Shown here piece after piece: positions 1 to 64,000 of a stretch of 64,000 bases of DNA. The first letter of the stretch is position 1, and each line of letters opens with the position of its first letter. The notes under the pieces were generated by a model. It saw only the letters and a program-made list of their open reading frames with translations. It was not told where the DNA came from and did no database searches. Origin of the DNA: a virus (taxonomy: Duplodnaviria > Heunggongvirae > Uroviricota > Caudoviricetes); IMG/VR virus record IMGVR_UViG_3300048577_000420, positions 22,579 through 86,578 of that record; one strand, written 5' to 3'. The translations under genes and the position numbers were made by a program.

Positions 1-284
1 AAGGCAAGGATGAGGTCGGCGTCCCAGCCGCCGTCGCCAGCGGCACGGGCGGCGTCGTGGCGGCCCCAGGCGTACGACCAGGCGGCCTTGCGGGCCTCGC
101 GGCCCTTGGCCTCGAACTCCACGGGCTCTGCCACGATCGAGATGGAGGCGGCGGAGTCGTCGAGCCCGAGGAGCAGGCGTGCGACGTGCTCGGCCTGCTC
201 GATGTTCGCGACGCCCGAGACGGACGAGTCGATGACGAAGGTCGGCTCGCCAGTGGCGGCCTGGCAGCGGTAGAGGGTCCTCAT
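1..284 (-). CDS. Hypothetical protein, N-terminal part only; extends beyond the left edge of the window. Reverse translation starts MRTLYRCQAATGEPTFVIDSSVSGVANIEQAEHVARL
   Basis: Reverse-strand ATG at 282-284; the frame stays open to position 1. GC3 is high and composition is protein-like. Start overlaps the stop of the upstream leftward ORF (ATGA coupling). Confidence 0.4.
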   Translation of the reverse strand, partial: MRTLYRCQAATGEPTFVIDSSVSGVANIEQAEHVARLLLGLDDSAASISIVAEPVEFEAKGREARKAAWSYAWGRHDAARAAGDGGWDADLILA

Positions 285-517
285 CACGCGCCGTACTTCA
301 GCGCGCGGACGTGGCGGCGGCGCAGGGTCTCCCGGCGGCCGGCCTGGGTCTCCTTGAAGGTGCTGTGCGGCTTGGGCGTGGGCGTGGTCACGATCTCTCC
401 CGGTGTCGTGAAGGTGGGTTGGTTCCTCATCCCCTGTGCTGGCGCCGAGGCCGGCACGAGGCAGACCTGTGGCTCCGGCTGGAGGGGATGCGTCCTGAAG
501 GACAGAGGCCCCACCAC
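284..517 (-). CDS. Small hypothetical protein. A 48-aa version from the internal Met at 430 (MRNQPTFTTPGEIVTTPTPKPHSTFKETQAGRRETLRRRHVRALKYGA) is more likely than the full 77-aa ORF
   Basis: ORF track. GC3 is high in the C-terminal 48 codons. GGGG precedes the internal ATG. Confidence 0.3.
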   Translation of the reverse strand: MVGPLSFRTHPLQPEPQVCLVPASAPAQGMRNQPTFTTPGEIVTTPTPKPHSTFKETQAGRRETLRRRHVRALKYGA

Positions 518-968
518 CGCGCGGGTGGTGAGGCCTCAGACCCCAGGAAGAGGGGGTGTCCGCTGCCAGCCTTCGACCCGCGGCGGACGCGCGGGCAACG
601 ACCTGGGCTGGTCACCAGGGCCCCGATGCCCCCAGTGGGCGCCGTCGGTGCTCAGCGGCCTGAAGATGGCGTGCTTCAGTCACCCGTCTCTGCGCTGACG
701 GACCCGCGAGGCGGGTACCTATGGCACGTGGTCAGCCCCGCGCGCTGGCGCAGACTCGCACTCGGCGCAGGGCTCCCCGCCGCACGGGGGTGGTGTGGCT
801 TTCAATCCTGGGCAGGCTCCTTTCGTCGTCTGGGGCCCTGACGGACCAGATCCGGCACCGATGGCGCGGGGGGACCACCCTCGGTGCCGGGTCAAGCTCG
901 TCAGGTTGTGCAGGCCCGCCACCCGGAGGCGAGGTCGCGGGTGGCGGGCCTGAAGATCGGGTGCGGGC

Positions 969-1109
969 TCAGCGGACGACGGCGCGGTCCCCCACGCGCT
1001 CCACCGTGTAGCCCTGCTCGGCGTAGGCCGAGGCCGTACGGATGTCGCCGGTCGTGCTGATGTACCGGCCGCCGTACGAGTACACGTTCCACATCTCACC
1101 GCTGGTCAT
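969..1109 (-). CDS. Small 46-aa protein (MTSGEMWNVYSYGGRYISTTGDIRTASAYAEQGYTVERVGDRAVVR), below the ORF-track size cut-off
   Basis: Reverse ATG at 1107-1109 with GGGAGGGG immediately upstream. Clean protein-like composition. An IR motif copy sits 80 bp upstream at 1190. Confidence 0.4.
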   Translation of the reverse strand: MTSGEMWNVYSYGGRYISTTGDIRTASAYAEQGYTVERVGDRAVVR

Positions 1110-1189
1110 GACCCCTCCCGAGGGCGTGTGTTCCGTCCCTGTGCTGCCGACGTCTGGCCGGCGGCACGGTCGTGCGGCTCGCGAGGAGG

Positions 1190-1207
1190 TTCCTGCGAGC
1201 GCAGGAA
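1190..1207. promoter_or_regulatory. IR motif copy: TTCCTGC-GAGC-GCAGGAA (perfect 7-bp arms)
   Basis: Read directly from the sequence. Same motif family as the other 11 or more copies. Confidence 0.6.
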
Positions 1208-1468
1208 GCGCAGCGGCTGGCGCCGTCGGCGCCGCGTCGTGTGCGTTCCTTCCATCCCTAGTGCTGAATCGGAATCACTGGGAATGCACACCAATGGCTC
1301 CAAGATTCAGCGTTTCGGCGCCTGAAGAAGGCGCATTTTCCCCACCCGAGGGCCCGAAGGGGGCCGGCCTGGGCAGAGCTCTGGCTCCAGCTCGTGCGGC
1401 TCGCGCCCGCGCCCGGGCATGGCAAAGGGCCCGACCCCCGGAGGGATCGGGCCCTAGGGCCGGTCGGA

Positions 1469-2554
1469 CTAGGCGCGCGCCCCGAACCGGGCGAGCAGGG
1501 TCGCGCGCCCCGTAGCGGGGGCGACGCTCACGGGCGCGTCGGGCGCGTCCGTGGTGAGCGGGGCGACGCTCGGGACGTACTCCGAGCGGACCACCTGCGG
1601 ACGGGGGGCGAGGCCCTGGGCCGTCGCGCGCTCGCGCTGGGCCGCCTGGGACATCTCGGCGCGCTCCCCGTACAGGGACGCGCGCACGTCCTCGGGGATC
1701 GGCGCGACGGCGTGTGTCGTCTCGCCCGCCCATGGGAAACCGCCCGTCAGGTCACGCGCAGACGGGCGCATGTCGCGCCACGATGCGGCGTAGTCCCGTG
1801 CGTACGCGATCCGGTAGCGCTGGGACGGGGTGAGCCTGTCCGCGCTCATCGTGTGGCGCTCGATGTCCCGCACCCCTCCCAGGGTGCGCGTCTCGTCCTC
1901 CGCCATGATGCACGCGGCCCGATCGGCGACACGGTCCGTCACGTCACGGATGATCCGATCCACGGCGTCCCGGGTGGCGATGGGAGCGCGGCGCGTGTCA
2001 GGCGACACCAGGCCAGCGGCCCGAGCGACAGCGGTCCGGTTCACGCACCCGCGCGTCACGGCCTCCGGCACCGTGAGCCACGCGGACGCGACAACACGCG
2101 TCCCAGCGTCCAGCCCATCGCGCACGTCGTCCCACGACTCCCGGAGGAGGTCAGCGACCGGGCGCGACCCGTAGACACCCGGGCGCCCGTTGACGTCCCA
2201 CAGGGGGTCGCACAGCGCGTCCATCGTGTCCGGGGTGAGCGTGTCCAGGGAGACGAACGATCCCCCGCTGTTGGGACGGCACTCCGGCACGGCGTAGTGA
2301 GCGGGTGCGGACGGAATGCCCGTGACCGCCGTAGCGACCGCGTCCAGCATCGGCGCGGGCACAGCGGCCCATGCGGCCGTGCGCTGTGCCGATGTCTGCG
2401 CCGACAGGATGGCGCACGCGTGCTCCGCTACGGACGGCGTCAGGTCCTCGTCATCGGACAGTCGGTCCGTGACGCTGGCAGGCCGTGCGGCCCCTGGGTC
2501 CTTGTCGAGACCGTGAGCCGTGCGGCCCATCGTCTCGCTAGTGCTAGTGCTCAT
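1469..2554 (-). CDS. Hypothetical protein, 361 aa
   Basis: ORF track. GC3 is very high and composition is protein-like. The overlapping + strand ORF 1394..2647 is R/G-rich junk. Confidence 0.7.
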   Translation of the reverse strand: MSTSTSETMGRTAHGLDKDPGAARPASVTDRLSDDEDLTPSVAEHACAILSAQTSAQRTAAWAAVPAPMLDAVATAVTGIPSAPAHYAVPECRPNSGGSFVSLDTLTPDTMDALCDPLWDVNGRPGVYGSRPVADLLRESWDDVRDGLDAGTRVVASAWLTVPEAVTRGCVNRTAVARAAGLVSPDTRRAPIATRDAVDRIIRDVTDRVADRAACIMAEDETRTLGGVRDIERHTMSADRLTPSQRYRIAYARDYAASWRDMRPSARDLTGGFPWAGETTHAVAPIPEDVRASLYGERAEMSQAAQRERATAQGLAPRPQVVRSEYVPSVAPLTTDAPDAPVSVAPATGRATLLARFGARA

Positions 2555-2639
2555 CGTTCGATCCCTCCCGATCGGACCGGCGACACCATGCCTCCGGCCT
2601 GTTCCTCATTCTGTCTTCTTATCGGTCGGAACACCTTGC

Positions 2640-2720
2640 ACCCTTAGTGCTCATTCCGACTTTGTTACCGAACCGTTATCCACGGTAGTTACCGAATCGT
2701 TACCACTCGTGTCCCCCCCG
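2640..2720. repeat. Low-GC stretch with an 18-bp direct repeat GTTACCGAA(C/T)CGTTA(T/C)C present twice and an embedded GGTAGTTACC near-palindrome, upstream of lsr2
   Basis: Read directly from the sequence at about 2655-2700. Confidence 0.5.
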
Positions 2721-2907
2721 TTACTCGTGCCGTGACGGACCCCCCGCCGGCACCTAACGGCAGGTGGTCTCTCGCGATGGGGGCCGAGCGGATTTTCGAT
2801 AACGGGTCCTGTGCGCGCGCAGCATTGAGCCGCCGAGCGTGTCGATGACGCAGTCATCGAATCCGGCTACTCTCTCCGGGTCGAGACATCCACCCGAGGG
2901 AGAATCA

Positions 2908-3228
2908 GTGGCTACCCGCACGCATGTCGTCGTCACGGACGACATCACCGGCGCCGAGGGCGCGACCACGTACACGTTCCAGGTGGGCAAGGAGGCGTGG
3001 GAGATCGACCTCGCTGACCCGGCCCCGCTCTACGAAGCGCTCCAGCCGTTCATCGCAGCGGGGCGCAAGGTGAGCTCCCGGAGGGCCGGCCGAGTCAGCG
3101 AGCGGAACACGCACGCCGAGAGCTCGCGCATCCGGGCATGGGCCGTCGAGAACGGCTACGAGATCTCCGAGCGCGGGCGAGTTCCCGCGGCAGTGCGCGA
3201 GGCGTACGAGGCCGCCAAGGGGGCGTGA
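2908..3228 (+). CDS. lsr2: Lsr2-like nucleoid-associated xenogeneic silencer, phage-encoded
   Basis: N-terminal dimerisation-like segment VVTDDITGAEG..YTFQVGKEAWEIDL and C-terminal IRAWAVENGYEISERGRVPAAVREAYEAA with the RGR AT-hook motif typical of Lsr2. GTG start at 2908 with GAGGGAG RBS. Confidence 0.8.
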   Translation: MATRTHVVVTDDITGAEGATTYTFQVGKEAWEIDLADPAPLYEALQPFIAAGRKVSSRRAGRVSERNTHAESSRIRAWAVENGYEISERGRVPAAVREAYEAAKGA

Positions 3229-3534
3229 GGGCAGAGCCTTTCGTGGCTCTGACGTGCAGTCATGATGTCGATCCTCTGGGGGGAGTGGGGTCGCTGACTG
3301 CGGCCCCCTGCAGTCTCTGCGCGTTGTCGGGCAGGCATCGACCGTAACCAGCGGCACGAGGTGAACACGCCCGCGGGTCACTCGTCCGGACTATGCGCAG
3401 CGCCCCTCCGAGCCAGTCACGCGACCGTGTACGCGATGTGACAGGGACTTGTGTCCCAGAGATGAGCCCCTCGTCCGGGAACGGACGGGGGGCTCTCTGT
3501 CTTCATGCCAGCGTGTCGCCTCGCGCGACGCAGA

Positions 3535-3552
3535 TTCCTGCGCTAGCAGGTT
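3535..3552. promoter_or_regulatory. IR motif copy TTCCTGC-GCTA-GCAGGTT followed by the extension TCGTCGCGT, upstream of the 3599/sigma operon
   Basis: Read directly from the sequence. Confidence 0.6.
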
Positions 3553-3598
3553 TCGTCGCGTCAGCCGGGCGTGTGCCGGCTCCGGGTGGAATGGAGTC

Positions 3599-3868
3599 AT
3601 GCTCCGGAGCCGACTTCGCCCCCCTCGCGAGCAGGGTCGCGTGCTCGGATGGTGCGAGAGGCACCTGCCGATCGGCCCCACCGGGCTCCAGGTCACGCTG
3701 TCGAAGATCGGGTACGGCGTCTCCCCCGCCGTGCATCGCGTGATTCCGTGGGTCGTTCTCGTGCTGCATTCCCGCACGCTCGACTTCACCATTCCGCTCG
3801 TCCGCATTCCAGGAGCCACGTACGCCGAGCTCTGGTGGGACGACGACGAGGGCTGGGACGAGGCCTGA
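3599..3868 (+). CDS. Hypothetical 89-aa protein, translationally coupled to the sigma factor gene
   Basis: Frame 2 is protein-like with high GC3. The alternative upstream extension of the sigma frame is R-rich junk. Stop overlaps the sigma ATG (TGATG). Confidence 0.45.
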   Translation: MLRSRLRPPREQGRVLGWCERHLPIGPTGLQVTLSKIGYGVSPAVHRVIPWVVLVLHSRTLDFTIPLVRIPGATYAELWWDDDEGWDEA

Positions 3869-4611
3869 TGTACGAGGTCGACGTCGCGGAGCTGAGGGCC
3901 CTGTGGAGCCGCGCCCGCGCCGGGGATCATGCGGCCACGGAGGAGCTCGTCCGGCGGTACCACTGGCTCCCTCAGAAGATCGCCCGGTCCAAGCGGGTTC
4001 CCCCGCACTTCGATCGGGACGACATGGTGTCCTGGGCGAACTCGGGCCTGTTCGATGCGGTTCGCAAGTTCGACCCCGACAGCGGCGACGGCGCGCTGCA
4101 CGAGCACTTCATCGGGTACGCCACGCTCCGGATCAACGGGGCGATCCTCGACGGCATGAAGGCGCCCGGTCAGTCCTGGGCGACCCGCGAGGTGTGGCGC
4201 CGGCTGCGCGCGATGGAGGCCACCGAGGCCCAGGTCTCCCAGGATCTCGGTCGCCCGGCCACCCGGCAGGAGGTCGCCGCGGCCCTGGGGACGACGGTCG
4301 CCGACCTGCCCGTGTTCCAGCAGCAGGTCGGCCTGCAGGTGCCGACCCAGGGCGGCGAGGTCCTGCTCTCGGACTGGCTCCCGGACCACGAGGGCACCGA
4401 GGAGGCCGTCGAGATCTCGGAGATGGTGGACCGCGTCGCGGAGAAGGTCTCCCAGCTGCCGGCCGAGCACCTCGACGTCGTGTCCCGGCTCTTCCTGCGC
4501 GGTGAGGACGTCAAGGACGTCGCCGCCGAGGTCGGGCTGACCATCACCCGCACCCGCCGGCTCCGCGCCGAAGCGCTCCTGCGCCTGCGCGACCTGCTCC
4601 AGCAGGGCTGA
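3868..4611 (+). CDS. Sigma-70 family sigma factor (FliA/WhiG/SigF-like group 3)
   Basis: Region 2 reads FDPDSGDGALHEHFIGYATLRINGAILDGM. Region 4 HTH reads LFLRGEDVKDVAAEVGLTITRTRRLRAEALLRLR. Confidence 0.8.
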   Translation: MYEVDVAELRALWSRARAGDHAATEELVRRYHWLPQKIARSKRVPPHFDRDDMVSWANSGLFDAVRKFDPDSGDGALHEHFIGYATLRINGAILDGMKAPGQSWATREVWRRLRAMEATEAQVSQDLGRPATRQEVAAALGTTVADLPVFQQQVGLQVPTQGGEVLLSDWLPDHEGTEEAVEISEMVDRVAEKVSQLPAEHLDVVSRLFLRGEDVKDVAAEVGLTITRTRRLRAEALLRLRDLLQQG

Positions 4612-4704
4612 GTCGAGTTCCTCCAGCGTGACCGAGGGAGGTGGGGCGATGGCCAAGTGCAAGAGGAAGGGCACCAAGAAGTGACGAACCCGAGGAGGCG
4701 GCCA

Positions 4705-4881
4705 GTGGCCGACGCGACGAAGGGGCTGACCGACGAGGTCGAGCCCGAAGAGGCGGAGCCGGAGCGCGAGCTCGGCACCGCGGTGGAGGAGCCGCTGCTC
4801 CCCTACGAGGTCCGCAAGGACGGGTCCATCGCCCACTTCACCCAGGAGCGGGCTTCCCTGCAGCGAGAGGTGGGTTCATGA
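4705..4881 (+). CDS. Small acidic hypothetical protein
   Basis: GTG at 4705 preceded by GAGGAGG. Overlaps the next ATG (ATGA). Confidence 0.3.
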   Translation: MADATKGLTDEVEPEEAEPERELGTAVEEPLLPYEVRKDGSIAHFTQERASLQREVGS

Positions 4882-5264
4882 CGACCGAGGCCAGCGCCGC
4901 GGTGCTCAACCCCGGCCACATCCGGGTGCTCCCGCACGACACACCGGGCCTCTTCCGGCGCCGGGCCCGGGCGATCGAGGCCGCGGAGGATGCCGCCGAC
5001 GTGGCGGCCGCCCGTGAGGCCCTGTCCGAGGGTGGTGAGCGAGTCACGCTGGAGGAGATCCGGGCCGCGCTCGGCGCCGAGCCGGACCTCACGATCGGCG
5101 TGGACCCGGCGGCGACGCCCGCCGAGCCCACGGAGACCCCGGGCGACGAGCAGCCGTTCAACCCCGAGGCCACGCCGGAGGCGGAGGCGGAGCCGGAGCC
5201 TGACCCCGCGGCCACGCCGGAGGGCAAGCCGGAGGACGCGCCGCCGGCCGCGCCGGAGGACTGA
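4878..5264 (+). CDS. Hypothetical protein with an acidic Pro/Glu-rich C-terminal tail
   Basis: ORF track frame with internal ATG at 4878. ATGA coupling to the upstream ORF. Confidence 0.5.
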   Translation: MTTEASAAVLNPGHIRVLPHDTPGLFRRRARAIEAAEDAADVAAAREALSEGGERVTLEEIRAALGAEPDLTIGVDPAATPAEPTETPGDEQPFNPEATPEAEAEPEPDPAATPEGKPEDAPPAAPED

Positions 5265-5300
5265 CCTGGGAGGTGATCCCGCATCTGGCCGAGGCCCCGA

Positions 5301-5345
5301 GCACAGCGCTCGGGGCCTCGTGTCATCTCCGAAGGGTCAGTCGAT
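5301..5345 (+). terminator. Hairpin CCGAGGCCCCGAGC-acagc-GCTCGGGGCCTCG followed by TGTCATCTCC
   Basis: 13-bp perfect stem read directly from the sequence, at the end of the lsr2-sigma block. Confidence 0.5.
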
Positions 5346-5381
5346 CCAGGGCGTAGACCGGCCACGACGAGGAGACCCCCC

Positions 5382-5750
5382 ATGCCGCCACAGGACGAGA
5401 TCTACACGTTCGCAGGAGAGATCGGCGCCCTGCGGCAGGCGATCGAGAGCCTGACCGGTGCGGTAGGAGAGCTCAAGGCCGACGTCGGCCGCCAGGTGTC
5501 GGACCTCAAGACGGACATGGGCCGGCGCATGGAGGGCTTCGACCTGGCGCTCAAGGAGCTCGTCACCAAGGAGGCGTTCGAGGCCGAGCGCCTGCGGGTG
5601 AACCAGGAGATGGGCCACATCAAGGAGTCGGTCCAGGCCGAGAAGGAGGCCCGTCAGTCCATGTCCACCTTCCAGCGCTGGATCGTCGGGGTGCTCGTCC
5701 CGACCGTGATCGGCCTCGCCGGCCTGGCGATCAACGCCTTCAGCCACTGA
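5382..5750 (+). CDS. XhlA-like coiled-coil membrane protein (lysis-associated)
   Basis: Coiled-coil region followed by a C-terminal TM segment IVGVLVPTVIGLAGLAINAF. Sits immediately upstream of the endolysin. Confidence 0.55.
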   Translation: MPPQDEIYTFAGEIGALRQAIESLTGAVGELKADVGRQVSDLKTDMGRRMEGFDLALKELVTKEAFEAERLRVNQEMGHIKESVQAEKEARQSMSTFQRWIVGVLVPTVIGLAGLAINAFSH

Positions 5751-5808
5751 CCTCGCGCCGCGGTCGATCCCTCCCCGCGTAGGGAACCCCCGACACGAGG
5801 AGGCGGCT

Positions 5809-6912
5809 GTGGCCGCAGACGATCAGCAGTGGCTCACCGGCGCGATCCGCAAGGAGATCGCCAAGCATCACCGCGGGCCCCGCCCGTACCACAACCGCCA
5901 GGACTGCCACGTGGCGGTCTCCGAGGCTCCGAGCCTCTTCGGCTACTTCTCGGGCGCCGACGTGTGCTCGCACGCCTACGTCCGCAAGTCGACGCCGGAG
6001 CAGCTGGCCGCGGGCCTGCCGGCCGACTTCGAGCAGTACCTGCCGATCGACAACTACTCGGCGGCGGACAAGGACGGCAACAACGCCACGTTCTCCGTGG
6101 AGAGCCAGGGCGGTGTCATCGACGCCCAGAACGAGCCCTGGGACGCCGGCCAGCTGCTGCGCCTCGCGATGATCTTCGAGGAGCTCACGCGCATCCGGCC
6201 GTCCATCCAGATGAAGCTCGCGGTGGACTCGCGCGTGGGCGACAGCTCGAACGGCCTGTCGGACCACCGGCTCGGGATCGACCCGTGGCGCGTGCCGGGC
6301 GGCATGTCGTACTCGAACTCGCGGGGCAAGATCTGCCCGGGCGACGCGAAGCACGCGCAGATGCCGCAGATCCTCGCGCTGGCCCAGCAGATCCGTGCCG
6401 GCGAGCACCCGACGGTGACGCCGGCTGACCCGGCTGCGCCCGCGCCCGCTCCCGTCGGCAACGGCGGCGGCGTGAAGAACTGGCTGCAGCAGGGCGACAC
6501 CGGCCCCGAGGTCGAGGACCTCCAGCGCCTGCTCAACGCCCGCGGCGCCGGCCTGGCAGTGGACGGCTCGTTCGGCCCGGCGACCCTGGCGGCCGTCCGG
6601 TCGTTCCAGCACGACGCGGGCCTGGTCATCGATGGGCTCGCCGGCCCGGCGACGATGGCCGCGCTCCACGCCGCCCCGGCTCCGGCTCCGGCGCCCGCAC
6701 CGGTCGGCGTCCTGCGCCGCGGCTCGTCGGGCCCCGAGGTGGAGCGCCTCCAGGCGTTCCTCAACCGGAACTACCCGGCCTACTCGCGGCTCAAGGAGGA
6801 CGGCCTGTTCGGGCCGGCGACCGAGGCCGTCGTCAAGGAGTTCCAGCGCCGCTGCGGCATCGACGTGGACGGCTCCGTGGGCCCGATCACCCGATCGCGC
6901 CTGGGCATCTGA
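5809..6912 (+). CDS. Endolysin: N-acetylmuramoyl-L-alanine amidase (amidase_2/PGRP-like) with two C-terminal PG_binding_1 repeats
   Basis: HVAVSE, SHAYV and CPGD amidase motifs. Two repeats of the form GDTGPEV..LQ..LN..DG.FGP.T..AV..FQ. GTG start with GAGGAGG RBS. Confidence 0.85.
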   Translation: MAADDQQWLTGAIRKEIAKHHRGPRPYHNRQDCHVAVSEAPSLFGYFSGADVCSHAYVRKSTPEQLAAGLPADFEQYLPIDNYSAADKDGNNATFSVESQGGVIDAQNEPWDAGQLLRLAMIFEELTRIRPSIQMKLAVDSRVGDSSNGLSDHRLGIDPWRVPGGMSYSNSRGKICPGDAKHAQMPQILALAQQIRAGEHPTVTPADPAAPAPAPVGNGGGVKNWLQQGDTGPEVEDLQRLLNARGAGLAVDGSFGPATLAAVRSFQHDAGLVIDGLAGPATMAALHAAPAPAPAPAPVGVLRRGSSGPEVERLQAFLNRNYPAYSRLKEDGLFGPATEAVVKEFQRRCGIDVDGSVGPITRSRLGI

Positions 6913-6921
6913 GGAGGAGAC

Positions 6922-7329
6922 ATGGACAGGATCAAGGCCGTGCTCGCGCGGCTCAAGGCCAAGACGGAGTCCACGCGGCGCACCGTCCGCGGCGTGCTGC
7001 AGAACATCGCCGCCGGCCTCGTCGCCGTGGCAGCCCTGGCGGTGCCGGCCACCGCGGACGCCATCAACGCGGTGCTCCACTTCATCCACCTGCCGTACAC
7101 CGTGACGCCCGGCCTCATGACGGCGGCCGGCGTCCTTCTCACGGCGCTCGCGGCCCTGGTCACGAAGGTCCAGAACCTCATCGAGGGCCGCGACAAGGTG
7201 GAGTCGGTCGAGGACCTCAAGGCGGAGATCGACAGGCTCACCAGCGCCCTCGACGAGGTCGAGACCGCTGGACGCCACGTGGCCGACGAGGTCCACGAGT
7301 CCCTGCCCCCGGCGCACCACCAGGTCTAG
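6922..7329 (+). CDS. Holin-like membrane protein
   Basis: Two or three hydrophobic TM segments plus a charged coiled-coil C-terminus. Follows the endolysin. RBS GAGGAGGAGA. Confidence 0.55.
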   Translation: MDRIKAVLARLKAKTESTRRTVRGVLQNIAAGLVAVAALAVPATADAINAVLHFIHLPYTVTPGLMTAAGVLLTALAALVTKVQNLIEGRDKVESVEDLKAEIDRLTSALDEVETAGRHVADEVHESLPPAHHQV

Positions 7330-7337
7330 CCTGTACC

Positions 7338-7385
7338 GCGAAGCCCGGCCCTTCTCCTCCCGAGGGGGCCGGGCTTCGTCGTGTC
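7338..7385 (+). terminator. Hairpin GAAGCCCGGCC-loop-GGCCGGGCTTC
   Basis: 11-bp stem read directly from the sequence, after the holin. Confidence 0.45.
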
Positions 7386-7405
7386 CGGCGTCGATGGATG
7401 AGGGC

Positions 7406-7837
7406 ATGACGGCCCTCGTGAAGCTCAAGGTCGCCCAGGGGCAGACCTGGCGCCACACCTTCCTGCTGACGCGCCCCGACCCCGCGTCGACCACGGAGCA
7501 CCCGCTTCCCCCGATCCCGCTGGAGACGGTGGGCTGCACCGGCGCGATGCAGTGCCGCGCGAAGTACGGCGCCCCCGTGCTCCTGGAGCTGACCACCGCG
7601 AACGGCGGCATCGTCGTGGACCCGACCGTCGATGGCCGCGTGACGATCGTCATGACGGCTGCACAGACCGACGCCCTCGGCGCGACCGAGGACCCGGCGA
7701 AGCCGCGCCGGAGCTTCCACTACGACCTGGAGCTCACCTACCCGTCGGGCGACGTCGTGCGCGTGCTGCAGTCCCCCGAGGGCGACCCGAGCACGATCAG
7801 CCCGAACATCACGCGGAGCACCGGGGTGTCCGCGTGA
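7406..7837 (+). CDS. Hypothetical protein
   Basis: ORF track frame. ATG at 7406 has a GAGGG RBS; the upstream ATG at 7394 is an alternative start. Confidence 0.5.
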   Translation: MTALVKLKVAQGQTWRHTFLLTRPDPASTTEHPLPPIPLETVGCTGAMQCRAKYGAPVLLELTTANGGIVVDPTVDGRVTIVMTAAQTDALGATEDPAKPRRSFHYDLELTYPSGDVVRVLQSPEGDPSTISPNITRSTGVSA

Positions 7838-8139
7838 GCGAGACGGTGCTGGACGTCGAATCCGGAGAGGTGGTCGTCGTCGACCAGCCTCCCGTGATGG
7901 TCGCGGACGAGACGTCTGTCGTCGTCGTCCAGGACCAGGTCGAGTACCCGGCGCCGCTCGACGACCTGCCCGCCGACGTGCCCGTGCTGCTCGTCCAGGG
8001 CCCGAAGGGCGACCCCGGGGAGCCGGGCACCGCGGACTTCGAGAAGGCCCTCGGCGACCACGTCCAGGCGCCCGAACCCCACCCGGCCTACGACGACATG
8101 CTCGACATGACCCTGATCTTCGAGAACGGACTGGTGTGA
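7834..8139 (+). CDS. Hypothetical protein with a short collagen-like G-X-Y run (GPKGDPGEPG)
   Basis: GTG start overlapping the upstream stop (GTGA). Confidence 0.45.
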   Translation: MSETVLDVESGEVVVVDQPPVMVADETSVVVVQDQVEYPAPLDDLPADVPVLLVQGPKGDPGEPGTADFEKALGDHVQAPEPHPAYDDMLDMTLIFENGLV

Positions 8140-8140
8140 C

Positions 8141-8674
8141 ATGAGCTCTCTCGCGACCAACATCGGCAACGCCTTCCTCCGCGTCGCGACGGAGGCCAAG
8201 GCCCTCCGGACGCTGATCAACGGCAACTCGCCGGACCTCTCCGCCCTGCAGACGACCGCGAAGGGCAACCTCGTCGCCGCGATCAACGAGCTCGTGGCGT
8301 CGGTCGGCGGTGCGGGTGCGTCCATCGACGACACCAAGACGACGACGAGCTCGGTGTGGTCGTCGAGCAAGGTCAGCGCGGAGATCGTCTCGCAGGCCTC
8401 GGCCACGATGACGCAGATCCTCGGCGGCGCCCAGGAGGCGTACGACACGCTGAAGGAGATCAAGGACTTCATCGACGCCAGCCAGTCGACGGACGCCGAC
8501 TCGATCTCGCAGATCCTCGCCGCGCTCGCGAACCGCCTGCGCTTCGACGCCGCCCAGACGCTCACCCAGCCCCAGCAGGCCCAGGCGCGCGCGAACATCG
8601 ACGCCGCCTCCGCGAGCGCCGTCGGCAACACGGACGCGGACTTCGTCGCGGTCTTCGAGGCCGGTCTCGTCTGA
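8141..8674 (+). CDS. Hypothetical structural protein (Ala/Ser/Thr-rich, fibre-like)
   Basis: ORF track. Composition typical of fibre or needle proteins. Confidence 0.55.
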   Translation: MSSLATNIGNAFLRVATEAKALRTLINGNSPDLSALQTTAKGNLVAAINELVASVGGAGASIDDTKTTTSSVWSSSKVSAEIVSQASATMTQILGGAQEAYDTLKEIKDFIDASQSTDADSISQILAALANRLRFDAAQTLTQPQQAQARANIDAASASAVGNTDADFVAVFEAGLV

Positions 8675-8698
8675 TCCTCGGAGGTGAGGGAGTAGGGC

Positions 8699-11335
8699 AT
8701 GGCGACCAGCCTGAGCGAGCGCGTCGGCCTCCTGGCCAGCCGCATCGCTACCGAGTTCAACGACCGCGGGCTCCCGCTTCCCGGGCGCCTCGCTGGGCGC
8801 TACCTCCGCCTCGACGACGACGGTGCGCCCGCGTGGGGCGACCTCCCCCGGACGCAGTGGTCGGACGCGATGCCCGGGCCGGACAACCTGGTCGCGGACC
8901 CGAACTTCCTCGACACGGCGTGGCTGACGCTCGTCCGCACGACCGCCAGCAAGCGGGTCCAGTTCGCGCTCGACGGCGCCAACGGCTCCCCCAGCGGGCC
9001 CGGCTACTACCTCGCCAGGATGTCCCCGACCGCCACCCTGCCGTCCGAGCTCGTGCTCGCCAACGGCGAGATCCCGGCGAGCCAGACGATGACGGCCGCC
9101 GGCGACTTCACCTTTCCCCTCGCCCCGGGCAAGTCCTACCGCGTAGGCATGTGGATCAAGGGCACCGGGACGTTCACCCAGCGGCTCGCGGTGTACGTGG
9201 ACCACATCACCGTGATGGGCACCGCCCTCGTCCCGGTCGCCCTCGGCGCGACGATCATCCCGGCGGCCGCCTGGACCTGGTACGAGTGGGACTACACCGC
9301 GCCGGTCGACGCGGTCGCGGGCGTGCTGCGTGTCGTCCTGCCGGCCCAGGAGGCCCTGGCCTTCGTCGCCCGGCCGTCGGTCGTGCTGGCCCCCGTGGGG
9401 ATGGCGAGCGTCCCGTGGACGTCCCTGAACTCGGGCCCCGACAACCTGATCGCCGACCCCACCTTCACCTCGGCCGACCTCCGCGCCGTCAGGCTCCTCG
9501 GGGCCAGCGCCGGCGTGAGCTTCGCCCTGAACGACACGACGAACGGCAGCGCGAGCGGGCCGGGCTACAACCTCCTCAAGCTCGACAGCAGCGGCGGCAA
9601 GCTCACCTCGGCGACCCTCAAGAACGGCCGGAACTACGTCGACGGCAGCGTGCTCGGCGGCGGCTCCGCGGGCTTCCCGCTCATCCCCGGCGAGTCGTAC
9701 CGCCTCGGCATGTGGGTCAAGGCGACCGGGACCATCGACGACGGCATCACCGTCGGCATCCAGCACGTCACCAGCTGGTCGACCACGAGCGCCACCTGGC
9801 AGGACATCGTCACCCGCCTCGTGCCGACGAACGCCTGGACCTGGCGCGAGTGGGTCTTCACGTGCCCGCAGAACACGGTCGGCGGCTACGTCTACCTCGG
9901 CGGCAACACGGGCGAGGGTGCGGTCTACGTCGCGCGCCCCTCGCTCGTGCACCTCACAAACCCGGGGCCGAAGCTCTTCCCGATCCGCTACACCGGGTCG
10001 GCCTGGGAGTACGCGAGCCTCGCCGCGGCTCAGGCGGCCGGCCTCGCGGCGACCGACGTGGCGCTGTTCCTCGCACCCGACGGCGTGGCGGCCCCCGCGT
10101 GGAAGCGCACGGGCGACGTCGTGATCGCCTACGGCTCGACGGTCTCCCAGGCGAACGCGCCCGAGGAGATCGGCTCGATCAAGCCGTGGCCGACCCTGAA
10201 CCTCCCCGCGCGGATGGCCGACACGTGGATGCTCATGGACGGCCGCGCGATCAGCCGGACCACGTACGCCGAGCTCTTCGCGATGATCGGCACGACCTTC
10301 GGCGCCGGCGACGGCAGCACGACCTTCAACCTCCCGAGCGCGAAGGGTCGGGTCATCGTCGGCCTCGCCGCGACGAACCCCTTCGCGGCCTCCATCGGCC
10401 AGTACGGCGGCGAGTACCAGCACACGATGACGATCGAGGAGCTCGTCGGCCACGCGCACGCCGCGTTCTCCGGCCAGTTCGTGCTCTACGACGGCGGGAC
10501 GACGGGCGCGGCGTCGGGCACCAGCGGGGGCTCGAAGCTCTTCGTGAACGGGGCGACGGCGTCCGCCGGCGGCGGCCAGGCCTTCAACATCATGCAGCCC
10601 TACGTGGTCATGCCGTGGATCATCAAGGTCGCCCGCTCGGCCGCGGAGGCCGTGCCGGCGCCGGGTCACGTCCACAACTCGCTGGAGATCGTGGACTTCT
10701 CCTCGCGCGTCGACTCGCTCGTGCCGGTCACCTCGCGCGTCCACTACCTCCCGGCGGACCAGACGACGTTCACGAGCGCCTCGCCGCCCTCCGCCTACGG
10801 CGACGGCAGCACCGTCTTCTCGGTCGAGGGCACAGGGTCGTGGCCGGCGCCCTACGCGATCGTCGAGACGATCCGCACCGGCATCGGGCGGTGCATCCAG
10901 CGGCTCACGGCCCACGACGGCACGTCCTACCAGCGCAGCGCCAACGGCAACGGCACCGACACCTGGAACGCGTGGACCGGCGCTGGGGGCGGCGTCGCCG
11001 TCCCCTACAGCGTCACGAGCGCGATCAGCGCCGCCGCCGGCGACCTCGTCCGCGTCGGCCGGCAGGTCACGGCGACGCTCCAGTTCACGTTCCAGTCGAA
11101 CCCCGGCGCCTACGCGACCTTCGCGTCGATCGCGGTCGCCGACGCCCCGAGGAAGGTGGGCTCCGGCTGGGGGGTCGCCCACGGCGTCGTGCGCAACGAG
11201 ACCCGCGGCGGCATCGGGTACGCGCGCGTGGTCAACAACGGCTCGGCCGCGGGCCTGATGTTCTCCGACGGCGGCCTCCCGGGGATCGTCGCTGGCGACG
11301 TCGTGGCGTTCTCGGCGACCTGGGTGACGGGCTGA
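8699..11335 (+). CDS. Tail fibre protein with a phage tail-collar domain and a tandemly duplicated beta-sandwich (CBM-like) domain
   Basis: Collar-domain signature around FNLPSAKGRVIVGL...GGEYQHTMTIEELVGHAHA. About 185 aa is duplicated at nt 8879-9432 and 9433-9990. Confidence 0.75.
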   Translation: MATSLSERVGLLASRIATEFNDRGLPLPGRLAGRYLRLDDDGAPAWGDLPRTQWSDAMPGPDNLVADPNFLDTAWLTLVRTTASKRVQFALDGANGSPSGPGYYLARMSPTATLPSELVLANGEIPASQTMTAAGDFTFPLAPGKSYRVGMWIKGTGTFTQRLAVYVDHITVMGTALVPVALGATIIPAAAWTWYEWDYTAPVDAVAGVLRVVLPAQEALAFVARPSVVLAPVGMASVPWTSLNSGPDNLIADPTFTSADLRAVRLLGASAGVSFALNDTTNGSASGPGYNLLKLDSSGGKLTSATLKNGRNYVDGSVLGGGSAGFPLIPGESYRLGMWVKATGTIDDGITVGIQHVTSWSTTSATWQDIVTRLVPTNAWTWREWVFTCPQNTVGGYVYLGGNTGEGAVYVARPSLVHLTNPGPKLFPIRYTGSAWEYASLAAAQAAGLAATDVALFLAPDGVAAPAWKRTGDVVIAYGSTVSQANAPEEIGSIKPWPTLNLPARMADTWMLMDGRAISRTTYAELFAMIGTTFGAGDGSTTFNLPSAKGRVIVGLAATNPFAASIGQYGGEYQHTMTIEELVGHAHAAFSGQFVLYDGGTTGAASGTSGGSKLFVNGATASAGGGQAFNIMQPYVVMPWIIKVARSAAEAVPAPGHVHNSLEIVDFSSRVDSLVPVTSRVHYLPADQTTFTSASPPSAYGDGSTVFSVEGTGSWPAPYAIVETIRTGIGRCIQRLTAHDGTSYQRSANGNGTDTWNAWTGAGGGVAVPYSVTSAISAAAGDLVRVGRQVTATLQFTFQSNPGAYATFASIAVADAPRKVGSGWGVAHGVVRNETRGGIGYARVVNNGSAAGLMFSDGGLPGIVAGDVVAFSATWVTG

Positions 11336-11482
11336 CCGATGGCGAGCCAGGTCGATTCCAAGGTGACGGTGGACGGGCAGGGCGCCGCGGCCGCCGGAGC
11401 GAAGGTCCAGGTCGTGCTCGACGTCGCGGTGCTCGGCACCGCACGCCTGGGCATGTGCGTGCTCGGCTGAGAGGGAGAGGAC

Positions 11483-12160
11483 ATGCCCGTACCCCAGGGC
11501 GCGACCACCGACGTCATCACGGCTGACGTCTGGAACCGCCTCGTCGCGGCCGCCAACCAGGTGCAGCTCTTCCAGGTCGGCGCCAACCCCTACACCGACC
11601 TCTCGCTGCCCGGCGACTACCCCCAGGGCGTGACCGCCTTCAGCATCGAGGACGCGACGGGGTCGACCTGGCCTACGAGCTGGGCAGTCGTCGAGACCGT
11701 GCGCGTCAACACCACGCGGTGCCTGCAGCGGGCCACGAACAACCTCGGGTACGTCTACCAGCGGGTGGCGAACGGCGTCACGAACGCATGGTCGGCGTGG
11801 TCCCTCGTCGCCGGCCCCTGCGCCACCGCGGTACCCACGGCCGGCACCGGCTGGACCCAGATCCCCGGCCTGGCCGACCTGCAGTGCGTCCGCGACGAGA
11901 ACCTCATGGTCACCGTGCAGGGCATGGTGCGCCGGACCGGCGCGTCGATCACCGGCGGGTCGACGGGCACGATCATCAGCCTGCCTGCGGGCTTCCGGCC
12001 GACGAAGGCCATCTACGCGAGCCAGGCGCGTGACGGCGGCGCGGCGAACATGATCTTCGACAACACGGGCAACGTCAGCGCGGAGATCGCAGGCACCTGG
12101 AACAAGGACATCTCGTACGTGTCCTTCCACCTGACCTTCAAGGCCGCGGCAGTCAGCTAG
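11483..12160 (+). CDS. Tail fibre-like protein, paralogous to the C-terminal domain of the 8699..11335 product
   Basis: TWPTSWAVVETVRVNTTRCLQRATN here matches SWPAPYAIVETIRTGIGRCIQRLTA in the upstream gene. Confidence 0.6.
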   Translation: MPVPQGATTDVITADVWNRLVAAANQVQLFQVGANPYTDLSLPGDYPQGVTAFSIEDATGSTWPTSWAVVETVRVNTTRCLQRATNNLGYVYQRVANGVTNAWSAWSLVAGPCATAVPTAGTGWTQIPGLADLQCVRDENLMVTVQGMVRRTGASITGGSTGTIISLPAGFRPTKAIYASQARDGGAANMIFDNTGNVSAEIAGTWNKDISYVSFHLTFKAAAVS

Positions 12161-13007
12161 CGAGCGCGTCAGCCCGTCGGGGCTTGCGGCCGCGATCGGA
12201 CTGCCACAGGCGCTCCATCCAGCTGTCCGAGCGCCCCACACGCGCCGCGGCGCTCCAGGGGTCCATGCCGTGGTCGACGAGGAACCAGTACTCCTCGCGC
12301 ACCGCCTCGGTGTCCATCGCATCCTCGTCGGCCAGGATCCCGGTCTCGCCGTCCCAGAGCGGGTCGTCGAAGAAGAAGTCCCGGTCGAAGGCCTCGGGCG
12401 GCAGCCAGCCGGCGGACCGCGCGACTGCCGCCGCGTGTCTCTGTGGTCCTGGCGTCAGCGCGTGCTCGCGGACGACGTCCATGAGCCGCAGCGCGTACTC
12501 CATCGTGACCTTCGAGCGCCCGTAGCAGTTGGCGTCCCCGTGCATGAAGCGGCGCATCATCGCGTGGCCGTAGCCCATGACGGCCATCGCCTGGAACCGG
12601 CGCCGGCTCCCACCTACGGGTGCGAACCGCGCCGCGTTCTCCAGGTGAGGCAGCTCGCGGAGCTTCTGCATCGTCACGGGCGCGACGTACTCGCCCCGAC
12701 CGTGCTGGATCTTCCAGAGCTGGCTCGTGCTGATCCCCGCGGCCGTCGCCACCGCCTTCATCGAGAGGTTGTGCAGCGCGGCCTGCTTGTGGAGCACGAC
12801 CGCCGCCTCCTGGACGGGCGTGCGCCACTTCCAGTCCGGGTTCGCATGGCGGCGGAGCTCGTGCTCCTGCGCGCGCCGGTAGCGCGTCCTCCCGTCGGCA
12901 CCCACGCCTGGCCTTGGCACTCGCGCACTCCTCTCTCGATGCTGCGACGGAGAGGTTGACCTGCGGAGACGCTCGCCGTCCAGGCAGGGCGATTCCTGCC
13001 AGCGCAC
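12153..13007 (-). CDS. XRE-type HTH DNA-binding protein, leftward-transcribed (candidate repressor or regulator). Start codon uncertain
   Basis: HTH segment LHKQAALHNLSMKAVATAAGISTSQLWKIQHGRGEYVAPVTMQKL. Opposite orientation to the flanking operons. An IR copy overlaps the putative GTG start. Confidence 0.6.
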   Translation of the reverse strand: MRWQESPCLDGERLRRSTSPSQHRERSARVPRPGVGADGRTRYRRAQEHELRRHANPDWKWRTPVQEAAVVLHKQAALHNLSMKAVATAAGISTSQLWKIQHGRGEYVAPVTMQKLRELPHLENAARFAPVGGSRRRFQAMAVMGYGHAMMRRFMHGDANCYGRSKVTMEYALRLMDVVREHALTPGPQRHAAAVARSAGWLPPEAFDRDFFFDDPLWDGETGILADEDAMDTEAVREEYWFLVDHGMDPWSAAARVGRSDSWMERLWQSDRGRKPRRADALAS

Positions 13008-13010
13008 GTT
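12993..13010. promoter_or_regulatory. IR motif copy TTCCTGC-CAGC-GCACGTT plus the TCGTCGCGT extension, in the divergent control region
   Basis: Read directly from the sequence. Shares both half-site and extension with the copy at 3535. Confidence 0.55.
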
Positions 13011-13277
13011 TCGTCGCGTACCGGGAGGGCGCCCGCGGCGGCCTCAGGATCTCCCTGCGGCTGTAGTGGCCGCGGCTCCCTCGTGGATGACCCGGGACGG
13101 CAACGCCGGGTGGGCTAAGGACTGGACACGGACACCTGTCTCCGACGGAGGCGTCGGCAGGGAACGGGCTCGGTCGCTCTCTCCGGACCACCGTGGCGTC
13201 GCCGCGGGGGGAAGGGGGGGCGTACCCAGAAGCCGTTTCCTGCTCCTCAAGAGGCGCCGTAGTCCTCCTTCCTGAAC

Positions 13278-13293
13278 GTGCTCTAGCAGGAAG
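13278..13293. promoter_or_regulatory. IR motif copy in reverse orientation (reverse complement CTTCCTGC-TAGA-GCAC)
   Basis: Read directly from the sequence. Confidence 0.5.
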
Positions 13294-13334
13294 TGCACGG
13301 AGTTGATCCGCGCGAGGCGCGAGGTCGATGCTCC

Positions 13335-13349
13335 CGAACACACGTTCGA
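13335..13349. promoter_or_regulatory. LexA/Cheo-like SOS box CGAAC-ACAC-GTTCGA, 17 bp upstream of the helicase start
   Basis: Matches the actinobacterial LexA consensus TCGAAC-N4-GTTCGA at 14 of 16 positions. Confidence 0.55.
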
Positions 13350-13365
13350 TTGGAGAGGACAGCGC

Positions 13366-14886
13366 ATGGTCAAGGCCCAGGTCGTCAGCGGCGGAGGTCG
13401 CGCATGGAGCACCGCCCCGCGGAAGGTCGCAGCGCCGCCGGCCGCGCCGACCGAGGAGCAGGCGGCCGCGATCGAGGCGTTCGGCGACGGGCACAACATG
13501 GTGCTGGAGGCCCTCGCCGGCACGGGGAAGACGACGACCCTCCGCCAGCTCGCGCACAGCACGAACATGCGCGGGCTCTACCTCGCCTACAACCGGTCGA
13601 CGGCCGACGAAGCGCAGGGCATGTTCCCGTCCAGCACGCGCTGCTCGACGATCCACTCCCTCGCGTACCGCGCGGTCGTCGACGACGTCATGCGCGAGCG
13701 GCTGAACGCCCCGCGGCAGACCAGCGCGGACGTGGCGAAGATCATCGGGGCGCCGGCCGGGTTCAAGCTCGACGGTGGCCGCGGCCGCCTCCTCGGGTCC
13801 AGCCAGCTGGCCAGGCTCGCCCTGGAGACGGTCACCGCCTTCTGCTACTCGGACGACCAGGAGATCGGCCCGCAGCACGTGCCCGCCCAGACGGGGGTCG
13901 ACGCCCCCGCCGAGGTGCGCGCGCTCGCGGCCGTCGTGGTGCCGCTGGCGAAGTCGGCCTGGTGGGACCTGCGCTCCCCCGACGGCGCGGTGCGGTTCCA
14001 GCACGACCACTACATGAAGCTCTACGCGCTGCGCGAGCCCCAGCTCGCCGCCGACTTCGTCCTCGTGGACGAGGCACAGGACAGCAACGACGTCGTCGTC
14101 GGCCTGGTCAACCGCCAGCGCGACTGCCAGGTGGTGGCTGTCGGCGACCGGCGCCAGCAGCTGTACGAGTGGCGCGGCTCGGTCGACGCGATGGACGCCT
14201 TCCACCCCGAGACGCGGCTCTACCTGACCCAGTCGTTCCGCTTCGGCCCAGCGATCGCCGAGCGCGCCAACCGCTGGCTGATCGCGCTCGGCGCCGACGT
14301 GCTGCTGCGCGGTACCCGCTCCATCCAGTCGGTCGTGGGGCCGATGGCGAAGCCCGCGGCGGTCCTGTGCCGGACGAACGCCGAGGTCATCCAGCGCGTC
14401 ATGGACGCCCAGCTGGCCGGCACGCCGGTCGCGATCGCGGGCGGGGGGCGTGACGTGCGCGCGCTCGCCGAGGCCGCGGAGCAGCTGAAGGACGTGGGCC
14501 GCACGTGGCACCCCGAGCTGTGCATGTTCACCAGCTGGGGCGAGGTGCAGGACTACGTCGAGGAGGGCGGCGGCCAGGACCTGAAGACGCTCGTCCGCCT
14601 CGTCGATCGGCACGGCGCGCGCGCGATCGTGCGGGCCATCGACCGCTGCGTGCCCGAGGCGACCGCTCGCCTGGTGGTGAGCACGGTGCACAAGGCCAAG
14701 GGGCGCGAGTGGGGCACCGTCCTCATCGCCGACGACTTCGAGGGGCCCGGCGAGGAGGCGGACGGCTCCGCGAAGTCGCTCGTCGCCGCCGAGGCGATGA
14801 CCGCGTACGTCGCCGTGACGCGCGCTCGGTTCGGGCTCGACGACTCCAGCCTGTCGTGGCTCGATGCGCACCTGGACGCCGAGTGA
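13366..14886 (+). CDS. Superfamily-1 (UvrD/PcrA/RecD-like) DNA helicase, compact at about 506 aa
   Basis: Motif I ALAGTGKTTTL, motif II VLVDEAQDSND, motif III VVAVGDRRQQLYEWRGSV, motif VI VSTVHKAKGREWGTVLI. ATG at 13366 with GGAGAGGA RBS. Confidence 0.8.
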   Translation: MVKAQVVSGGGRAWSTAPRKVAAPPAAPTEEQAAAIEAFGDGHNMVLEALAGTGKTTTLRQLAHSTNMRGLYLAYNRSTADEAQGMFPSSTRCSTIHSLAYRAVVDDVMRERLNAPRQTSADVAKIIGAPAGFKLDGGRGRLLGSSQLARLALETVTAFCYSDDQEIGPQHVPAQTGVDAPAEVRALAAVVVPLAKSAWWDLRSPDGAVRFQHDHYMKLYALREPQLAADFVLVDEAQDSNDVVVGLVNRQRDCQVVAVGDRRQQLYEWRGSVDAMDAFHPETRLYLTQSFRFGPAIAERANRWLIALGADVLLRGTRSIQSVVGPMAKPAAVLCRTNAEVIQRVMDAQLAGTPVAIAGGGRDVRALAEAAEQLKDVGRTWHPELCMFTSWGEVQDYVEEGGGQDLKTLVRLVDRHGARAIVRAIDRCVPEATARLVVSTVHKAKGREWGTVLIADDFEGPGEEADGSAKSLVAAEAMTAYVAVTRARFGLDDSSLSWLDAHLDAE

Positions 14887-15827
14887 GCGGGTACCGCGTC
14901 AACGACCGGCGCCGGCGCCCCGAGATCCCGGCAAGCATCCCGAACCCCGTCAAGGCCAAGCTCGCCGAGGCACGGGCGGAGGGCAGCAGGGCTGTCGCGA
15001 CCGTCCGGGTCCAGGAGTTCGCCAACCGCCAGGAGATCGCCAGCAGGTGGCCCGCGGCGCCGGACCTCGGAGCCAACCTCACCTACGAGGCCCGGGTCGC
15101 CCCGGTGCTCGCCGACGCCAAGGCCCGCGAGTCCGGGCTCGTGCTCGCCGGTCAGAACGTCGTCGTGATGCGGAACCGCCCAGGGATCGGGTCGCCGTAC
15201 GGTGGGTGGGAGTCCGCGCTGTACGGCGTCCGACCCATCACCGTCTGGGCCGACGAGGCGACCCTCGACGGCATGGACGAGGACGACTGGCGCTGGGTGC
15301 TCGCCCAGGACGCGGAGCGGGTCATCCCCGCCACGGTGACCTCACACGTCCGGGCCCTCGCCTGGTACGAGGGCCTCCTGAACCGCGGGCAGGCACTCCC
15401 CGTCCTGCAGCGCTGGGGACGGGCGATCGACGCCGTGGAGGAAGGCATCGAGCTGGTGACCTCGCTCGCCGGATCCGGGTCCGCCTTCTACCCCGAGGCG
15501 CCGGGGGTCCTCGACCTGACCGCCCAGGCTGCCGTCGCCAGCCGGAGCCGCGCGGTCATGAGGGGCTGGCTGACGCAGGCAAGAACCGTTGCAGATGCTG
15601 CAAAGGCATCGCGCGCGAAGGCCCGGGCCGACTGGCTGGCCTACGCCACCGAGAAGGCGGCCGAGGAAGCCGAGCCCTCCTGGCCGGCGCGAACCGCGGC
15701 CACCGACGCCGCCGCACCAGCCGGCGGCGGTGTCTTCTTGCCGGGGGGCAGCATGGTCGCGGACATCCAGAGGACCGTCGGCCTGCGGGGGTTCTCCCCC
15801 TCGCATGTCCTCTACGACGAGGCGTGA
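14883..15827 (+). CDS. Hypothetical 315-aa protein, translationally coupled (GTGA) to the helicase
   Basis: GTG at 14883 in the long open frame of ORF 14505..15827. High GC3. Confidence 0.6.
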   Translation: MSGYRVNDRRRRPEIPASIPNPVKAKLAEARAEGSRAVATVRVQEFANRQEIASRWPAAPDLGANLTYEARVAPVLADAKARESGLVLAGQNVVVMRNRPGIGSPYGGWESALYGVRPITVWADEATLDGMDEDDWRWVLAQDAERVIPATVTSHVRALAWYEGLLNRGQALPVLQRWGRAIDAVEEGIELVTSLAGSGSAFYPEAPGVLDLTAQAAVASRSRAVMRGWLTQARTVADAAKASRAKARADWLAYATEKAAEEAEPSWPARTAATDAAAPAGGGVFLPGGSMVADIQRTVGLRGFSPSHVLYDEA

Positions 15828-15835
15828 CGTGCGCT

Positions 15836-15853
15836 TCCTGCGCTAGCAGCAAT
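15836..15853. promoter_or_regulatory. IR motif copy TTCCTGC-GCTA-GCAGCAA
   Basis: Read directly from the sequence. Confidence 0.6.
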
Positions 15854-15862
15854 CGTCACGTA

Positions 15863-15877
15863 CGAACATCTGTTCGA
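15863..15877. promoter_or_regulatory. LexA/Cheo-like SOS box CGAAC-ATCT-GTTCGA, upstream of the packaging operon
   Basis: Read directly from the sequence. Same GAACA..TGTTCGATG context as the boxes at 13335 and 25662. Confidence 0.55.
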
Positions 15878-15899
15878 TGCCCGGCCGACACTGGAAGGC

Positions 15900-16622
15900 G
15901 TGGGAGGACCGGGCAGCGGCCGCCGTAAGGCCGCGGAGACGATCGAGCGGGAGATCGCTGCTCACGCCGCGAGTCAGCCGCAGGCGGAGGCCACCGGCAC
16001 GCCCGCGATGCCCGAGCTCCGCGAAGTGACCCAGCCCACGGGCTCCATCCTCAAGGTCCAGGGCCCGGACGAGGAGCGCTTCTACAACGACGCGCGCGCC
16101 AAGTACCTGGAGCAGAACCACTTCGACGCCGTCACCGACCTCGCGGACCTCGACGCGCTGCTCATGCACGAGCTCCTCGACTTCCGCTACTCCACCCAGC
16201 TCGCGTCGGGGAAGTCGTACGACGGCCTCTTCCTCTCCTTCAGGGCCGAGGAGCAGCTGCGGCAGAACAAGCTGGCCGAGGCGAAGGTCATCGGAGAGCT
16301 GAAGAAGCAGCTCGGCCTGACGCGGGCGTCTCGTGACGCTGCGCAGGGCTCGACGGCCGACTACATCCGCGACCTCATGCGGCGGGCCAAGGAGTTCGGG
16401 GTCTACCGGGACGAGCAGATCATGCGCGCCGTGGTCCTCGCGAACGAGCTCAAGAGCATCGTCGAGACCTTCGACCGCTCCAACGACACGGAGAAGCGCG
16501 TCGTCGGCATCGAGTCCGAGTCCGACATCGTCGACTGGGTCCGGCAGATGTTCATCCCGGCGTTCGACAGCATCGACCAGCAGTTCCGGGCGAACCAGCG
16601 GCTGTGGGTCGGGACCCTGTGA
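15900..16622 (+). CDS. Hypothetical protein, first gene of the packaging operon
   Basis: ORF track. GTG start with GGAAGG RBS. Confidence 0.6.
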   Translation: MGGPGSGRRKAAETIEREIAAHAASQPQAEATGTPAMPELREVTQPTGSILKVQGPDEERFYNDARAKYLEQNHFDAVTDLADLDALLMHELLDFRYSTQLASGKSYDGLFLSFRAEEQLRQNKLAEAKVIGELKKQLGLTRASRDAAQGSTADYIRDLMRRAKEFGVYRDEQIMRAVVLANELKSIVETFDRSNDTEKRVVGIESESDIVDWVRQMFIPAFDSIDQQFRANQRLWVGTL

Positions 16623-17203
16623 CCCTCCCGTCGGCGGCGGACTGGCGGCAGCACTTCACGGACGTGCCCCCGGCCTTCTACCGGCTCCTCGGCGAGCTCC
16701 TGCAGGAGGTCCAGGCCGAGCGAGAGCGCGAGCAGGGCGTGGAGCGGCGCGGCCGGCGCCCCGCACTGGCCTCCGGCTCGATGCAGGACGTCGCCGACCT
16801 CGTCTACCCGCGGCGTTCGTCTCTGCCCTTCGCCGAAGCCCTGCGCGCCGCGACCCGCCAGACGCCGTCGACGATCGCACGCCTCGCCTCGATGAACCCC
16901 GGCACCCTCCACGGGCTCATGAACGGCTCGCGCCAGCTCAACATGGCGGTCCTGCAGGACATCGCACGAGCCATCCACGTCGACCCCGCGTACTTCCACG
17001 AGTACCGCGTCCTCGCGATCCACGAGGCCATCGACTCCCTGCTGACGCCGGAGCGCTCTGCGCGCGCGTACGCGGCCATCGAGCCCACCTACAACGCCGC
17101 CCGGCCGGAGCCGAAGAACGCGGCCGGGTTCACGACGACCGCCCGGCCGGGCACGAATACCTTTGCCAATCCTGCAAAGCGAGTCGAGGGCTCTCGGGCA
17201 TGA
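16619..17203 (+). CDS. HTH (XRE-like) DNA-binding protein, putative terminase small subunit
   Basis: HTH segment TIARLASMNPGTLHGLMNGSRQLNMAVLQDIARAI. Sits directly upstream of and coupled to TerL (ATGA). Confidence 0.5.
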   Translation: MTLPSAADWRQHFTDVPPAFYRLLGELLQEVQAEREREQGVERRGRRPALASGSMQDVADLVYPRRSSLPFAEALRAATRQTPSTIARLASMNPGTLHGLMNGSRQLNMAVLQDIARAIHVDPAYFHEYRVLAIHEAIDSLLTPERSARAYAAIEPTYNAARPEPKNAAGFTTTARPGTNTFANPAKRVEGSRA

Positions 17204-18816
17204 CCGCCCTTGCACGCCTGACCGAGGAAGAGGCCTACCTCGCCGCGATCCTCATGGACCCGACCGGTGTCGACATCGCCGAGTTCCTCTGGGAGGACAC
17301 GGAGGCATCGCCCGACGGCTGCTACCGCCTCTGGCCCTTCCAGTGGCCCTGGTCGCACTCCGGCGAGCAGTACGAGATCGACGCGATGGCCCGCCAGCTG
17401 GGCAAGTCGTTCTCCGTCGTCTGGAAGGCGATGGGCTTCGTCTTCCAGCAGCCCGGCCAGGAGATGCTCGTCACGGCGCCCGAGCTCAACCACCTGGAAC
17501 TGCTCACCTCGAAGATCGAGGACGCCTTCAACCGCTACCGCCTGCTCGACGAGATGCGACCGCGCACCGCCGCGCGCGGCATCAAGAAGCAGCCGCACTG
17601 GACCATGAAGTGCCAGAACGGCGCCACCATCATGACCCGCCTGCCGAACCGGGACGGCCGCGGCGTCAAGGGCACCCACCCGGTCGTGATCGAGCTCGAC
17701 GAGGTCCAGGACTACCCCACCGCCGGCTACACCGAGCTCATCGAGACGATCAAGACCACGGCCGCCGGCATGACCTGGCGCGTGCACGGGGTCTCGAAGG
17801 GCGTCGGCCGCGACCTCCACTACACGCTCACGCAGGGCAAGAACGAGGGCCACCGCTTCTACGTCCACCACTACATCGCCGCCCACCGGCCGGGCTGGAC
17901 CGACGAGGAGCGGCAGACCAAGATCGCGCAGTACGGCGGCGACGAGTCGCACCCGGACTACCAGCGCAACGTCCTCGGCCTGCCCAGCGACGCCGGCTCG
18001 ACCCTCTTCGTCACCGCTCGCCTCCTCGCGTGCGTGCGCATCCGCGAGAGCGAGTGGGCCATCGAGTACAACGACGACGTCTACGCGCGCATCAAGGTCA
18101 ACGACGCCCTCGTCGAGCGCGTCGGCGCGATCGAGTCGCTCATCGACCTGCCGATCTGCCACCTGCGCGAGGAGTACCGGACCTACTGGGCTGGCGCCGA
18201 CATCGGCTTCACGAACGACCCCACCGAGATCCTCGTCTTCGGGTCGCTCAAGGACGGCACGGACCGCCTCCTCGCGCGCATCCGACTGGAGCGCATCTCC
18301 GCGCAGGACCAGGTCCGGGTCATCAAGCACGTCTTCGAGTTCTACGGTCTGCGGCTGCAGCGCTTCGGGATGGACCGGACCGGCAACGGCCTGCCGCTGA
18401 TGCAGTTCCTCAAGGACGACCGCGCGATCGCCGAGCGCATCGTCGGCTACAACTTCGCCGAGAAGCGCCCCGTGGAGTTCCAGGATCGCGAGCCGCGCCA
18501 GGGCGAGAAGCCCGAGGACATGGTCATCGTGCGGAACGTCAAGGACTACGCCACCGACGAGCTCCGCAAGATGGTCGACGCGAAGAAGCTGGAGCTGCCG
18601 TTCGACGACGAGCTGCTCAAGGAGTGGCAGGGCCAGACCGCCTACATCGTCAGGACCTCGAAGGACGACGACGGGGTCAAGCGCTCCTACGGCGGCGGCG
18701 CCTGCCACACCCTGGACGGCGCTCGGATGTACGCCGCGGCCAAGACACTGATGGCCATCGAGAAGCTGCTGGAGAAGCCCGCGAAGGCCGCACCGGTGCT
18801 CGATCGCTTCTTCTAG
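17200..18816 (+). CDS. terL: Terminase large subunit
   Basis: ATPase and nuclease hallmarks (VVIELDEVQD Walker B-like region). Size and position are typical of TerL. Confidence 0.8.
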   Translation: MTALARLTEEEAYLAAILMDPTGVDIAEFLWEDTEASPDGCYRLWPFQWPWSHSGEQYEIDAMARQLGKSFSVVWKAMGFVFQQPGQEMLVTAPELNHLELLTSKIEDAFNRYRLLDEMRPRTAARGIKKQPHWTMKCQNGATIMTRLPNRDGRGVKGTHPVVIELDEVQDYPTAGYTELIETIKTTAAGMTWRVHGVSKGVGRDLHYTLTQGKNEGHRFYVHHYIAAHRPGWTDEERQTKIAQYGGDESHPDYQRNVLGLPSDAGSTLFVTARLLACVRIRESEWAIEYNDDVYARIKVNDALVERVGAIESLIDLPICHLREEYRTYWAGADIGFTNDPTEILVFGSLKDGTDRLLARIRLERISAQDQVRVIKHVFEFYGLRLQRFGMDRTGNGLPLMQFLKDDRAIAERIVGYNFAEKRPVEFQDREPRQGEKPEDMVIVRNVKDYATDELRKMVDAKKLELPFDDELLKEWQGQTAYIVRTSKDDDGVKRSYGGGACHTLDGARMYAAAKTLMAIEKLLEKPAKAAPVLDRFF

Positions 18817-18855
18817 GCGTTCGTTCGGCTTCGTCTCGGTTCGATTGACGAGTAC

Positions 18856-19317
18856 GTGCCGACCGCCACCGTCCAGCCCGGATCCCCGTTCCGCTCGCCC
18901 GCGCCCGCCGTCCCGGCCGCCCAGACCGCCTGCGGCTCGTGCGGCGCCGTCTTCACGATGGGCCAGGCGCACATCTGCGCGCCCCGGATGACCAACGCCG
19001 GCATGGCCGCCATGCGCCAGGGCCTCGGGACCCGCGAGGAGATCCAGGGCGAGCTCGACGAGATCGCCGCCGCGATGCGGGGCTTCTACCTCAAGGCGCC
19101 GGACCAGGTGCTCCGTGAGTGCTCCGCCTACTCGGCGCGGCTGACCGAGCTCTACGTCCTCCTGCACCGCGCCGAGGGCCTGGACCGGCAGTACACCCGC
19201 CTCCGCACCCAGCAGGTCCAGGTCTTCCTGGACGAGATGCGCGAGCAGTGGAAGACCGCGAGCCGGCTCATCGAGGTCCAGCGACAGGACCTCCTGCTCC
19301 TGGGGGGTCAGGCGTGA
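18856..19317 (+). CDS. Hypothetical protein
   Basis: ORF track. Coupled to the portal gene (GTGA). Confidence 0.5.
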   Translation: MPTATVQPGSPFRSPAPAVPAAQTACGSCGAVFTMGQAHICAPRMTNAGMAAMRQGLGTREEIQGELDEIAAAMRGFYLKAPDQVLRECSAYSARLTELYVLLHRAEGLDRQYTRLRTQQVQVFLDEMREQWKTASRLIEVQRQDLLLLGGQA

Positions 19318-21020
19318 CGAGCATCGACACCGGCTGGGTCGGCGCCAGCGCCGTCAACCTCACCGACCTGCCCGACGAGGTCATCCTCCCGAGCGTCCGC
19401 GAGACCGCCCAGTACCTCCAGAACTGGGTGCGCGAGACCCGCGCCCAGAAGGCGAAGCCCGGGTCGCTCTTCGACCGCACCAAGTTCACGGCACCCAAGG
19501 GGCCGTACGAGGAGATGGAGGTCGCCCGGACGGCGGTCCGCGACGACGACGTGGTCTCGGCGGCCGCGGACGTCACCGAGGGCCTGATCCTCCAGGGCAC
19601 GGCGTGGGGCTCGTCGAGCGAGAAGGCCGCCGACGTCATGAACCAGGTCTCCGCCGGGCTGGACCTCGACGGGTACCTCCGCGCCGCGTACCGCGAGCAG
19701 TTCACGTACTCGCAGGTCGTGTCCGCCGTCTGGTGGGGCAGGCGCGACTTCGTCCCGCGCGTCCGGACGACCTCCGACACTCCGAACGCGGACGGCTCGA
19801 AGCGCACCTACCCGCAGCGGAAGGCCATCACCCTCAACGTGCCCACCCGCATCGTCACGCTGGACCCCCGCAAGGTCGTGCCGATCGGGGACACGATCTT
19901 CGGCGAGCAGCGCCTGGCGTGGCACGCGACGGCCGGCATGATGTCCGCCTGGACCGCGATGGAGGATCACCCCATCGCGAGCTACGACGCGACGATGGCC
20001 GCCCTCTTCCTGGGGCCGTACACGCCGTCCGACGACGAGGCCATGCGCCTGTCGGAGTGGGGCGTCGACCCCAAGCGCCTCATCGAGTTCCGGCCGGGCG
20101 CCGTGTGGCGGCACACCCGCACGAAGCCCGACTACGAGCCCTTCCCCGACCTGCGGATGCGCTCGGTCTTCCGCCTGCTCGACCTCAAGCAGCAGCTCCT
20201 GGAGTCCGACCGCGTCATGCTCGTCGGCGCCGCCAACTACATCCTCCTGGTGAAGAAGGGCTCCGACGCCCAGCCGGCGTCCCAGCCCGAGGTGGACAAC
20301 CTCAAGGAGGGCTTCCAGGTCATCGCCAAGCTCCCGGTGATCGTCTCGGACCACCGGCTGAGCATCGAGATCATCTCGCCGAAGCTCGACGCCACCCTCA
20401 TCGCGGACAAGTACGACCTGCTCGACTCGCGCATCCTCGCGCGGCTCTTCGGCGCGCCGACCGTCAACAGCGGCGCCCGCGGCGACCAGACGGCCGGCAC
20501 GACGACCCGCATGATGCAGCGCCACCTGGAGACCCAGCGGCACATGCTCCGGCGCACCGTCGAGGAGCGGATCCGCGACGCGATCTGGGAGCACCCGGGG
20601 AACGCCGAGGCCCTGCGCCAGTTCAAGCCGGACGAGAAGCCGAGCCTCTTCTTCACGCCGCGCAACGTCCAGCTAGACAACGACAGCCAGGTCATCGCCT
20701 CGATCATGGCCGCCCGGCAGAGCCGCGACCTCTCGCGCGAGTCGTTCCTGGAGACGCTCGGCTTCGACCAGGACGTCGAGGCGCAGCGGATGAAGCGCGA
20801 GGCCGACCTCTACGACGACATCTTCCAGACCCAGGTGCCTTTCAGCGCTGACGGTGGCGATGGGAACCAGGGGGCGGGCGACAAGCCGAGCGAGCCGAGT
20901 CAGGTCTCGGGGGCCCGCGGCGGCCGGCCGGCAGGGGGCGGCCAGTCGCCGCAGTCGGCCAAGGGCCAGGTGAAGCGCCGCACCGCGAGCGGGGCGCCAT
21001 CGACGGGAGGTGCGAAGTGA
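19314..21020 (+). CDS. Portal protein
   Basis: 568 aa, follows TerL, acidic/Gly-rich C-terminus. GTG start at 19314. Confidence 0.7.
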   Translation: MTSIDTGWVGASAVNLTDLPDEVILPSVRETAQYLQNWVRETRAQKAKPGSLFDRTKFTAPKGPYEEMEVARTAVRDDDVVSAAADVTEGLILQGTAWGSSSEKAADVMNQVSAGLDLDGYLRAAYREQFTYSQVVSAVWWGRRDFVPRVRTTSDTPNADGSKRTYPQRKAITLNVPTRIVTLDPRKVVPIGDTIFGEQRLAWHATAGMMSAWTAMEDHPIASYDATMAALFLGPYTPSDDEAMRLSEWGVDPKRLIEFRPGAVWRHTRTKPDYEPFPDLRMRSVFRLLDLKQQLLESDRVMLVGAANYILLVKKGSDAQPASQPEVDNLKEGFQVIAKLPVIVSDHRLSIEIISPKLDATLIADKYDLLDSRILARLFGAPTVNSGARGDQTAGTTTRMMQRHLETQRHMLRRTVEERIRDAIWEHPGNAEALRQFKPDEKPSLFFTPRNVQLDNDSQVIASIMAARQSRDLSRESFLETLGFDQDVEAQRMKREADLYDDIFQTQVPFSADGGDGNQGAGDKPSEPSQVSGARGGRPAGGGQSPQSAKGQVKRRTASGAPSTGGAK

Positions 21021-21838
21021 CCACGGCCGAGATCAGGGACCGCCTGAACCCGCGGCTCCCCGGGCGCCGGATCCTCCGCGCGGTTCCTGCGCCCGCAGGT
21101 TCCGTCACGAGCGCGCCGGCCTTCGTCGTCGAGGACCCGGACTCGAACCGGGTCGTGCTCGCCCAGCCGATCGAGACCGCCGCCTTCACGGCTGACGACT
21201 TCCTGCTCAAGTTCCGCGGCCGCCTCGTGCGCGCCGAGCAGGCGAACCGCAACGGCGCCTTCTGGTCCTCGAAGGACCTGGAGTTCGGCCTGCCGTCGGT
21301 CGCTCACGGCCCGCTCAACTGGGGTCACGACGTCGCGACGATCGTCGGCACCCTCGTCGACCCGAAGCTCGTGAAGGCCGAGCACGCCGCGGCGGGCGCG
21401 GGCACGCACATCCAGACCGGCGCCGTCATGTGGGCCTACCTCTACCCGGAGCGCGCGCGCGTCCTGCGCCAGCACATCGACTCCGGCACCGCGTGGCTCT
21501 CGATGGAGTGCGTCTCGAACGAGGTCGCGTGCGTGGGCCCGAACGGGTGCGGCGCCGTCATGCCCTACGCGGACGCGCAGATGCGCACTGGAAAGGCGTG
21601 CCAGCACATCAAGGAGCGCGCCTCGCACCGACGCTTCGTGAACCCGATCTTCCAGGGCGCCGGCGTCATCGTGCCGCCCCAGGCGCCCGGCTGGGCGGAC
21701 GCGCACATCACCGGCGTCGCCGAGGCGGAGGGGCTGGCCGAGGCCGCCTCCCTGCAGGTGCCCGGGCTGAGCGACGCGGACGTCGTCGGGATGGTGGCTT
21801 CGATCCTGGAGTGGTCGAAGAACAAGGCCGCGAGCTGA
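21017..21838 (+). CDS. Hypothetical protein, possibly a head maturation protease (by position)
   Basis: Follows the portal and is coupled to it (GTGA). No clear catalytic triad could be assigned by eye. Confidence 0.45.
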   Translation: MTTAEIRDRLNPRLPGRRILRAVPAPAGSVTSAPAFVVEDPDSNRVVLAQPIETAAFTADDFLLKFRGRLVRAEQANRNGAFWSSKDLEFGLPSVAHGPLNWGHDVATIVGTLVDPKLVKAEHAAAGAGTHIQTGAVMWAYLYPERARVLRQHIDSGTAWLSMECVSNEVACVGPNGCGAVMPYADAQMRTGKACQHIKERASHRRFVNPIFQGAGVIVPPQAPGWADAHITGVAEAEGLAEAASLQVPGLSDADVVGMVASILEWSKNKAAS

Positions 21839-21881
21839 CCACAAGCCAGCCCGCGGCTCGCTTCGAGGAAAGGGGCCGCTC

Positions 21882-22127
21882 GTGACCCTCCGGAACCGCA
21901 TCGACGACGAGCGCAGCAAGGGGGGCGGCTGCCTCCTCGCGCAGAGCAGGGCGCGCCTCCCGGAGGACGAGCGCACCGCCTTCGACGAGCTCATCGGCGC
22001 GAAGGTCGGGGGCGAGTACGAGTTCTCGGCCCGCCGCGCCGTCGCCATCCTGGCGGAGTCGGGAGTCAAGGTCGGCACCACGCTGGTCCTCACCCACCGC
22101 CGCGGCGAGTGCAGGTGCTCGCGATGA
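21882..22127 (+). CDS. Small hypothetical protein
   Basis: ORF track. ATGA coupling to the next gene. Confidence 0.4.
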   Translation: MTLRNRIDDERSKGGGCLLAQSRARLPEDERTAFDELIGAKVGGEYEFSARRAVAILAESGVKVGTTLVLTHRRGECRCSR

Positions 22128-23311
22128 GCCTCAAGGAGAGCATCGCGCAGGAGCGCGCGTCCCGGACGCCCGGCGAGATCGTCAGCAAGGTCGCCGACCT
22201 GCTGGAGCGCTCCGGCATCGACATCGAGGACGTCGGCCGCATCCACAAGGTCGAGCTCGGCGAGTACCAGGCCATCACCAAGGACGACAAGGGCGTGGCC
22301 CACACCCACGACCTGGAGCGCGCCTCGCTCGTGCTCACGCCGAAGTGGGCGGACGGCCCGGCATGGCCCGTCGTCCAGCCCGCGCCGCAGGCGGTCATCC
22401 GCGGCCGGAAGCCTCCCCGCCGCTCCCCCGCGCTCATCCGCAAGTGGGGCACCGGCATCCTCCTGCCGGACCCCCAGATCGGCTTCCGGCTCATCGACGA
22501 GGTGCTCGACCCGTTCCACGACGACGGCGCGATGGACGTCGCGCTCCAGGTCGCCGCAGCCCACGAGCACGAATGCGGCGTCGACAAGATGATCAACCTG
22601 GGCGACTACCTCGACCTCGCGACCATGTCGCGGTTCATCCAGGAGGCCGCGTTCGCCCAGACGATGCAGCCGGCCGTCGACCGCGGCTACCGCTTCATGG
22701 CCGAGCAGCGCGCGACGGCGCCGAACGCCGACCTCGTCCTGATCGAGGGCAACCACGACCGGCGCCTGCAGAACTTCATCACGACCAACGCGCTCGCGGC
22801 GTTCGGCCTCAAGCAGGCGCAGCGCCCCAAGAGCTGGCCCGTCCTCTCGCTGCCTCACCTGCTGCGCCTCGACGAGATGGACGTCACGTACATCGATGCC
22901 TGGCCCGCCGGCGAGTACTGGGTCAACCAGAACCTCCGGTGCATCCACGGCAACAAGGTCCGCTCGTCCGGGTCGACAGCCAACGCGGTCGTCAAGGACA
23001 ACCCGGCGATCTCCACGGTCATGGGCCACATCCACCGGATCGAGACGCACTACAAGACGATCGGCACCCGCAACGGGCCGCTCCGGACCGCCGCGATCTC
23101 CCCCGGGTGCCTGTGCCGCGTGGACGGGGCGGTCCCGAGCGTCAACGGCTCGACCGGTCTCGACGGGCAGCCGGCGGTCCACTGGGAGGACTGGCAGCAG
23201 GGCGTCGGGGTCGTCAAGTACACCGACGACCGCTTCTTCGTGACCGTCCACCAGATCGTCGACGGGGCCACCGTCGTGGGCGGGCAGGAGTTCAAGGCCT
23301 TCGCCGCCTAG
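22124..23311 (+). CDS. Calcineurin-like metallophosphoesterase
   Basis: Motifs GDYLD, LVLIEGNHD and GHIHR. Confidence 0.65.
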   Translation: MSLKESIAQERASRTPGEIVSKVADLLERSGIDIEDVGRIHKVELGEYQAITKDDKGVAHTHDLERASLVLTPKWADGPAWPVVQPAPQAVIRGRKPPRRSPALIRKWGTGILLPDPQIGFRLIDEVLDPFHDDGAMDVALQVAAAHEHECGVDKMINLGDYLDLATMSRFIQEAAFAQTMQPAVDRGYRFMAEQRATAPNADLVLIEGNHDRRLQNFITTNALAAFGLKQAQRPKSWPVLSLPHLLRLDEMDVTYIDAWPAGEYWVNQNLRCIHGNKVRSSGSTANAVVKDNPAISTVMGHIHRIETHYKTIGTRNGPLRTAAISPGCLCRVDGAVPSVNGSTGLDGQPAVHWEDWQQGVGVVKYTDDRFFVTVHQIVDGATVVGGQEFKAFAA

Positions 23312-23317
23312 CCACCC

Positions 23318-23366
23318 CCGAGGGGCGTTCTCCAGGTCTCTGACCTGCGAGGACGCCCCTCTTGCT
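23318..23366 (+). terminator. Hairpin GAGGGGCGT-loop-ACGCCCCTC followed by TTGCTGTCTCT
   Basis: Read directly from the sequence. Confidence 0.5.
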
Positions 23367-23378
23367 GTCTCTGGGGCA

Positions 23379-23396
23379 TTCCTGCGGGCGCACGAT
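23379..23396. promoter_or_regulatory. IR motif copy TTCCTGC-GGGC-GCACGAT followed by TCGGCGT, upstream of the scaffold/capsid operon
   Basis: Read directly from the sequence. Confidence 0.5.
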
Positions 23397-23482
23397 TCGG
23401 CGTTCCTCCGCAAGCCCGTCGAGTACCTCCCGCGAGGCCCGCGCAAGCCAGGCCTGACTTCGAGCGAGGAGGAGGACGGCTC

Positions 23483-24061
23483 ATGGCACGTGAGCTCGCA
23501 CTTCCGCGGGAGACCGCGGAGGACGCAACCGTCCCGCGTGAGGTGGCAGCCGAGGAGCGCACCTTCACGGAGGGCGAGACCTACGCACTGGTGGCGGACA
23601 ACGTCGCCCGTGAGACGGCGTCGCTGCAGGCGGAGAAGGCCGGCCTGGAGACCCAGGTCGCCACGCTGACCGCGGAGAAGGCCGAGCTGCAGAACCGGCT
23701 CGACACCGAGACCGCCCGGGCGGAGAAGGCCGAGCAGGACTTCGAGGCGTACAAGGCGGACGAGGTCCGCAAGGCCGAGCTCGCCGAGCTGGCCGGGACG
23801 CGCACGAAGGCGGTGCGCGAGGTGGCCAAGCACCTGAAGGACGACTTCTTCACGCCCGAGCGCGCCGAGCGCTGGGCCGCGATGGACCAGGCGGACTTCG
23901 ACACCTACCTCGCCGAGATGGCCGCCGCCTCCGCCGGCGCCGGCGAGCCCAAGCCGGGTGCGGAGACCGCCGCGCTCGACAGCACCGCGATGTCCGGCGA
24001 GCAGCCCGCTGCTCCCAAGGGCGGCGCGGCGTTCTTCGACTTCCTCGGAAGGGGGAACTGA
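23483..24061 (+). CDS. Scaffolding-like coiled-coil protein
   Basis: Long Ala/Glu-rich coiled coil (LQAEKAGLETQVATLTAEKAELQNRLDTE), immediately upstream of the capsid gene. Confidence 0.55.
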   Translation: MARELALPRETAEDATVPREVAAEERTFTEGETYALVADNVARETASLQAEKAGLETQVATLTAEKAELQNRLDTETARAEKAEQDFEAYKADEVRKAELAELAGTRTKAVREVAKHLKDDFFTPERAERWAAMDQADFDTYLAEMAAASAGAGEPKPGAETAALDSTAMSGEQPAAPKGGAAFFDFLGRGN

Positions 24062-24062
24062 C

Positions 24063-24581
24063 GTGTCCGACTACGGCAAGAACTTCGGCTTCCGGCGCTC
24101 GGAGCCGGCGGTTCGGGAGGGCCGGCTCAAGGTCCCCGCGAGCGGCACCTACCTGCAGGGCGAGCTGGTCACCTACAACCCGGCCAAGCCCGGCGAGCTC
24201 ACGCACGCCGCGGCCGGCGCCGCGGTCCAGGCCGGCTTCACCGGCCTCCTGATCCAGGAGGAGGGCTGGGACGTCTCGGCGTTCGGCCCGCCCGTCGTGG
24301 ACAGCAACTCCAAGGGCAAGGCGCTCAACGCCAAGCCCGGCGTCATCACGACCGGCGCCGGCCTGAAGGTCTGGCTGCGCAACACGGCCACGGACACGCA
24401 CTTCGACGGCCGGGTCATCCCCGCCGTCACGCGCGTGGACCTCACCGGCGTGACGGCCATCGGCGACGAGCTCCAGTGGGACGGCGCCAAGTACGTGAAG
24501 AAGAGCACCGGCGCCGCCGTGCTCAAGGTCACCGCGATCGACGTGGCCGGCGGCTACGTCGAGGCGGTCCTGGTCGGCTGA
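24063..24581 (+). CDS. Hypothetical head protein
   Basis: GTG start 2 nt after the upstream stop. Confidence 0.5.
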   Translation: MSDYGKNFGFRRSEPAVREGRLKVPASGTYLQGELVTYNPAKPGELTHAAAGAAVQAGFTGLLIQEEGWDVSAFGPPVVDSNSKGKALNAKPGVITTGAGLKVWLRNTATDTHFDGRVIPAVTRVDLTGVTAIGDELQWDGAKYVKKSTGAAVLKVTAIDVAGGYVEAVLVG

Positions 24582-24598
24582 CGAGAGAGGAGATGACG

Positions 24599-25567
24599 AT
24601 GCGCAAGACCAACGTGCTCTCCCAGCTCATGGCGAGCGCCCCGCGGCGCGAGTTCGCCTCGGTCGAGCAGGAGCGGGCCTACAAGACGGCCGCCGACGCG
24701 CTGAACGCCGACGCCCAGGCCAGGTGGGGCGACCCGACGTGGCACCGCGAGCAGGCCGCCCTGATCGCGGAGCGCCTGGAGTGGGGCTTCCAGAACGACA
24801 ACATCCTCGGGTCGTACTTCCCGACGCAGTCGGTCGGGCAGTTCGACAAGGTGGTGCTGGAGGAGCTCCGCGGCCTCAAGGTCTTCTGGACCGCCCGCAA
24901 CGGCCAGATCGACGAGAGCCAGATGTCGACCGACCGCTTCGAGCTGCCGCGCGAGACGCTCGGCTGGCACGTCTCGGAGTTCGAGGACAACTGGCAGGCC
25001 GACTACGCCGCGACGGTCGAGAAGCTGGTGGCGTACGCCCGCCTGCGCGAGACCGCCGAGGTCAACCGCCGCATCTTCTCGGTGCTGCAGGAGGCCATCC
25101 CGTCGTCCTCGCCGTACTTCGAGGACGCGAGCTCGGCCGGCCTCAAGCCGGAGGTGCTCAACCCGCTCCTCTCGGAGGTCGCGGACATCGCCCCGCCGAG
25201 CAACGGCTCCCTGTCGATGCCCCTGGCGATCGTCGGCCGTGCGGCCGCGATCGACCAGATCTCGGACTTCACCAACTTCGCCCCCGAGGCGCAGGAGGAG
25301 ATCCGCAAGAAGGGTCGGCTGGGCGTCTACCGCGGCGCGAACATCGTCCGGATCACCAACTGGACGGACGAGGACGGCAAGCCGTACATCCCCGAGGACG
25401 AGGTCTTCGTGATGGGCGGCGACCTGGGTCGGTTCGTGAGCTACGGCGACGCGAAGTTCCGGACGTGGTCCGAGGACGCGACCGACCACTTCCACGCCCG
25501 CTCGCGGCGCGACATCGGCCTCGCGATCTACCGGCCGCAGTTCGCGCGCCGCATCAAGGTCGCCTGA
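24599..25567 (+). CDS. Putative major capsid protein
   Basis: About 322 aa. Follows the scaffold gene. Strong AGGAG RBS. A terminator follows the gene. Confidence 0.6.
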   Translation: MRKTNVLSQLMASAPRREFASVEQERAYKTAADALNADAQARWGDPTWHREQAALIAERLEWGFQNDNILGSYFPTQSVGQFDKVVLEELRGLKVFWTARNGQIDESQMSTDRFELPRETLGWHVSEFEDNWQADYAATVEKLVAYARLRETAEVNRRIFSVLQEAIPSSSPYFEDASSAGLKPEVLNPLLSEVADIAPPSNGSLSMPLAIVGRAAAIDQISDFTNFAPEAQEEIRKKGRLGVYRGANIVRITNWTDEDGKPYIPEDEVFVMGGDLGRFVSYGDAKFRTWSEDATDHFHARSRRDIGLAIYRPQFARRIKVA

Positions 25568-25587
25568 CCGAGCACGGCAAGGCGGAA

Positions 25588-25628
25588 GGCCCCTGGGGAC
25601 ATACCCGGGGGCCTTCCCCTTTCTGCGG
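25588..25628 (+). terminator. Hairpin GGAAGGCCCC-loop-GGGGCCTTCC followed by CCTTTCT
   Basis: 10-bp perfect stem read directly from the sequence. Confidence 0.6.
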
Positions 25629-25637
25629 TAGCAGGAA
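25620..25637. promoter_or_regulatory. IR motif copy TTTCTGC-GGTA-GCAGGAA followed by TCGGCGCGT
   Basis: Read directly from the sequence. Confidence 0.6.
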
Positions 25638-25661
25638 TCGGCGCGTCCCGGCGGTCGAGGG

Positions 25662-25675
25662 GAACACGTGTTCGA
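25662..25675. promoter_or_regulatory. LexA/Cheo-like box GAAC-ACGT-GTTCGA
   Basis: Read directly from the sequence. Confidence 0.5.
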
Positions 25676-25708
25676 TGGACACGTGGCCACCCACTCCGGA
25701 GGAGACAG

Positions 25709-26197
25709 ATGAGCGAGACCCCGCAGTACGAGACCTGGGAGAAGACCACCGCCGGCGGCGTGTGGATCCAGAACGTCGACCCCGTGCGGAACACCGAGAC
25801 CCCGAAGCGCGTCCGCGGCAAGTCCGGCTACCGGTTCCGCATCCCCACCCGCGACCGCGAGGCCACGAGCGCGCGCTTCTACGAGGCCGAGCGCGACCCG
25901 TTCCGCAACGGCACGCTCGTGCGCGTCGACATGGACCCCGAGGCCGTCATCGAGGCGATCCCCGGCTACGACGCCGACCAGGCCCTCACCGACGAGGCGC
26001 TGGTCGCGATCTTCGCCAAGAACGGCAACGCCTTCCAGTCGGCGGTCAAGAAGCTCAACGAGCGCAACTGCCGGCGGCTCGCCGACCTCGCGGCGGCCAA
26101 CCCGGAGACCGTGCGGGCCGCCCAGGTGACCTTCCTGAGCTCGTACATCGTCGAGAACTACCGCGTCGGCGGCGCCCCCACGGACCCCGACGACTGA
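25709..26197 (+). CDS. Hypothetical protein
   Basis: ORF track. RBS GGAGGAGA. Confidence 0.55.
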   Translation: MSETPQYETWEKTTAGGVWIQNVDPVRNTETPKRVRGKSGYRFRIPTRDREATSARFYEAERDPFRNGTLVRVDMDPEAVIEAIPGYDADQALTDEALVAIFAKNGNAFQSAVKKLNERNCRRLADLAAANPETVRAAQVTFLSSYIVENYRVGGAPTDPDD

Positions 26198-26204
26198 CCC
26201 TGGC

Positions 26205-26365
26205 GTTCACGTCGGTGGCGGGCGCTTGGCTCCCTGGTCGCGCCCGCCACAACGAAGGCCGGAGAGCCGGCTGATTACCGGCTGAGACCCGACCTGCGCC
26301 CTCCCTGCAGAGCCCCCGCCGCCCCTCGCTACCGGGCCGCGGGGGCTCTGCGCTGTCCGCTGTCG
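26205..26365 (+). terminator. Two strong hairpins: GTGGCGGGCGC/GCGCCCGCCAC and GCAGAGCCCCCGC/GCGGGGGCTCTGC
   Basis: Read directly from the sequence. Neither has a clear T tract. Confidence 0.4.
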
Positions 26366-26377
26366 AGTGATGGGGCC

Positions 26378-26887
26378 ATGACCGACCTCGCAGACCTCCG
26401 GGATGCCTACAAGCGCGAGGTGTCCCTCCCGGGAGCCTTCGCCGCCGACTTCCCCACGATCAGCGACACCCAGATCGCGGCCGCGCTCGGGGACGCCTTC
26501 GGCGAGGCCCAGATCGACGGCTTCTTCTCCACGATGGCCCTGGACACCGACGACTGGAGCATCACCCCGGACCTCAGCACCGCCGGCGCCGCCCTCGTGG
26601 TGATGTACGCCGGGATGCGGGTGCTGCGCCAGGAGATCAAGCGACTGGCCGCCTCAGCGGAGTACAAGGCCGGCCCCGTGCAGTACAAGACCGGCGCCTC
26701 GCCGCAGGTCCTGACCGAGCTCCTCAAGCAGCTGGACGCGCGGCGCAAGGAGATCATCAAGAGCGCGCAGCGCGGCGTCGGGACCTCGACCTTCATGATC
26801 GAGGGCTACGCCTCGCGCGCCGCGTCGAGCAACTTCTACGGCGGCCTGTTCCCGTACGAGGTCGCTCTCCCCCGCTGGAGCGTGTGA
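26378..26887 (+). CDS. Hypothetical head-tail connector-like protein
   Basis: ORF track, assigned by position. Confidence 0.5.
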   Translation: MTDLADLRDAYKREVSLPGAFAADFPTISDTQIAAALGDAFGEAQIDGFFSTMALDTDDWSITPDLSTAGAALVVMYAGMRVLRQEIKRLAASAEYKAGPVQYKTGASPQVLTELLKQLDARRKEIIKSAQRGVGTSTFMIEGYASRAASSNFYGGLFPYEVALPRWSV

Positions 26888-27342
26888 TGGCCGGCGCGAT
26901 CCCGGGGTTCGCCGCGGCGGCCGTCCGCGAGGGCCTCCGCCTGCCGATGCGGATGGGCCTGCCAGTCGACGAGGCCCAGTGGCCCACCTTCGTCACCCCC
27001 GGAGCCGTGACGGCGCCCGAGGGCGGCATGGACGCCCACGGCGTGCCGTGGGACCCCGCCGCGACGCCGGTGCGCGAGCCCGACAGCCGCGTCCACGTCG
27101 TGTGCGCCGTCGAGTGGGAGTCCGGCGGGGTCAAGGTCGAGCACTTCGGCACCCGCCAGCCCGAGGTCGCCGTGATCACCCTCCTCGACGAGGAGTGGGC
27201 CAAGGTCCGCGGCTTCGAGTACGTCGAGCTCTTCCCGGCCGGCACGCCGGTGCGCTTCCACTACCGCAAGGTCCGCGGCCGCTACGCCCTCGACGTCGTC
27301 GAGGTGTTCGAGATCGAGTGCAGCACGGAGGATGTCGCGTGA
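26884..27342 (+). CDS. Hypothetical protein
   Basis: ORF track. GTGA coupling. Confidence 0.5.
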   Translation: MMAGAIPGFAAAAVREGLRLPMRMGLPVDEAQWPTFVTPGAVTAPEGGMDAHGVPWDPAATPVREPDSRVHVVCAVEWESGGVKVEHFGTRQPEVAVITLLDEEWAKVRGFEYVELFPAGTPVRFHYRKVRGRYALDVVEVFEIECSTEDVA

Positions 27343-27842
27343 CCGTCCGGTTCGCCTCTCGCTTCATCAAGCACAGCGTCGGCCAGGCGATCGAGGCCTT
27401 CCTCGCCGAGTACGGCTGGACCACCGACCGGCCGCCGTTCGGGACGGACCGCGTCGTCGTCGAGCACCGCGCGCCGGAGACCAAGGACCTCCGGCCGCTC
27501 GCCGGCAACGTGGTCTTCATCTCCTTCGGCGGCGACGACGACGTCCGCCCTCGCCAGATGGGCGGCGGGATGCTCCGCCAGGGCTACGTCGTGTTCGTCG
27601 ACGTCGTCGGCACCGACGAGTCGATCGCCGACGCCCTCGCGGGCGACCTCAAGGACCGCCTCACGGGCCTGTTCGGCGGCACCCGCTACCTGCGGCCCAC
27701 CGACCCGAGCACCGGCCGGGAGCTGCCCGGCTACCTCGGCGAGTTCACCGACGTGGTGCGCGACCAGCCCAGCGGCGAGCGGCGGAACTGGTACTCGATC
27801 TCCTGCACGCTGGAGATGGACTTCCCCGCCACGGACGACTGA
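27339..27842 (+). CDS. Hypothetical protein
   Basis: GTG start within the open frame of ORF 26979..27842. Confidence 0.5.
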   Translation: MTVRFASRFIKHSVGQAIEAFLAEYGWTTDRPPFGTDRVVVEHRAPETKDLRPLAGNVVFISFGGDDDVRPRQMGGGMLRQGYVVFVDVVGTDESIADALAGDLKDRLTGLFGGTRYLRPTDPSTGRELPGYLGEFTDVVRDQPSGERRNWYSISCTLEMDFPATDD

Positions 27843-28117
27843 TGGCGTCCGACCCGGTCGTCGCGATCGTCGGCGAGCAGCGCAAGCGCCTCATCGGCGC
27901 GATCCTCGGCCACGCCGAGCGCGAGATTTACCCCTCGCTGACGGTCGCGCAGCAGCAGGCCTTCCGCGCGAAGGTCCTGGGCGCCATCGGCTCGTTCAGC
28001 GACTTCGTCATCGACGTCCTCCGCGGCACCTCCCAGGGCCAGTGGGTCAACGACGACGCCATGCGTCTGCTCGCGGAGATCTCCGCCCAGGTCACCAACC
28101 TCGCCCGGGAGGACTAG
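27842..28117 (+). CDS. Hypothetical protein
   Basis: ATGA coupling. Confidence 0.45.
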   Translation: MASDPVVAIVGEQRKRLIGAILGHAEREIYPSLTVAQQQAFRAKVLGAIGSFSDFVIDVLRGTSQGQWVNDDAMRLLAEISAQVTNLARED

Positions 28118-28914
28118 TGCCGCTCGTCGCGCGCATCCCCGTCGCGGACACCGGCCTCTTCATCACCATGCGGGTGGGGAGCGACTCGATCATGGGCCGG
28201 CTGGAGGCCAACCGGCCGAAGCGCGTCTCGTGGTCGCGGATGATGCAGGTGATGCAGGCCTACAACCACGAGATGGCGGAGGAGCTCCAGCTCCTCGTCG
28301 TCGAGATGCAGGAGCGCTCTCGCCTGCGGCCGCACGTGAGCACGAAGCGCTGGGAGACCGCGACCCTCAACGAGGGCAACGCGGCCTTCTGGAAGAACGG
28401 CTTCGGCGTGGGCGTGCCGAAGTACCTCGACGAGTCCGTGGCGAAGTACTGGCGCCAGATCGACGAGGGCTACTCGGGCCACGCGCTCCAGCACCGGATC
28501 ATGTACGGCGTCTTCGGCGAGAACCTCGGTCCGGCGGCCGGCTTCGCGAGCGGCCCCGGCTACTACGGCGCGCCCGCGTGGTCCTGGGTCGGCCAGGGCG
28601 GCCGCGACGGGAAGTTCAGCCCCAACCGCCGCGGAGCCGACGGCCACTACGGGCCGCCCGACGGGATGCCTCGGCCCCACAAGCTCGCGGCCCGCGGCGG
28701 CTTCGCCCGCCAGCGCGCGACCACCGGCTCGACGCGGTTCGAGATCAAGAAGGCGATCGCCGGCCAGCACATGTACGCGCGCGCCTGGGACGCGTACCGC
28801 CGCACGAACCGGCCGTTCCAGCTCTTCCGGCAGGTCGTGCTCCGCGAGCTCGGCGCCCAGCTGGGCCTGACGAAGTTGCCGAACTCCGTCGAGGGCGTCC
28901 TCAGACTGCTGTAG
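28117..28914 (+). CDS. Hypothetical protein
   Basis: GTG start overlapping the upstream stop. Confidence 0.5.
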   Translation: MPLVARIPVADTGLFITMRVGSDSIMGRLEANRPKRVSWSRMMQVMQAYNHEMAEELQLLVVEMQERSRLRPHVSTKRWETATLNEGNAAFWKNGFGVGVPKYLDESVAKYWRQIDEGYSGHALQHRIMYGVFGENLGPAAGFASGPGYYGAPAWSWVGQGGRDGKFSPNRRGADGHYGPPDGMPRPHKLAARGGFARQRATTGSTRFEIKKAIAGQHMYARAWDAYRRTNRPFQLFRQVVLRELGAQLGLTKLPNSVEGVLRLL

Positions 28915-29521
28915 CGAGGGCGGCGTCGGCCTCGTCTTCGAGCCCCATCGCGAGGAGCATCTCGGCGCGGAGGAACGCGATCCCCTCGGCGGCCGCGGTC
29001 CCCCACCGCTTCAGCACGTAGCCGTCGCGCGTGGCCAGCGCCTCTGTCGCGCGCATCGTCTCGATCGCGTAGGGCTCCCAGACCCGCGGCTCCGCTGGCA
29101 GCCTCTCGGCGAGCTCCAGCGCGAGCTCGGCATCGGCGGCCATCTCCTTCGACATCACCGCCATGTCACGGACGACGTCGCCGGGCAGCGGTCGTCCCTG
29201 CTGCTCGCTCAGCCGCAGGAGCGCAGGCCACGTCTTGGTGACCATCGCCGGCGACCCGTTGTTCCACTGCTCGCGCAGGATGCCGACGACCTCGGCCCGG
29301 AAGCTGGAGCCGTCGTCGACGTTGGTCGCGAGCGCGCTCAGGTCCGGCTCGGCGACGAGGTCCACACCACCCAGGGTCATGAGCGCCTCGGGGTGGATGC
29401 CGCGCCCGGTGTCGCTCCGAAAGGCCCACAGGTCGGTGAGGCGCCCCTCGGGCAGGTTGCGCTGCGTGAGCCAGCTGCGCACGGCCTTCGTGTTGGCGAG
29501 CGGGGCGTTCGGGTGGACCAC
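28901..29521 (-). CDS. Leftward-transcribed moron (206 aa) inserted between the head and tail modules
   Basis: Protein-like composition. Opposite strand to all neighbours. Has its own upstream region carrying an IR copy. Confidence 0.55.
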   Translation of the reverse strand: MVHPNAPLANTKAVRSWLTQRNLPEGRLTDLWAFRSDTGRGIHPEALMTLGGVDLVAEPDLSALATNVDDGSSFRAEVVGILREQWNNGSPAMVTKTWPALLRLSEQQGRPLPGDVVRDMAVMSKEMAADAELALELAERLPAEPRVWEPYAIETMRATEALATRDGYVLKRWGTAAAEGIAFLRAEMLLAMGLEDEADAALATAV

Positions 29522-29568
29522 GCCCTCGATGATCGTCGCCTGCCTGGGCGGCCAGCAAGGTTCTCCAG

Positions 29569-29586
29569 GACCTGCGAGCGCAGGAT
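29569..29586. promoter_or_regulatory. IR motif copy GACCTGC-GAGC-GCAGGAT followed by TCGCTGCC, between the moron and the major tail gene
   Basis: Read directly from the sequence. Confidence 0.5.
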
Positions 29587-29660
29587 TCGCTGCCCCCTCC
29601 GTCGAGTACTTCCTCCGTCAAGTCGTCGGCCCCTGGCGGGCCATGCGTCAGGAGGTACTC

Positions 29661-31145
29661 ATGGCGATCAAGGCCGGAAGCATCATCACGGTCGGCCACG
29701 GGACCACGCTCATCGAGCGGCTCCAGTCCGGTGGTCCCGGCCAGCTCAACATCCCGAAGACCAAGGTCTACGAGCTCGGCAACTACAAGGCCGTCGCGAC
29801 CGTCCGCGACACCCCGGAGCTGACCTTCACGCTGGAGAGCTTCGACGTGTCGACCGACACCGAGGCGCTGCTCTGCGACGTCAGCCCGGAGACGGACGGC
29901 ATCGACCTCGGCACGGCGATCCCGCTCAACATCATCCAGAACTTCAAGCCCGGCAAGAAGCTGGCGAACCCCTTCACGGCCGCCAAGGGCGTCGCGATCC
30001 CGTACCTCACGGTCGAGTCGGTGTCCTACAAGTTCGGCTACAAGGACAACGCCACCGAGACCGTCACGCTCAAGGGCGACTCGATCTACTACACGGCGGG
30101 CCCGGCGTACATCGACGAGTTCGACGGCACCGGCACGGCGGGCCAGCAGGTGCAGCTCTCCCACCCGGCGTACGCCTACGGCGACGGGGCCAAGCTCACC
30201 CGCGTCCTCGCGGTCACCGTCGGCCTCAACCGGCTCACGGAGGGCCCGGACTTCACGCTCACCTACGGGGCTGTCACGGACGGCGCCTCGCCCGTGACGG
30301 TGCACCTGGTCGAGCCGGTCGCGGTCGGCACGAAGATCCGCGTCACCTTCCACTCGCCGGACCCCGTCACCTACCCCGAGACGATCCACACGCCGGCGAC
30401 GCTCAAGCCGGCCGCGATCCGCGGCAAGGACATCAAGGTCTACATCGGCGGCTACGACCCGGCGCACCCGTCGGCGAGCGCTGCCAACCTCTGGACCGGC
30501 GTCCAGGACGTCTCGGTCGACTGGCGCGTGACCCAGGAGGTCGAGAACGAGCTCGGCAACGCGAACGCGGTCTCCCGCGACTTCGACACCCCGACCTGCT
30601 CGGGCTCGATCGGCATCCTGCCGCGCGACGTGGCGGACCTCTTCCGCAAGATCCGCCTCATCACGGGCGTGACCGACCTCACCAAGGCCGTCGGCCCGGA
30701 CGTGGCGGTCCCACTGCCGCTCGACATCGTCATCACCGACCCGGAGACGGGCGGCACGACGCTCAAGCGGCTGCACGTCGACGACGCCCGCTTCTCGGTG
30801 CCGGGCTACAGCCCGCGTGTCGAGCAGAACGTGACGATGAGCCTGGAGTGGGAGTCGGACGAGGGCGGCCTCACGGTCTTCCGCGACCTCACCGCCCCGG
30901 TCATCACCGGGCTGGAGGAGCCCAGCGGCAAGGCCGGCGACACCGTCCTGATCTCGGGCGTCAACTTCATCGGCGTCACGGCCGTGAAGTTCGGCGCGAC
31001 CGCGGCCACGTCCTACACCGTCCGCGGCCACCGGCAGATCGAGGCGGTGGTCCCGGCCGGCACGAACACGGTCGACGTCACCGTCACCAACGCGAAGGGG
31101 ACCAGCGCCGTCGACGACGACGCGAAGTTCACCTACATCGCCTGA
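29661..31145 (+). CDS. Major tail protein with a C-terminal Ig-like (IPT/TIG-type) domain
   Basis: C-terminal PVITGLEEPSGKAGDTVLISGVNFIGVTAVKFGATAATSYTV..VPAGTNTVDVTV. Strong GGAGGT RBS. Terminator downstream. Confidence 0.7.
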   Translation: MAIKAGSIITVGHGTTLIERLQSGGPGQLNIPKTKVYELGNYKAVATVRDTPELTFTLESFDVSTDTEALLCDVSPETDGIDLGTAIPLNIIQNFKPGKKLANPFTAAKGVAIPYLTVESVSYKFGYKDNATETVTLKGDSIYYTAGPAYIDEFDGTGTAGQQVQLSHPAYAYGDGAKLTRVLAVTVGLNRLTEGPDFTLTYGAVTDGASPVTVHLVEPVAVGTKIRVTFHSPDPVTYPETIHTPATLKPAAIRGKDIKVYIGGYDPAHPSASAANLWTGVQDVSVDWRVTQEVENELGNANAVSRDFDTPTCSGSIGILPRDVADLFRKIRLITGVTDLTKAVGPDVAVPLPLDIVITDPETGGTTLKRLHVDDARFSVPGYSPRVEQNVTMSLEWESDEGGLTVFRDLTAPVITGLEEPSGKAGDTVLISGVNFIGVTAVKFGATAATSYTVRGHRQIEAVVPAGTNTVDVTVTNAKGTSAVDDDAKFTYIA

Positions 31146-31177
31146 CCCCTCCCAGCGCCGCTGGCGCTTGGTCGCGA

Positions 31178-31235
31178 GGCCGGTCGAGTGCTCTCCCCGT
31201 GAGGGCCTCGACCGGCCTCTCGCATTGGACCTGAG
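31178..31235 (+). terminator. Hairpin GAGGCCGGTCGAG-loop-CTCGACCGGCCTC
   Basis: 13-bp perfect stem read directly from the sequence. Confidence 0.5.
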
Positions 31236-31258
31236 CACCACCCTGGAAGAGGAGCCTC

Positions 31259-32122
31259 ATGGCAGGCACGCTGAAGCGCATCCAGGACCTGTTCCGTCAG
31301 GGAGAGGTCGTCATCCTGGAGCCCCGAGATCCCGAGACCGGCGAGGTCGTCGAGCGGATCCCCGTCTACGTCAAGAAGCTCTCCGCGCTGGAGAAGGACG
31401 AGGCGATCAAGGACGCCCGGTCCGCCCGCGCGCGGCGCGTCCTGACCTTCGACCGCGATGAGGACGAGCAGCTCCAGCTCTCCGCGCTGCTCGCCGGGAT
31501 GACCGACGCCGACATCCACGAGGACCTCCTGCGGCGCAAGGCCGGCGAGTTCCTCCACCAGGCCGAGGACGAGGTGCGCTCCGACCCCAAGTGGCGCGAG
31601 CGCCTGGAAGCCATCGACCGCGCGTCGATCGTCGACGACGGCGCCGCGAGCGAGCAGGAGCGCCAGGTGCTCGCCGACCTCCTGGAGGAGTTCCAGAAGG
31701 CCATCGGCAAGGACCACCAGCGCCGGATGAGCGCGCACCTGCGCGAGCTGCGCGACACCCCGCGCGAGGAGCTGGAGGCGTCCTACCGGCAGGCCTGGCG
31801 GGACATGCTCGGCGCGACCTCCTTCTACGAGGCCCGGCGCCAGTCGGAGATCTGGTACGCGCTCCGCGAGTGCTCGTGCGAGCTCGACGCCGACGGCCGC
31901 CCGGTCCAGGGCACCGAGATCATCGGCGGTCGGCTGTGCGCCACGCGTGCCGACGTGAACGACCTCCCGGACGACGTCATCGTCCGGGTGCTGCAGTCGC
32001 TGGACGGGGAGATGACCTCCCGTGAAGCGGGAAACTCGGGCGCTCCGTCGGCTTCCTCCGGGTCGTCGGAGCAGCGAAGCGCGGAGGCGGCATCGACTCC
32101 CTCTACCCCGAGCGCGACGTAA
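31259..32122 (+). CDS. Tail assembly chaperone (G-like)
   Basis: Positioned between the major tail protein and the tape measure protein. Acidic protein. Confidence 0.6.
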   Translation: MAGTLKRIQDLFRQGEVVILEPRDPETGEVVERIPVYVKKLSALEKDEAIKDARSARARRVLTFDRDEDEQLQLSALLAGMTDADIHEDLLRRKAGEFLHQAEDEVRSDPKWRERLEAIDRASIVDDGAASEQERQVLADLLEEFQKAIGKDHQRRMSAHLRELRDTPREELEASYRQAWRDMLGATSFYEARRQSEIWYALRECSCELDADGRPVQGTEIIGGRLCATRADVNDLPDDVIVRVLQSLDGEMTSREAGNSGAPSASSGSSEQRSAEAASTPSTPSAT

Positions 32123-32364
32123 CGAAGGCCGGCTGGGACCTCATCGAGGCGGTCTCGGCGGCCATGTCCGTCCTCGGCTGGTTCGAACTGCCCGAGGACC
32201 AGGTCCCGCCGGAGACGTACTGGCACAGCCCTGACCTGATCGAGGACTGGTTCAAGGCCGTCAAGCGCCGCCAGGACGACCGCAAGCGGGGCTTCGAGTC
32301 GATCGATGAGCCCGACGGCGACGACGACTACGTGGACGACGAAGTGGCTGCCCTTCGGGGCTGA
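32029..32364 (+). CDS. -1 frame extension (T-like) of the tail assembly chaperone. Frameshift at slippery heptamer G_GGA_AAC (32029-32035); the -1 frame is open from 32026 to the stop at 32362-32364
   Basis: XXXYYYZ heptamer lies in the 0 frame of the G-like ORF. The -1 frame opens immediately after a TGA at 32023-32025. Location matches the conserved G/GT arrangement in tailed phages. Confidence 0.55.
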   Translation, partial: GKLGRSVGFLRVVGAAKRGGGIDSLYPERDVTKAGWDLIEAVSAAMSVLGWFELPEDQVPPETYWHSPDLIEDWFKAVKRRQDDRKRGFESIDEPDGDDDYVDDEVAALRG

Positions 32365-32383
32365 CGCGGAGGGGGTGAGGGCG

Positions 32384-35300
32384 ATGGCGGAGGAGTCCGA
32401 GAACGTCCTGATCGGCATCGAGTACACCGGCTCGGCTGCGGTCGAGAAGTTCGGTGCCGACCTCTCCGCGGTGCCAGCCGAGCTCGGCGCGGTCATCAAG
32501 GAGATGGCTGCCGTCGCGGGCAAGGACGAGAACGTCGTCCGGGCCTCGGCCAAGGCCCTCGCCCAGGCCTTCATCGCCACGTGGAAGCTGGAGATGGCCG
32601 AGGCCCAGGGCCTCCTCTCCGGCGTCGGCATCAACCGCGGCAACTTCACCTCCACCGCCGTCGGCTCGCTCGGGCTGACGGACCCGAAGCAGCTCGCGGC
32701 CGCCACCCGCGTGATCGAGCAGGTGCGCCGGCAGATGGACGCCGGCGCGTCCTCGGTCCTCAAGGCCACCGACCTGGCCCCCACCATCCGGGCCCTCCAG
32801 CAGGTCGAGAGCCAGGCAGACCGCACCCAGCGGGCTCTGCAGGGCGCGGCCGCCGCACAGGCCAAGGTCTCGTCGACGCCGACGGTCATGCAGCGCGACC
32901 TGCAGGCGATCCAGAAGGCACCGGTCGCGCCCGACGTGCGCGAGCGCCTCACGAAGCAGCTCGCCCAGGACACCCCGGTGCGCCAGGCGATCGTGGAGCG
33001 CCGAGCCGCCGGCGACGACTCCGGCGCCCGCACGCTGGCGGCCGACCTCGGCACCACCCGGTACCAGGTCATGGCCGCGGACAAGGAGTACCTGGACCTC
33101 ATCGCGGCGCTGCGCCAGGAGTCCGCGGCACACCGCGAGGCCGCCGAGGCCGCTCGCGTCCGCGCGGTGGGCGGCTCCGGCGCCTCGATGGGTCTCGGCG
33201 CCCAGATCACGCCCTGGCAGGTCGGCCGCAGCGCCTACTGGCAGACCGACATGGGCCAGCGGTTCGCGACCCAGATGGGCCTGCCCACCTCGGCCTTCGG
33301 CGGCCCCACCATGCCGGCCGCCGACGCCTCCTGGTGGCAGCGGAACTTCATGCCGGGGCTGTCGGCGCGCCTGACGGAGCAGGTGGCGGCGCTGCCCAAG
33401 GCCGAGCAGCGCCAGGTCTCCCCCAACCCGGGCTTCAAGCAGTCCTTCACGACGGCGTTCACGCACGAGGACGAGCCCGGCGCCTTCGGCCAGATGGTCG
33501 GCCAGACGGCGCGCGTCTCCCTCTTCTACGGCGTCGCCTACCGGGCGCTGTCCGCCCTGCAGCAGGGCCTGGAGCAGGCCGTTCAGGAGACGGTGGCGTA
33601 CGAGGACGCACTCACGTCGCTGAACATCGTCACCGGGCGCACGCGGTCCGCGAACGAGGAGCTGGCCGGCACCCTCTCGGACATCGCCGCGGCCGCCGGC
33701 TACACGCCGTCCCAGGGCGTCGCCCTGGGCTCGAAGGCGCTCGGCCTCTACGGCGTCGCGAGCGCCGACCAGGCCACGCAGGAGCACACGATCGAGGTCT
33801 CGGCCACGGTCGCGACCCGCATGGCACGCGTGGCGAACGCCGACCCGGTCGGCACCCAGGGCCAGCTCGCGGGCGCCCTGCGCTCCCTCGGCTGGGGCAT
33901 CGACCGCCTGCCCGAGCTGGAGGACACGATCTCCTTCATCTCGCGCCAGACGGGCCAGGCGCCCACCGAGCTCCTCGGCGCGGTCTCGAACATCGCGACG
34001 CTCGGCACCCAGGCCGGCTTCACCCCGCAGCAGCTGGCCGCTCTCGTCGCGCAGGTCGGCACGACGACCGGCCAGAACCCCGAGAGCACCGCGGGCCAGT
34101 TCCGCCAGCTCCTGTCGCGCTCGGCGCCCGAGATCGCCTCGCAGGCGTCCGGCATCGTCGGCGTCGACCTCACCGGCCTGGACCTGCAGCAGATCTTCGC
34201 CAAGGTCTCCCAGCTCAGCCTCAGCGCCGACCAGCTGAACGCCTTCGCGTCCCTGTTCGGCAAGGGCGGCTCGCAGCAGGTCGCCACGATCCTCACCCAG
34301 CAGTACGGCGCGGTCCAGAAGCTCTCCACGGAGGCCCAGGCCCCGGAGAACGCGGGCTTCGGCCGCCGCGCCTACGACGAGGCGATGACGTCGTTCGGCA
34401 ACCGGGTCAAGGAACTCGGCGGCCAGTTCGCGCAGTTCGGGGTCGCGCTCATCGAGACCGGCGTGCTCGACTGGCTCGGCGCTCTCGTCGTCGCGATCAC
34501 CCAGCTGGTCGAGGTGGGCACCAAGGTCCTCGGGTGGTTCAACGAGCTCCCGCGGCCCCTCCGATCGGTGGCGCTCGCGCTGGCCGAGGTCTACGGCGCC
34601 GCGCTCCTGATCGGCAAGACCGGGATCGGCGCGAAGGCGCTCGGCGGTGTCGCCGGCACCGCGCTCGACCTCCTGCCCACGCGGGTGACGAACCGCGTCC
34701 TCTCCACGAGTGCCGACGCCGTCACCGAGTCGCAGGTGACCCGGCTCTTCGCCCGGGGCGCCCAGGGCCCGCTCATGGCGGACGGGCGCTTCGCGACCAA
34801 CCAGGTGTCGGCCGCGACCCTGCGCGCCGCGCTGGGGACGGACGTCTCCGCCCTCTTCGCCCAGGGCGGCCCCCTTCGCCTGTCCGCGGACGCGCGTCTG
34901 GCCGCGTCGCAGTCGGGCACGCTGCTGGGCCGGGCGCAGGGCGCGACGGGCCTGACCGGGCTCGGCATGGCCGGCGCCGTGGGCGCCGCGGCGCTCGCCG
35001 CAGGCACGATCTACGAGGGCTTCAAGGTCACCAACGACGCCCAGGCCCGCGTCGACGAGGCCCGCGCCGCCCTGGCCGCCGCGAAGAGCCTGGACGAGCT
35101 GCGCGACGCCACGGCGCTCGCCCGGAACTCGATGCAGGACCTGCGCCAGGAGGGCCTGGAGGGCCTCAAGACCGGCGACGTCGTCAACCTCATCCCGGCG
35201 CTCATGACCTCGCTGCTCACCGGCGGCGAGAAGAAGGCGCTCCAGGAGACCGCGGACGAGGGCCAGCGCCGCGCCGACGCTCTCCAGCAGTACCGCGACA

Positions 35301-37531
35301 CGATCGTGGCCGCCGACAAGTCGAACGTCTTCCAGGACTTCTCGGTCGACGGGATCAACTCGACCCTCAAGGAGCTGACCGACCAGGGGTACAACGCCTC
35401 CGAGCGCCTGGAGCTCCTCAACCGCGCGCTCTTCGACTTCACGAAGCAGACGGCCGGCGCCAAGGACGCCTTCGCGGTGCTCAACCCCGAGGAGCGCACG
35501 GCCGTCGGGGCCAAGTCCGGCCAGATCCTCGTCGACGCCGTCTCCAACGCGAAGTCGCTCTTCCAGGTCAGCCAGTCGGAGTGGACGTACGGCGTCAACA
35601 CCGACCGCAAGGACCGGCCGAGCTCGTACGCGCTCGGCGAGGCGATCGACCGCTTCACGCTCTCGTCGAAGGACGAGACCGCGCTGCGCGACGCGATGGC
35701 CCGCACGATGGAGGAGTCGCTGGCCACCTGGTCGGCCGGCGGCGTCATCGACAAGGAGGACGTCGACCGGATCGTCGCCGACGTCCAGTCCGGAGCCCAG
35801 ACCGCCCTCGGCAAGGACCGCTGGAACGACCTCGTCAAGGACGGCCAGGTCGAGCTCTTCAAGTCCATGCTCTCCTCGCAGGTCCGCGGGATGCTCGCGG
35901 GCTTCGGGGGCACGCTCACGCGCGACAGCATCGCGGGCTTCATGCAGGTCGCCCCCCAGGTCGCCCAGGCGCGGGGCGAGCTCGTCCAGCAGCAGACCGG
36001 CAGCTCGCCGCTCGGCAACGAGGCCACCCTGGCCGCGCTGCAGAAGAACCGCGACGACCTCATGGCGGTCGTCGACCAGAGCGGCTCCCCCCTGACCGAG
36101 GAGGAGCAGCGCGACCTGGCCAACCTGGACCTCTCGATCCTCCAGTGGAAGCGGACGGTCCTGAGCGACCGCATCCAGGCGATCCAGACGATCACCGGGG
36201 TCGCGCAGTCCAGGCTCGCGGACGACGACGTCTTCGGCCGGCTCACCCTGAGCCAGCAGTCCGTGGCACAGCAGCGCGCCGCGGACGCCGGCAACGCGCC
36301 CTCGATCCTCAACGGCGGCAAGTGGGACCCGGCGTACGCCCAGCGTGAGGCGGCCCGGCAGGCGCAGGAGGTCGCCGACGCCAAGGCCCTCGCGCAGGCC
36401 AACCTCCAGGGGACCCAGAACCGTAACCTCGCGAACGTCGGCGCGAACGACGCGCTCGGGCGGTCGCGCGTCGAGATCGAGAACTCCCGCCTCTACCTCA
36501 ACTCGCTCACCGCGGGCTCGCCGGAGTACTGGGCCGCCGTCGCCAACCTCAACCAGGCCCAGTTCGCCTACGCCCAGGCCAACGCGCAGAACACCTCGGC
36601 CAACGCGCTCGCGAACATCGACCCCCGCGACAACCTCGCGCGGATCAACCAGCAGATCGCCAACGCGCGGCGCGAGATGGCCCTGCTCCCCTCGAACCAG
36701 CGGGGGCAGTACCGGGAGCAGATCGCACAGCTCAACCAGCAGTACCAGGAGGGGCTGGTCTCCCAGGCGAACGCTGCTGCTACCGCAGGAATCGCAGGCA
36801 ACCGGTCCTCGATCGACCAGGCCCGCGTCAACCTGGCGAACGCCAACCGCTCCCTGGGCATCCAGCTGCAGGGCACCGAGTCCTACTACTCGGCGCTCTC
36901 CGGCGTCCGCGAGGCGCAGTCGGCGCTCGCCCAGGCCGAGCGCGAGCAGGCGGACCGGGTGGCCCGACTCGGCTCGGACCTCACCAACCCGGTCGAGCAG
37001 GCGCGCCTCGACGTGGAGAAGGCCCGAGCCCAGCTCACCGCCGACCAGGCGTCCGGCCAGGGCCCCGACGTCGTCACGCAGGACCAGCTCGACCTCAAGA
37101 ACGCCCAGAACACCCAGGAGGCCGCGGCCTTCAACCAGCGGATCTCCGACCTGCAGACGGCCGAGGACCTCGGGCGGATCTCGCACACCGCCTACATGAG
37201 CTACCTGCAGGCCGAGCACGACCGCCTGAGCGCCGTGGCCAACCGGACCCGGCAGCAGCAGGAGCAGCTCGACCAGGTCGACAAGCTCATGAAGAGCGCC
37301 TCGGAGCAGATCCAGGGCCAGTTCAACATCGGCGACATCAAGCTCCCGACGATCTACGAGGTCCGGCGGGCGATCGCCTCGAACGCGCCCACCTCCGTCG
37401 CGGACTACAGCCACTCGAACAACGTCATCAACATCAACGGCGCCCCGCTGGAGCAGGTCCTGGAGTACCTGGAGACCTACCTCGGCGCCGGCGCTCAGGT
37501 CGTCACCGCGACGGCGGGGAGGAAGATCTGA
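32384..37531 (+). CDS. Tape measure protein (1715 aa)
   Basis: Size and position. Long Ala/Gln-rich helical repeats. ATG with GAGGGGGTGAGGG RBS. The antisense 1717-aa ORF is an artefact. Confidence 0.85.
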   Translation: MAEESENVLIGIEYTGSAAVEKFGADLSAVPAELGAVIKEMAAVAGKDENVVRASAKALAQAFIATWKLEMAEAQGLLSGVGINRGNFTSTAVGSLGLTDPKQLAAATRVIEQVRRQMDAGASSVLKATDLAPTIRALQQVESQADRTQRALQGAAAAQAKVSSTPTVMQRDLQAIQKAPVAPDVRERLTKQLAQDTPVRQAIVERRAAGDDSGARTLAADLGTTRYQVMAADKEYLDLIAALRQESAAHREAAEAARVRAVGGSGASMGLGAQITPWQVGRSAYWQTDMGQRFATQMGLPTSAFGGPTMPAADASWWQRNFMPGLSARLTEQVAALPKAEQRQVSPNPGFKQSFTTAFTHEDEPGAFGQMVGQTARVSLFYGVAYRALSALQQGLEQAVQETVAYEDALTSLNIVTGRTRSANEELAGTLSDIAAAAGYTPSQGVALGSKALGLYGVASADQATQEHTIEVSATVATRMARVANADPVGTQGQLAGALRSLGWGIDRLPELEDTISFISRQTGQAPTELLGAVSNIATLGTQAGFTPQQLAALVAQVGTTTGQNPESTAGQFRQLLSRSAPEIASQASGIVGVDLTGLDLQQIFAKVSQLSLSADQLNAFASLFGKGGSQQVATILTQQYGAVQKLSTEAQAPENAGFGRRAYDEAMTSFGNRVKELGGQFAQFGVALIETGVLDWLGALVVAITQLVEVGTKVLGWFNELPRPLRSVALALAEVYGAALLIGKTGIGAKALGGVAGTALDLLPTRVTNRVLSTSADAVTESQVTRLFARGAQGPLMADGRFATNQVSAATLRAALGTDVSALFAQGGPLRLSADARLAASQSGTLLGRAQGATGLTGLGMAGAVGAAALAAGTIYEGFKVTNDAQARVDEARAALAAAKSLDELRDATALARNSMQDLRQEGLEGLKTGDVVNLIPALMTSLLTGGEKKALQETADEGQRRADALQQYRDTIVAADKSNVFQDFSVDGINSTLKELTDQGYNASERLELLNRALFDFTKQTAGAKDAFAVLNPEERTAVGAKSGQILVDAVSNAKSLFQVSQSEWTYGVNTDRKDRPSSYALGEAIDRFTLSSKDETALRDAMARTMEESLATWSAGGVIDKEDVDRIVADVQSGAQTALGKDRWNDLVKDGQVELFKSMLSSQVRGMLAGFGGTLTRDSIAGFMQVAPQVAQARGELVQQQTGSSPLGNEATLAALQKNRDDLMAVVDQSGSPLTEEEQRDLANLDLSILQWKRTVLSDRIQAIQTITGVAQSRLADDDVFGRLTLSQQSVAQQRAADAGNAPSILNGGKWDPAYAQREAARQAQEVADAKALAQANLQGTQNRNLANVGANDALGRSRVEIENSRLYLNSLTAGSPEYWAAVANLNQAQFAYAQANAQNTSANALANIDPRDNLARINQQIANARREMALLPSNQRGQYREQIAQLNQQYQEGLVSQANAAATAGIAGNRSSIDQARVNLANANRSLGIQLQGTESYYSALSGVREAQSALAQAEREQADRVARLGSDLTNPVEQARLDVEKARAQLTADQASGQGPDVVTQDQLDLKNAQNTQEAAAFNQRISDLQTAEDLGRISHTAYMSYLQAEHDRLSAVANRTRQQQEQLDQVDKLMKSASEQIQGQFNIGDIKLPTIYEVRRAIASNAPTSVADYSHSNNVININGAPLEQVLEYLETYLGAGAQVVTATAGRKI

Positions 37532-37962
37532 TGGGCGTGCTCCGCTGGAGGCTGCAGGACCCGAGCGACCCGTCGCCGGCCGGCACCTACCGGTTCCCCT
37601 GGAACCCCCAGAAGCAGACGCCGCCCTTCCCGGAGCGCGCGATCACGACCCAGGCGACCACCGCCATCGACGGCCAGATCCTGCTCTGGGAGGGCATGGC
37701 CCAGCCCGCGGCCTGGACGTTCTCGGGCGTGATCAAGGACGCGGCCCACTACGAGGCGCTGCGGTCGTGGGTGTACGACCGTCAGGGCCGCCTCTTCCTG
37801 TACGACCACTTCGGCCGCCGCCTCGTGATCGTCATGAAGGCGTTCAAGCCCTCGGCCGAGGCCAACGTGAAGGTCGGCCGCTACTGGCACCACAGCTACG
37901 ACGTCGACGCGCTCGTGCTCTCGGTCAGCCAGCCCACCGTCGGAGACGAGGGCCCGCAGTGA
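37531..37962 (+). CDS. Hypothetical tail protein
   Basis: ATGA coupling to the tape measure gene. Confidence 0.5.
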   Translation: MGVLRWRLQDPSDPSPAGTYRFPWNPQKQTPPFPERAITTQATTAIDGQILLWEGMAQPAAWTFSGVIKDAAHYEALRSWVYDRQGRLFLYDHFGRRLVIVMKAFKPSAEANVKVGRYWHHSYDVDALVLSVSQPTVGDEGPQ

Positions 37963-40241
37963 GGGGCGACATCCCGGCCGGCATGGAGGCCATCTGGCGC
38001 TCGGGCAACTACCTCGGCTCGCGCCGCGCCTTCGCGCGCGTCACCGTCCAGCGGCCCCAGATGCGGCTCGACACCTTCGCCATGCAGTCGACGTTCCGCC
38101 GCGTGCCGGCGATCACCTCGGACGTCTCGTCCTTCAACCCCTACCCCGAGGGCATCGACCCGACGCACGGCGAGCCGATCACGAACGTCTACGCCGACTA
38201 CCACTTCACGGCGCCCGAGCCGCCGAAGGAGCTGCCCAACGTCGCCAAGGTCTCCTGGTCCCGGACGACGGACACCGACGCCGCCACGGCCACGATCGAG
38301 TTCTGGAACACGGCGCCGCTGCCCCTCGGCGAGAAGCCGGCGAACGGCGACCTCGACCAGCCGGGCTTCTACACGGCCGGCCGCGGCACGGCCGCCTTCT
38401 CCTCGCGCTGGGGCCACACCCCGAACGAGTGGGCGAACATGCTCATGCCGGACAACATCCTGCGCACGTACGAGGGCTACGGCTTCGACCCCGACGTCCC
38501 GCCGGAGGCAGACCCGCACCTCATGCGGACGGGCGTGTGGAAGATCGATGAGGTCAAGCTGTCGGCGTTCGGCATCCTGGTGTGCTCGTGCCGGGACGAC
38601 GGACACCTCCTCCTCGACCAGATGGCCTTCCTCCCCGTCATCCCGGAGGACTTCTACCCGGTCGTCTTCAAGGACTGGTCCGACAAGGTCACCGTCCAGT
38701 CCCAGCGCACGGTGATCACCGAGACCAACAACGTCGAGCGCCTCACCGTCACGCCCCTCGGCTCCGGCAACGACCGCTGGCCGGAGAGCGCGTACACGGG
38801 CGCCAAGGTCTACGGGCACTCGCACACCGACGCCTTCGACGGCGACGCCGCGTCGTACTGGCTCTCGGTGGGCAACGTCTCGCCCGGGCTGCGCCACAGC
38901 TACGAGTACGTCGACTTCGCCGTCGGCGGGGCGACCGTCAGCCAGATCCGGTTCTGGACGGTCGGCTCGGGCTATAACGCCTACGTCTCCGTCAGGGTCA
39001 ACGGCGCCTGGGTCGACGGCCCCGTCATGCCGTACCACCGCGACGGCCAGGGCCGCTACGACGAGGGCGTGCCGTACGTGGCCGCTGTCGGCGGCCTGGC
39101 CGGTGAGGGCGAGCACGTGATCGCCCTCGGGCCGATCGCGGGCGTGGATGTGGTCCGGCTGTGGCTGGGCAACCTCCAGAACTTCGGCCTCGCGGGCGCG
39201 AAGTACCGCGCGGCGCTCCGCGAGGTGACCGCCTGGGGTCCAGTCCACCGCGTCGACCGGACCGTCGTGACCGACTCGGCCGAGACGGCCCTCACCGCCG
39301 GCCCCGCGGGCTCGAACCCCGGCCGCGTCCAGGACTACACGGACATCGTCAAGCTCTTCTGCGCGTGGGCCGGCTTCTACTGGCCGATGGACGCCTACGA
39401 GCTCTACTCCGACGGCACGAAGCACCCCCTCGTGCCGGCCTCCCCCGACACCGCGGTGCTCGGCGAGGTCGTGCACGGGCGTGTCTGGGGCGACTTCCAG
39501 CAGACGGGCACCGCGCCGCCGAACCAGATCCTCGCGAGCGCCTTCGACAAGAAGAGCCTGCTGGACGGCATCCGCTACATCGCGGACACGATCGGCTTCC
39601 TCTTCTTCATCGACGAGACCGGCGGCGTCCAGTGGCGGCTGCCGAACGTCTGGAACGTCGGCAACTGGGTCACGGGCCTCGCGCCCAACCCCGGCCGCAC
39701 GGTCCGGCCGTGGGTCATCGATGAGCGCCAGGTGCTGCTCGGGCTCGACGCGTCGCTGCAGTCGCGCAACGTCCGCGAGGGCGTGTTCGTCGCGAACGCC
39801 GTCGGCAAGGTCGCCGCGATGGTCGGCGGCTACAACCCCAACCCGACGGGGCTGCGCCGCGTCGCCGGCTGGACGGACCAGTACTTCGAGAGTGCTGACG
39901 AGGCCCGGGTGATGGCCGACCTGGTCGCCGTCCGGCAGATGTTCAAGTACCGCACGGACCAGGTGGTGATCCCCGGCTTCCCCGGGATCCAGGTCGACGA
40001 CCAGGTCCGGATCTTCGAGCGCGTGACGTCCGAGGGCTTCATCCACTACGTCAAGGGCATCTCGTCGACCAACGACCTGAAGTCGGGCCAGTGGACGTAC
40101 ACCCTCCAGACGCACTGGCTCGGCGACGACCCGAACGGGCGATGGGTGCTCGACAAGTCGACGCTCAACACCACCACGCTCGCCTACGTCGATTCACTCC
40201 AGCAGGGAGCGGAGTGGTCGCGCGCGGGACTGGAGGCATGA
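37959..40241 (+). CDS. Minor tail / tail-tip protein (760 aa)
   Basis: Size and position downstream of the tape measure gene. Confidence 0.6.
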   Translation: MRGDIPAGMEAIWRSGNYLGSRRAFARVTVQRPQMRLDTFAMQSTFRRVPAITSDVSSFNPYPEGIDPTHGEPITNVYADYHFTAPEPPKELPNVAKVSWSRTTDTDAATATIEFWNTAPLPLGEKPANGDLDQPGFYTAGRGTAAFSSRWGHTPNEWANMLMPDNILRTYEGYGFDPDVPPEADPHLMRTGVWKIDEVKLSAFGILVCSCRDDGHLLLDQMAFLPVIPEDFYPVVFKDWSDKVTVQSQRTVITETNNVERLTVTPLGSGNDRWPESAYTGAKVYGHSHTDAFDGDAASYWLSVGNVSPGLRHSYEYVDFAVGGATVSQIRFWTVGSGYNAYVSVRVNGAWVDGPVMPYHRDGQGRYDEGVPYVAAVGGLAGEGEHVIALGPIAGVDVVRLWLGNLQNFGLAGAKYRAALREVTAWGPVHRVDRTVVTDSAETALTAGPAGSNPGRVQDYTDIVKLFCAWAGFYWPMDAYELYSDGTKHPLVPASPDTAVLGEVVHGRVWGDFQQTGTAPPNQILASAFDKKSLLDGIRYIADTIGFLFFIDETGGVQWRLPNVWNVGNWVTGLAPNPGRTVRPWVIDERQVLLGLDASLQSRNVREGVFVANAVGKVAAMVGGYNPNPTGLRRVAGWTDQYFESADEARVMADLVAVRQMFKYRTDQVVIPGFPGIQVDDQVRIFERVTSEGFIHYVKGISSTNDLKSGQWTYTLQTHWLGDDPNGRWVLDKSTLNTTTLAYVDSLQQGAEWSRAGLEA

Positions 40242-40690
40242 TGCAGGGCTTCTACAGCCTGATCGTCGCGCAGGACGCCGCGAACGCCGCCAGGTCGGCC
40301 CAGGCCGAGAACGGCGCCCGGTGGGCGGTGTCGAGCCACACCATCGAGACGAAGGGCCTCACCTCCGCCAGGATCGCCGACCCGGTGATGTTCGAGGCGC
40401 CCTTCACCCAGGCGCCCTACATCTCCACGGGCCTCGCGATCCGCCAGGACGCGGACCCCGCCTCGGGCTGGATCCCGCAGGTCTCCGCGGGCGTGTGGCA
40501 GTGGCACCGCAACACGAAGGGCCACTACACGGGCGCCTACCTCTTCGTGCACGTCGGCGCCGGCGCGATCGGGTCCGTCCTGCAGCACCACTTCACGTTC
40601 TCCGGCCTGGCCTACAAGGACCTCGGCCAGGACGTCTCCACCGAGGCCCAGCTCCTGGCGCCTCGCCCAGTCGGATTCGGAGGGATCTGA
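40238..40690 (+). CDS. Hypothetical tail protein
   Basis: ATGA coupling. Confidence 0.5.
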   Translation: MMQGFYSLIVAQDAANAARSAQAENGARWAVSSHTIETKGLTSARIADPVMFEAPFTQAPYISTGLAIRQDADPASGWIPQVSAGVWQWHRNTKGHYTGAYLFVHVGAGAIGSVLQHHFTFSGLAYKDLGQDVSTEAQLLAPRPVGFGGI

Positions 40691-41880
40691 TGTCTGGCCT
40701 GACCTCGCGGTTCAAGCTGAGCCGGTTCGGCGGTGGCACGCCGGGCACCATCCTCGACGACGGGCAGAAGTTCACCAGCCTGGACCGGGACACCATCGAC
40801 CGGCTCCTCGCCCAGACCGAGGTTCACGACCACCTCTTCAGGCCCGTGACCCTCGTTGGCCCCGCGGCGCCCACGGGTGCGCTCCAGACCAACGCCGGCA
40901 CGATGCAGTGCGGCTTCACCTACTACTACCGCTACGCGGTCGTCGACGAGCTCGGAGCCGAGACCATCGCGAGCGCCGAGCTCGCCGTGCCGACTCCGGC
41001 GGTCCTGGCCACGCCGGGTCTCCCGGCCGTGTCGCTCGCGACCGACGCCGGCCAGCTCGCGCCCGGGCTCTACTACTACGGCCTCACGGCGATCCGCGGC
41101 ACCGAGGAGACGCCGCTCGGCCCGGCAGTCCTCATGGCGCTGCAGGCCGGGGAGACCGCCGTGCGCATCGACCTGCCGACGGCCAACGGCGCCACCCAGT
41201 TCCGCGTCTGGCGGATGGGCTCGACGGAGTCCGGCTACACCAAGGTGGGCGTCGTTTCTGCGTCCGCAGGTTTCTTCGTCGACGCCGGGTCTGTCCCCGC
41301 CGACCCGTGCGCCTGCGACCCCGGCAACGCCCCGCCCCAGGTGAACACGGGCACCGCCTCGTACGCGATCGCCGTGACGCTCCCGACGGACCTCGACATC
41401 TCCAAGGCCCGGGGCTGGCGCCTGTACCGGACGGTCTACCCCGGGATCTACCCGACCACGTCGCTCGTGCACCAGGTCGTCGAGCGCGAGCACGAGTGGG
41501 ACGCGACGTCGGCGCTCCTGCGCACGTGGGTCGACACGGGCGCCCCGCTCGCCGCCGGCCAGCCGATGAGCACCGACCTGAACATGCGGTTCCAGGCGTT
41601 CACCTTCGACTCGGCCGCGGCCCTGCCCGACCCGGCCCCATACCCGCAGCGCTACCCGCTGCTCGTCGGCCAGGTGCTCTACGTCAAGGTCGGTACCGAG
41701 TGGGTCAAGGTCACCGGCTCGGGGTCGGACCCCTCCGGGGGCACCCCCGCGAGCTCGGTCCTGACCGCACCCGGCGGCGGCCGCTACATGCTCACCGTCG
41801 CCGACGACGGGACGCTCACGACCGTCACGACGCCGTTCCCTGGCCCGCCCACCCCGCCGATGAATGTGCAGGTGCACTGA
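40690..41880 (+). CDS. Hypothetical tail protein
   Basis: ATGA coupling. Confidence 0.5.
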   Translation: MSGLTSRFKLSRFGGGTPGTILDDGQKFTSLDRDTIDRLLAQTEVHDHLFRPVTLVGPAAPTGALQTNAGTMQCGFTYYYRYAVVDELGAETIASAELAVPTPAVLATPGLPAVSLATDAGQLAPGLYYYGLTAIRGTEETPLGPAVLMALQAGETAVRIDLPTANGATQFRVWRMGSTESGYTKVGVVSASAGFFVDAGSVPADPCACDPGNAPPQVNTGTASYAIAVTLPTDLDISKARGWRLYRTVYPGIYPTTSLVHQVVEREHEWDATSALLRTWVDTGAPLAAGQPMSTDLNMRFQAFTFDSAAALPDPAPYPQRYPLLVGQVLYVKVGTEWVKVTGSGSDPSGGTPASSVLTAPGGGRYMLTVADDGTLTTVTTPFPGPPTPPMNVQVH

Positions 41881-43247
41881 TGATCCCCGACGGCGCGTTC
41901 CTCGTCCTCGACCCGGCCGCGATCACCCTCGACCCGGGCTACTACTACGAGCCGATCGCCCTCGGCGACGTGCTCCTCACGCCGGGCGAGGTCCTGGTCG
42001 GCAACAACATCTCGAACCCGAAGATGGTCTCCACCTACGCGATCGCGGCCTCGTCCCTCCCGTGGGCGGTGAACCCCGGCGCGACGAACGTCGGCAGCGC
42101 GACCTACCAGTCGGGCGGGGGCATCACGACGGACTGCACGACGCCCGCCGTCACGATCGCGCAGCTGCGGTACGGCTTCGGCTTCGACAACGTCATCCCG
42201 GGAGAGCGCCTCTCGGCCACGCCCGGCGATGTCATCGAGGTCGGGTTCACCGTCACGCCGCTGGCCACCGCCACGATCCGCGTCAAGGTCACGCCGATCT
42301 GGTTCAGCGAGGACGCCGCCACGTTCACCGTCGGCACCGCGGCGGGCTACGCGCAGACGATCACCGGCACGAGGGAGTACATCTGGAACCTCGGCGCCGT
42401 CCCGGACGGCGTGGACTCCTTCGCGTTCCAGATCGACGTCGTCACCGCCTCCGGCACCGCGACCGGCGGGGTCAAGATCGAGCGCATCTACCAGCGCACG
42501 GCGACCGCGGCGATCCACGGCTACGTCGACGGCAGCGTGGCCGGCTGGTCCTGGGCGGGCGACCCCAACGCCTCTGCCACCATGACGGTCCAGCCGGTCG
42601 CGGCCTGGACGGGTCGGGGCCTGCGCCTCGAAGGCACGTGGCACGCGACCAGCACGCCGTCGCCGATGTCCATCGTGATGGCCGTGAAGGCGCTCGGCGA
42701 CTGCTCGATCGCCGTCGGCCGCGAGACGTTCCGCTGGGCCCACGGGGTGGCCAACGGCCTCGACACCTTCGACCTGACCACGGACTACACGCGGTTCGCG
42801 TACACCTTCGTGAACCAGCCGACGGTCATCGCCCTCGTGCTCGACAAGTTCGGCAGCGCCCAGATCCAGCTCGACGCGACCCTGAGCCCCGCGGTCCAGA
42901 GCGACGTCGCCAGCGGGAACTCGAACGTGACGATCACCGGCCCGATCGAGCTCTACTACCTGGCCGCCCACGGCCAGTGGCTCGCCTGGGACGCTGTCAA
43001 CTACATGGTCAACGAGCCGCGCCTGCAGGCCGGGCGGTTCGTGACCTGGGACCTGCCCGAGCACGACGGGGGCACGCAGTACACCGGCTTCATCGTAGAG
43101 GTCTATGACGCGACCCTGGCGTACCAGCGCCACGAGCTCCCCGTCGGCCCCACCTTCTTCGAGGTCGGCCCGACGGTCGGCACGACGCAGATCCAGGTGC
43201 GCGCCGTGAACCCGGCCGGCGTCTCCCTGCCAGCGCGGGCGAGCTGA
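41880..43247 (+). CDS. Hypothetical tail protein
   Basis: ATGA coupling. Confidence 0.5.
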   Translation: MIPDGAFLVLDPAAITLDPGYYYEPIALGDVLLTPGEVLVGNNISNPKMVSTYAIAASSLPWAVNPGATNVGSATYQSGGGITTDCTTPAVTIAQLRYGFGFDNVIPGERLSATPGDVIEVGFTVTPLATATIRVKVTPIWFSEDAATFTVGTAAGYAQTITGTREYIWNLGAVPDGVDSFAFQIDVVTASGTATGGVKIERIYQRTATAAIHGYVDGSVAGWSWAGDPNASATMTVQPVAAWTGRGLRLEGTWHATSTPSPMSIVMAVKALGDCSIAVGRETFRWAHGVANGLDTFDLTTDYTRFAYTFVNQPTVIALVLDKFGSAQIQLDATLSPAVQSDVASGNSNVTITGPIELYYLAAHGQWLAWDAVNYMVNEPRLQAGRFVTWDLPEHDGGTQYTGFIVEVYDATLAYQRHELPVGPTFFEVGPTVGTTQIQVRAVNPAGVSLPARAS

Positions 43248-43465
43248 TGGCGCTGCACCGCCCGGCCGTGCTTGCGTACGCCGCCGACCGGCGCGACTAC
43301 ACGGGGTACAAGGCCATCCCGTACAAGGACGGCGCCGACTTCCCCAGCGGCCCCGTCACACCCGCTCCCCCGCGCAACTACACGCCGACCGACTGGGCGT
43401 ACCGGTCCTTCGGCGCCGATCCCAACGCCGGCGTGCTCCTCGCCGGCCCTGGAGTGGCGTCCTGA
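43247..43465 (+). CDS. Small hypothetical protein
   Basis: ATGA coupling. Confidence 0.4.
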   Translation: MALHRPAVLAYAADRRDYTGYKAIPYKDGADFPSGPVTPAPPRNYTPTDWAYRSFGADPNAGVLLAGPGVAS

Positions 43466-43851
43466 TGCTCAAGCTCTCCCTGCCCGCATACGACGCCGAG
43501 CGTCCGCTCACCATCCGCCTGGTGGGCCGCTCGCGCGTCGCCCCGAACGGCGATCCCTTCTCCGGGGGCCAGGCCTACGCGCCGTTCTCGATCGAGCTCT
43601 ACCCCGACGCGTGGATCGGGGATGTCCGCGTCGCGCTCGACGAGGCGGCCTTCGCGACCCCTGCAGGTTCCGGCTGGTTCGACTTCGACGTGAGCCACTC
43701 CATCGACGTGCCCGCCGCGCTCGGACTCCACGGCGGTGAAGGCTGGTTCCGGCTTTGGTCGGAGAAGTGGGTGCTGATCACCGACTGCCAGGTGAGCTAC
43801 ACGCCGTCTGGACCGGGCGACGGCACCACCGCGCAGGGCTTCTTCTCGTGA
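43465..43851 (+). CDS. Hypothetical protein
   Basis: ORF track. Confidence 0.5.
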   Translation: MLKLSLPAYDAERPLTIRLVGRSRVAPNGDPFSGGQAYAPFSIELYPDAWIGDVRVALDEAAFATPAGSGWFDFDVSHSIDVPAALGLHGGEGWFRLWSEKWVLITDCQVSYTPSGPGDGTTAQGFFS

Positions 43852-44498
43852 TCCCTGTCCTCGTGCCACGTCGCCCGGACGGCGGCGTGCGCGATGCCGC
43901 CTGGTCGGTCCTGCAGGGCTCGGTGTGGGCGGGTCAGCCGTACGAGGTCGTCGAAGGCTTCCACGCCGAGGGGCCCTTCAACCGCTCGATGGCGCTCAAC
44001 GCCGCCGCGGCCAGCGCGGGCGTGTGGGAGGTTGCGGTCGTCGCCGACGCCGACACGTGGGTACACCCAGGCGCCCTGGCCGCGGCCGTCGAGCAAGCGG
44101 CGCGAGCCCGGCACATGGTCGTGCCGCATCGGTCCTGGCGCTGCCTGACCCCCACGGCGACCGCCCGGGTCCTGTCGACGAGGCGCGCCGTGCCGGGCGA
44201 GTGGCACCTGGAGCGGACCGGGGCGGAGGCCGTCTCGGGCGTGCTGGTCGTGCACCGCGAGCAGTGGGACGCCGCCGGAGGGTTCGACGAGCGGTTCGTC
44301 GGGTACGGCTGGGAGGACCTGGCGTTCGCGCGGGCCTGCGTGCTCACGGGCGGCTGGGAGCGGCTGGCCGGGGCCGGCGCCTGCTGGCACCTGCACCACG
44401 GCCACGACGTCGACCTCAACGATCCCCAGGTGCGGGCGAACGGGCGTCTCTTCGGCGTCTGGCAGCGGGCCGAGAGCGTCACCGATGCGCGCGCCTGA
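43848..44498 (+). CDS. Glycosyltransferase, GT-A fold (family-2-like)
   Basis: DXD-like motif VVADADTW and a GYGWEDLAF motif resembling the GWGGED motif of GT2/galactosyltransferases. Confidence 0.5.
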   Translation: MIPVLVPRRPDGGVRDAAWSVLQGSVWAGQPYEVVEGFHAEGPFNRSMALNAAAASAGVWEVAVVADADTWVHPGALAAAVEQAARARHMVVPHRSWRCLTPTATARVLSTRRAVPGEWHLERTGAEAVSGVLVVHREQWDAAGGFDERFVGYGWEDLAFARACVLTGGWERLAGAGACWHLHHGHDVDLNDPQVRANGRLFGVWQRAESVTDARA

Positions 44499-44745
44499 CC
44501 TCGTCCGCGTCCGCGGCGGCTGGCTGGTGAAGGAGGAGGCCGGCTGGCGCCTGGAGGTGCGTCCGCTCCTTCAGCTCTTCCGGCTCGTCGAGGTGCCGGC
44601 CGACTCGCCGATGGAGGTGGGCCGGTTCTGGTGCTACGCGACGTTCGAGGCCGCGGTGCTCGCGGCCGCAGCCTGGTCCGTGGCCGCCGACTCGCAGCCG
44701 GTGGGGTGGGTCCGCTCCGGGGGCGCCAGGCTCAGTGCCCCGTGA
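44485..44745 (+). CDS. Small hypothetical protein
   Basis: ORF track. Confidence 0.35.
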   Translation: MRAPDLVRVRGGWLVKEEAGWRLEVRPLLQLFRLVEVPADSPMEVGRFWCYATFEAAVLAAAAWSVAADSQPVGWVRSGGARLSAP

Positions 44746-44989
44746 GGAAGGTCGCCTCCACAGGCACCGTGCTCTTCGCGGGGATGGTCAGCGTCAGCTC
44801 GCCGGCGAACCCGTCCGTGGCGGCCGCGGTCACCGCGAGCGAGAGCGCCCAGCGGCCGGCCGTCTTGAGGCGCTTCATCGGCTCGCTCCTGGCGAGGGCA
44901 AGGAGGGCCTGTTCCAGCTCGACCTGGCTCGCGTCGGCACCCTTGTCCGGGGCGTTGGTGTTCGCCCGGACCGCAGGGGATGCAGTCAC
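44732..44989 (-). CDS. Small leftward hypothetical protein (85 aa)
   Basis: ORF track. Convergent with the tail module. Confidence 0.4.
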   Translation of the reverse strand: MTASPAVRANTNAPDKGADASQVELEQALLALARSEPMKRLKTAGRWALSLAVTAAATDGFAGELTLTIPAKSTVPVEATFLTGH

Positions 44990-45104
44990 TGTGACTCCTT
45001 GATCAAGAACTTACAACGGTGTGGTTCTCGCTGATCCTGTGTATCGCCCCTGCTCAGCGTCGGGGACTTTAGTCCGGTAACACGGGCGATGACCAAAAGT
45101 CAGC

Positions 45105-45152
45105 ATTCCGCTGCGCTAGCAGGAATCGCCGCGAAACCTGCGCTAGCAGGAA
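45105..45152. promoter_or_regulatory. Tandem pair of IR motif copies: ATTCCgcTGC-GCTA-GCAGGAAT and AACCTGC-GCTA-GCAGGAA, 30 bp centre to centre
   Basis: Read directly from the sequence. Lies in the 360-bp non-coding hub between the late and early regions. Confidence 0.65.
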
Positions 45153-45282
45153 GCAGCGCCGCTTGCGTCCCTGTCGGAGGCTGTGCGTAGAGTCCTCACC
45201 ACAAGCGAATCACCGGCCCGGACAGCGGGCCAGGCATCCGCGGCCTGAGCGCCGGGATGAGCCACCAAAGCAATCGGCTGAG

Positions 45283-45347
45283 GGCGGCACCTGAAAGCAC
45301 ACGCAGGAATGCGTGCGCCTCCAGGTGCCGCCCTCTTTTCGTTTTCC
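45283..45347 (+). terminator. Long compound hairpin GGCGGCACCTG..CAGGTGCCGCC with an inner stem and the T tract CTCTTTTCGTTTTCC, ending 10 nt before the RBS and ATG of the first early gene
   Basis: Read directly from the sequence. Confidence 0.5.
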
Positions 45348-45357
45348 AGGGAGAGTC

Positions 45358-45918
45358 ATGACGGAAGAGGTGCGGCACCCCAACGAGGTGCTGTCGCTGC
45401 TCGTCCTCGCGGCGACGGAGGCCTCACGCGAGGCCGACGTCTGCCTGGCCGCGGGGGACGCGGACGGCGTCCGGCAGTACCACGAGCTCCTGCACGGACT
45501 CGTCCACTCGATGGTCTACGGCTGGGGCGCCCAGGCCACAGCCCGCGCGATCTCGGCTCTCTGCGCCCAGGCGGTCGTCCTGCTCGACGGCGGCGACGGC
45601 AAGGTCGCGTCCTTCTCGAAGGACAGCGACGTCTGGACGTTCAAGGTGCTGCCGACGGACATCCCCGGCTTCCCCACGGAGATCGTCACCCGCGCCGCCC
45701 AGATCGTCTGCTCCTACGCGAACCTCATGGGCGACGCGGCGGCCCAGATCGCGGACCGCGGGCTGCCGGAGTCGTCCGCGGAGCCGCCGAGCCCGGACGT
45801 CGCAGCCTCGGTCGCCTCCTTCTACGCCCTCGTCGGCGCCGTGCCGCAGAACGAGACGTGCGCGGTGCTCGTGTGCCTCGTCTCGTTCGCCGGCGCCCTC
45901 TGCCAGGTCGGTGCCTGA
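45358..45918 (+). CDS. Hypothetical early protein
   Basis: ATG with GGGAGAG RBS. Confidence 0.55.
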   Translation: MTEEVRHPNEVLSLLVLAATEASREADVCLAAGDADGVRQYHELLHGLVHSMVYGWGAQATARAISALCAQAVVLLDGGDGKVASFSKDSDVWTFKVLPTDIPGFPTEIVTRAAQIVCSYANLMGDAAAQIADRGLPESSAEPPSPDVAASVASFYALVGAVPQNETCAVLVCLVSFAGALCQVGA

Positions 45919-46388
45919 TGGAGAAGTGGCTCATCGTCGCCGTCGTCGTCGTCACGGTCAGTGGCCTCGACTACCTCTGGCTCCGCCTGGAGGCGCGCCA
46001 CCGTTGGCACGGCCGGTCGCTGACCTCAGTCGCAATCGACGTCCTCGACGAGCGGCGCCGCCAGGACCAGAAGTGGGGCATCCAGAACCATCCTGACGTC
46101 TCCGAGCCCGACGACCCGGACTACGTCGCGATGGTCGTCGAGTCCTCCATGGATCGCGCGGAGCACTGGAAGGCGGAGAACGCCCGCCGGGTCGAGCAGG
46201 GCAACCTCTCGTGGGACGGGATCCTCCTGGAGGAGGTCTACGAGGCCCTCGCCGAGACCGACCCCGAGCGCAAGGCCGAGGAGCTCATCCAGGTCGCCGC
46301 CGTCGCCCAGGTCTGGGTGGAGTGCATCGATCGCAGGCTCGACGCCGCGGAGGTCATCGCGGGCAAGCGCCAGGCGGTGCTCCCGTGA
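45918..46388 (+). CDS. Hypothetical protein with an N-terminal TM helix
   Basis: ATGA coupling. N-terminus WLIVAVVVVTVSGL. Confidence 0.5.
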   Translation: MEKWLIVAVVVVTVSGLDYLWLRLEARHRWHGRSLTSVAIDVLDERRRQDQKWGIQNHPDVSEPDDPDYVAMVVESSMDRAEHWKAENARRVEQGNLSWDGILLEEVYEALAETDPERKAEELIQVAAVAQVWVECIDRRLDAAEVIAGKRQAVLP

Positions 46389-46672
46389 AGATGACCGCCG
46401 GCACCGACTCCACCAGCGCGCGGCTCATCGCCGCGGCCCAGGCCATCCAGCTCGCCGAGCGTTTGCCCGACGCGACCGCCAAGACGGTCGTCAACCGCGC
46501 CAAGGCGGCGAGGGCAGCCATCGTCGCCTGCGAGCCGTCGCTCGCCCTCTCGGTCCTCAGGGACATCGAGGAGGTAGTCGCTGACTGCGGCGACGCCGAG
46601 GTCATCGAGGTCGTGAAGCGGCGGATCGAGGAACTCCGTCGGCCGGTCGAGTTCGCCGCGAGGCGCTCGTGA
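46385..46672 (+). CDS. Small hypothetical protein
   Basis: GTGA coupling. Confidence 0.45.
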   Translation: MKMTAGTDSTSARLIAAAQAIQLAERLPDATAKTVVNRAKAARAAIVACEPSLALSVLRDIEEVVADCGDAEVIEVVKRRIEELRRPVEFAARRS

Positions 46673-47625
46673 TCATCCGACAGAGCGACCTGGCGTCCTT
46701 CCAGCGCTGCGCGCAGGAGGTCAAGCTCCGTCGCCTCGCCGTCGAGCAGGGCTGGGCCGAGCCCGCGCTCTCGGCGACCCTGCGCGGCAGCGTCCTGCAC
46801 TACGCCTTCATGGTCCTCGCCCGGCTGATGCACGAGGGCCGCGAGGACGCACTGGAGGTCGCGCTCGCGACGTTCGAGCACTACTGGGACCCGCGCCACA
46901 TCACGGAGCTGGAGGGCATCGACCGGCCCGTCGACGAGTGGATCGGCACGGACACCTGGGGCGGCCTGCTCCAGCGCTCCCTCGGCAACCTCCGGGCCGC
47001 GGCTGCCTGGCTGAAGCGTGACAAGGCGGTGCTGCTCGGCCTGGAGCACTCCTTCGACGTGCCCATCGTGATCGACGGCGAGGAGCACACCCTCCACGGG
47101 ACCGTCGACATGCTCAACCTCCGCATGGTCAACAGCCGGCCCGAGCTCGGCATCGACGACCTCAAGGGGTACCGGCGGAAGAAGACCCGGCTCGACCGGG
47201 CGACCCAGTGGACCGTCTACTCCTACGCCTCGCTGCAGCCCCAGTTCTGGGTGCCCTTCTACGAGAACGCCGAGGTCCTGGAGGGCTTCGCGGAGGTCGT
47301 CGACCGCCTCGACCTGCGCGGCCTCGCGCTCTACCCGCCGGCGACGCCCGACGAGCGCACGGTCATCCCCCGCGTGGGCCGCCTGCTGTGGGCCTGGGAC
47401 GGCTTCGAGGTCCAGTCCACCGGCTACCGCACGGACCTGCACTACGCCCAGCTCCGCGCCCAGCTCCGCGAGTACATCGGCGCGGTCCGGCACGGCGTCT
47501 GGCCCCTGACCGTCGACGCCCACGTCTGCGACTACTGCCCGTTCGGCGGTCTGCGAGCCGACGGCTCCGGGCTCCCCATCTGCGGCGACGCACCCATCCC
47601 ACCCCGACAGGAAGGCATCCAGTGA
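46669..47625 (+). CDS. PD-(D/E)XK nuclease of the Cas4/RecB family (recombination exonuclease)
   Basis: N-terminal Cys (QRC) and a C-terminal CDYCPF..C Fe-S-type cysteine cluster. Confidence 0.65.
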   Translation: MIIRQSDLASFQRCAQEVKLRRLAVEQGWAEPALSATLRGSVLHYAFMVLARLMHEGREDALEVALATFEHYWDPRHITELEGIDRPVDEWIGTDTWGGLLQRSLGNLRAAAAWLKRDKAVLLGLEHSFDVPIVIDGEEHTLHGTVDMLNLRMVNSRPELGIDDLKGYRRKKTRLDRATQWTVYSYASLQPQFWVPFYENAEVLEGFAEVVDRLDLRGLALYPPATPDERTVIPRVGRLLWAWDGFEVQSTGYRTDLHYAQLRAQLREYIGAVRHGVWPLTVDAHVCDYCPFGGLRADGSGLPICGDAPIPPRQEGIQ

Positions 47626-48308
47626 CCGGCCCCATCACCCACGAGGAGCACCAGGCGATCGAGCGCCTGGACCGCCTCTCCGACGTCATCGCGAGGTGGC
47701 GCATGGAAGTCGACCCCGGCGCGGAGTACGCCGCCAAGGTCGCCCAGGAGATCGCCACCGTCGGCACCTACCTGCTCGACAACCCGCGGCCCGTCGTCCA
47801 GCCGCACGTCTCGTACGAGGGCGACGACCTCGCCGCCCTCCGCATGAGCATCGACGAGCGGATCGAGCGCCTCGGCACGGGCTTCGAGGACGAGGACGAG
47901 GACCCGATCCTCGCGCTCGTCGCCGACCTGATCGAGTACCGGGTCGCGCTCTGGGACGAGCCCGCCGGCTACGTGCTCGCCGAGCCGACCAAGGCCCTCT
48001 GGCAGCAGGACCAGGCCGTCGAGGAGGCGCTGGGCGAGCTGGAGCAGGTCCTCAGCGACGAGCCGGTCATCGTGCCCGCCTCGGAGCTGGCGCACGTGGA
48101 CCACGGCCTCCTGCTGCGCGCCACGCACCTGCACTCCACCGACGGCGCCTGCCTCAAGCACCGCTCGGGCCCGCCGTGCAACCCGGCGAAGGGGATGGCC
48201 GACCACCCCTCCAGCAACACCTACGCGGGCGTCGCCGGCGCGCTGCGCAACCCGGTCAAGGGCGGCCCGGCCACCCACGTCGCGATCAACCTGGTGGTGA
48301 CCCTGTGA
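47622..48308 (+). CDS. Hypothetical protein
   Basis: GTGA coupling. Confidence 0.5.
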   Translation: MTGPITHEEHQAIERLDRLSDVIARWRMEVDPGAEYAAKVAQEIATVGTYLLDNPRPVVQPHVSYEGDDLAALRMSIDERIERLGTGFEDEDEDPILALVADLIEYRVALWDEPAGYVLAEPTKALWQQDQAVEEALGELEQVLSDEPVIVPASELAHVDHGLLLRATHLHSTDGACLKHRSGPPCNPAKGMADHPSSNTYAGVAGALRNPVKGGPATHVAINLVVTL

Positions 48309-49594
48309 TCCAGATCAAGACCACCGGCCTCGACGACTACCTCGACGGCGACGGCGGCACCACGAACATCAAGGCGCTCATCCTCGGGCGCCCCGGCACC
48401 GGCAAGACGCGCGGTGCCTCGTACTGGAAGCGCCCCTTCCTGATCGACGGCGAGAAGAGCCGCTCGGTCCTGAACGACCGCCCGACCCCGTACGCCGAGG
48501 TCTCCTGCGCGGAGGACCTCAAGGAGATCATCCGCTACCTCAAGGTCGAGGCGGGCAAGCCCAACCGGAAGTACGACACGGTCATCGTCGACACGGTCGA
48601 CGGCATCCAGCTGAAGCTCATCAAGGAGCGTCTGGCGAAGGTCAAGCGCGACCGGATGGAGGCCTACGAGGGCGACTACGACGCCGTCAACACGCCGCTC
48701 ACCGACTTCATCGACGAGCTCCGTGAGCTGCCCTACAACGTCGTCGTCAACGTCCACCTCAAGGAGGCCGGCAAGGTCGCCAAGAAGGACGACCCGGGCC
48801 CCGCGGCGCGCGGCGACGACACGATCACCCAGGCCCAGGCGTGGGACCCGGACCTCGCAGGTGGGATCCGCCAGAAGCTTGCCGGCTGGTTCGACCTCGT
48901 GGGCCTGATGGAGAACACCTGGACGGTCAAGGACGGCAAGAAGGTCATCGGTCGCCAGATCCGCTGGCAGCCCACGCCGGAGCTGCCCTACCTCAAGGAC
49001 CGCCTCTACGCCTTCCCGCCCGTCACGCCCGTCAACTTCGAGGACGCCGACTACGAGCGGCTGGTCGGGTACCTCCAGAAGAAGGCCGCGCGGCTGAAGC
49101 CGGGTGAGGTCGTCGAGGAGATCGGCGAGCCGAGCAAGGCGGCACCGCCGGACATCCCGGGCGGGCCCGTCAAGGCCGAGCCGTCGGGCGTCCTCCCGAG
49201 GCCGCGCGCCGCCGCCAAGCCGAAGGGGGCGAAGGCAGAGGGCGCCGCGAAGGACGCGCCCGAGCCCGCCCCCGATCCGACTCCCGAGGTCCCGTCGGCG
49301 GAGGGCCCGGCGCCCGAGGCGGTCACCGCCCCGCTCGACCAGGTCGTCGACGCCGAGGTCGTCACCGAGGCCGCAGCCGAGCCGGAGGTCGCGCCCGAGG
49401 AGGCCGTCGCCGCCGTCCAGGAGGTCCTCGGCGGGGAGGTCGTCGCGGAGGAGGTCGACTACGCCGCCCAGGCCGAGAAGGCCACCAACCGCGAGGAGAT
49501 CCGCGCGATCTGGGACGCGGCGAAGACCGCCGGCCAGCTCACTTCTGCCCTGAAGGCGCGGCTCACCGTTCTGGGCCGCAAGCTCGCGGCCTGA
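48305..49594 (+). CDS. RecA-fold ATPase, Sak4/AAA_24-like, with an acidic Pro/Ala/Glu-rich C-terminal tail
   Basis: Walker A ILGRPGTGKT, Walker B-like VIVDTVD. Confidence 0.6.
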   Translation: MIQIKTTGLDDYLDGDGGTTNIKALILGRPGTGKTRGASYWKRPFLIDGEKSRSVLNDRPTPYAEVSCAEDLKEIIRYLKVEAGKPNRKYDTVIVDTVDGIQLKLIKERLAKVKRDRMEAYEGDYDAVNTPLTDFIDELRELPYNVVVNVHLKEAGKVAKKDDPGPAARGDDTITQAQAWDPDLAGGIRQKLAGWFDLVGLMENTWTVKDGKKVIGRQIRWQPTPELPYLKDRLYAFPPVTPVNFEDADYERLVGYLQKKAARLKPGEVVEEIGEPSKAAPPDIPGGPVKAEPSGVLPRPRAAAKPKGAKAEGAAKDAPEPAPDPTPEVPSAEGPAPEAVTAPLDQVVDAEVVTEAAAEPEVAPEEAVAAVQEVLGGEVVAEEVDYAAQAEKATNREEIRAIWDAAKTAGQLTSALKARLTVLGRKLAA

Positions 49595-49638
49595 TTCAGC
49601 AAGAACAGCACCGAGAAACGAGAAGGGAAAACAACGGA

Positions 49639-50130
49639 ATGCCCAAGGCATCGGTCGAGCAGGGCTCGCCCTACTACTTCGAGGAGGGCGAGTACGCCGC
49701 GATTCTCCTGAGCGTCAAGGAGAACCACGTCGAGTTCACCTACAAGTCGCACCACAAGGCGGTGCAGAACGGCAAGGCGCGGGTCGGCGACAAGGGCGCC
49801 TTCGACAACTGGCTGTGGGAGTTCAAGCTCCTGGAGGGCAACCGGGCCGGCGAGACGATCACCCTCACGACCGACCCCAAGGTCGAGCTGGAGGGCTGGT
49901 CGCCCGCACGGGTCGCGTACGAGGCGCTCCTCGGGCAGCCGCTGGAGCTCGGTCAGGACGTCGACACGGACCTGGTCTGCGGCCTCCGCGCCCGGGTCGT
50001 GATCGCCAACCTGGAGCCGGAGACCCGCGGCGACCGCACCTACTACAACTCCCGCGTCACGGACGTCCTGCCGGCGAAGGACGGCGACGACTCGATCGAC
50101 GAGCCCGACTCGGACGAGCCCCCGTTCTGA
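49639..50130 (+). CDS. Hypothetical protein
   Basis: Very strong low-GC RBS region (GAAAACAACGGAATG). Confidence 0.55.
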   Translation: MPKASVEQGSPYYFEEGEYAAILLSVKENHVEFTYKSHHKAVQNGKARVGDKGAFDNWLWEFKLLEGNRAGETITLTTDPKVELEGWSPARVAYEALLGQPLELGQDVDTDLVCGLRARVVIANLEPETRGDRTYYNSRVTDVLPAKDGDDSIDEPDSDEPPF

Positions 50131-50214
50131 CGGACCCCGGCGGGGCGGTATGCCCACGCGCGCTCTGCGGACCGCGCCTGTAGCCCGCCCCGCCGGCCGC
50201 CCGGCTCCCACCAC

Positions 50215-50232
50215 TTCCTGCGCTAGCAGCAA
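50215..50232. promoter_or_regulatory. IR motif copy TTCCTGC-GCTA-GCAGCAA upstream of the primase-helicase
   Basis: Read directly from the sequence. Identical to the copy at 15836. Confidence 0.6.
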
Positions 50233-50246
50233 TCGAGAGGATCCCC

Positions 50247-52208
50247 GTGTCTGACCTGGACGTCCGCGGCTACCTGCGGTCCAAGGCCCTCGACGTGAAG
50301 GCCGCGGGCAAGGAGCTCGTCGTCCCCTGCTTCTTCCTCTGCGGGGAGCCCGGGGACTCCCGCAAGAAGAAGCTCTACGTCAACGCCGAGCACGGCGCGT
50401 TCTCCTGCAAGGTCTGCGGCACCGAGGGTGGCTGGCGCCGCATCCTTGAGCACTTCGGCGACGAGGAGCGCGCCGACACCTTCAAGCCCTCGCGGCGCCT
50501 GCAGGTCAACGCCGAGTACGTCCGGGCCTGCCAGGACGCGCTCATGGCGAACGAGCGTGCGCTCACCTACCTCTTCGACCGCGGCCTCACGCTGGACACG
50601 ATCGAGGCCGCCCGCCTGGGCTACCACCCCAAGGGCACGGCGATCGTCGAGCACCTGCCCTCGGCCCTGAAGCCGGGCGGCTTCACGCGGGACGAGCTGC
50701 GCGAGTCCGGCCTGCTCACCGCGAGCGGCCGCGACTTCCACGAGGGCCGGATCATCCTGCCGTACGTCGTCTCCGGCCAGGTCGTCCAGGTCCGCGGCCG
50801 GGCGCTCGACCCCAAGGCGCAGATCAAGTACGCCACGCCCGCCGGCGACGAGGTGCGCCTCTACAACTCCGACGCGCTGCGCGGCGCTGACGCGGTGATC
50901 GTCGTCGAGGGCGAGATCGACCTGCTCATGCTGCAGCAGGCGCTCCAGTCCTCTCCCGACGTCCGTGCGCGGAACCTCGCGGTCGTCGCCGTGCCCGGGT
51001 CGCAGGCGCTGCCCGGCGGCAAGGAGGGGTTCGGCGAGTACTTCGAGGACATCCGCCGGGTCTACGTCGGCTTCGACAGCGACAACGCCGGCAAGCAGGG
51101 CGCGATCAAGGTCAAGGACATGCTCGGGGCCAAGGCCCGGGTCGTCGAGCTCAAGGGCGCGAAGGACTGGGCCGAGCTCATCGCGGACGGCTCGACCTGG
51201 CGCGACGTCATGGACCTCGTCGCCGAGGCCGACATGCGCGGCAAGAGGGTCTTCTCGATCGAGGAGTCGGCCCGGAAGCTCTTCGCGATCGAGCAGGGCA
51301 AGCCCGGCATCAAGACGGGCTTCGCCAGCCTCGACGCGTTCCTCGCCCCCGGCCTCCTGCCGGGCGGCGTCACGATCCCGCTCGCGAAGACGGGCAACGG
51401 GAAGTCGATCTTCCTCGCCAACGTCGCCTACTACGCCCGCCACGTCCCGACGCTCTACATCACGCTGGAGCTCACCGCGGCGGAGACCTACAACCGCCTG
51501 CGCCGGATCACTCGCTTCCACCACCCGACCGCGGGCGAGCGCGAGGTCTGGGCCCAGTACCCGCTGCTCGGCCTCGTCGAGGACAACCGGCTCTCCCCCG
51601 AGGACTTCGAGCGCCTCGTGGAGGAGTTCGCCGAGGAGCGCGGCGAGCGCCCCCAGCTGGTCTTCGTCGACCACCTCACCTACTACGCCCACTACCAGAA
51701 GGGCGCCGGCGAGTACGAGAAGACGACCGCCGCCGTCATGCAGCTGAAGGAAGAGGCCAAGCGGCACGAGGTCCACATCATCGCGCCGTCGCAGGTCAAC
51801 CGGACCAAGAAGCAGGGCGAGGCCCTGGAGCTGGAGAGCGCTCGCAACTCGGGGGCGATCGAGGAGACGGCCGACTTCGCCCTGGGCATCTGGCGGCCGC
51901 ACCTGGCCGACGACGTGGCCGGAGCGGCCCAGGCCGGCGCGGTCGGGGACGACCTGAACATCTCGATCCTCAAGTCGCGGCACGGCAACCAGGGGCGCAT
52001 CGCTCCGCTCGTCTTCTCGGCCGCCTCCCTCGTGATGGTCGACCGCGCCGACCGCAGAAACGCCCAGCGCGTGGCGCTGGAGAACGCCGCCATCAACCGC
52101 GGCGAGAAGTACCAGGCCATCTATGACCGCGACCGCCAGCGGGCGTGGGCAGACCAACAGGGAGCGCTGCTCCCCTCCGGAAAGGACACCGCAAGTGGCA
52201 ACTGCTGA
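50247..52208 (+). CDS. Bifunctional primase-helicase (zinc-binding domain, Toprim primase domain, DnaB-like helicase)
   Basis: Cys cluster CFFLCG..CKVCG. Toprim segment VVVEGEIDLLML. DnaB-like GNGKSIFLANVAYY and SQVNRTKKQGEALELESARNSGAIEETADF. Confidence 0.8.
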   Translation: MSDLDVRGYLRSKALDVKAAGKELVVPCFFLCGEPGDSRKKKLYVNAEHGAFSCKVCGTEGGWRRILEHFGDEERADTFKPSRRLQVNAEYVRACQDALMANERALTYLFDRGLTLDTIEAARLGYHPKGTAIVEHLPSALKPGGFTRDELRESGLLTASGRDFHEGRIILPYVVSGQVVQVRGRALDPKAQIKYATPAGDEVRLYNSDALRGADAVIVVEGEIDLLMLQQALQSSPDVRARNLAVVAVPGSQALPGGKEGFGEYFEDIRRVYVGFDSDNAGKQGAIKVKDMLGAKARVVELKGAKDWAELIADGSTWRDVMDLVAEADMRGKRVFSIEESARKLFAIEQGKPGIKTGFASLDAFLAPGLLPGGVTIPLAKTGNGKSIFLANVAYYARHVPTLYITLELTAAETYNRLRRITRFHHPTAGEREVWAQYPLLGLVEDNRLSPEDFERLVEEFAEERGERPQLVFVDHLTYYAHYQKGAGEYEKTTAAVMQLKEEAKRHEVHIIAPSQVNRTKKQGEALELESARNSGAIEETADFALGIWRPHLADDVAGAAQAGAVGDDLNISILKSRHGNQGRIAPLVFSAASLVMVDRADRRNAQRVALENAAINRGEKYQAIYDRDRQRAWADQQGALLPSGKDTASGNC

Positions 52209-52494
52209 CCCCACCCCGACCGAGGCGGCCGAGGAGGCCCCCGAGCAGGTCGAGATGATCGAGGTCCTGCGTATCGGCCTCGCGGGCGACCTGCCCGACG
52301 GCACCATGAACCGCCTCCACGTCGTCGTGCTGAGCGAGTTCCCCGTGCCCTTCGCGGCCGCCGTCTCCGCGCTCCAGTTCGCGGGCTCGCCCGAGGCGAT
52401 CACGTCCCTCGTTCGCGAGGAGCTCGCGGCGCTGGGAGCGGACCCCGAGGACGTGCCGGCCCCGTCCGACCCAGCCGAGGAGGTCGGGGCGTGA
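52195..52494 (+). CDS. Small acidic hypothetical protein
   Basis: GTG start within the open frame. Overlaps the primase 3' end. Confidence 0.4.
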   Translation: MATADPTPTEAAEEAPEQVEMIEVLRIGLAGDLPDGTMNRLHVVVLSEFPVPFAAAVSALQFAGSPEAITSLVREELAALGADPEDVPAPSDPAEEVGA

Positions 52495-52835
52495 CGACCA
52501 GCGGCTTCTTCCAGAGGAAGGCGGTCGTCGTCCAGGCGATCCGGTGGGACCGGGCGGAAGCCGGGTACGACGTCCTGGAGTGGGCCGACATGCGCGCTGC
52601 CGAGCAGGGCGTGGGCTTCGCCGAGGTGACCTACGACGAGTTCGTCGCTGGGCCGTCGGAGCCCGAGACCGGCGAGGACTGGGGCCTCCTGCAGGTGGAG
52701 ACCGCCACGGGCAAGGCGACGATGGCGCCCCACGACTGGCTCGTGCAGGGCTCGCTCGGCGAGTTCTCCGTGGTGACCACCGAGGTCTTCGAGGCGACCT
52801 ACGAGCGGCTCGGGGGCGACCGTGTCCCTTCGTGA
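52491..52835 (+). CDS. Hypothetical protein
   Basis: GTGA coupling. Confidence 0.45.
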   Translation: MTTSGFFQRKAVVVQAIRWDRAEAGYDVLEWADMRAAEQGVGFAEVTYDEFVAGPSEPETGEDWGLLQVETATGKATMAPHDWLVQGSLGEFSVVTTEVFEATYERLGGDRVPS

Positions 52836-53385
52836 CGAGAACCTCCGCATCGCCCTGACGAAGGCGATCGCGGATGCGATGGCCGGCGCGATGGCCAAGC
52901 TGCGCGAGGCCCACTTCGCCACGCTCCTGGAGCAGTACGACGAGGTCGGCACCAAGCAGTTCTCCGTGGCCCTGCCGGACGGCACCAAGGTCGCCACGAT
53001 CACCCTGACCGAGAAGAAGGAAGCCTTCGAGGTCACCGACGAGATCGCGTTCCTCACCTGGGCCCAGGAGAACCTGCCCGAGGACGCGATCCACGAGGTC
53101 GTCGTCCCGCCCGTCCCCGAGATGCGCTTCATCGAGGTCGACCCGAAGGCCCAGGCGGCGCTGATCAAGCGGCTCGACCACCGCGGCGACCTCGCCTTCG
53201 ACCCCGAGACCGGCCAGGCCGTCGACGGCATCACCTACCGGCCCGCGGGGCGCCCGTCGCAGTTCGCGGTCACGTACGTGAACAAGGACGAGGGGCGCGA
53301 GCGGCTCATCGACGCCTGGCGTGCCGGCGACCTCGCCGAGCTCGTCGGCACGGACGTGCTGCCCGCGATCGAGAGCGGGTCCTGA
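52822..53385 (+). CDS. Hypothetical protein
   Basis: ORF track. Confidence 0.5.
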   Translation: MSLRDENLRIALTKAIADAMAGAMAKLREAHFATLLEQYDEVGTKQFSVALPDGTKVATITLTEKKEAFEVTDEIAFLTWAQENLPEDAIHEVVVPPVPEMRFIEVDPKAQAALIKRLDHRGDLAFDPETGQAVDGITYRPAGRPSQFAVTYVNKDEGRERLIDAWRAGDLAELVGTDVLPAIESGS

Positions 53386-53846
53386 TGGGGTACGCCGAGA
53401 AGACGGACGTCTCCAGTGCGCAGTCGCGCATCGAGCTGGAGCGGATCCTGGAGCGCTACGGCGCCGAGCAGTTCGCGTACATGAGCCGCCCGGGACAGGC
53501 CGTGGTCGCCTTCGTGCACCTCGACCGCCAGGTGCGCTTCGTCCTGCCGCTGCCGGACCGGAACGACCGTCGCTTCACGCACACGCCCGACCGCGGCCTG
53601 GTCCGCTCGGCTGACGCGGCCGCGCGCGAGTACGAGCAGGCGGTTCGGCAGCGGTGGCGCGCCCTGTGCCTGGTCGTCAAGGCCAAGCTCGAAGCGGTCG
53701 ACGCGGGCATCACGACGTTCGACGAGGAGTTCCTCGCGAACCTCGTGCTGCCGGGCGGCGCGAGCGTCTACGAGTCGATCGCCGAGGACATCTCGGTCGC
53801 CCGCCTCACCGGCGCCGTGCCCGTGCTCCAGATCGCGGCCCGATGA
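53385..53846 (+). CDS. Hypothetical protein
   Basis: ATGA coupling. Confidence 0.5.
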   Translation: MGYAEKTDVSSAQSRIELERILERYGAEQFAYMSRPGQAVVAFVHLDRQVRFVLPLPDRNDRRFTHTPDRGLVRSADAAAREYEQAVRQRWRALCLVVKAKLEAVDAGITTFDEEFLANLVLPGGASVYESIAEDISVARLTGAVPVLQIAAR

Positions 53847-53989
53847 CACCGGCCCCCTACCCGTGCGCGGCGCAGCCCGGCCGCGGCCTCGTCCATCTCG
53901 ACGGGCCGTGCCGGTGCTTCGCCGGCGGGCCGGCGCCTGCCTTCCCGCAGGTCCCCCGGCTCGACGAGGGCGAGGGGGCGAAGTGAGCG

Positions 53990-54181
53990 ATGGAGCAGGA
54001 CCGGATCTACCAGGCGATCGCCAAGAGGCACAGCGGCCTGAAGCAGGACGGCTTCCCCGGACTCGACCAGGTCGACGCAAGGGCACGTGGGCCGCTCGCG
54101 AAGGTCTTCGCCCGCGAGGCGGGTGTGACCCGCTGGCGGGAAGTCGAGGTGTGGCCCCAGGAGGAGGACGCAGGTGAATGA
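53990..54181 (+). CDS. Small hypothetical protein
   Basis: ORF track. Confidence 0.35.
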   Translation: MEQDRIYQAIAKRHSGLKQDGFPGLDQVDARARGPLAKVFAREAGVTRWREVEVWPQEEDAGE

Positions 54182-54674
54182 CCCGACGGACGGCACCGTC
54201 TTCGACGCGCTTCACCGGCTCTTCGGGGCGGGCGAGTTCACCGGGGACGACGCCGAGTGGCACCGGTGGCGGGCGCAGGAGATCTCGAAGATCAAGGCCT
54301 ACCGCACCAAGCGGAACGTCGACCCCTTCGAGCTCGTGCGCGCCGCCCAGTACTGCCGCCGCCACGGCATCTGGATCAGAGCCCATTGGGAGCTCTACGA
54401 GCACCTCGCCGCGGCCAACCGCGAGGAGCTCGACCGCCAGCGCGCCGCGGAGATCGCGGACCTCGACGGCCTCATCGAGGACGCCCTGGCGATCGAGCTC
54501 ACCAACCCGGACAGCCCTTGGGTCGACCGGCTCATCCGGGCCGCCGGCCCCGCACGGAAGGAGGTCTACGACGCATGGAAGCAGTGGTCCTCCGCTTCCC
54601 AGCGCCGCGACGGGACTGCACCGACTGCGCCTTCCACCGGGCCGGCTGGTGCACGACCTGGGGGGAGGCCGTAG
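54174..54674 (+). CDS. Hypothetical protein. The 3' end has low GC3 and an overlapping alternative frame, so the stop is uncertain
   Basis: GTG start. ORF track. Confidence 0.45.
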   Translation: MNDPTDGTVFDALHRLFGAGEFTGDDAEWHRWRAQEISKIKAYRTKRNVDPFELVRAAQYCRRHGIWIRAHWELYEHLAAANREELDRQRAAEIADLDGLIEDALAIELTNPDSPWVDRLIRAAGPARKEVYDAWKQWSSASQRRDGTAPTAPSTGPAGARPGGRP

Positions 54675-55049
54675 GTGGCCCGTCGTCTGACCTGGACGCC
54701 CAAGCCTGCGAGCACTTCGAGCGCCAGGAAGGCGAAGGTCGAGCTGACGGGCAGGCACCGGCACGGGTGTACGACCTGCAGCGCCACCTACGAGGACGCC
54801 TGCGACGACCCCTGGGCGAACGGCCGCTGCACCCCTCATCGCCACCCTGAGCGGCTCGCCCCGATCTGGGAGCAGAACCTGCGCCCGCAGGAATGCTGCG
54901 CCGCCTCCATCGAGGCCACGCCCGCCGACATCGCGACCTACCGACTCGGCGGCGACGCGCCCTGGTGGATCTGCCCGACCTGCAAGAGACCCCACATCTT
55001 CAAGCCGCGCCCGACCGGGCCCGGCGAGACCCGAGAGGAGAGCACGTGA
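54675..55049 (+). CDS. Cys-rich putative zinc-binding protein
   Basis: GTG with GGGGGAGG RBS. GC3 about 88%. Contains HGCTTCS and CPTCKRPH. Confidence 0.5.
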   Translation: MARRLTWTPKPASTSSARKAKVELTGRHRHGCTTCSATYEDACDDPWANGRCTPHRHPERLAPIWEQNLRPQECCAASIEATPADIATYRLGGDAPWWICPTCKRPHIFKPRPTGPGETREEST

Positions 55050-55459
55050 CCACCACCCCTGCTGACGACGAGGTCGACTTCGACCCCGACGCCAAGCCCG
55101 ACGACTTCGACACCGCGATGGGCCAGGCGCTCGCCGAGGCGGCCGGCAGCGCGCCGCGGCACAACGTCGGCGGCTCCGACGACGCCGAGCGCGAGCCCCT
55201 GATGTTCGAGGGCCGCGAGGTCAAGAAGACCGAGGTCGTCATCAAGGGCCTCACCGGCCTGTCCGAGGCGTACGAGGGCCTGAGGATCGGCATGGACGAC
55301 CGCGTGCGCCTCGTCGTCGAGACCCGGGCCACGAAGGTCAACCACTACGTCGACAAGGACGGCGAGCTCGTGCGCTCGCAGGAGCTCAAGGTCCTCGTCG
55401 CGGACATCGTGCCGTGGGACCCGACGAACCCGAGCGACGACGGGATCCTCCGCGCATGA
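55046..55459 (+). CDS. Hypothetical protein
   Basis: GTGA coupling. Confidence 0.5.
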   Translation: MTTTPADDEVDFDPDAKPDDFDTAMGQALAEAAGSAPRHNVGGSDDAEREPLMFEGREVKKTEVVIKGLTGLSEAYEGLRIGMDDRVRLVVETRATKVNHYVDKDGELVRSQELKVLVADIVPWDPTNPSDDGILRA

Positions 55460-55773
55460 GCACCCACGCGGACATCCTGACCGCGCTCGCCGAGCCCCGA
55501 GCCGAGGTCATCCTCGCCGGCGACCGCGTGCGCACCCGGGACGCCTTCTACCGCGTGGCGTCCCGGGTGGACCCGGTCACGATCTCGCGTGCCGTCGGTC
55601 GCGAGCACGTCGAGCTCGGCAACGGCGCGCGCCTCCTGGTGGCTCCGGGCTGGCCGCAGATGCGCGGGATGCACCCCGACCGGATCTTCGTGCTCGGCGA
55701 GCTCAGCGACCAGTTCCGCACGGAGTGCATCGCCCTGCTCCGGCCGGGCGGCGTCCTGGTGCACGAGCCGTGA
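55456..55773 (+). CDS. Hypothetical protein
   Basis: ATGA coupling. Confidence 0.45.
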   Translation: MSTHADILTALAEPRAEVILAGDRVRTRDAFYRVASRVDPVTISRAVGREHVELGNGARLLVAPGWPQMRGMHPDRIFVLGELSDQFRTECIALLRPGGVLVHEP

Positions 55774-56291
55774 GGGCGCTCCTGGCCATCGACCCGGGCA
55801 ACACAGAGTCCGGCTGGGTCGTCATCGACCCGACGACCAGCCGTCCGCTCGCCTTCGCCAAGAGCCCGAACGCCGAGCTCCTGGAGATGCTCCGCGGCCG
55901 CTACTTCCCGGTGAGGGCGGCCCAGGCCGGCGCGAGCGAGACCGCCTTCGACGTCGACCGAGTCGTGATCGAGATGGTGGCGTCGTACGGGATGCCCGTC
56001 GGCGCGGAGGTCTTCGAGACCTGCGTGTGGATCGGGCGCTACCAGCAGGCCCTCGTCGACGAGTGGAGCCTCGACGCGGCCCTCGTCTACCGGCAGCCGG
56101 TGAAGCTCCACCACTGCCATTCCACGAAGGCGACCGACGCCAACATCCGCCAGGCGTTGGTGGACCGGTTCGCGAAGGGTCTGCCCAACTTCGGGAAGGG
56201 CACCAAGAAGGCCCCGGGCTGGTTCTTCGGATTCGGCAAGGACGTCTGGCAGGCGTACGCGCTCGCCGTCTACGCGGCGGACACGGAGTAG
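55770..56291 (+). CDS. RuvC-fold Holliday junction resolvase
   Basis: N-terminal LAIDPGNTESGWVV (RuvC/YqgF-like D-P-G motif). Confidence 0.6.
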   Translation: MRALLAIDPGNTESGWVVIDPTTSRPLAFAKSPNAELLEMLRGRYFPVRAAQAGASETAFDVDRVVIEMVASYGMPVGAEVFETCVWIGRYQQALVDEWSLDAALVYRQPVKLHHCHSTKATDANIRQALVDRFAKGLPNFGKGTKKAPGWFFGFGKDVWQAYALAVYAADTE

Positions 56292-56594
56292 GTGCACGTG
56301 ATCACGCTCGGGGTCCGAATGACGGCGCAGACGGACGGTTCGCAGGTCTGTCAGGGGGACCCCGAGCTGTTCTTCTCGGAGGTCTCGGCCGACAACGTCG
56401 CCGCAGCCAAGGCGTGCAGCCACTGCCCGTTTCAGCTGCCGTGCCGCCTCGAAGGTCTGGTCAACGACGAGGAGGGCGTGTGGGGCGGCTGGTCCTACAA
56501 CCGGCGCCGCCGGATGGGTCAAGCCGGCCGCCAGCGCGCAATCGAGGAACTGCGGTTTCTGCTAGCACAGGAAAGGACGGGATTGGCCTCTTGA
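56292..56594 (+). CDS. WhiB-like (Wbl) Fe-S transcription factor
   Basis: Four Cys spaced C-X22-C-X2-C-X5-C plus the GVWGG turn motif. The alternative ATG at 56319 gives a shorter product. Confidence 0.75.
   Translation: MHVITLGVRMTAQTDGSQVCQGDPELFFSEVSADNVAAAKACSHCPFQLPCRLEGLVNDEEGVWGGWSYNRRRRMGQAGRQRAIEELRFLLAQERTGLAS
56556..56573. promoter_or_regulatory. Degenerate IR copy TTTCTGC-TAGC-ACAGGAA inside the 3' end of the WhiB-like gene
   Basis: Read directly from the sequence. 5 of 7 arm matches. Confidence 0.35.
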
Positions 56595-56845
56595 CTGACA
56601 GCGATGTCAAGATTCTCGCGGTCCAGATCACCGACTCCGGAATGGAGTTGGTCGTCGCCGCAGAGAGCGAACGAAGGAAGGGACTGGGCGTCGCCCACAG
56701 CTACTTCGTCGATTTCGCCGGAGAGCGTTTCGGGCAGCAGGCCCGCGACATTCTCGACGAGATCGAGGACCTGGCAGAACGTGTCCACGTCGGCTGGAAG
56801 CGAGAGCCGAAGGCAGAGCCCGACAAGGAGGTGAGCGAGGAGTGA
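56591..56845 (+). CDS. Small acidic hypothetical protein. Start uncertain (TTG at 56591 or ATG at 56642)
   Basis: Open frame ending with a GTGA overlap into the next gene. Confidence 0.3.
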   Translation: MTDSDVKILAVQITDSGMELVVAAESERRKGLGVAHSYFVDFAGERFGQQARDILDEIEDLAERVHVGWKREPKAEPDKEVSEE

Positions 56846-57816
56846 AGGTCTACGTCGCGGGGCCCATGCGCAAGCGCCGGGCCTTCAACTTCCCCGCCTT
56901 CATGGAGGCCACCAGCGAGCTCCTGCAGCTCGGGCACGAGGTCTTCAACCCCGCCCAGCGGGACATCGACACCGGCTTCGACCCGCTCGGCATGACCGGG
57001 TTCGAGGACCTCAACGACGGCACGCACCGCTTCGACCTCCGCGAGGCCCTCGCGGCCGACACCGCGTGGATCGCCACCCAGGCGGAAGCGCTGTGCCTGC
57101 TGCCCGGGTGGGAGGAGTCCTCGGGCGCCCGGGCGGAGGTGGCCCTCGCCGCGGCCCTCGGGCTCCAGGCTGGCGAGCTCGCCGACTTCTACATCGGGAA
57201 CACCCTGCGGCCGGCAGCGGACTTCTACGCCGCCCGGTGGAACGCGAACCCGCCCAAGGTCGAGGGCGAACCGGTCCGCATCCACCTCACGGCCAACCGC
57301 CCGGGCACGCCCGGCGCGCCCCTGAGCGTGAACCCGGGCGCAGCGTCGCTCGGCACGCTCAGCATCGAGGACCTCGGCGGCCGCGACGGAGACGGCTCCC
57401 ACGAGGTCATTCCGCAGGGCGACGAGGTGCGCTTGACCTCCTCCACCGGTGGCCAGAAGGGCGACAAGGAGGCCCGGTTCGACCTCATCCCCGCCCGGCC
57501 GCTGTGGGAGCTCGCGACCCTCTACGGCCGCGGCGCCCAGAAGTATGCCGAGCGCAACTGGGAGAGCGGCTACGAGTTCCACCTGTCGTTCTCCGCCGCC
57601 ATGCGCCACGCCTGGTCGTGGTGGAACGGGGAGGACCGCGACCCCGAGACCGGCGTCAGCCATCTCGTCAACGCCGCCTGGCACCTCCTCAACCTCGTCC
57701 AGCTCCAGATCACCCACCCCGAGCACGACGACCGCCCCCAGCGGCGTCTCCCGCTCACCATCCCGAAGGGGGCGCTCCAGCGCCGCCCGCTCCCCACCCC
57801 GAGAGGAACCATCTGA
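56842..57816 (+). CDS. Fusion protein: N-terminal nucleoside 2-deoxyribosyltransferase-like (DUF4406/DNPH1-like) domain plus C-terminal dATP/dGTP pyrophosphohydrolase-like domain
   Basis: N-terminal MKVYVAGPM..FNPAQRD. C-terminal ARFDLIPARPLWELATLYGRGAQKYAERNWESGYEF. Confidence 0.55.
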   Translation: MKVYVAGPMRKRRAFNFPAFMEATSELLQLGHEVFNPAQRDIDTGFDPLGMTGFEDLNDGTHRFDLREALAADTAWIATQAEALCLLPGWEESSGARAEVALAAALGLQAGELADFYIGNTLRPAADFYAARWNANPPKVEGEPVRIHLTANRPGTPGAPLSVNPGAASLGTLSIEDLGGRDGDGSHEVIPQGDEVRLTSSTGGQKGDKEARFDLIPARPLWELATLYGRGAQKYAERNWESGYEFHLSFSAAMRHAWSWWNGEDRDPETGVSHLVNAAWHLLNLVQLQITHPEHDDRPQRRLPLTIPKGALQRRPLPTPRGTI

Positions 57817-58793
57817 TGTTCGTCCTGCTCCTGCTGCTCGCGGTCGCCGCGATCGGCGTGGCGATCGGCTCGTGCTTCGCGCCGAAGAAGTCGTCGTACG
57901 GCACCCCGATGCGCTCGATCCTGCGGCTCGCGGCCGGCGCCCTCGCCGTGCTCGCGGTCGTCGTCGGGCTCTTCTCGACGATCTACACCCAGCGGCCCGG
58001 CGAGGCGAAGGTCATCCTCAACTGGGGTGGCGGCGTCGCCGACGTCGACACGACGCCCGGCATCAGCTTCAAGGCGCCCTGGCAGTCGGCCAGCACGTGG
58101 GATCTGCTCTCGCAGACCGCCACGTACGCCGGCGACGACAAGGCGGTGCCCGCGTACACCGAGGGCAACATCCAGGGCAAGGAGATCACCGTCTCGCTCG
58201 CCAAGGGCGTGCAGGGCGACATCGACGCCCAGATCACCTACTCGCTGGACGCCGACAAGGCGACGCTGACGGACCTCTACAACCGGTTCCGCTCCCAGGA
58301 GTCCTTCACCCGCCAGATCATCCAGACCAACAACCTCTCCGAGATGCGCGAGGGGCCGAAGGAGATGGACGCCGTCACCTTCCGTGGTGAGGGCCGTGCG
58401 TCGGTGGAGCAGTCGGTGAAGGCCGCCCTCAACGATATCTACCGCCCGTACGGCGTGACGGTCTCGCAGGTCACCATCCAGGGCATCCGGTTCTCCGACA
58501 GCGTGGAGGCCTCGATCCAGGAGGCCGCCGCGGCCGCCCAGCGCCAGGTCACGGCCCAGGCCAACCTCGCGGCGACTCAGATCGACGCCCAGGCCCAGGT
58601 CGTCCAGGCCGAGCAGGCGGCGAAGGCGGCCGTCGCGAAGGCCCAGGGCGAGGCGGACGCGAACGCGCTGCTCGCCGCGTCGCTCACCCCCCAGGTGCTC
58701 CAGCAGCACTACATCGACGCCCTGAAGGCCGGCACGGTGTTCGTGGTGCCGGAGGGCTCGAACCCGCTCGTCCAGGTCCCCAGCGGCCACTGA
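57816..58793 (+). CDS. SPFH/band-7 (stomatin/prohibitin/HflC-like) membrane protein
   Basis: N-terminal TM helix, SPFH core, and a C-terminal Ala/Gln coiled coil. ATGA-coupled to the upstream fusion gene. Confidence 0.65.
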   Translation: MFVLLLLLAVAAIGVAIGSCFAPKKSSYGTPMRSILRLAAGALAVLAVVVGLFSTIYTQRPGEAKVILNWGGGVADVDTTPGISFKAPWQSASTWDLLSQTATYAGDDKAVPAYTEGNIQGKEITVSLAKGVQGDIDAQITYSLDADKATLTDLYNRFRSQESFTRQIIQTNNLSEMREGPKEMDAVTFRGEGRASVEQSVKAALNDIYRPYGVTVSQVTIQGIRFSDSVEASIQEAAAAAQRQVTAQANLAATQIDAQAQVVQAEQAAKAAVAKAQGEADANALLAASLTPQVLQQHYIDALKAGTVFVVPEGSNPLVQVPSGH

Positions 58794-58940
58794 GATGAGC
58801 GACCAGGAGAAGGCGGACTTCCTCCGCGAGACCGCCGAGGCTGTCATGGCCGAGAGGTGGGGCGGGCGCGTCTGGAGGCTGTGCGCCTTCGCCTGGTTGA
58901 CCGCCCGCGCTGACCGCCTCGCACCCAGGAAGGCGAAGCG

Positions 58941-59432
58941 GTGAGGCACATCGCGGGCCGGGTCCCCGTCTCCGCTCCAGAGGCTCCCCTCGGGGGGTCT
59001 CTGGAGCGGGGCGAGGTCGACTGGGACGGATCGGCGAGCTACGGGACGCCGGTCCAGCCGACGCGGCGCTACGACCGGGCCAACGTGAACACCTCGAAGA
59101 TCCGCGGCTCCAACGACATGCACTACCTGGCCGTCGACATCGACCACCCGGCTCAGCTCATCCCCAGCAGCACGCCGGGCCACTCCCACCTCTACATCGC
59201 GAAGCCGCTCACGTGGCCCGAGATGGTCGACGTGCTGGGCGCCCTCGCCCGGGTGGGGATCGTCGAGCCCGGCTACGCCGCGGCGGCCATCCGGCAGGGC
59301 CACACGACGCTCCGACTGCCCTGGGTGCGCAAGAGCCGGCGACCTCGAAGCCGGCGCCGCTACCGCGAGCCCGATCCCCCGTCCGACTTCCTGCCGCTGC
59401 TGCTGCTCACTCCGAACGGAGACCCCTTCTGA
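58941..59432 (+). CDS. Hypothetical protein
   Basis: ORF track. GTG start. Confidence 0.5.
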   Translation: MRHIAGRVPVSAPEAPLGGSLERGEVDWDGSASYGTPVQPTRRYDRANVNTSKIRGSNDMHYLAVDIDHPAQLIPSSTPGHSHLYIAKPLTWPEMVDVLGALARVGIVEPGYAAAAIRQGHTTLRLPWVRKSRRPRSRRRYREPDPPSDFLPLLLLTPNGDPF

Positions 59433-59719
59433 TGACCACCCCGGAGCCCGGCCAGGTCTGGGCGGACAACGACCCCCGTGTTGCCGGTCGGACGATCCAG
59501 ATCGCCGCCATCGAAGGCGACGTGGCCCTCTGCACCGTGCTGACCAACAGCGACGCGGACCAGCGCGACATCGACCTGCTCGGCTCTCACGGGCCTCGCG
59601 GTCGGTACGTCGCCGGCGGCTGGGTCCCGGGCGACCGCCGAGGCGCCACCACCCGAGTCCGGCTCTCGCGGCTGCGGCCGACGTCGACCGGCTTCCGACT
59701 GATCGAGGAGACACGATGA
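59432..59719 (+). CDS. Hypothetical protein
   Basis: ATGA coupling. Confidence 0.45.
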   Translation: MTTPEPGQVWADNDPRVAGRTIQIAAIEGDVALCTVLTNSDADQRDIDLLGSHGPRGRYVAGGWVPGDRRGATTRVRLSRLRPTSTGFRLIEETR

Positions 59720-60078
59720 CGTTCGCCGTCGGGGACAAGGTCCTGATCGTCTGCCACAACCGGCCGTCCCAGGCCCCGGTCGAGGCCGAGGTGCTCTCGG
59801 TCGCGCGCAAGTACCTCTTCGCGCGCCCGCTCGGCGGTGGCCCCGCCTCGGGCGCGCGCTTCGACAAGGAGACGGGTGCCGAGAAGGACGGCGGCTTCTA
59901 CCACCGCACGATCTACACCCCGGAGGCCCTCGCCGAGAAGCGCGAGCGCGACACCCTGGGGCAGCGCCTCGCGTTCGCCACGCGCCCGTCCAACTGGACG
60001 AGGCGCCTCAGCCTGGAGGAGCTCCGCGCGGTGGCGGCCATCGTCGCGCCCGTCGCCGACGAGGAGGCGAGCCGCTGA
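59716..60078 (+). CDS. Hypothetical protein
   Basis: ATGA coupling. Confidence 0.5.
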   Translation: MTFAVGDKVLIVCHNRPSQAPVEAEVLSVARKYLFARPLGGGPASGARFDKETGAEKDGGFYHRTIYTPEALAEKRERDTLGQRLAFATRPSNWTRRLSLEELRAVAAIVAPVADEEASR

Positions 60079-60356
60079 TGCCCACGCCTCCCCCGCCGCC
60101 GACGCCGGCGTTCTGCACGGTCATCGAGGCTCGCAAGCCGAAGACGAAGATGCACCGGACGCTCGGGCACGCCAAGGCCGCGTTCTGGCGCTACGACCGG
60201 ACGTGCCGCCGCGAGGTCCAGCGCTCGTGGGGCACGTCTCACGAGTACGCCCTCGCGCCCGGTCAGCTCTACCGGTGGGACTCGGACGCCAAGGACTGGG
60301 TCGTGCTCTACGACATCAAGCCCGGGACCTTCGAGGCGCCGTGGGGTGACCGATGA
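60078..60356 (+). CDS. Hypothetical protein
   Basis: ATGA coupling. Confidence 0.45.
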   Translation: MPTPPPPPTPAFCTVIEARKPKTKMHRTLGHAKAAFWRYDRTCRREVQRSWGTSHEYALAPGQLYRWDSDAKDWVVLYDIKPGTFEAPWGDR

Positions 60357-60976
60357 GCAACGAGGACCGCGTCAAGGTGCAGTTCCCCAAGGACATCGCT
60401 GAGCACGAGCTCACGGTGCTCCACAACGACGGCCTGTACCGGCACCTGCGCTTCAAGAAGCCCGGGACGTCCGTGTACTACGTCGACGTCATCACGTGGC
60501 CCGGGTGCCTCACGATCCACGGCGACATGGGCACGTACACGTTCAGCCGCATCGAGGACATGATCCGGTTCTTCGCCGGCAAGGGCTCCATCGACCTGCG
60601 CTACTGGCAGGAGAAGCTCCAGGGCCTGGGGCGCGGCGAGACGATGGTCTGGGACCCGGCGTCGTTCAAGCAGCAGGTCATGGAGGAGTACGAGCGCGAG
60701 GTCGAGGAGAACCCCGGCGCCCCGTACCTGCACGAGCTGATGGAGGAGATCCAGGAGGACGTCCTCGACGTGGCCGACGACGAGGACCTCGCGCACCGCG
60801 CCCTCCAGGACTTCCGCCACAAGGCCTCGGGCTTCGAGTTCGTGGACTCCTGGGAGTGGGAGTGCCGCGACTACGACTACCGCTTCGTCTGGATCTGCTA
60901 CGTCCTCCGGCACATCGCAGACCTGTGGCTTGCCCGCCAGGCCGCCGAGGCGCAGGCCGAGCTGGTGACCGCATGA
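60353..60976 (+). CDS. Hypothetical protein
   Basis: ORF track. Confidence 0.55.
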   Translation: MSNEDRVKVQFPKDIAEHELTVLHNDGLYRHLRFKKPGTSVYYVDVITWPGCLTIHGDMGTYTFSRIEDMIRFFAGKGSIDLRYWQEKLQGLGRGETMVWDPASFKQQVMEEYEREVEENPGAPYLHELMEEIQEDVLDVADDEDLAHRALQDFRHKASGFEFVDSWEWECRDYDYRFVWICYVLRHIADLWLARQAAEAQAELVTA

Positions 60977-61119
60977 AGCACGCCAACTGCCCGGCCTGCG
61001 GCCGGAAGGTCTCGCTGAAGAAGGACGGGGCGTTCCGCCACCACACGAACGGCCACCCCGAGTGGCCCGGCTCGCCCTGGAAGCGTGTCTGCGAGATGAG
61101 CGGGAGGACCCCGGCATGA
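60973..61119 (+). CDS. Small zinc-ribbon protein (48 aa, CPACGRK)
   Basis: ATGA coupling at both ends. Confidence 0.4.
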   Translation: MKHANCPACGRKVSLKKDGAFRHHTNGHPEWPGSPWKRVCEMSGRTPA

Positions 61120-61649
61120 CCACGTACGCCCACCACCCCAGCGCGCCCGAGTTCTCGGACACGCCGGCCTTCGCACCCGCCCCCTACAACGAGAACTACC
61201 GCACCGACGTCCTCACGGCCGTGGACTGGCTCGGCGCCCGCTTCGGCGTGGGCGAGCGCGTCATGTACTGCATCGGCGCCGGCCACGGCCAGATGATGGC
61301 CGTCGGCACCGTCGTCGCGATGCGCGCGCTGGAGGTCAACGACGACTTCGACCGCGAGACCCGCACCTGGCGCGGGAAGCGCTGGGACGTCGAGGTCCGG
61401 GTCCTCACGGAGAAGACGTCCGGTCACTGGGGCAACCGGGCGCGCTCGAAGCCGGCGTGGGTGAACCCGATGAACATCACCTCGCTCCGGGCGTTCGAGG
61501 CCGAGGGCCGGCTCGCCGAGATCGTCGACGCGGTGTCCGTGGTGGACGAGAGCACGGACGCTCGGGCCCTCGCCGCCGGGGTGCTCGCGCTCGCCAAGGG
61601 CGAGGACGCCGACGAGGCGATCGCGCAGGCATGGGAGGACCAGGCATGA
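61116..61649 (+). CDS. Hypothetical protein
   Basis: ATGA coupling. Confidence 0.5.
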   Translation: MTTYAHHPSAPEFSDTPAFAPAPYNENYRTDVLTAVDWLGARFGVGERVMYCIGAGHGQMMAVGTVVAMRALEVNDDFDRETRTWRGKRWDVEVRVLTEKTSGHWGNRARSKPAWVNPMNITSLRAFEAEGRLAEIVDAVSVVDESTDARALAAGVLALAKGEDADEAIAQAWEDQA

Positions 61650-62158
61650 AGTGCGTCCGCTGCGGCCGTGTCCGCGGGTACGGCGCCATGCGGCCCACGC
61701 GCGCGGGGCTCGCGTGCAGCGCCACGGCGAGCTGCAAGACCGCCAAGAAGCGCGCTCGGAAGAAGGCCGAGCGGCAGCAGGAGGTCGCCGAGACGTGCTG
61801 CGCCCCCTACTGGTGCCCGACGGCTGGGGAGATCGAGTGCCCGCGGCACGGCGGCTTCGACACGTGCTGCGCGGCGCCGGAGCTCCACGTCCCCGTCGCT
61901 GACCTCGTCCCCCGGCCGACTCCCCCGTCCACCGGCGAGATGCACCCGGAGTACCGGCGGGGTGCGCACGATGAGGCGCGAGCGCGCATCCAGGGGATGC
62001 GGCCCGACGCGCTCGACGTCTACGACTACGTCACCGTCTGCGCGCAGATGGGCTACCGCGGGCCCCGGATCGTCTCCGACGTCGTGTTCGTCTTCACGGC
62101 CGACTGGTCGCTCCGCGATCGCCTGGCCCTGTCGTGGCGGCTGGTGACCGGCCGATGA
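61646..62158 (+). CDS. Cys-rich hypothetical protein
   Basis: CVRCGRV, CCAPYWCP and ECPRHGGFDTCC clusters. Confidence 0.5.
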   Translation: MKCVRCGRVRGYGAMRPTRAGLACSATASCKTAKKRARKKAERQQEVAETCCAPYWCPTAGEIECPRHGGFDTCCAAPELHVPVADLVPRPTPPSTGEMHPEYRRGAHDEARARIQGMRPDALDVYDYVTVCAQMGYRGPRIVSDVVFVFTADWSLRDRLALSWRLVTGR

Positions 62159-62337
62159 GCAACGTCGCTCCCCTCCGCGAGGGGCCCGAGAACCCCCGAA
62201 AGGGTCGCTCTGACGAACGTGCTACCGCACGTTTCGTCCCACCGGCCAACTACGTGAAGTCGCCCGCGCTCGCCCGTAGCCTGCTGGACATCATCCGCGC
62301 CGTCGGCGAGCGCGAGGGCATCCTGACGAAGGGTTGA
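62155..62337 (+). CDS. Small hypothetical protein
   Basis: ATGA coupling. Confidence 0.4.
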   Translation: MSNVAPLREGPENPRKGRSDERATARFVPPANYVKSPALARSLLDIIRAVGEREGILTKG

Positions 62338-62341
62338 GAGC

Positions 62342-64000
62342 GTGGAACTGGCCTTCTACGGCCGCGTGTCGACAGAGGACGCGCAGGACCCGGAGGCGTC
62401 CCGCGCCTGGCAACTTCGCCGGGCGCGGGACCTCGTTGAGCCGCTCGGCCACCGCATCGTGGTCGAGTACTTCGACATCGGCCAGAGCCGCTCCCTCCCC
62501 TGGAAGCGCCGCCGCGAGGCGAGCCGCCTGCTTGAGGACGTCCAGGGCGCCGGGCGCACGTTCCAGGGCATCGTCGTCGGCGAGCCCCAGCGCGCGTTCT
62601 ACGGCAACCAGTTCTCGCTGACCTTCCCGGTGCTGGTCCACTACGGCGTCGCCCTGTGGGTGCCGGAGGTCGGCGGCAAGGTCGACCCGGACTCCGAGGC
62701 GCACGACCTCGTGATGTCCCTCTTCGGCGGCATGTCGAAGGGCGAGCGGTCCCGCATCCGCACGAGGACCCGCCTGGCGATGCACGAGCTCGCCGCGAAC
62801 ACGGACCGCTTCCTCGGGGGGCGGCCGCCGTACGGCTACCAGCTGGCCGACGCCGGGCCGCACCCGAACCCCTCGAAGGCGGCGGCGGGCCAGCGGGCGC
62901 ACCGGCTGGAGCCCGACCCCATCACCGCGCCGCACGTGCGCACGATCTTCCACGCGTACGCCCAGGGTGCCGGCCTGCGCGAGATCGCCGACTCGCTCAC
63001 CTCGGCTGGGGTGCCCTCGCCGTCGGCGTACGACCGGCGCCGGAACTCCCACCGGGACCCTCGCGGCTGGTCGCACAGCGCCGTGCGCGCGATCCTGGCG
63101 AACCCGGCCTACAGCGGCGTCCGGGCCTGGGGCAAGCAGGAGAAGTACGAGACCCTCATGGACGTCGAGGACGTCGCCCTGGGCACCCAGGTCCGGATGC
63201 GCTGGCGCGACGCCGACGCGTGGGTGCGGCCCCACAGCAAGACGCACGAGGCGCTGGTGGACGACGACACGTTCGCCACCGTCCAGGGTCGCCTCGGCGC
63301 GCCGGGGCACAACGCCGACGCGACCCGGAAGCCCCGGGAGTCGGCCCACGTCTACACGCTGCGCGGCCTGCTTTACTGCGGCCTCTGCGGGCGCCGGATG
63401 CAGGGCGCGCGTCGCCCGAACCGCACCGAGGGCAGCGACCGCATCCTCTACCGCTGCGAGCTGATGCGGGGCCGGTCCATCGGCGACGAGTGCCCGGGCC
63501 ACCCGAAGACCGTCTACCTCAACGAGGCCGAGGTCGTGCCGCAGATCGACGCCTGGCTGGGCGGTCTGATGGCCGACACCTCGTGGCTCCTGGACTCCCA
63601 GCGGGCCGTCCGCGAGCCCGCCGAAGTGGTCGCGCTCCGCGAGCGCGCACGGGAGGTGGACGCCGCCCTGGCGAACCTCATGGCCGCCATCGAGCGGGGC
63701 GTGATGTCCGAGGCGATCCTCAGCCAGCTCCAGCAGCGGGAGGCCGAGAAGGCCGGGATCGCGGCCCGTCTGGCGGCCGTTGACCGGCCTCGGGAGGGCA
63801 TGTCGGCCGCCGACATCCGGGCCGTCATGGAGGCGTTCGGGGGCATGGCGGAGGTGCTCGCGCAGGCGACTCCGGAGGAGCGCGCGGCGGCGTATCAGAC
63901 CGTTGACCTGCGGCTTGACTTCGACCCGGGTACCAGGGAGATCGCCGCTGCGGCCGACCCGACCGCGTGTGTCGCTAACCGTGTCCGGAGGGGGACTTGA
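62342..64000 (+). CDS. int: Large serine recombinase (phage integrase), truncated at the window end
   Basis: N-terminal resolvase catalytic domain YGRVSTEDAQ with catalytic Ser. Recombinase domain and Zn-ribbon Cys (CGLCGRRM..C) further downstream. Confidence 0.85.
   Translation: MELAFYGRVSTEDAQDPEASRAWQLRRARDLVEPLGHRIVVEYFDIGQSRSLPWKRRREASRLLEDVQGAGRTFQGIVVGEPQRAFYGNQFSLTFPVLVHYGVALWVPEVGGKVDPDSEAHDLVMSLFGGMSKGERSRIRTRTRLAMHELAANTDRFLGGRPPYGYQLADAGPHPNPSKAAAGQRAHRLEPDPITAPHVRTIFHAYAQGAGLREIADSLTSAGVPSPSAYDRRRNSHRDPRGWSHSAVRAILANPAYSGVRAWGKQEKYETLMDVEDVALGTQVRMRWRDADAWVRPHSKTHEALVDDDTFATVQGRLGAPGHNADATRKPRESAHVYTLRGLLYCGLCGRRMQGARRPNRTEGSDRILYRCELMRGRSIGDECPGHPKTVYLNEAEVVPQIDAWLGGLMADTSWLLDSQRAVREPAEVVALRERAREVDAALANLMAAIERGVMSEAILSQLQQREAEKAGIAARLAAVDRPREGMSAADIRAVMEAFGGMAEVLAQATPEERAAAYQTVDLRLDFDPGTREIAAAADPTACVANRVRRGT

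Follow-up and report, generated by a model that had tools for sequence, protein, structure and literature searches.

A repeated 18-bp palindrome at transcription-unit boundaries of a prophage as a candidate operator family for one dimeric regulator

What reads a palindrome that recurs across a whole phage genome, and with what effect? The repeat has the form TTCCTGCG-NN-CGCAGGAA (commonest version TTCCTGCGCTAGCAGGAA) and was studied in a stretch of 64,000 nucleotides, hereafter the window. The original prediction of a genome-wide family of 18-bp inverted repeats is borne out, since the TTCCTGCNNNNGCAGGAA pattern with at most two mismatches matches 11 times in the window against 0.13 expected from shuffles, and none of 100 shuffles attained this count. 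Moreover, a symmetrised matrix made from sites of related phages only gave 20 window matches at a cut-off of at least 8 bits (shuffle mean 1.4). The proposed intergenic enrichment is also found, as 12 of these 20 matches are intergenic while the non-coding share of the window is only 6.7% (P = 3e-9). Thirteen copies are convincing (no strand is assigned to the palindromes):

1190..1207, palindrome copy TTCCTGCGAGCGCAGGAA (29.0 bits), the sole one with all seven arm pairs, between leftward genes and 80 nt upstream of the start of gene 969-1109 (minus strand)
3535..3552, palindrome copy matching pattern and matrix, 46 nt before ATG 3599, the start of a small ORF that precedes the sigma factor gene
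12993..13010, degenerate copy TTCCTGCCAGCGCACGTT (14.5 bits), where the leftward HTH gene and the helicase gene diverge
13275..13292, palindrome copy AACGTGCTCTAGCAGGAA (21.9 bits), followed by an SOS-like box and, 73 nt downstream, by the helicase start ATG 13366
15835..15852, palindrome copy matching pattern and matrix, in a packaging-side operon, 7 nt past the stop codon at 15827 and 47 nt ahead of GTG 15900
21084..21101, palindrome copy matching pattern and matrix, 67 nt into ORF 21017-21838, which follows the portal gene
23379..23396, palindrome copy matching pattern and matrix, 86 nt before ATG 23483 of the scaffold/capsid block
25620..25637, palindrome copy matching pattern and matrix, 71 nt before ATG 25709
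29569..29586, palindrome copy GACCTGCGAGCGCAGGAT, in a divergent gap with ATG 29661 74 nt downstream
45108..45125, upstream copy of a tandem pair at the early-right promoter, from matrix match and cross-phage alignment
45135..45152, downstream copy of the pair, matching pattern and matrix, with 13 invariant core positions in three phages
50215..50232, palindrome copy matching pattern and matrix, abutting the ribosome-binding site and ending 14 nt before GTG 50247 of the primase-helicase gene
56556..56573, palindrome copy TTTCTGCTAGCACAGGAA (26.5 bits), within the final codons of the WhiB gene, with ATG 56604 30 nt downstream

All copies listed originally are present, three of them at shifted coordinates (15835 instead of 15836, 13275-13292 instead of 13278, 45108-45125 instead of 45105); the copy at 21084 is additional, and that at 56556, with its 26.5 bits, is not degenerate as had been stated. 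The gene at ATG 29661 is a putative major tail gene from its first label and gene order. Four other matches are uncertain:

36774..36791, pattern and matrix match inside the tape-measure gene, without counterpart in the fetched part of the 012974 tape-measure gene
54876..54893, pattern and matrix match inside ORF 54675-55049, without counterpart in the orthologue on L113
55367, coding-sequence match
62216..62233, weak copy AACGTGCTACCGCACGTT (8.7 bits), with the serine integrase gene 108 nt downstream

The window is identical to a 440-kb JGI contig across their overlap, with host genes at the right end, where the window itself closes on an integrase gene:

62342..64000, plus strand, large serine integrase gene, extending past the window end

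The host genes begin about 67 nt beyond this end, which identifies the element as an integrated prophage, in line with the temperate lifestyle proposed for it; its host is a GC-rich bacterium. Two further strong copies lie in the same prophage to the left of the window (window coordinates -5195 and -369), which brings the total to about 15.

Nearly every transcription unit has such sites at its boundaries, the usual arrangement being a terminator followed by the palindrome, then a promoter or ribosome-binding site, and then the gene. Their proposed location at the starts of transcription units, mostly intergenic and genome-wide, is thus confirmed, and the statement that all but one are intergenic and 30-120 bp upstream is approximately true: 14-232 nt separate the sites from the following start codon, and the copies at 21084 and 56556 lie within genes. 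Independent strong terminator hairpins end 40 nt upstream of the copy at 3535 (hairpin 3464-3495), about 14 nt upstream of that at 23379 (a terminator-like hairpin at about 23320-23361, -41.5 kcal/mol) and 2 nt upstream of that at 25620 (the post-capsid hairpin at about 25584-25617), leaving these three sites without read-through and with scant room for an upstream promoter. In the late operons the sites lie 13-21 nt upstream of a conserved GTCGAGTRC element, and the tandem pair, with a centre-to-centre spacing of 27 bp, precedes a promoter:

45163..45193, plus strand, SigA-like early promoter TTGCGT-N19-TAGAGT, conserved in three phages

Here both palindromes are upstream of the -35 element, the copy at 45135 ending 10 nt before it. 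The position of the sites relative to promoter-like elements is therefore variable, and several are only 11-30 nt from start codons, which leaves no room for a downstream promoter. Host-type SOS (LexA) boxes adjoin some sites.

Seven of the positions recur in orthologous gaps between genes of related metagenomic phages, up to four in number, amid diverging flanking DNA; at the early promoter, for example, the palindromes form a conserved island between diverged flanks in an alignment of three phages. The site before gene 15900 is kept in four phages, with orthologous copies of 15835 in 012974, 012827 and 014502, two of which have the spacer flipped. Orthologous copies were also found for 21084 at the portal junction (L122:15032 in 012827), for the post-capsid 25620 (012974 and 014502), for 29569 at the tail gene (L054:17326, with a variant motif at L056:20786), for 50215 at the primase (L113:1756, start codon 11 nt downstream) and for 56556 (L113:7430, where the WhiB orthologue ends), and 012827, like the window at 3535, has a copy upstream of its Lsr2/sigma genes (L114:8676). 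The same 15-bp core is shared by phages whose TerL is only about 56-81% identical. In the more distant relative 020138, the motif TCTCCGC-GCTA-GCGCAAA occupies orthologous spots, both arms having changed together, and L112 lacks the motif.

The symmetry of the site bears on its function. The half-site is approximately (CGA)TTCCTGC, half-site centres are 11 bp apart and both arms carry nearly equal information content. About five or six window copies have a 3' extension, TCG-N-CGCGT, which had been taken as a hint of a composite operator-promoter. This was not upheld: in relatives the 5' side carries a mirror image of the extension, so that the arms reach up to 13 bp (sites in 012827 read ACGCGA-core-TCGCGT), and the flanks are significantly complementary (P = 7e-8), while in the window the left half of the extended palindrome is mostly decayed (P = 0.03). 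The asymmetric extension is the remnant of a longer palindrome. A related possibility is that a promoter specific to the phage coincides with the motif or lies within it, the extension acting as a -10-like element for a sigma factor that the phage encodes:

3868..4611, plus strand, phage sigma factor gene, FliA/WhiG-like, conserved in relatives

The location of the sites at operon starts directly past terminators, an orientation bias in the window (seven of eight asymmetric spacers point one way) and the intergenic repeat motifs of other sigma-encoding actinophages (PMC7302621) are consistent with such a promoter. However, the arms, 11 bp apart, are too close for -35 and -10 elements, nothing is conserved 16-18 bp downstream of TTCCTG across phages, start codons follow at anything from 11 to 232 nt, and orientation flips at orthologous sites and opposes the flanking genes in 012827, where three sites between rightward genes are reversed. 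Moreover, phages with an identical core do not share a conserved sigma factor region 4, which shows partial deletion, whereas region 2 is conserved even in 020138 despite its different arms, and GTCGAGTRC persists in 012974 without a palindrome. A sigma promoter is thus the least probable of the readings considered here; the sigma factor gene would itself be under the control of the regulon, and its product is an unlikely reader of the palindrome, a role in which it had also been proposed.

The palindromes could instead function at the level of RNA or single-stranded DNA, forming hairpins in transcripts that serve 5'-end stability, RNase processing or tail-less termination between cistrons, comparable to the RNase III sites of T7. 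Indeed, they are inverted repeats in short gaps, some against a ribosome-binding site (50215, L113:1756), their flanks differ among phages yet remain complementary, both arms of the 020138 motif are altered jointly, and in 012827 arms of 10-13 bp form hairpins down to -24.9 kcal/mol with z-scores to -7.4. Against this, full pairing is limited to one of the 13 window copies, whose core hairpins reach only -1.1 to -9.7 kcal/mol with half of the z-scores above -1, and the minimum-energy fold of the 34-nt stretch at 23379 leaves the arms unused. Mismatches that recur, for instance position 16 against C3 in every 012974 copy, have no compensating change anywhere, a U-tract is absent, and the conservation concerns sequence and not pairing alone. 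The separate canonical terminators 2-40 nt upstream would also shield the sites from upstream transcription and make them redundant as terminators. We therefore regard a function as hairpins as quite improbable.

Variable promoter distance, flipping orientation and uncompensated mismatches, unfit for a promoter or an RNA hairpin, argue for double-stranded DNA operators. Our preferred reading, to which we give a probability of roughly 0.55, is that the repeats are operators for one sequence-specific, two-fold symmetric (dimeric) regulator, encoded by the phage and working chiefly through repression. Such a single regulator most likely governs the whole prophage through its about 15 sites and, by analogy, is probably the prophage repressor, since the variable geometry (14-232 nt to start codons) suggests repression more readily than activation or promoter function. 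That the sites serve a repressor, and not an activator or an architectural protein, is what we infer from geometry and analogy. In the lysogen it would silence the early, regulatory, replication and structural operons, by promoter occlusion where a site adjoins or overlaps promoter elements and by a roadblock where it abuts a ribosome-binding site, a mode modelled on the use that the phiC31 c repressor is understood to make of its conserved inverted repeats.

The original prediction of a dimeric phage regulator touching every transcription unit is thus supported in that the sites are best read as operators for a dimeric protein; that its reader is phage-encoded we infer, and none of the binders named at the time is supported. 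The best candidate by position is the following gene:

12153..13007, minus strand, leftward Xre-like HTH gene, whose start codon may be at 12920

Members of this family adjoin paired sites in all four phages, but the recognition helix differs among phages that share the core motif and thus does not co-vary with it. The same is true of the HTH_31 protein (16604-17203), whose recognition helix does not track the motif, and the WhiB-like protein found no support either. The phage also encodes an Lsr2 protein. That no phage regulator co-varies with the motif would be expected if a host transcription factor bound the sites and the phage exploited it as a physiological cue, with no reader of its own. 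The core shared at such TerL divergence and the adjoining SOS boxes, which would mean that host regulators are in use here, point the same way. However, when 185,579 representative genomes were scanned for the exact pattern, they yielded scattered single matches only and no regulon-like set, so the palindrome is not a repeat of any of these bacterial genomes, and 7 kb of host flank held just one weak match. The different motif of 020138 and its absence from L112 are more easily explained by a phage-specific reader, and the flanks are phage-specific. We consider a host factor as doubtful as the hairpins.

A non-transcriptional role, such as loading or boundary sites for a nucleoid or partition protein (KorB/ParB-like), Lsr2 counter-silencing, recombination or replication, is also unlikely, although it ranks first among the alternatives. 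It would fit the genome-wide spread that includes late genes, the few copies in coding sequence and the presence of Lsr2. On the other hand, placement is tied to transcription-unit boundaries (terminator, site, gene) and not evenly spaced, and the main early promoter has the tandem pair directly beside it. In RK2/IncP plasmids, about a dozen palindromic operators spread over the mobile genome serve one global repressor, KorB, at variable promoter distances. The likeness lies in the dozen or so copies of one palindrome, but KorB is a plasmid protein of the ParB family, and Pfam, PHROG and NCBIfam scans detected no ParB/KorB-like protein here. Repeats of cluster O mycobacteriophages (17 bp, TGTTCGGNNNCCGAACA) and cluster EG Microbacterium phages (18-bp inverted repeats), which have no known function and are thus compatible with an architectural role, are similar in their arms of about 7 bp, short spacer, 8-34 copies and mostly short intergenic locations, in EG often 14-22 bp upstream of start codons; their central-spacer asymmetry is independent of the direction of transcription, as here, and a dimeric binder was predicted (PMC4351075, PMC7302621). 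They differ in sequence and belong to apparently lytic phages, whereas the present sites are in a demonstrable prophage and pair with terminators and promoter-like elements.

The stoperators of cluster A mycobacteriophages, originally offered for comparison, are likewise many sites across a temperate genome, in short gaps near start and stop codons, and block elongation as well as initiation (PMC9283540). The predicted operators share this spread in short intergenic gaps, but stoperators are 13-14 bp long, asymmetric, monomer-bound and oriented with transcription, whereas the present sites have dyad symmetry and flip at orthologous positions; in addition, cluster A relies on a gp71-type immunity repressor, and no L5 gp71 homologue was found here.

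The closer parallel is phiC31, an actinophage that, like this element, is temperate and has a serine integrase. It carries 15 copies of a palindrome over its late and early regions, 14 of them intergenic. These conserved inverted repeats (CIRs) are bound by the phiC31 repressor isoforms. Both systems thus have one palindrome of about 17-18 bp in about 15 copies, nearly all intergenic, and share positions upstream of the terminase gene and a regulator gene and downstream of the capsid and tail genes. The CIR, CCTACTCAC|GTGAGTAGG, is spacerless and unrelated in sequence to TTCCTGC-N4-GCAGGAA with its spacer, and while the c repressor binds the CIRs, the operators here are predicted and the 73 kb examined hold no c homologue. 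The control proposed here would thus be of a type already known from phiC31, in this case in an uncharacterised phage lineage.

The window (71% G+C, nearly all genes rightward) appears to represent a lineage without cultured or annotated relatives, judging from INPHARED, in which megablast found no nucleotide match to it and the closest large terminase (TerL) is 39% identical. Exact-protein matches place the window on the JGI metagenome contig Ga0498942_000115 (440,389 bp, sample 3300048575), with two checked overlaps identical at 11,109/11,109 and 13,648/13,648 bases. Host-type genes (AI-2E transporter, dnaE2-type and ImuB-type polymerases) start about 67 nt beyond the right window end, and phage genes (Ku protein, C5 DNA methylase, numerous small leftward ORFs) run on for at least 9 kb leftward of it; the element is therefore an integrated prophage. 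Its integration site adjoins the AI-2E transporter gene and the dnaE2/imuB cassette. Our searches for the phiC31 c repressor span the window and about 9 kb of left flank, a further 7-11 kb or so of prophage lying outside, as estimated from related contigs of 81-84 kb.

Main features of the window
2908-3228, Lsr2-like protein
3868-4611, FliA/WhiG-like sigma factor
5809-6912, putative lysin with peptidoglycan-binding domains
8699-11335, tail fibre
12153-13007, leftward, Xre-like HTH gene
13366-14886, UvrD-like helicase
16604-17203, HTH_31 protein
17200-18816, TerL
19314-21020, portal
24593-25567, capsid-like gene, assigned from gene order and without a functional match
32306-37531, tape measure (1741 aa), assigned from size and position
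45358-62158, replication/early block, with a PD-(D/E)XK nuclease, an AAA_24 protein, a primase-helicase, a Holliday-junction resolvase-like protein and a WhiB-like protein
56292-56594, gene of the WhiB-like protein
62342 to window end, large serine integrase

Three regulators are thus combined in this single prophage: a WhiB-like protein, a xenogeneic silencer of Lsr2 type and the FliA/WhiG-like sigma factor, region 4 of which diverges quickly. The adjacency of the Lsr2 and sigma genes is kept in three phages. The idea of a promoter for a single-subunit RNA polymerase was rejected, as the 878-aa ORF at 8699-11335 is a tail fibre with Collar and CBM domains and not a polymerase. A metallophosphoesterase gene (400 aa, 22109-23311; phrog_20266, E = 6e-96) lies between the portal-proximal and the scaffold/capsid genes and has no counterpart at that position in the related contigs 3300012974_000535 and 3300020138_000006. 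In the early-right operon, ORF 59716-60078 has a phage ProQ C-terminal-like domain, of a family related to RNA-binding proteins. Finally, two isolated leftward ORFs, 28901-29521 (-) and 44732-44989 (-), stand amid rightward operons, each facing a palindrome-bearing gap; both are conserved in relatives, and neither has a family or solved-structure match.

The 18-bp inverted repeat TTCCTGC-N4-GCAGGAA (window motif TTCCTGCGCTAGCAGGAA; 24-bp form CGATTCCTGCGCTAGCAGGAATCG) constitutes a real, conserved family of cis-regulatory repeats in the prophage. The pattern TTCCTGCNNNNGCAGGAA with at most two mismatches has 11 matches in the window versus 0.13 expected. Because circularity had to be avoided, a symmetrised matrix was built from 15 sites that all come from related phages; at a threshold of at least 8 bits it matches the window 20 times, versus 1.4 in shuffles. 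Twelve of these 20 matches fall in the 6.7% of the window that is non-coding (P = 3e-9), so that the intergenic enrichment proposed as a check in the original prediction held with a relatives-only matrix. Thirteen copies in the window are convincing. Every copy listed originally is present, some at slightly shifted coordinates, an additional one lies at 21084, and the copy at 56556, described as degenerate, is instead a strong one within the last codons of the WhiB gene. Matches within coding sequence at 36774, 54876 and 55367 are of uncertain status, and no counterparts of the first two were seen in relatives. Two further strong copies lie left of the window, at -5195 and -369, each of them between called genes.

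Elsewhere, the 17-base core gave only scattered single matches across phyla among 185,579 representative genomes, the sole multi-copy loci being repeat stretches in two Bacteroidota MAGs. A metagenome scan returned an already-known 84-kb contig and one chance match, nothing else. The 7 kb of host flank contain one weak match to the motif, and we consider it unlikely that a host factor reads the sites.

The relatives of the window are a small contig family within IMG/VR, referred to below by the first part of their record numbers (012974, 012827, 014502 and 020138).

Related contigs
3300012974_000535, 34 kb, TerL 81% identical to that of the window
3300012827_000001, 84 kb, TerL about 63% identical
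3300014502_000248 (26 kb) and _000555 (12 kb), identity about 56% for TerL and 70% for the primase
3300020138_000006 (81 kb) and 3300020148_000022 (15 kb), TerL 66% identical

An identical core is found at orthologous intergenic positions in 012974, 012827 and 014502, and the non-coding flanks around conserved sites are poorly conserved in the same alignments. The positions involved are listed here, where L113 is a relative locus and L122 a stretch of 012827.

Conserved positions of the palindrome
Main early promoter, palindrome in three phages with 13 core bases invariant
Gap before the orthologue of gene 15900, palindrome in four phages
Gap after the capsid gene, palindrome in three phages
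Gap before the major tail gene, palindrome at the orthologous position
Primase-helicase gene, immediately ahead of the start codon, at 50215 in the window and at L113:1756
WhiB gene, 3' end, at 56556 in the window and at L113:7430
Portal junction, at 21084 in the window and at L122:15032

Sites are also gained and lost: 012974 has no copy before the scaffold gene, and another relative locus (L112) has none before the primase gene, which would be the pattern expected of transcription-factor site turnover. The sister phage 020138 carries a variant, (GA)TCTCCGC-GCTA-GCGCAAA(TC), in three orthologous gaps of contig 3300020138_000006 (L056:7441-7458, 14621-14638 and 20786-20803). With respect to TTCCTGC/GCAGGAA, positions 3/16 and 5/14 are altered in both arms in a dyad-consistent manner and the GCTAGC centre is retained. 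This diverged motif could represent a natural switch of specificity (immunity).

The commonest order around the sites is terminator, palindrome, promoter or 5' UTR, and gene. For example, strong terminator-like hairpins with T-rich tails precede the copies at 3535, 23379 and 25620, ending 40, about 14 and 2 nt before them, and the 70-nt stretches upstream of these copies fold at -40 to -44 kcal/mol. The early-right promoter, a conserved SigA-like TTGCGT-N19-TAGAGT, has two palindromes in tandem upstream of it, 27 bp apart, and in three phages the nearer one stops 10-11 nt short of the -35 element. In the scaffold and tail operons a conserved GTCGAGTRC element follows the palindrome at a distance of 13-21 nt, and at the primase gene and several sites in relatives it ends 11-30 nt from the start codon, abutting the RBS. 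An architectural or boundary role of the sites is given a small chance.

Other signals were noted as well. A structured leader of about 150 nt (45194-45357) separates the early promoter (-10 TAGAGT, 45188-45193) from the ATG at 45358 and is conserved in two other stretches (L017:2548-2712 and L005:10628-10792). At its 3' end is a long hairpin, at about 45281-45334, with co-variation in the distal part and TCTTTTCGTTTTCC after it. The leader has no Rfam match and looks like an attenuator or antitermination leader. In addition, Actinobacterial LexA-type SOS boxes (CGAAC-N4-GTTCGA; two exact, one with one mismatch) are present at 13335-13349, 15863-15877 and 25661-25675, all intergenic and just downstream of palindromes, ahead of the helicase gene, gene 15900 and gene 25709; the post-capsid box may be incidental, because its left half is not conserved in 012974. 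The heptamer GTTCGAT occurs six times, always on the + strand (2556, 13344, 15872, 18839, 25670 and, in coding sequence, 4050); the other five are intergenic, and those at 13344, 15872, 18839 and 25670 sit 17-39 nt upstream of start codons. After the capsid gene, GTTCGATGGA is conserved in 012974. Since a CGAT core is common to sigma-28/WhiG -10 elements, GTTCGAT could serve as the -10 of the phage FliA/WhiG-like sigma factor, instead of or besides being part of a LexA box. The broader pattern GTT?CGA[TG]N was rejected as a promoter element, showing no intergenic enrichment (P = 0.16); only the narrower GTTCGAT is enriched. Finally, three phages have GTCGAGT(A/G)C(C/T)TCC ahead of their scaffold and major-tail genes (window 23418-23430 and 29601-29616, with orthologues in stretches of 012974 and 020138, L054 and L056); in the window it is also found at 4612 and 31183. 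The tail-gene element is complementary to the downstream GGAGGTACTCATG, which holds the RBS and start codon, suggesting a 5'-UTR stem that would sequester the RBS.

The site itself is an 18-bp dyad with 7-bp arms of near-equal information content and a 4-bp spacer, its half-site centres lying 11 bp apart; the matches at 1190, 21084, 29569 and 54876 belong to a fully symmetric sub-type, CCTGCG-NN-CGCAGG. The 3' extension noted in the original prediction is present in about five or six window copies, and its interpretation as part of a composite operator-promoter gave way once the left flanks were found to mirror it. In 012827 the flanks read (AC)GCGA-core-TCGC(GT), with complementarity at 51/90 positions versus 26.5 expected (P = 7e-8), and in 012974 they read CCTG-N-CGCG ... 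CGG-N-CAGG (P = 0.004); flank symmetry is weak in the window (49/130, P = 0.03). Because of this mirroring in relatives, the extension is what remains of a longer palindrome whose outer arms are phage-specific, not a promoter-like asymmetry. Seven of eight CTA-type spacers in the window point rightward; three of the nine sites found in 012827 oppose the flanking (rightward) genes, and the spacer of the site before gene 15900 is flipped in two of four phages. Site orientation is thus not functionally tied to the direction of transcription.

These features bear on the possibility that the palindrome is a promoter for the phage sigma factor, which is unlikely: the arms are 11 bp apart, the wrong distance for -35 and -10 elements (about 17 bp), no conserved partner element lies downstream of them, orientation flips, and the distance to the start codon varies from 14 to 232 nt in the window, or 11 to 232 nt with relatives included. 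Moreover, sigma region 4 is not conserved among phages sharing an identical core, and conservation of region 2 extends even to the phage whose motif is altered. An ECF-type or sigma-70-type promoter inside the motif was likewise rejected, no conserved -10 being seen at the right distance by eye and by spacing, and a strict sigma-70 scan of window bases 1-60000 found no promoter.

A function in RNA, as a hairpin or terminator element, is also unlikely, because canonical terminators already stand immediately upstream of the sites. Full 7/7 pairing is found in just one of the 13 window copies, recurrent arm mismatches are never compensated, core hairpin energies are weak (-1.1 to -9.7 kcal/mol), and half of the 34-nt stretches are no stabler than shuffles; there is no U-tract and no Rfam family match. 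The same uncompensated mismatches and rarity of full pairing, in a core conserved across phages, are what a dyad bound as DNA would display. We therefore favour, with a probability of roughly 0.55, the reading that the palindromes are operators, that is, double-stranded DNA sites for one dimeric sequence-specific regulator. It rests on dyad symmetry and sequence conservation irrespective of pairing, on orientation independence, flexible geometry and the prophage lifestyle, and on the presence of sites at early, regulatory, replication and late operons alike. The operator idea advanced at the outset was, in that respect, broadly right. The regulator would most likely be a prophage-silencing repressor, acting by occlusion where sites are near promoters and as a roadblock where a site abuts the RBS; site geometry and analogy are what point to a repressor specifically.

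The binders initially put forward are not supported: the leftward HTH, the HTH_31 protein and sigma region 4 all fail to track the motif in a recognition-helix comparison covering two HTH families and sigma region 4. A distant homologue of the leftward Xre-like HTH adjoins sites in four phages (window 12153-13007, L114:17784-18608 on 012827, L054:2430-3278 and L056:3384-4133), and in two of the four, sites lie 47 nt upstream of its operon, a placement that would fit autoregulation. Its recognition helix reads STSQLWKIQ in the window, CLETISKVL in 012827 and SGAAIAEIL in 012974, all with the same core, and the window helix is nearest to that of 020138, where the motif differs. Matches of this protein to PDB profiles are weak ones to Xre/phage-repressor HTHs (E = 0.008-0.04). 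The HTH_31 protein encoded before TerL shows no partition that tracks the motif. Pfam, PHROG and NCBIfam scans of about 65 ORFs, many without an assigned fold, found no other DNA-binding domain, and family scans and PDB profiles gave no match for the conserved 85-aa ORF 44732-44989, divergent from the early promoter. The best matches to the phiC31 c repressor in the window and 9 kb of left flank (tblastn, BLASTP) had E = 0.009 over 45 aa, and to gp71, the L5 immunity repressor (tblastn), E = 1.5.

There is an outside chance that the reader of the palindromes is something other than a conventional HTH repressor. They may be bound by a regulator of unrecognised fold, for example the 85-aa protein or one encoded in the unsampled part of the prophage, or extruded as hairpins or cruciforms, which may mark transcription-unit boundaries together with the adjacent terminators. 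Were this true, the whole prophage would be served by one palindrome-based 'punctuation' system, superimposed on SOS boxes, the FliA/WhiG-like sigma factor of the phage and an attenuator in a leader RNA.

The operator reading has a close parallel in phiC31. Scanning its genome directly, we found 15 copies of the palindrome CCTACTCAC|GTGAGTAGG, of which 14 are intergenic. One position is ahead of the terminase gene; others follow the terminase, capsid, tape-measure and tail-fibre genes, precede the repressor gene or lie inside it, or are spread through the early region. These repeats are the conserved inverted repeats (CIRs), the binding sites of the c repressor. As in phiC31, a near-perfect intergenic palindrome recurs over early and late genes of a temperate phage with a serine integrase; unlike in phiC31, whose CIR is CCTACTCACGTGAGTAGG and not the window motif, no c-repressor homologue is present in the window and 9 kb of left flank. 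The architecture is the same as that of phiC31: the repeat sequence and phage lineage are new, the kind of system is known. The stoperators of cluster A phages, the preferred analogy of the original prediction, are asymmetric, monomer-bound and oriented (PMC9283540). They are 13-14 bp long, whereas the window site is an 18-bp dyad with near-equal arms; their orientation is tied to transcription, whereas sites of the window family flip; and they are read by a gp71-like monomeric two-domain repressor, of which the window search gave no homologue. The analogy is thus not borne out, and the resemblance is functional only. Other repeat families are known from cluster O mycobacteriophages, where a 17-bp dyad without known function is present in more than 30 copies and its spacer orientation is unrelated to transcription (PMC4351075), from cluster EG Microbacterium phages, in which an 18-bp inverted repeat occurs in 8-10 copies, 14-22 bp ahead of start codons, and from the sigma-factor-encoding clusters EC and EI, which have intergenic repeats of their own (PMC7302621).

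The finding leaves current concepts unchanged. It provides a ready-made map of the transcription-unit boundaries of the prophage and, in the site, a precise 18-24 bp bait with which to fish for its master regulator. The functions of the cluster O and EG repeats are still unknown, and the present case, which combines a demonstrable prophage, conservation at orthologous sites and a diverged motif in a sister phage, is a good system for finding out what they do and for learning how immunity specificity evolves.

Follow-up and report, generated by a model that had tools for sequence, protein, structure and literature searches.

Phage-encoded Lsr2 and a phage-encoded sigma factor are neighbours in the DNA studied here, which raises the question of whether both form a single regulatory device and which genes it would control. 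The analysis covered a stretch of 64,000 nucleotides (hereafter the window), which belongs to a temperate prophage in a Cellulomonadaceae-like chromosome. Its integrase is of the serine type (serine recombinase, 62342 to the window end, then the host genes dnaE2, imuB and imuA'), and the host DnaE2 shares 76-78% identity with its Actinotalea counterpart. The locus would be the central control region of this prophage of about 75-85 kb, with two separate transcription units. One would be lsr2, with a control region upstream and terminators of its own; the other would be an operon for a sigma-28/WhiG-like sigma and an orphan protein of 89 aa, preceded by a palindromic operator of 18 bp. Six uncultured metagenomic lineages, but no isolated phages, show the succession of Lsr2, non-coding gap, small ORF and sigma. 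Its maintenance despite sigma identities of 48-64% supports the first-pass annotation of this DNA in treating lsr2 and sigma as a real unit. The same annotation suggested a self-contained cassette, a view that is not supported, since lsr2 has its own terminators and the operator of the sigma operon is common to about 16 other prophage sites.

Lsr2 and its upstream control region

The lsr2 gene (2908-3228, + strand) encodes 106 amino acids from a GTG start preceded by the ribosome-binding site GAGGGAGA. GC3 is 0.90 from 2908 versus 0.57 for the 2839-2907 extension. The identification as Lsr2 proposed in the first-pass annotation is well supported, as both Pfam domains exceed their thresholds: the N-terminal dimerisation domain (PF11774, residues 25-78 of the 129-aa ORF) with 40.0 bits for a threshold of 29.6, and the C-terminal Lsr2_DNA-bd (PF23359) with 54.4 bits for 26.9. 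An alignment with Lsr2 DNA-binding domains, which had been suggested as a check on this identification, was run and obtained with that of M. tuberculosis Lsr2 (2KNG/6QKP), where SERGRVPAAV pairs with STRGRIPADV, RGR motif included. The two-domain architecture, the RGR motif and the location in a temperate phage or prophage are shared with CgpS (C. glutamicum CGP3) and actinobacteriophage Lsr2 (PMC5137423, PMC8612146), although the host family is here Cellulomonadaceae-like. Likewise, the prophage shares with those systems a marked GC drop just upstream of lsr2, which has been described in clusters A, BD and J and interpreted as autoregulation (PMC8612146). By contrast, the present lsr2 adjoins a sigma operon; the published survey of phage lsr2 neighbourhoods names integrase, repressor and nucleotide-metabolism domains without any mention of sigma.

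The divergent intergenic region upstream of lsr2 (2555-2907, 353 bp) is, as the first-pass annotation had noticed, the lowest-GC stretch of the window, and this at every scan size applied (47%, 55% and 59.7% over 100, 200 and 350 nt, respectively, for 70.9% overall). The other GC minima (around 1240, 44983, 49580 and 56556) are also intergenic control regions. The binding or silencing of AT-rich DNA by phage Lsr2 is putative and its candidate site is this patch directly upstream of lsr2; the protein would act as an AT-rich-DNA-binding nucleoid protein on a few low-GC control regions of the prophage, its own one included. The region is bordered on the other side by the first gene of the leftward arm (1469-2554, - strand, GC3 0.88), which encodes an orphan protein of 361 aa. 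Its ATG at 2554 is backed by a ribosome-binding site (GGAGGG) and by the N-termini of its homologues, which are 48-51% identical and are also present in L006 and L008, two of the related lineages. This protein has no matches in Pfam, PHROG or NCBIfam, and a fold search with its AF2 model, which is poor (pLDDT 53), found nothing.

Within the control region, GTTACCGAAYCGTTAYC occurs at 2664-2680 and 2688-2704, that is, exactly twice in the window for 0.10 expected. These are the two direct repeats (2664-2704, + strand) of the first-pass annotation, which was right about their presence and wrong about their length, 17 nt instead of 18 bp. Their interpretation as an AT-rich target of Lsr2 is not supported, since they belong to a cluster of YCGTTAY boxes conserved across related phages. 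The boxes lie at 2673, 2697 and 2718 (+ strand) and at 2799-2805 (- strand), with a CCGTTAG at 2754-2760 (- strand), and four of the five YCGTTAY matches in the window fall inside 133 bp. Homologous boxes are present in L006 and L008, the boxes and adjoining blocks are kept at the nucleotide level in four lineages and, among the lineages with left-flank sequence, the boxes co-occur with the divergent gene (353-455 aa), L004 being devoid of both. This conservation points to a sequence-specific binding protein rather than to generic Lsr2 binding. Closer to the gene, 49 nt upstream of lsr2, a palindrome or hairpin (GTCGATGAC-GCA-GTCATCG, 2841-2859, + strand) with a GTCGAT element has been preserved in four lineages, where one pair has changed in a compensatory manner. 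Unlike known phage Lsr2 loci, the upstream region has conserved sequence-specific boxes and a GTCGAT element common to late genes, which makes a lytic-phase role of Lsr2 possible.

The sigma operon

The sigma gene does not immediately follow lsr2, as had been claimed: 640 nt separate them and contain hairpin terminators, an operator palindrome and the 89-aa ORF. About 370 nt of this gap have no coding signal (no frame bias) and the remainder is the ORF. The non-coding stretch after lsr2 (3232-3495, + strand; RNA fold z-score of -2.5) includes a hairpin (3232-3251), an GTCGATCC element (3267-3274) and a strong terminator (3464-3495), which consists of 14 pairs and then a T-rich tail in the terminator scan. 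The 18-bp palindromic operator TTCCTGC-GCTA-GCAGGTT (3535-3552) lies 47 nt upstream of the 89-aa ORF, and the element is found in the corresponding gap of L004, L006, L101 and L102. Its family counts at least 16 sites in the prophage, and CCTGC-N4-GCAGG with at most one mismatch has 37 matches for 5.8 expected. Temperate actinophages are known for repressor-operator arrays, such as the conserved inverted repeats of phiC31 and the stoperators of cluster A mycobacteriophages. The prophage resembles them in having many copies of one short operator throughout the genome, mostly at the start of transcription units and including one before a key regulator, but the sequence of this candidate repressor site (TTCCTGC-N4-GCAGGAA) differs from the phiC31 and cluster A operators. 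We infer that, in the lysogen, the sigma operon is shut off by a phage repressor bound to the palindromes, the HTH protein encoded at 12153-12905 (- strand) being the candidate; upon induction, sigma and its 89-aa partner protein would be made.

The 89-aa orphan ORF (3599-3868, + strand, coding signal from about 3580) is translationally coupled to the sigma gene through a TGATG with a 1-nt overlap. Its homologues adjoin or overlap the sigma gene, directly upstream, in seven of seven lineages, including L015, and the protein has only two remote representatives in 1.84 billion clusters. The first-pass annotation had proposed three small coupled ORFs as partners of sigma; this is upheld for the linkage of the upstream ORF and is not supported for the two downstream ones. 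As far as gene order can tell, the linkage shows partnership, not anti-sigma function. The 89-aa ORF and the two downstream ORFs have no Pfam, NCBIfam or PHROG match, even with E-values up to 5, and none of the three has any sequence-family similarity to the anti-sigmas FlgM or RsiG. The fold test on the 89-aa protein was likewise negative, without any Foldseek match to its AF2 model (pLDDT 67) at E below 0.2, and similarity to any sigma partner was not detectable.

The sigma gene (3868-4611, + strand, GC3 0.95) encodes a sigma-28/WhiG-like factor of 247 aa. The earlier assignment to the sigma-70 family, with regions 2 and 4, was confirmed: Sigma70_r4 is above its threshold (25.5 for 24.1), Sigma70_r2 is below (20.4 for 24) but aligned over its full length, the region 3 Pfam domain is below threshold, and the superfamily model TIGR02937 reaches 50.3 for a cut-off of 42.9. 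The best subfamily is FliA/WhiG (TIGR02479; 88.3 bits, under the cut-off of 189.6), followed by RpoS (60) and SigF/SigB (about 43), and the closest solved structures are S. venezuelae WhiG (6PFV) and Aquifex FliA (1RP3), both with E around 1e-16. Like FliA, SigD and WhiG (WhiG1/WhiG2 of Actinomycetota; 6PFV, 1RP3, 6PMI, 9WSM), which are its best sequence matches, the phage protein has sigma-2, -3 and -4 without region 1.1 and shares the readers of the CGA core and extended -10. It differs from them in two insertions in region 2 (DSGDGALHEH and APGQS), in the recognition helix of region 4.2 (TRTRRLRAE instead of ESRVSQLHSQ), in being phage-encoded with no FlgM or RsiG gene nearby, and in its subfamily score. 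It belongs to a clade of about 20 proteins at 48-64% identity, after which identity drops to at most 38% for the cellular FliA/WhiG. Searches of 185,579 reference genomes gave no homologue, those of 50,697 phage records none above 31% identity, and tblastn detected nothing similar in any actinophage isolate.

The residues that read the -10/extended -10 and the -35 have been mapped on P. aeruginosa sigma-28 (PMC12784957). The residues of regions 2.4 and 4.2 had been named beforehand as the test for this protein, and the answer differs between the -10 and the -35 readers. Seven of seven -10/extended -10 readers are kept (Pa/phage: Y76/Y84, R80/R88, D87/D95, W94/W104, R97/R107, R101/R111, R104/R114), most of them invariant in the phage sigma clade, while R82, D93 and H100 of the Pseudomonas protein are replaced by N, S and W; the -35 readers of region 4.2, on the other hand, are changed (S224 to T, Q228 to R). 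Per-column conservation in the phage family is 84-87% for sigma-2 and sigma-3.0 and 59-64% for sigma-4, and the L006 sigma lacks six residues of the helix-turn-helix in region 4.2. The altered -35 readers and a region 4 that is the least conserved part of the protein argue against mimicry of a host flagellar sigma, and the suggestion that the locus rewires host transcription loses its support.

GTCGA(G/T) elements and the late genes

The other function that had been suggested, driving the phage late genes, fits the data better than host rewiring, since GTCGA(G/T), an element specific to this phage family and with a sigma-28-type CGA core, is found upstream of lysis and other late genes. Sigma probably switches on these genes. 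Directly after the sigma stop, an GTCGAGTT element (4612-4619, + strand) lies upstream of two overlapping ORFs of a lysis-proximal module, respectively of 58 aa (4705-4881, + strand) and 128 aa (4878-5264, + strand). The former starts 93 nt past the sigma stop and is overlapped by the latter, which does not overlap sigma. GTCGAGTT is also present upstream of the homologous 58-aa ORF in L015, L004 (- strand) and L101, and the downstream ORFs have the conserved motif RE(V/L)GT..E..(I/V)P(F/Y)E(V/I)RKDGSIA(H/Y)F. In L004, their homologues open the lysis cassette, before the endolysin, and are found across lsr2 and on the opposite strand. As they travel with the lysis cassette, a role of these ORFs as partners of sigma is not supported.

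Further downstream, a terminator hairpin (5291-5319) followed by GTCGATCC (5340-5347) and GTAGAC (5291-5347 in all, + strand) lies 42 nt upstream of the gene for a 122-aa membrane protein, an arrangement found at the orthologous place in L008, L015, L101 and L102. Another GTCGATCC (5763-5770, + strand) is 46 nt upstream of the endolysin gene (5809-6912), which is preceded by GTCGAGTG or GTCGAGTA in L101, L102 and L004. Three of the four GTCGATCC matches in the window are intergenic and on the + strand. The succession of terminator, GTCGAK and GTAGA is kept before lysis genes, at the orthologous position, in five lineages with diverged flanking sequence, and GTCGA(G/T) recurs across the phage family after terminators, upstream of lysis genes, other late genes and lsr2. 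Of 395 occurrences of GTCGA(G/T), 24 are in co-directional upstream intergenic positions, which represent 3.06% of all positions (p = 0.0014), versus 3 of 387 for GTCGA(A/C) (Fisher p = 3.8e-5). Several points count against the reading of these elements by sigma. The hexamer is frequent, with 258 copies in the window, and was picked after inspecting the data; at least one hit, at 31183, is simply a terminator stem and the one at 26362 is too near a start codon; and canonical sigma-28 promoters have GCCGA, not GTCGA.

The explanation that we favor, to which we grant about an even chance, is that late promoters, dependent chiefly on their -10 element, are driven by a phage sigma under operator control, Lsr2 being a separate neighbouring regulator. 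Sigma would bind the host core RNA polymerase and, we infer, read promoters set mainly by a -10-type GTCGA(G/T), whose CGA core is typical of sigma-28-family promoters, with little or no -35 contribution. Given the placement of such elements just after terminators before the lysis genes, some other rightward operons and lsr2, sigma would be a middle/late switch. Phage sigmas with a late-switch role, such as T4 gp55/gp33, are similarly placed to control later gene classes, and the likeness would extend to the -10-dominated promoters and small obligatory partner gene suggested here. Intergenic repeated motifs accompany sigma in EC and EI phages too. In contrast to known phage sigmas, the phage is here temperate and its sigma is of the sigma-28 type. 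By analogy with T4 gp33/gp55, the 89-aa protein and sigma could even make up a two-protein, -35-independent late-transcription device on a sigma-28 scaffold, which would read GTCGA(G/T) directly after terminators and have lsr2 among its targets. In that case, Lsr2 would serve in the lytic phase, as a factor of chromatin or of the replication compartment, and would not silence the prophage; we consider this extended version unlikely.

Competing explanations

The regulon could be much narrower, or the control region could be read by the host WhiG1/FliA, as would fit the only two CGATAA of the whole 64-kb window, which are both in the 353-bp lsr2 intergenic region, on opposite strands and each facing a gene. 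In the case of a narrow regulon, sigma would read only two divergent promoters (CTAAG-N-ACCGATAA leftward and GATG-N15-TTCGATAA rightward) and switch on lsr2 and the leftward arm of small early/host-takeover genes, late genes being transcribed by other factors. The leftward sigma-28/WhiG-like candidate (2619-2647, - strand) has a CTAAG and, 16 nt after the TAAG, ACCGATAA. The actinobacterial WhiG consensus is T(A/C)AA-N16-GCCGATAA or CTCA-N16-17-GCCGAACT (PMC12871210), which the candidate matches at three of four and seven of eight positions with the right spacing, and equivalent leftward sites exist in L008 (CTAG-N18-GCCGATAG) and L006 (CTAG-N16-GCCGACAC). On the rightward side, a conserved non-coding block (2756-2809, + strand; AACGGCAGGT..CTCGCGATGG, a variable spacer and GGATTTTCGATAACGGGTCC, with the second CGATAA at 2797-2802) can be read as GATG-N15-TTCGATAA. 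It is conserved at the nucleotide level in the window, L006, L008 and L102 around a spacer that varies, a promoter-like layout, and no supported long-range RNA structure was found for it. Sigma also retains the CGA-reading residues. Nevertheless, the single CCGATAA in the window is at chance level (1.14 expected), the rightward -35 is unlike TAAA or CTCA, the boxes are equally readable as CGATA(G/A) direct repeats or as YCGTTAY protein-binding boxes, and L004 and L101 keep sigma without the block upstream of lsr2, within their available sequence. Such a restricted role of sigma seems doubtful. Another proposal concerns Lsr2, which could be made in the lysogen as a CgpS-like silencer placed beside the master activator, nucleate on low-GC control regions and silence the sigma operon and both arms, with counter-silencing by sigma or by a repressor/LexA circuit upon induction. 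This is compatible with the late-switch reading of sigma and differs only in the timing and targets of Lsr2. In its favor, the phage is temperate, temperate phages are enriched in lsr2 genes, whose upstream GC drop has been read as autoregulation (PMC8612146), the GC minima of the prophage are control regions and terminators insulate lsr2 from the sigma operon. Yet, lsr2 is preceded, as late genes are, by a GTCGAT element, which suggests that it is expressed in the lytic phase; the low-GC patches extend over only 100-350 bp, at a GC content that is still 47-60%; and the operator/repressor system and LexA boxes already explain the maintenance of lysogeny. We regard silencing in the lysogen as possible, if rather less than probable.

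Since FliA/WhiG are the nearest cellular families, sigma could also be a host-mimicking moron: derived from a captured WhiG1/FliA, it would redirect or block the regulon for flagella and chemotaxis in the host, for instance as a means of lysogenic conversion or of superinfection control if the Cellulomonadaceae host is motile. A flagellar cluster including WhiG1 is common in Cellulomonas (PMC12871210), and the -10-reading residues are retained. This origin appears very unlikely in view of the gap between the identity to cellular homologues and that inside the phage clade, the FliA/WhiG score far under its cut-off, the changed -35 readers with a relaxed or partly deleted region 4, the position behind a phage operator and directly upstream of lysis genes, and the constant pairing with a phage-only orphan protein. 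Finally, Lsr2 and sigma may be functionally independent and juxtaposed at a mosaic junction, in which case their order would be inherited from the common ancestor of a small group of phages. In L015, the small ORF and sigma are present and no Lsr2 lies beside sigma, so that a functional link between both is not obligatory; moreover, the sigma operon and lsr2 form distinct transcription units, and what lies in the gap between them is completely different from one lineage to the next. We nevertheless find a mere juxtaposition improbable, because the order has outlasted both divergence, down to 48% identity for sigma and 39-49% for Lsr2, and rearrangement: in L004, where the lysis cassette has changed side and strand, lsr2, the gap, the small ORF and sigma are still together.

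Genes, conservation and the sigma factor

The gene model rests on third-codon-position GC frame plots, which give a clear signal in a window of 70.9% G+C. A 361-aa gene (1469-2554, minus strand) is separated by a 353-bp intergenic region (2555-2907) from the divergent lsr2 gene (2908-3228, plus strand), which has a GTG start with the ribosome-binding site GAGGGAGA ahead of it; a longer version of this ORF starting at 2839 adds an extension devoid of coding signal in the frame plot. The stretch of about 370 nt that lies 3' of lsr2 shows no frame bias. Further along the plus strand come an 89-aa ORF (3599-3868), whose stop codon overlaps the start codon of the sigma gene (TGATG), the sigma gene itself (3868-4611) and, 93 nt beyond its end, a 58-aa ORF (4705-4881) that overlaps a 128-aa ORF (4878-5264). 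A hairpin (5291-5319, plus strand) precedes the lysis genes, which encode a membrane protein (5382-5750, plus strand) and an endolysin (5809-6912, plus strand). Independent gene calls on the source contig concur with this model save for the start of the 89-aa ORF, which they place at 3641; the lengths of its homologues favour 3599. The first-pass annotation had the sigma gene immediately following lsr2. The order is right, but a hairpin (3232-3251), a strong terminator (3464-3495), an 18-bp palindrome, TTCCTGC-N4-GCAGGAA (3535-3552), and the 89-aa ORF intervene.

Both protein identifications made in that annotation hold. The lsr2 product scores above threshold in the two Lsr2 models of Pfam (40.0 bits for a threshold of 29.6, and 54.4 bits for one of 26.9), matches PHROG 1223 and aligns to the solved DNA-binding domain of M. 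tuberculosis Lsr2, RGR motif included. The sigma factor scores above the cut-offs of the sigma-70 superfamily model and of Sigma70_r4. Since its top subfamily is FliA/WhiG (88 bits for a cut-off of 189.6, followed by RpoS with 60 and SigF/SigB with about 43) and its nearest solved relatives are S. venezuelae WhiG and Aquifex FliA, its sequence identifies it as a group-3 sigma-28-like factor that lies below the curated membership score. Its clade comprises about 20 proteins from metagenomes, which share 48-64% identity, and identity to cellular FliA/WhiG falls sharply, to 38% or less. Two of these relatives come from IMG/VR genomes of 80.9 kb (UViG_3300020138_000006) and 84.0 kb (UViG_3300012827_000001). 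No relatives were found among 185,579 reference genomes or, as prophages, in GTDB representative genomes, and none of 50,697 phage records had a match above 31% identity.

The residues of the sigma factor were mapped onto the open complex of P. aeruginosa sigma-28 (PMC12784957). Regions 2 and 4 had been described as intact. Conservation extends to the amino acids that recognise the CGA core and the extended -10 and stack on -11A, most of which do not vary within the clade; both -35-reading residues of region 4.2 are changed. Per-column identity in the clade is 0.87 in sigma-2, 0.84 in sigma-3.0 and 0.59-0.64 in sigma-4, and the region 4.2 HTH is shortened by a deletion in one lineage. Because the -10 readers are kept, the -35 readers changed and sigma-4 is the least conserved domain, the promoters of this factor are predicted to be dominated by a CGA-type -10 element. 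Since -35 recognition is altered and poorly conserved, the hijacking of host regulons seems unlikely, which argues against the rewiring of host transcription initially proposed.

The order Lsr2, gap, small ORF and sigma is found in six lineages of uncultured phages (the window, L004, L006, L008, L101 and L102). L015 makes a seventh lineage, in which the small ORF and the sigma occur without Lsr2 and an extra 76-aa ORF (L015 3323-3553) is inserted between these two genes. Three small coupled ORFs had been put forward as partners of the sigma, and the link stands for the upstream 89-aa ORF. In L004, the lysis cassette lies on the opposite side of lsr2 and on the opposite strand, and the homologues of the 58-aa and 128-aa ORFs head this relocated cassette, so these two ORFs are best assigned to lysis and not to the sigma. 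A segment AAREAL..G..V(S/T)LEE is carried by the 58-aa ORF in L015 and by the 128-aa ORF in the window, a case of domain shuffling among small ORFs.

The 89-aa protein has no family match. A homologue search returned only the protein itself, tblastn found nothing, and an exhaustive search of 1.84 billion cluster representatives yielded two remote relatives. At the DNA level, the only similarity detected against the 50,697 phage records is a 99-nt match to Microbacterium phage Zeta1847, inside this ORF. Its AF2 model, of modest to low confidence, consists of one helix followed by four strands and matched no known fold; the structure prediction for the 361-aa protein is likewise of low confidence and without fold match.

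Control regions of lsr2 and the sigma operon

Whether measured over 100, 200 or 350 nt, the GC content of the window reaches its lowest value in the intergenic region upstream of lsr2, in agreement with the early description of this region as the lowest-GC stretch. This observation is not new, since a GC drop 5' of phage lsr2 genes has already been published and interpreted as autoregulation (PMC8612146). The region contains two direct repeats absent elsewhere in the window, which are 17 nt long instead of the reported 18 and are spaced by 24 nt. They had been regarded as AT-rich targets of Lsr2, but they rather form part of a conserved box array: four of the five YCGTTAY matches of the whole 64 kb fall within 2673-2805 (three on the plus strand and one on the minus strand), and CCGTTAG (2754-2760) makes a fifth box. 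The array adjoins the blocks CCCCCCGGTTA.TCG, AACGGCAGGT..CTCGCGATRG, GGATTTTCGAT(T)AACGG and GTCGATGMC-N3-GKCATCG. Array and blocks keep their nucleotide sequence in four phage lineages, in spite of protein identities of only about 50%, and they are missing in L004, the lineage that also lacks the 361-aa gene, which points to sequence-specific recognition instead of generic AT-rich binding. Alternatively, the YCGTTAY cluster could be an origin of replication or a partition site. A structured RNA in the conserved block was also considered and rejected, as the RNAalifold covariation term is positive (penalising) and many pairs are broken; the hairpin at 2843-2859 is the sole part that holds up. 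No Rfam family reached the gathering thresholds across the window, and nothing meaningful appeared in 2400-3900 at E-values up to 5.

The gap between lsr2 and the small ORF is present in all the relatives, with sequences unrelated to each other. In the window (3229-3598), this non-coding stretch holds the hairpin, then GTCGATCC at 3267, then the terminator; its RNA fold z-score is -2.5, and a short non-coding RNA may be transcribed from it. The corresponding lsr2-to-sigma gap of L008 (7362-7415) carries CTACTGCAACAC twice in tandem and then an inverted copy, making a long perfect inverted repeat without counterpart in the window.

The palindrome that follows the terminator is found in this same gap in L004, L006, L101 and L102. 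The window has at least 16 good copies, mostly intergenic and often directly after terminators (1190, 3535, 12993, 13275, 15835, 21084, 23379, 25620, 29569, 36774, 41255, 45108, 45135, 50215, 54876, 56556 and about 62210), and CCTGC-N4-GCAGG occurs 37 times with up to one mismatch, for 5.8 expected. Several readings of this element may be considered. As its half-sites vary independently (CCTGC or CGTGC), a DNA operator fits better than an RNA stem. A promoter of the sigma was discarded, since the motif is palindromic, its half-sites are independent and no -10 or -35 element lies beside it at a fixed distance. The scattered copies look like an operator array, resembling stoperators and the phiC31-CIR arrays. 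In the right arm a single gene is reverse-oriented (12153-12905, minus strand). Its 250-aa product, which shows a weak N-terminal HTH signal and a weak match to a repressor PHROG, is a reasonable candidate for the protein that binds this operator and for the immunity repressor; two operators and a LexA-type box lie next to the gene. Perfect GAAC-N4-GTTC sites, of the actinobacterial LexA/SOS-box type, number three for 0.62 expected (13336-13347, 15864-15875 and 25662-25673); each is intergenic and precedes a rightward operon, a placement suggesting that lytic genes are directly SOS-controlled.

Candidate promoters and proposed circuit

A standard sigma-70 promoter scan of 2300-5900 returned zero sites. 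Two sets of candidate promoters of the phage sigma were retained. In the first one, CGATAA occurs twice in the 64 kb, both times in the lsr2 intergenic region and on opposite strands; the leftward site, CTAAG..ACCGATAA, is near the actinobacterial WhiG consensus by sequence and spacing (consensus from PMC12871210). In the second one, GTCGA(G/T) recurs directly after terminators and 30-55 nt 5' of start codons: ahead of the membrane-protein gene (5340), the endolysin gene (5763), the 58-aa ORF (4612) and two operons with LexA boxes (13324 and 25654), as well as inside the conserved palindrome ahead of lsr2 (2841). The succession of terminator, GTCGAK and GTAGA is found at the orthologous pre-lysis position in five lineages with divergent flanks. 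In four phages, 24 of the 395 occurrences of GTCGA(G/T), a common hexamer chosen after inspection of the data, fall at co-directional upstream intergenic positions; such positions account for 3.06% of the total (p = 0.0014). The corresponding counts are 3 of 387 for GTCGA(A/C) (p = 3.8e-5 between the two) and 0 of 144 for CTCGA(G/T). Given this choice after inspection and the commonness of the hexamer, the reading of GTCGA(G/T) by the sigma is a supported hypothesis and not a result. Another candidate -10 element, GTTCGAT, was dismissed, as it is more readily accounted for by the right half of the three perfect LexA-type boxes.

In the mechanism that we propose, a repressor-controlled operon would yield a sigma-28-derived phage sigma and its obligatory small partner. 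The sigma would then switch on lysis and other late units through mainly -10-driven promoters, with lsr2 as a possible further target. Lsr2 would be a separately transcribed nucleoid protein working on the few low-GC control regions of the prophage. Its action might fall in lysogeny, as CgpS-like silencing, or alternatively in lytic growth, since productive mycobacteriophage infection reportedly needs the host Lsr2.

None of these kinds of element is new by itself: Lsr2 proteins and sigma factors are known from phages, and so are operator arrays. Microbacterium phages of clusters EC and EI have annotated sigma factors (PMC7302621), but a search of phage records found no similarity between them and the prophage sigma. 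The conserved Lsr2/sigma neighbourhood appears to be new, and sigma genes go unmentioned in a published survey of the surroundings of lsr2; the sigma-28-type clade confined to uncultured temperate actinophages and the invariant orphan partner appear to be new as well. If the sigma reads GTCGA(G/T), it would define how late genes are switched on throughout a group of temperate, uncultured Cellulomonadaceae phages and be a natural case of a sigma-28 scaffold having abandoned -35 recognition. The orphan partner may be a new sigma-binding protein; to our knowledge, no anti-sigma of the flagellar WhiG1 is known in this phylum.

The prophage and its host

The window is a prophage, with phage structural, lysis and replication genes throughout and a large serine recombinase at its right end (62342-64000 and beyond; this end and the adjoining host DNA correspond to L020 11222-20534). 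After the recombinase, the 440-kb source contig continues with an AI-2E transporter gene, dnaE2, imuB and imuA'. The contig is not a jumbo phage, as host genes (dnaE2, imuB and the transporter) start just past the integrase. The host junction lies just beyond the window end, beside the transporter gene and the imuA'-imuB-dnaE2 mutasome genes. Since the host DnaE2 shares 76-78% identity with the Actinotalea protein and 70-73% with the Cellulomonas one, it identifies the host as Cellulomonadaceae-like and not Streptomyces.

The replication/early arm contains a WhiB-like gene (56319-56594; 46 bits to Pfam Whib), so that Lsr2, WhiB and a sigma factor are all encoded by this one prophage. The protein encoded by 56842-57816 combines a DUF4406 with a dATP/dGTP diphosphohydrolase N-terminal domain (106 bits), which hints at nucleotide-pool manipulation or DNA modification. 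According to precomputed Pfam matches on the source contig, the early arm also encodes a Band_7/SPFH-domain protein (57816-58793) and a Phage_ProQ_C-like protein (59716-60078), the latter possibly an RNA chaperone.

What the first reader, a model, noticed from the sequence alone, without database searches (positions are those of the whole stretch)
12153..15827. Accessory island between the tail-fibre and packaging modules: leftward HTH regulator, divergent control region, and an SOS-boxed SF1 helicase with a coupled 315-aa partner
A 3.7-kb insert sits between the end of the tail-fibre genes and the packaging operon, with no obvious structural role there.

It has the only long leftward gene in the phage (an XRE-like HTH protein). 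Next to it is a 360-bp divergent region carrying two IR copies and an SOS box.

The + strand side holds a compact UvrD-like helicase of 506 aa with all SF1 motifs, GTGA-coupled to an unrecognisable 315-aa protein.

The size and architecture resemble helicase-containing two-gene defence modules such as the GajB-like UvrD helicase of Gabija. Here, however, the partner is not an OLD/TOPRIM nuclease and the gene order differs.

Possible roles are a prophage-encoded defence or anti-defence module, a replication or recombination helper, or the immunity switch itself, with the HTH protein as repressor.
Basis: partly seen in the sequence, partly recalled or inferred. Interest (0 to 1): 0.7.

Follow-up and report, generated by a model that had tools for sequence, protein, structure and literature searches.

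The report
SOS-controlled prophage helicase module with conserved RNA
This stretch of an integrated actinobacterial phage is a DNA-damage-controlled switch region driving an optional FBH1/UvrD-like helicase and an orphan protein, not a Gabija-like defence pair, and its "control region" holds a conserved structured RNA-like element also found at the head of replication genes in many other phages.

Summary
The features exist, with corrections. The leftward HTH gene is probably 250 aa (12153-12905), so the divergent region is about 460 bp. The 506-aa SF1 helicase (13366-14886) overlaps a 314-aa gene (14883-15827) by GTGA.

The SOS box is a good actinobacterial LexA site. These are the only two exact matches in 64 kb, against 0.07 expected. 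The "IR copies" belong to a palindrome family with 13 exact sites in the window.

The helicase belongs to a large phage and actinobacterial family (phrog_1967). Its only relative with a solved structure is FBH1. Its GajB matches cover local motifs only.

The 314-aa protein is an orphan with no fold match. It evolves much faster than its neighbours. In related phages it occurs without the helicase but always before the packaging genes, so the two genes are not an obligate pair.

The most interesting item was not in the finding. It is a roughly 190-nt non-coding element (13056-13246) with covarying helices and no Rfam match. Its near-invariant G6-UA-G6 motif (G6-AA-G7 in this window) recurs in at least 118 viral loci upstream of replication genes.

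Best reading: a LexA- and repressor-gated early module for DNA metabolism. Defence is not supported.

The parts
12153..12905 (-). Leftward DNA-binding regulator, 250 aa (alternative GTG start at 13007 gives 284 aa). It has one N-terminal and probably one C-terminal helix-turn-helix.
   Evidence: GC3 is 0.90 and the depositor's gene call gives 250 aa. phrog_1590 scores 8e-16, and the Pfam HTH hits are weak. Relatives at 27-29% identity in Gordonia and Arthrobacter phages are annotated as HTH DNA-binding proteins. A distant colinear homologue sits at the same position in L008.
12993..13010 (.). Operator-like palindrome copy 1 (TTCCTGCCAGCGCACGTT), about 90 bp upstream of the HTH gene start
   Evidence: The family has 13 distinct exact core sites in the window (20 both-strand matches against 1.04 expected by chance).
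13056..13246 (+). Conserved non-coding element that looks like a structured RNA. It contains a hairpin capped by GCAA, the sequence GGGCUAAGGAC, C-rich strands, and the G-rich strand GGGGGGAAGGGGGGG (13206-13220).
   Evidence: Nucleotide identity to L011, L005 and L004 is 81-82% (74% to L008), although the adjacent protein is only about 34% identical. RNAalifold and pair counts give 90% of cells paired and 10 pairs with changes on both sides, against 5.2 in shuffles. It is not an ORF: codon-by-codon reading of alignment A5 shows a 2-nt indel and radical substitutions. No Rfam match was found. The link to a wide viral family rests.
13275..13292 (.). Operator-like palindrome copy 2 (AACGTGCTCTAGCAGGAA), in inverted orientation to copy 1
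   Evidence: A homologous site is present in L011 and a degraded one in L006.
13334..13349 (.). LexA (SOS) box 1, cCGAACACACGTTCGAt. It is followed by the ribosome-binding site GGAGAGGA (13352-13359) and the ATG at 13366.
   Evidence: The identical 14-mer is conserved in L011, whereas the left half is lost in L006, where the helicase is deleted. It fits the Streptomyces venezuelae consensus tCGAAC-N4-GNNCGa (PMC9380542).
13366..14886 (+). SF1 UvrD/FBH1-like DNA helicase, 506 aa
14883..15827 (+). Orphan 314-aa protein. Its GTG start overlaps the helicase TGA stop.
   Evidence: The overlap was read. There are no Pfam, PHROG, PADLOC or NCBIfam hits. Only 9 relatives were found among 1.84 billion representative proteins. 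The alignment has 24 invariant columns. No fold match was found.
15835..15852 (.). Operator-like palindrome copy 3 (TTCCTGCGCTAGCAGCAA), upstream of the 240-aa gene
   Evidence: L006 has the same site at the same 26-nt spacing from its LexA box.
15862..15877 (.). LexA (SOS) box 2, aCGAACATCTGTTCGAt, 23 nt before the start of the 240-aa gene
   Evidence: The L006 counterpart, CGAACGGGTGTTCGA, keeps both half-sites while the central four bases differ.
15900..16622 (+). 240-aa protein of unknown function, the first gene of the conserved 240-aa / 194-aa HTH_31 / large-terminase block. It lies outside the finding but is under the second LexA box.

Best explanation
The segment is the induction-controlled entry into the rightward (lytic) transcription of an integrated temperate actinobacterial phage. 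The helicase is optional cargo within it.

Shown:
- Two rightward gene starts, helicase-partner and the 240-aa gene that leads into the terminase, each carry an operator-like palindrome followed by a consensus actinobacterial LexA box.
- The same palindrome sits in front of the leftward HTH gene and at about a dozen other places in the prophage.
- The helicase is an intact SF1 enzyme of a phage DNA-metabolism family and is dispensable in relatives.
- The 314-aa protein is the constant member of the locus and is translationally coupled to the helicase when the helicase is present.

Inferred:
- In the lysogen, host LexA and a phage palindrome-binding repressor (possibly the HTH protein) keep these promoters shut.
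- DNA damage activates RecA, LexA cleaves itself, and the transcript starts. It begins with, or runs past, the conserved structured leader element.
- The helicase then acts as an accessory 3'-5' translocase for phage replication or recombination in an SOS-induced cell. It could clear RecA filaments or protein roadblocks, as UvrD, Rep, PcrA and FBH1 do.
- The orphan protein acts in DNA metabolism or induction independently of the helicase. Several homologues end in acidic 'PF' tips like the SSB C-terminus, which suggests recruitment of host DNA-handling proteins.
For: LexA boxes:
- There are 2 exact matches against 0.07 expected. Both are intergenic and both lie 17-23 nt ahead of rightward starts.
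- Half-sites are conserved while the central N4 varies in L006. The box is identical in L011. A box also sits upstream of the partner in L005.
- The boxes fit the experimentally defined Streptomyces motif, and prophage genes are among the strongest LexA targets there (PMC9380542).

Operator family.

Helicase:
- phrog_1967 scores 1.7e-87 full length.
- 247 phage records cover at least 80% of the protein. The listed hits are nearly all annotated as DNA helicase, and those examined are large phages.
- FBH1 scores 9e-36.
- Relatives at about 50% identity occur in actinobacterial mobile elements.

Dispensability:
- L008 lacks the helicase.
- L006 keeps only a 58-codon N-terminal remnant fused just before the partner gene.
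- L011 has the helicase but an internally deleted partner.

Partner constancy and speed:
- Its identity is 33-38% where the terminase is 56-88%, the 240-aa protein 59-71% and the helicase 60%.
- The 4-nt overlap is kept in L007 and L011.

SSB-like tips: GDDFPM, QDLPF and EEAPPF.

The phage is temperate: it has a serine integrase at 62342-64000+ and sits on a 440-kb contig.
Against: - No expression or binding data exist, and promoters could not be located.
- The phage already has a primase-DnaB helicase, an AAA_24 protein and a PD-(D/E)XK nuclease at 46-52 kb. The need for a second helicase is therefore unclear.
- L007, L008 and L004 lack recognisable LexA boxes, so SOS control is a feature of one sublineage only.
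- The window's own partner lacks the acidic tip.
- The rapid divergence of the partner is equally typical of arms-race genes.
- Nothing shows that the helicase and the partner interact.
Confidence: 0.5

Rival explanations
1. The region is the phage's immunity switch. On this reading the leftward HTH protein is the repressor. It binds the TTCCTGC-N4-GCAGGAA palindromes at its own promoter, at the two rightward promoters and at dispersed sites. This would resemble the dispersed repressor sites of phiC31 or the stoperators of cluster A mycobacteriophages. This can be true together with the best explanation.
For: The arrangement is divergent, with a palindrome before each transcription unit. There are 13 exact core sites against about 1 expected, several of them at intergenic positions such as 23381, 45110/45137 and 54878. 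A distant homologue of the HTH protein occupies the same position in L008, which also has palindromes of this type.
Against: L011 has closely similar operator-like palindromes but an unrelated leftward protein. No S24 or other cleavage domain was found. Family members in Gordonia and Arthrobacter phages lie in rightward late-genome positions and are annotated only as HTH proteins. A second divergent region at about 44990-45312 carries two tandem palindromes and could be the real switch.
Confidence: 0.3
2. The helicase and its partner form a prophage-encoded two-gene defence or anti-defence module (helicase plus effector, in the manner of Gabija). It would be switched on by DNA damage.
For: The insert is accessory and variable and sits at a cargo hot spot. 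The partner evolves very fast and is an orphan. One helicase relative in Streptomyces dysideae lies among defence-like genes such as nSTAND, PLD and Schlafen-AlbA. There are local PADLOC hits to GajB and DRT helicase models.
Against: PADLOC has no hit for the partner, and only motif-level hits for the helicase. No OLD/TOPRIM or nuclease signature was found. The partner occurs without the helicase, and the helicase family occurs without the partner. The pair was found only in this phage lineage: there were none in 185,579 species genomes using the one pattern scanned, and only L007 again in metagenomes.
Confidence: 0.12
3. The 314-aa protein is a LexA-controlled antirepressor or excision/induction factor, for example a directionality factor for the serine integrase. 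The helicase would simply have been inserted into its operon.
For: In L005 a LexA half-site pair lies in the presumed promoter directly upstream of the leader and the partner gene. The partner is constant in the lineage and diverges fast, as antirepressors and directionality factors do. LexA-gated antirepressors are an established route of prophage induction (own knowledge: coliphage 186 Tum, Gifsy phages).
Against: There is no similarity to any known antirepressor or directionality factor, and no tblastn match in 50,697 phage records. In L006 the box upstream of the partner has decayed while the box upstream of the 240-aa gene is kept. There is no evidence of interaction with a repressor or the integrase.
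Confidence: 0.13
4. The conserved element is a replication origin or primer-forming site, and the helicase (with the partner as an accessory or loader) works on it. In other words, this would be a second, origin-proximal replication module.
For: In other viral contigs the element family lies directly upstream of exonuclease, DnaB-like helicase, primase/helicase, O-like initiator and P-like loader genes. Its G6-TA-G6 motif is the same string as teleost mitochondrial CSB-2 (PMC3739747). That block forms an RNA primer through a G-quadruplex R-loop (PMC3488243). Rolling-circle replicons use UvrD/Rep/PcrA-type helicases (own knowledge).
Against: The C-to-U variation opposite an invariant G strand points to RNA hairpin pairing rather than a DNA site. 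In the helicase-less relatives L008 and L005, and in L004 where the upstream sequence is cut off, the element precedes the partner and packaging genes. The partner has no similarity to loaders or initiators. The string identity with CSB-2 may be chance for a low-complexity 14-mer.
Confidence: 0.12

Closest known systems
UvrD-family SF1A helicases, specifically the helicase domain of F-box DNA helicase 1 (FBH1) and the phage family phrog_1967
   Same: All SF1 motifs are present. The match to phrog_1967 is full length (1.7e-87). FBH1 residues 390-819 align to residues 47-459 at E 9e-36.
   Different: There is no F-box or other accessory domain. The protein is compact at 506 aa. UvrD, Rep and PcrA models match only one short motif. 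It is under a LexA box and lies next to packaging genes rather than in the replication module.
Gabija (GajA OLD-type ATPase/TOPRIM nuclease plus GajB UvrD-like helicase)
   Same: A UvrD-like helicase is adjacent to a second gene on a mobile element.
   Different: GajB models match only 45-110 residues. The partner is not OLD/TOPRIM. The gene order is reversed. The partner is not dependent on the helicase in relatives.
LexA-gated prophage control, for example Bacillus phage GIL01 (LexA as lysogeny repressor) and LexA-controlled antirepressors of coliphage 186 and Gifsy phages (own knowledge), and LexA-bound prophage genes in Streptomyces venezuelae (PMC9380542)
   Same: Consensus host SOS boxes sit at phage lytic promoters, so induction is wired directly to LexA cleavage.
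   Different: Here each box is paired with a phage palindromic operator. There are two boxes, one before an accessory helicase operon and one before the packaging block. No gp7-like or Tum-like protein was identified.
Dispersed repressor sites of actinophages (phiC31 conserved inverted repeats; stoperators of cluster A mycobacteriophages), from own knowledge
   Same: One short motif is repeated more than a dozen times across the prophage, including at the switch-like divergent region.
   Different: The motif is a 5-N4-5 palindrome with TT/AA flanks. The binding protein is unknown. Several sites lie inside genes.
Cis-acting phage leader RNAs (HK022 put, lambda late-promoter short RNA), riboswitch-type attenuators, and mitochondrial CSB II (PMC3488243)
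   Same: The element is a conserved structured segment at the very start of an early operon. It has a G-rich strand followed by a short U-rich tract, and the G6-TA-G6 string is identical to teleost CSB-2.
   Different: It has no sequence or structure match to any of the 4227 Rfam 15 families. It is much larger than put. No ligand, partner or cleavage is known.

Membership tests
Gabija | Adjacent GajA: an OLD-family ABC-type ATPase fused to a TOPRIM nuclease | tested here: not met
   The partner and both flanking genes have no PADLOC, Pfam or NCBIfam hit of this kind. The fold searches found nothing.
Gabija | GajB-type helicase recognised over its full length by GajB models | tested here: not met
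   The best GajB hit is 5.6e-12 over residues 249-322 only. All hits cover single motifs. No GajB chain was among the PDB sequence matches at 1e-3.
SF1 UvrD-like helicase (phrog_1967 / FBH1-like) | Walker A, DExx, and motifs III, IV, V and VI in order, with a full-length family match | tested here: met
   The motifs were read in the translation. phrog_1967 covers residues 47-513 at 1.7e-87. Pfam AAA_19, UvrD-helicase and UvrD_C score above cut-off. FBH1 scores 9e-36.
SF1 UvrD-like helicase (phrog_1967 / FBH1-like) | ATP-dependent 3'-5' unwinding activity | not testable with these tools
   This needs biochemistry.
LexA (SOS) regulon member, Actinobacteria | A 16-bp box matching tCGAAC-N4-GNNCGa in the promoter or leader of the gene | tested here: met
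   Boxes at 13334-13349 and 15862-15877 each match 11 of the 12 positions of the palindromic form TCGAAC-N4-GTTCGA. They are the only exact core matches in 64 kb against 0.07 expected. The boxes are conserved in L011, L006 and L005. The consensus comes from PMC9380542.
LexA (SOS) regulon member, Actinobacteria | LexA binding and induction by DNA damage | not testable with these tools
   This needs gel-shift or ChIP assays and RNA measurements after mitomycin C.
CI/LexA-type cleavable immunity repressor | An HTH domain plus an S24 peptidase (autocleavage) domain | tested here: not met
   Only sub-threshold HTH hits were found, and no Peptidase_S24 hit at E<=0.1.
Phage replication initiator / helicase-loader pair (O/P-like, DnaC-like) | Recognisable initiator or loader domain in the 314-aa protein or its neighbours | tested here: not met
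   There are no Pfam, PHROG or NCBIfam hits for the partner. O-like and P-like proteins were recognised by the same search in other loci.
Any described RNA family (Rfam 15) | A covariance-model match to the 13056-13246 element or its homologues | tested here: not met
   There was no match at E<=1 in the window region. The homologues L004, L005, L011 and L015 gave nothing at E<=5. Twelve loci of the wide family gave nothing at E<=0.1.

The most novel reading that the evidence does not exclude
The 13056-13246 element may belong to a previously undescribed, widespread class of phage structured RNA. Its features are a GNRA-capped hairpin, a conserved GGGC(A/U)GAAAC-type segment, and a near-invariant G6-UA-G6 strand (G6-AA-G7 in this window) paired to variable C/U strands. 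The class sits at the head of DNA-replication and early operons in many unrelated phages. It could act in cis as a leader (attenuator or antitermination RNA), or as a transcription-made replication primer analogous to mitochondrial CSB II. In this prophage it has been placed under LexA and repressor control together with an FBH1-like helicase.
Probability: 0.35. Interest if true: 0.8.

Novelty: new variant of a known kind. Interest (0 to 1): 0.6.

Why it matters
Three things would matter if this reading holds.

1. Induction wiring. A temperate actinophage would have two lytic transcription units wired directly to host LexA, alongside its own dispersed operator system. Direct LexA gating is known from a few phages but is poorly documented in Actinobacteria.

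2. The helicase family. FBH1-like SF1 helicases form a very large phage and mobile-element family, with more than 2800 relatives found here, and no assigned role. An SOS-gated, dispensable copy gives a tractable system for asking what they do. One candidate role is anti-recombinase activity against RecA.

3. The conserved element. It may be a new, broadly distributed phage RNA associated with replication genes. Its near-invariant G6-UA-G6 strand and its position make it directly testable as a leader, attenuator or primer.

The finding also removes a false lead: this is not a Gabija-type defence pair.

Tried and rejected
- DNA similarity to cultured phages: none at blastn sensitivity for 11400-17300. 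The nearest record is the metagenomic phage GX15bay, with the terminase at 39% identity.
- Window wrap-around or a duplicated phage as an explanation for tail fibres lying before the terminase: rejected, because there are no long self-repeats.
- tRNA genes or a tRNA-type attachment site near the island: none.
- Partner function from sequence: Pfam, PHROGs, PADLOC, NCBIfam, a PDB profile search and a tblastn of phage records were all empty.
- Partner outside this lineage: a scan of 185,579 species genomes with one pattern found nothing. The metagenome scan re-found only L007. The first attempt on genomes failed for lack of a conserved stretch.
- Small ORF in the conserved element: rejected. Reading alignment A5 codon by codon shows a 2-nt indel between the window and L005 and mostly radical substitutions.
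- Cos site: considered because two contigs break inside the element (L020 and L006). The breaks are about 145 nt apart and each adjoins a C or G homopolymer run, so they are more likely assembly breaks.
- Thermodynamic support for the RNA fold: not significant at this GC content (z = -0.78 for the plus strand, +0.76 for the minus strand). The case rests on covariation.
- Sequence-only profile of the wide family: it does not reach the window copy, so the link is transitive through L005, L004, L008 and L015.
- The covariance model built from the local family reaches only a few wide-family members, at E between 4e-4 and 5e-2.
- Sigma-70-type promoter scan: nothing, as expected for this GC content.
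- Literature string search for the G-rich motif: it returned only mitochondrial control-region papers. Keyword searches for a described phage RNA of this kind found none.

Full report
**Origin and setting**

The window is 71% G+C throughout. It is part of a 440-kb JGI metagenome contig, Ga0498942_000115, and the same locus was assembled in three related samples.

Genes to the right of the finding are the large terminase, portal, capsid, a 1741-aa tape measure and minor tail proteins. After these come a PD-(D/E)XK nuclease, an AAA_24 protein, a primase-DnaB fusion, a dATP/dGTP diphosphohydrolase-like protein and a large serine recombinase at the window's end. This is therefore an integrated temperate actinobacterial phage.

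No cultured phage is close. DNA searches found nothing. The best protein relative of the terminase, at 39% identity, is the mangrove-soil phage GX15bay. There are no long internal repeats and no tRNA genes.

**Checking the observation**

- *Tail fibres.* The tail-fibre genes end at 12160.
- *HTH gene.* A leftward ORF runs from 13007 or 12905 down to 12153. The depositor's call and the start of the PHROG match favour the 250-aa version, which makes the divergent region about 460 bp.
- *Helicase.* It starts at the ATG at 13366 behind a GGAGAGGA ribosome-binding site. It is 506 aa and carries all SF1 motifs.
- *Overlap.* Its TGA overlaps the GTG of a 314-aa gene, read as GAGTGAGCG.
- *SOS box.* cCGAACACACGTTCGAt lies at 13334-13349. 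A search for the core CGAAC-N4-GTTCG finds exactly two perfect copies in 64 kb, against 0.07 expected.
- *Consensus.* Both boxes fit the motif determined by ChIP-seq and surface plasmon resonance in Streptomyces venezuelae, tCGAAC-N4-GNNCGa. In that study prophage genes were among the most strongly induced LexA targets (PMC9380542).
- *Inverted repeats.* The two 'IR copies' (12993-13010 and 13275-13292) are members of a palindrome family, TT-CCTGC-N4-GCA(G/C)G-AA. It has 13 exact core sites in the window against about one expected, plus further one-mismatch copies. One of these sits at 15835-15852, next to the second LexA box.

**The helicase**

It matches the phage family phrog_1967 ('DNA helicase') over nearly its whole length, at 1.7e-87. 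By tblastn, 247 phage records cover at least 80% of it at 31-37% identity. These include Acinetobacter, Pseudomonas and Klebsiella phages and jumbo Streptomyces phages, and the listed hits are nearly all annotated as DNA helicase.

Among all PDB sequences only the helicase domain of human FBH1 matches, at 9e-36. The equivalog models for UvrD, Rep and PcrA touch one short motif. PADLOC GajB and DRT helicase models likewise hit only 45-110 residues.

In the large protein collection there are more than 2800 relatives. Those at about 50% identity come from Kribbella, Micromonospora, Mycolicibacterium, Streptosporangium, Gordonia and Streptomyces. Two contexts I examined are mobile-element regions. 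One has a DnaB with an intein and an FtsK/HerA-like protein. The other has Mu-type transposition genes and defence-like neighbours. Neither has a homologue of the 314-aa protein.

**The 314-aa protein**

No profile library recognises it, and it has no tblastn match in 50,697 phage records. An exhaustive HMMER pass over 1.84 billion representatives finds only nine relatives at 35-42% identity. Their alignment has 24 invariant positions, many of them tryptophans and an APVLA...GLVL.GQ block, so it is a real protein family.

An AlphaFold model (pLDDT 66) shows a small alpha/beta part followed by a confident long helical hairpin and a disordered tail. It has no meaningful match in the PDB or among viral structures.

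Several homologues end in acidic 'PF' tips: GDDFPM, QDLPF and EEAPPF...PPLF. These resemble the C-terminal tip of bacterial SSB (own knowledge). The window's copy stops just short of this tip.

**Related loci**

Comparative context changes the picture.

| Locus | Helicase | Partner | Notes |
|---|---|---|---|
| L007 | present, 60% identity | present, 38% identity, 4-nt overlap | followed by the 240-aa gene, the 194-aa gene and the terminase |
| L011 | present, 70% identity | present but broken by an internal deletion, 4-nt overlap | |
| L008 | absent | present | leftward gene distantly homologous to the HTH protein; packaging block with terminase at 81% identity |
| L005 | absent | present | partner follows tail-fibre genes directly |
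| L006 | 58-codon N-terminal stub ending just before the partner gene | present | a clean deletion of the helicase body |
| L004 | unknown (only 321 nt upstream) | present | packaging block present |
| GX15bay | absent | absent | a glycosyltransferase cassette lies just upstream of the 240-aa homologue and terminase |

Four conclusions follow:

- The slot is a cargo site.
- The helicase is optional.
- The 314-aa protein is the constant member of the lineage.
- The two are not an obligate pair.

The partner is 33-38% identical across loci where the terminase is 56-88%, the 240-aa protein 59-71% and the helicase 60%.

**Regulatory signals in relatives**

L011 keeps the identical LexA core before its helicase. 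In L006 the left half of that box has decayed along with the helicase, but the operator and LexA box before the 240-aa gene are kept. They have the same 26-nt spacing and a different central tetranucleotide. L005 has a GAAC-N4-GTTCGA site between an operator and the conserved element. Conserved half-sites with free spacers are what a functional site predicts. L004, L007 and L008 lack such boxes, so SOS wiring is specific to a sublineage.

**The conserved element**

The divergent region is not just promoters. A stretch of about 190-230 nt (window 13056-13246) is 81-82% identical at the DNA level to L011, L005 and L004 (74% to L008). It also occurs in an otherwise unrelated viral contig, L015, where it lies between tail-like genes and small genes plus an HNH endonuclease.

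It is not a gene. The only shared reading frame is broken by a 2-nt indel, and most differences are radical.

RNAalifold on the six versions predicts these helices:

- a 5' hairpin;
- a hairpin capped by GCAA with five of eight pairs changed on both sides;
- two helices in which C-rich strands pair with the two halves of a G-rich strand.

Overall 90% of cells are paired, against 46-61% when partners are slid. Ten pairs show double changes, against 5.2 in shuffles. Many pairs are G-U on the plus strand, which would be A-C mismatches on the other strand. Folding energy alone is not informative at this G+C content. Rfam 15 has no match.

**Link to a wider viral family**

The G-rich strand reads GGGGGGTAGGGGGG in the relatives and GGGGGGAAGGGGGGG in the window. 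They fall into at least ten sequence clusters of very different G+C content and share a recognisable plan:

- a GNRA-capped hairpin (GNRA in 12 of 17 sampled loops) with covarying stems;
- a GGGGC(A/G)GAAAC-type segment that can pair with the UUUC(U/C) after the G strand;
- a variable C/U-rich strand that pairs with the invariant G strand, mostly through C-G to U-G changes.

A covariance model built from the six local sequences reaches a few of them, with E between 4e-4 and 5e-2. A sequence profile of the wide family reaches L004, L005, L008 and L015 but not the window copy. The window's membership is therefore by transitive homology.

Twelve of these loci, and the four close homologues, gave no Rfam match to the element.

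The genes just downstream in those viral contigs are an exonuclease, a DnaB-like helicase, a primase/helicase, HNH endonucleases, an O-like initiator, a P-like loader, a DpdA-like transglycosylase and integrases. The element therefore marks the head of early DNA-metabolism operons.

A full-text search for the motif returned only mitochondrial papers. G6-TA-G6 is the teleost CSB-2 block (PMC3739747). CSB II makes the replication primer through a G-quadruplex R-loop (PMC3488243). I treat this as an analogy worth testing, not as evidence.

**Interpretation**

The best-supported reading is a damage-inducible, repressor-gated entry into rightward transcription. LexA and a palindrome-binding phage repressor hold two promoters. 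On induction, a transcript carrying or following the structured leader expresses an accessory FBH1/UvrD-like helicase and the orphan protein. The second promoter opens the block that leads into the terminase.

The helicase most likely helps phage DNA replication or recombination under SOS conditions.

The orphan protein's role is unknown. An antirepressor or excision factor, an SSB-tip-bearing DNA-metabolism adaptor, and an arms-race effector all remain possible.

The Gabija-like reading fails its defining features. The immunity-switch reading for the HTH protein remains open and is compatible with the main explanation.

**Limits**

- Nothing here shows expression, binding or interaction.
- Promoters were not located.
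- The host is not identified.
- The wide-family RNA alignment is hand-guided and small.
- Novelty of the RNA rests on the absence of an Rfam match and on unsuccessful literature searches.

Noticed in passing
window 13056-13246; loci L004, L005, L008, L011, L015 and L021-L138: A conserved structured RNA-like element with a near-invariant G6-UA-G6 strand (G6-AA-G7 in the window). It belongs to a family present in at least 118 viral loci upstream of replication genes and has no Rfam 15 match.
   Followed up: partly
window 15835-15877: A second operator-plus-LexA-box pair lies directly upstream of the 240-aa gene that leads into the terminase. The pair is conserved with the same spacing in L006.
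   Followed up: yes
window 44990-45340: A second divergent region lies between an 85-aa leftward ORF and rightward early genes. It has two tandem operator palindromes (cores at 45110 and 45137) and a 56-nt imperfect palindrome at 45280-45335. It may be the main genetic switch.
   Followed up: no
window 56842-57816: A protein with a DUF4406 domain and a dATP/dGTP diphosphohydrolase N-terminal domain (PF18909, 1e-30). Domains of this kind occur in phages that modify their DNA bases (own knowledge). No other base-modification genes were looked for.
   Followed up: no
L006 76-309 and L011 3413-3945: Two natural decay variants. L006 keeps only a 58-codon stub of the helicase ending just before the partner gene. 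L011 keeps the helicase but its partner is split by an internal deletion. Both genes therefore appear dispensable.
   Followed up: yes
partner homologues P0002, P0006 and P0007 / L007 5328-6164: The C-termini end in acidic 'PF' tips (GDDFPM, QDLPF, EEAPPF...PPLF) after a disordered linker, resembling the SSB C-terminal tip. The window copy stops six residues short of this tip.
   Followed up: partly
L009 (GX15bay, MK557849.1 13126-18249): Just upstream of the homologous packaging genes, this distant relative carries seven glycosyl-, rhamnosyl- and methyltransferase genes. The slot is therefore a general cargo site.
   Followed up: partly
L092 3139-3205: A type II hammerhead ribozyme (41.5 bits, above the Rfam gathering score) lies 1.4 kb from the G-rich element in one viral contig.
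   Followed up: no
window 5809-6912 and 43755-44498: A 367-aa protein with two PG_binding_1 domains (a likely lysin) lies upstream of the tail fibres. A glycosyltransferase-like gene lies after the minor tail genes.
   Followed up: no
L020, L006, L038, L123, L132 and other loci: Many metagenome contigs begin or end within a few dozen bases of the G or C runs of the element. This is probably assembly failure at homopolymers, but genome termini were not excluded.
   Followed up: partly
alignment A6, columns 88 and 212: In the wide family, the purine after each of two GGGGC segments is the same base in 16 of 17 sequences (A with A, G with G). This is not Watson-Crick covariation and remains unexplained. 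Both strands may pair alternately with a third segment.
   Followed up: no
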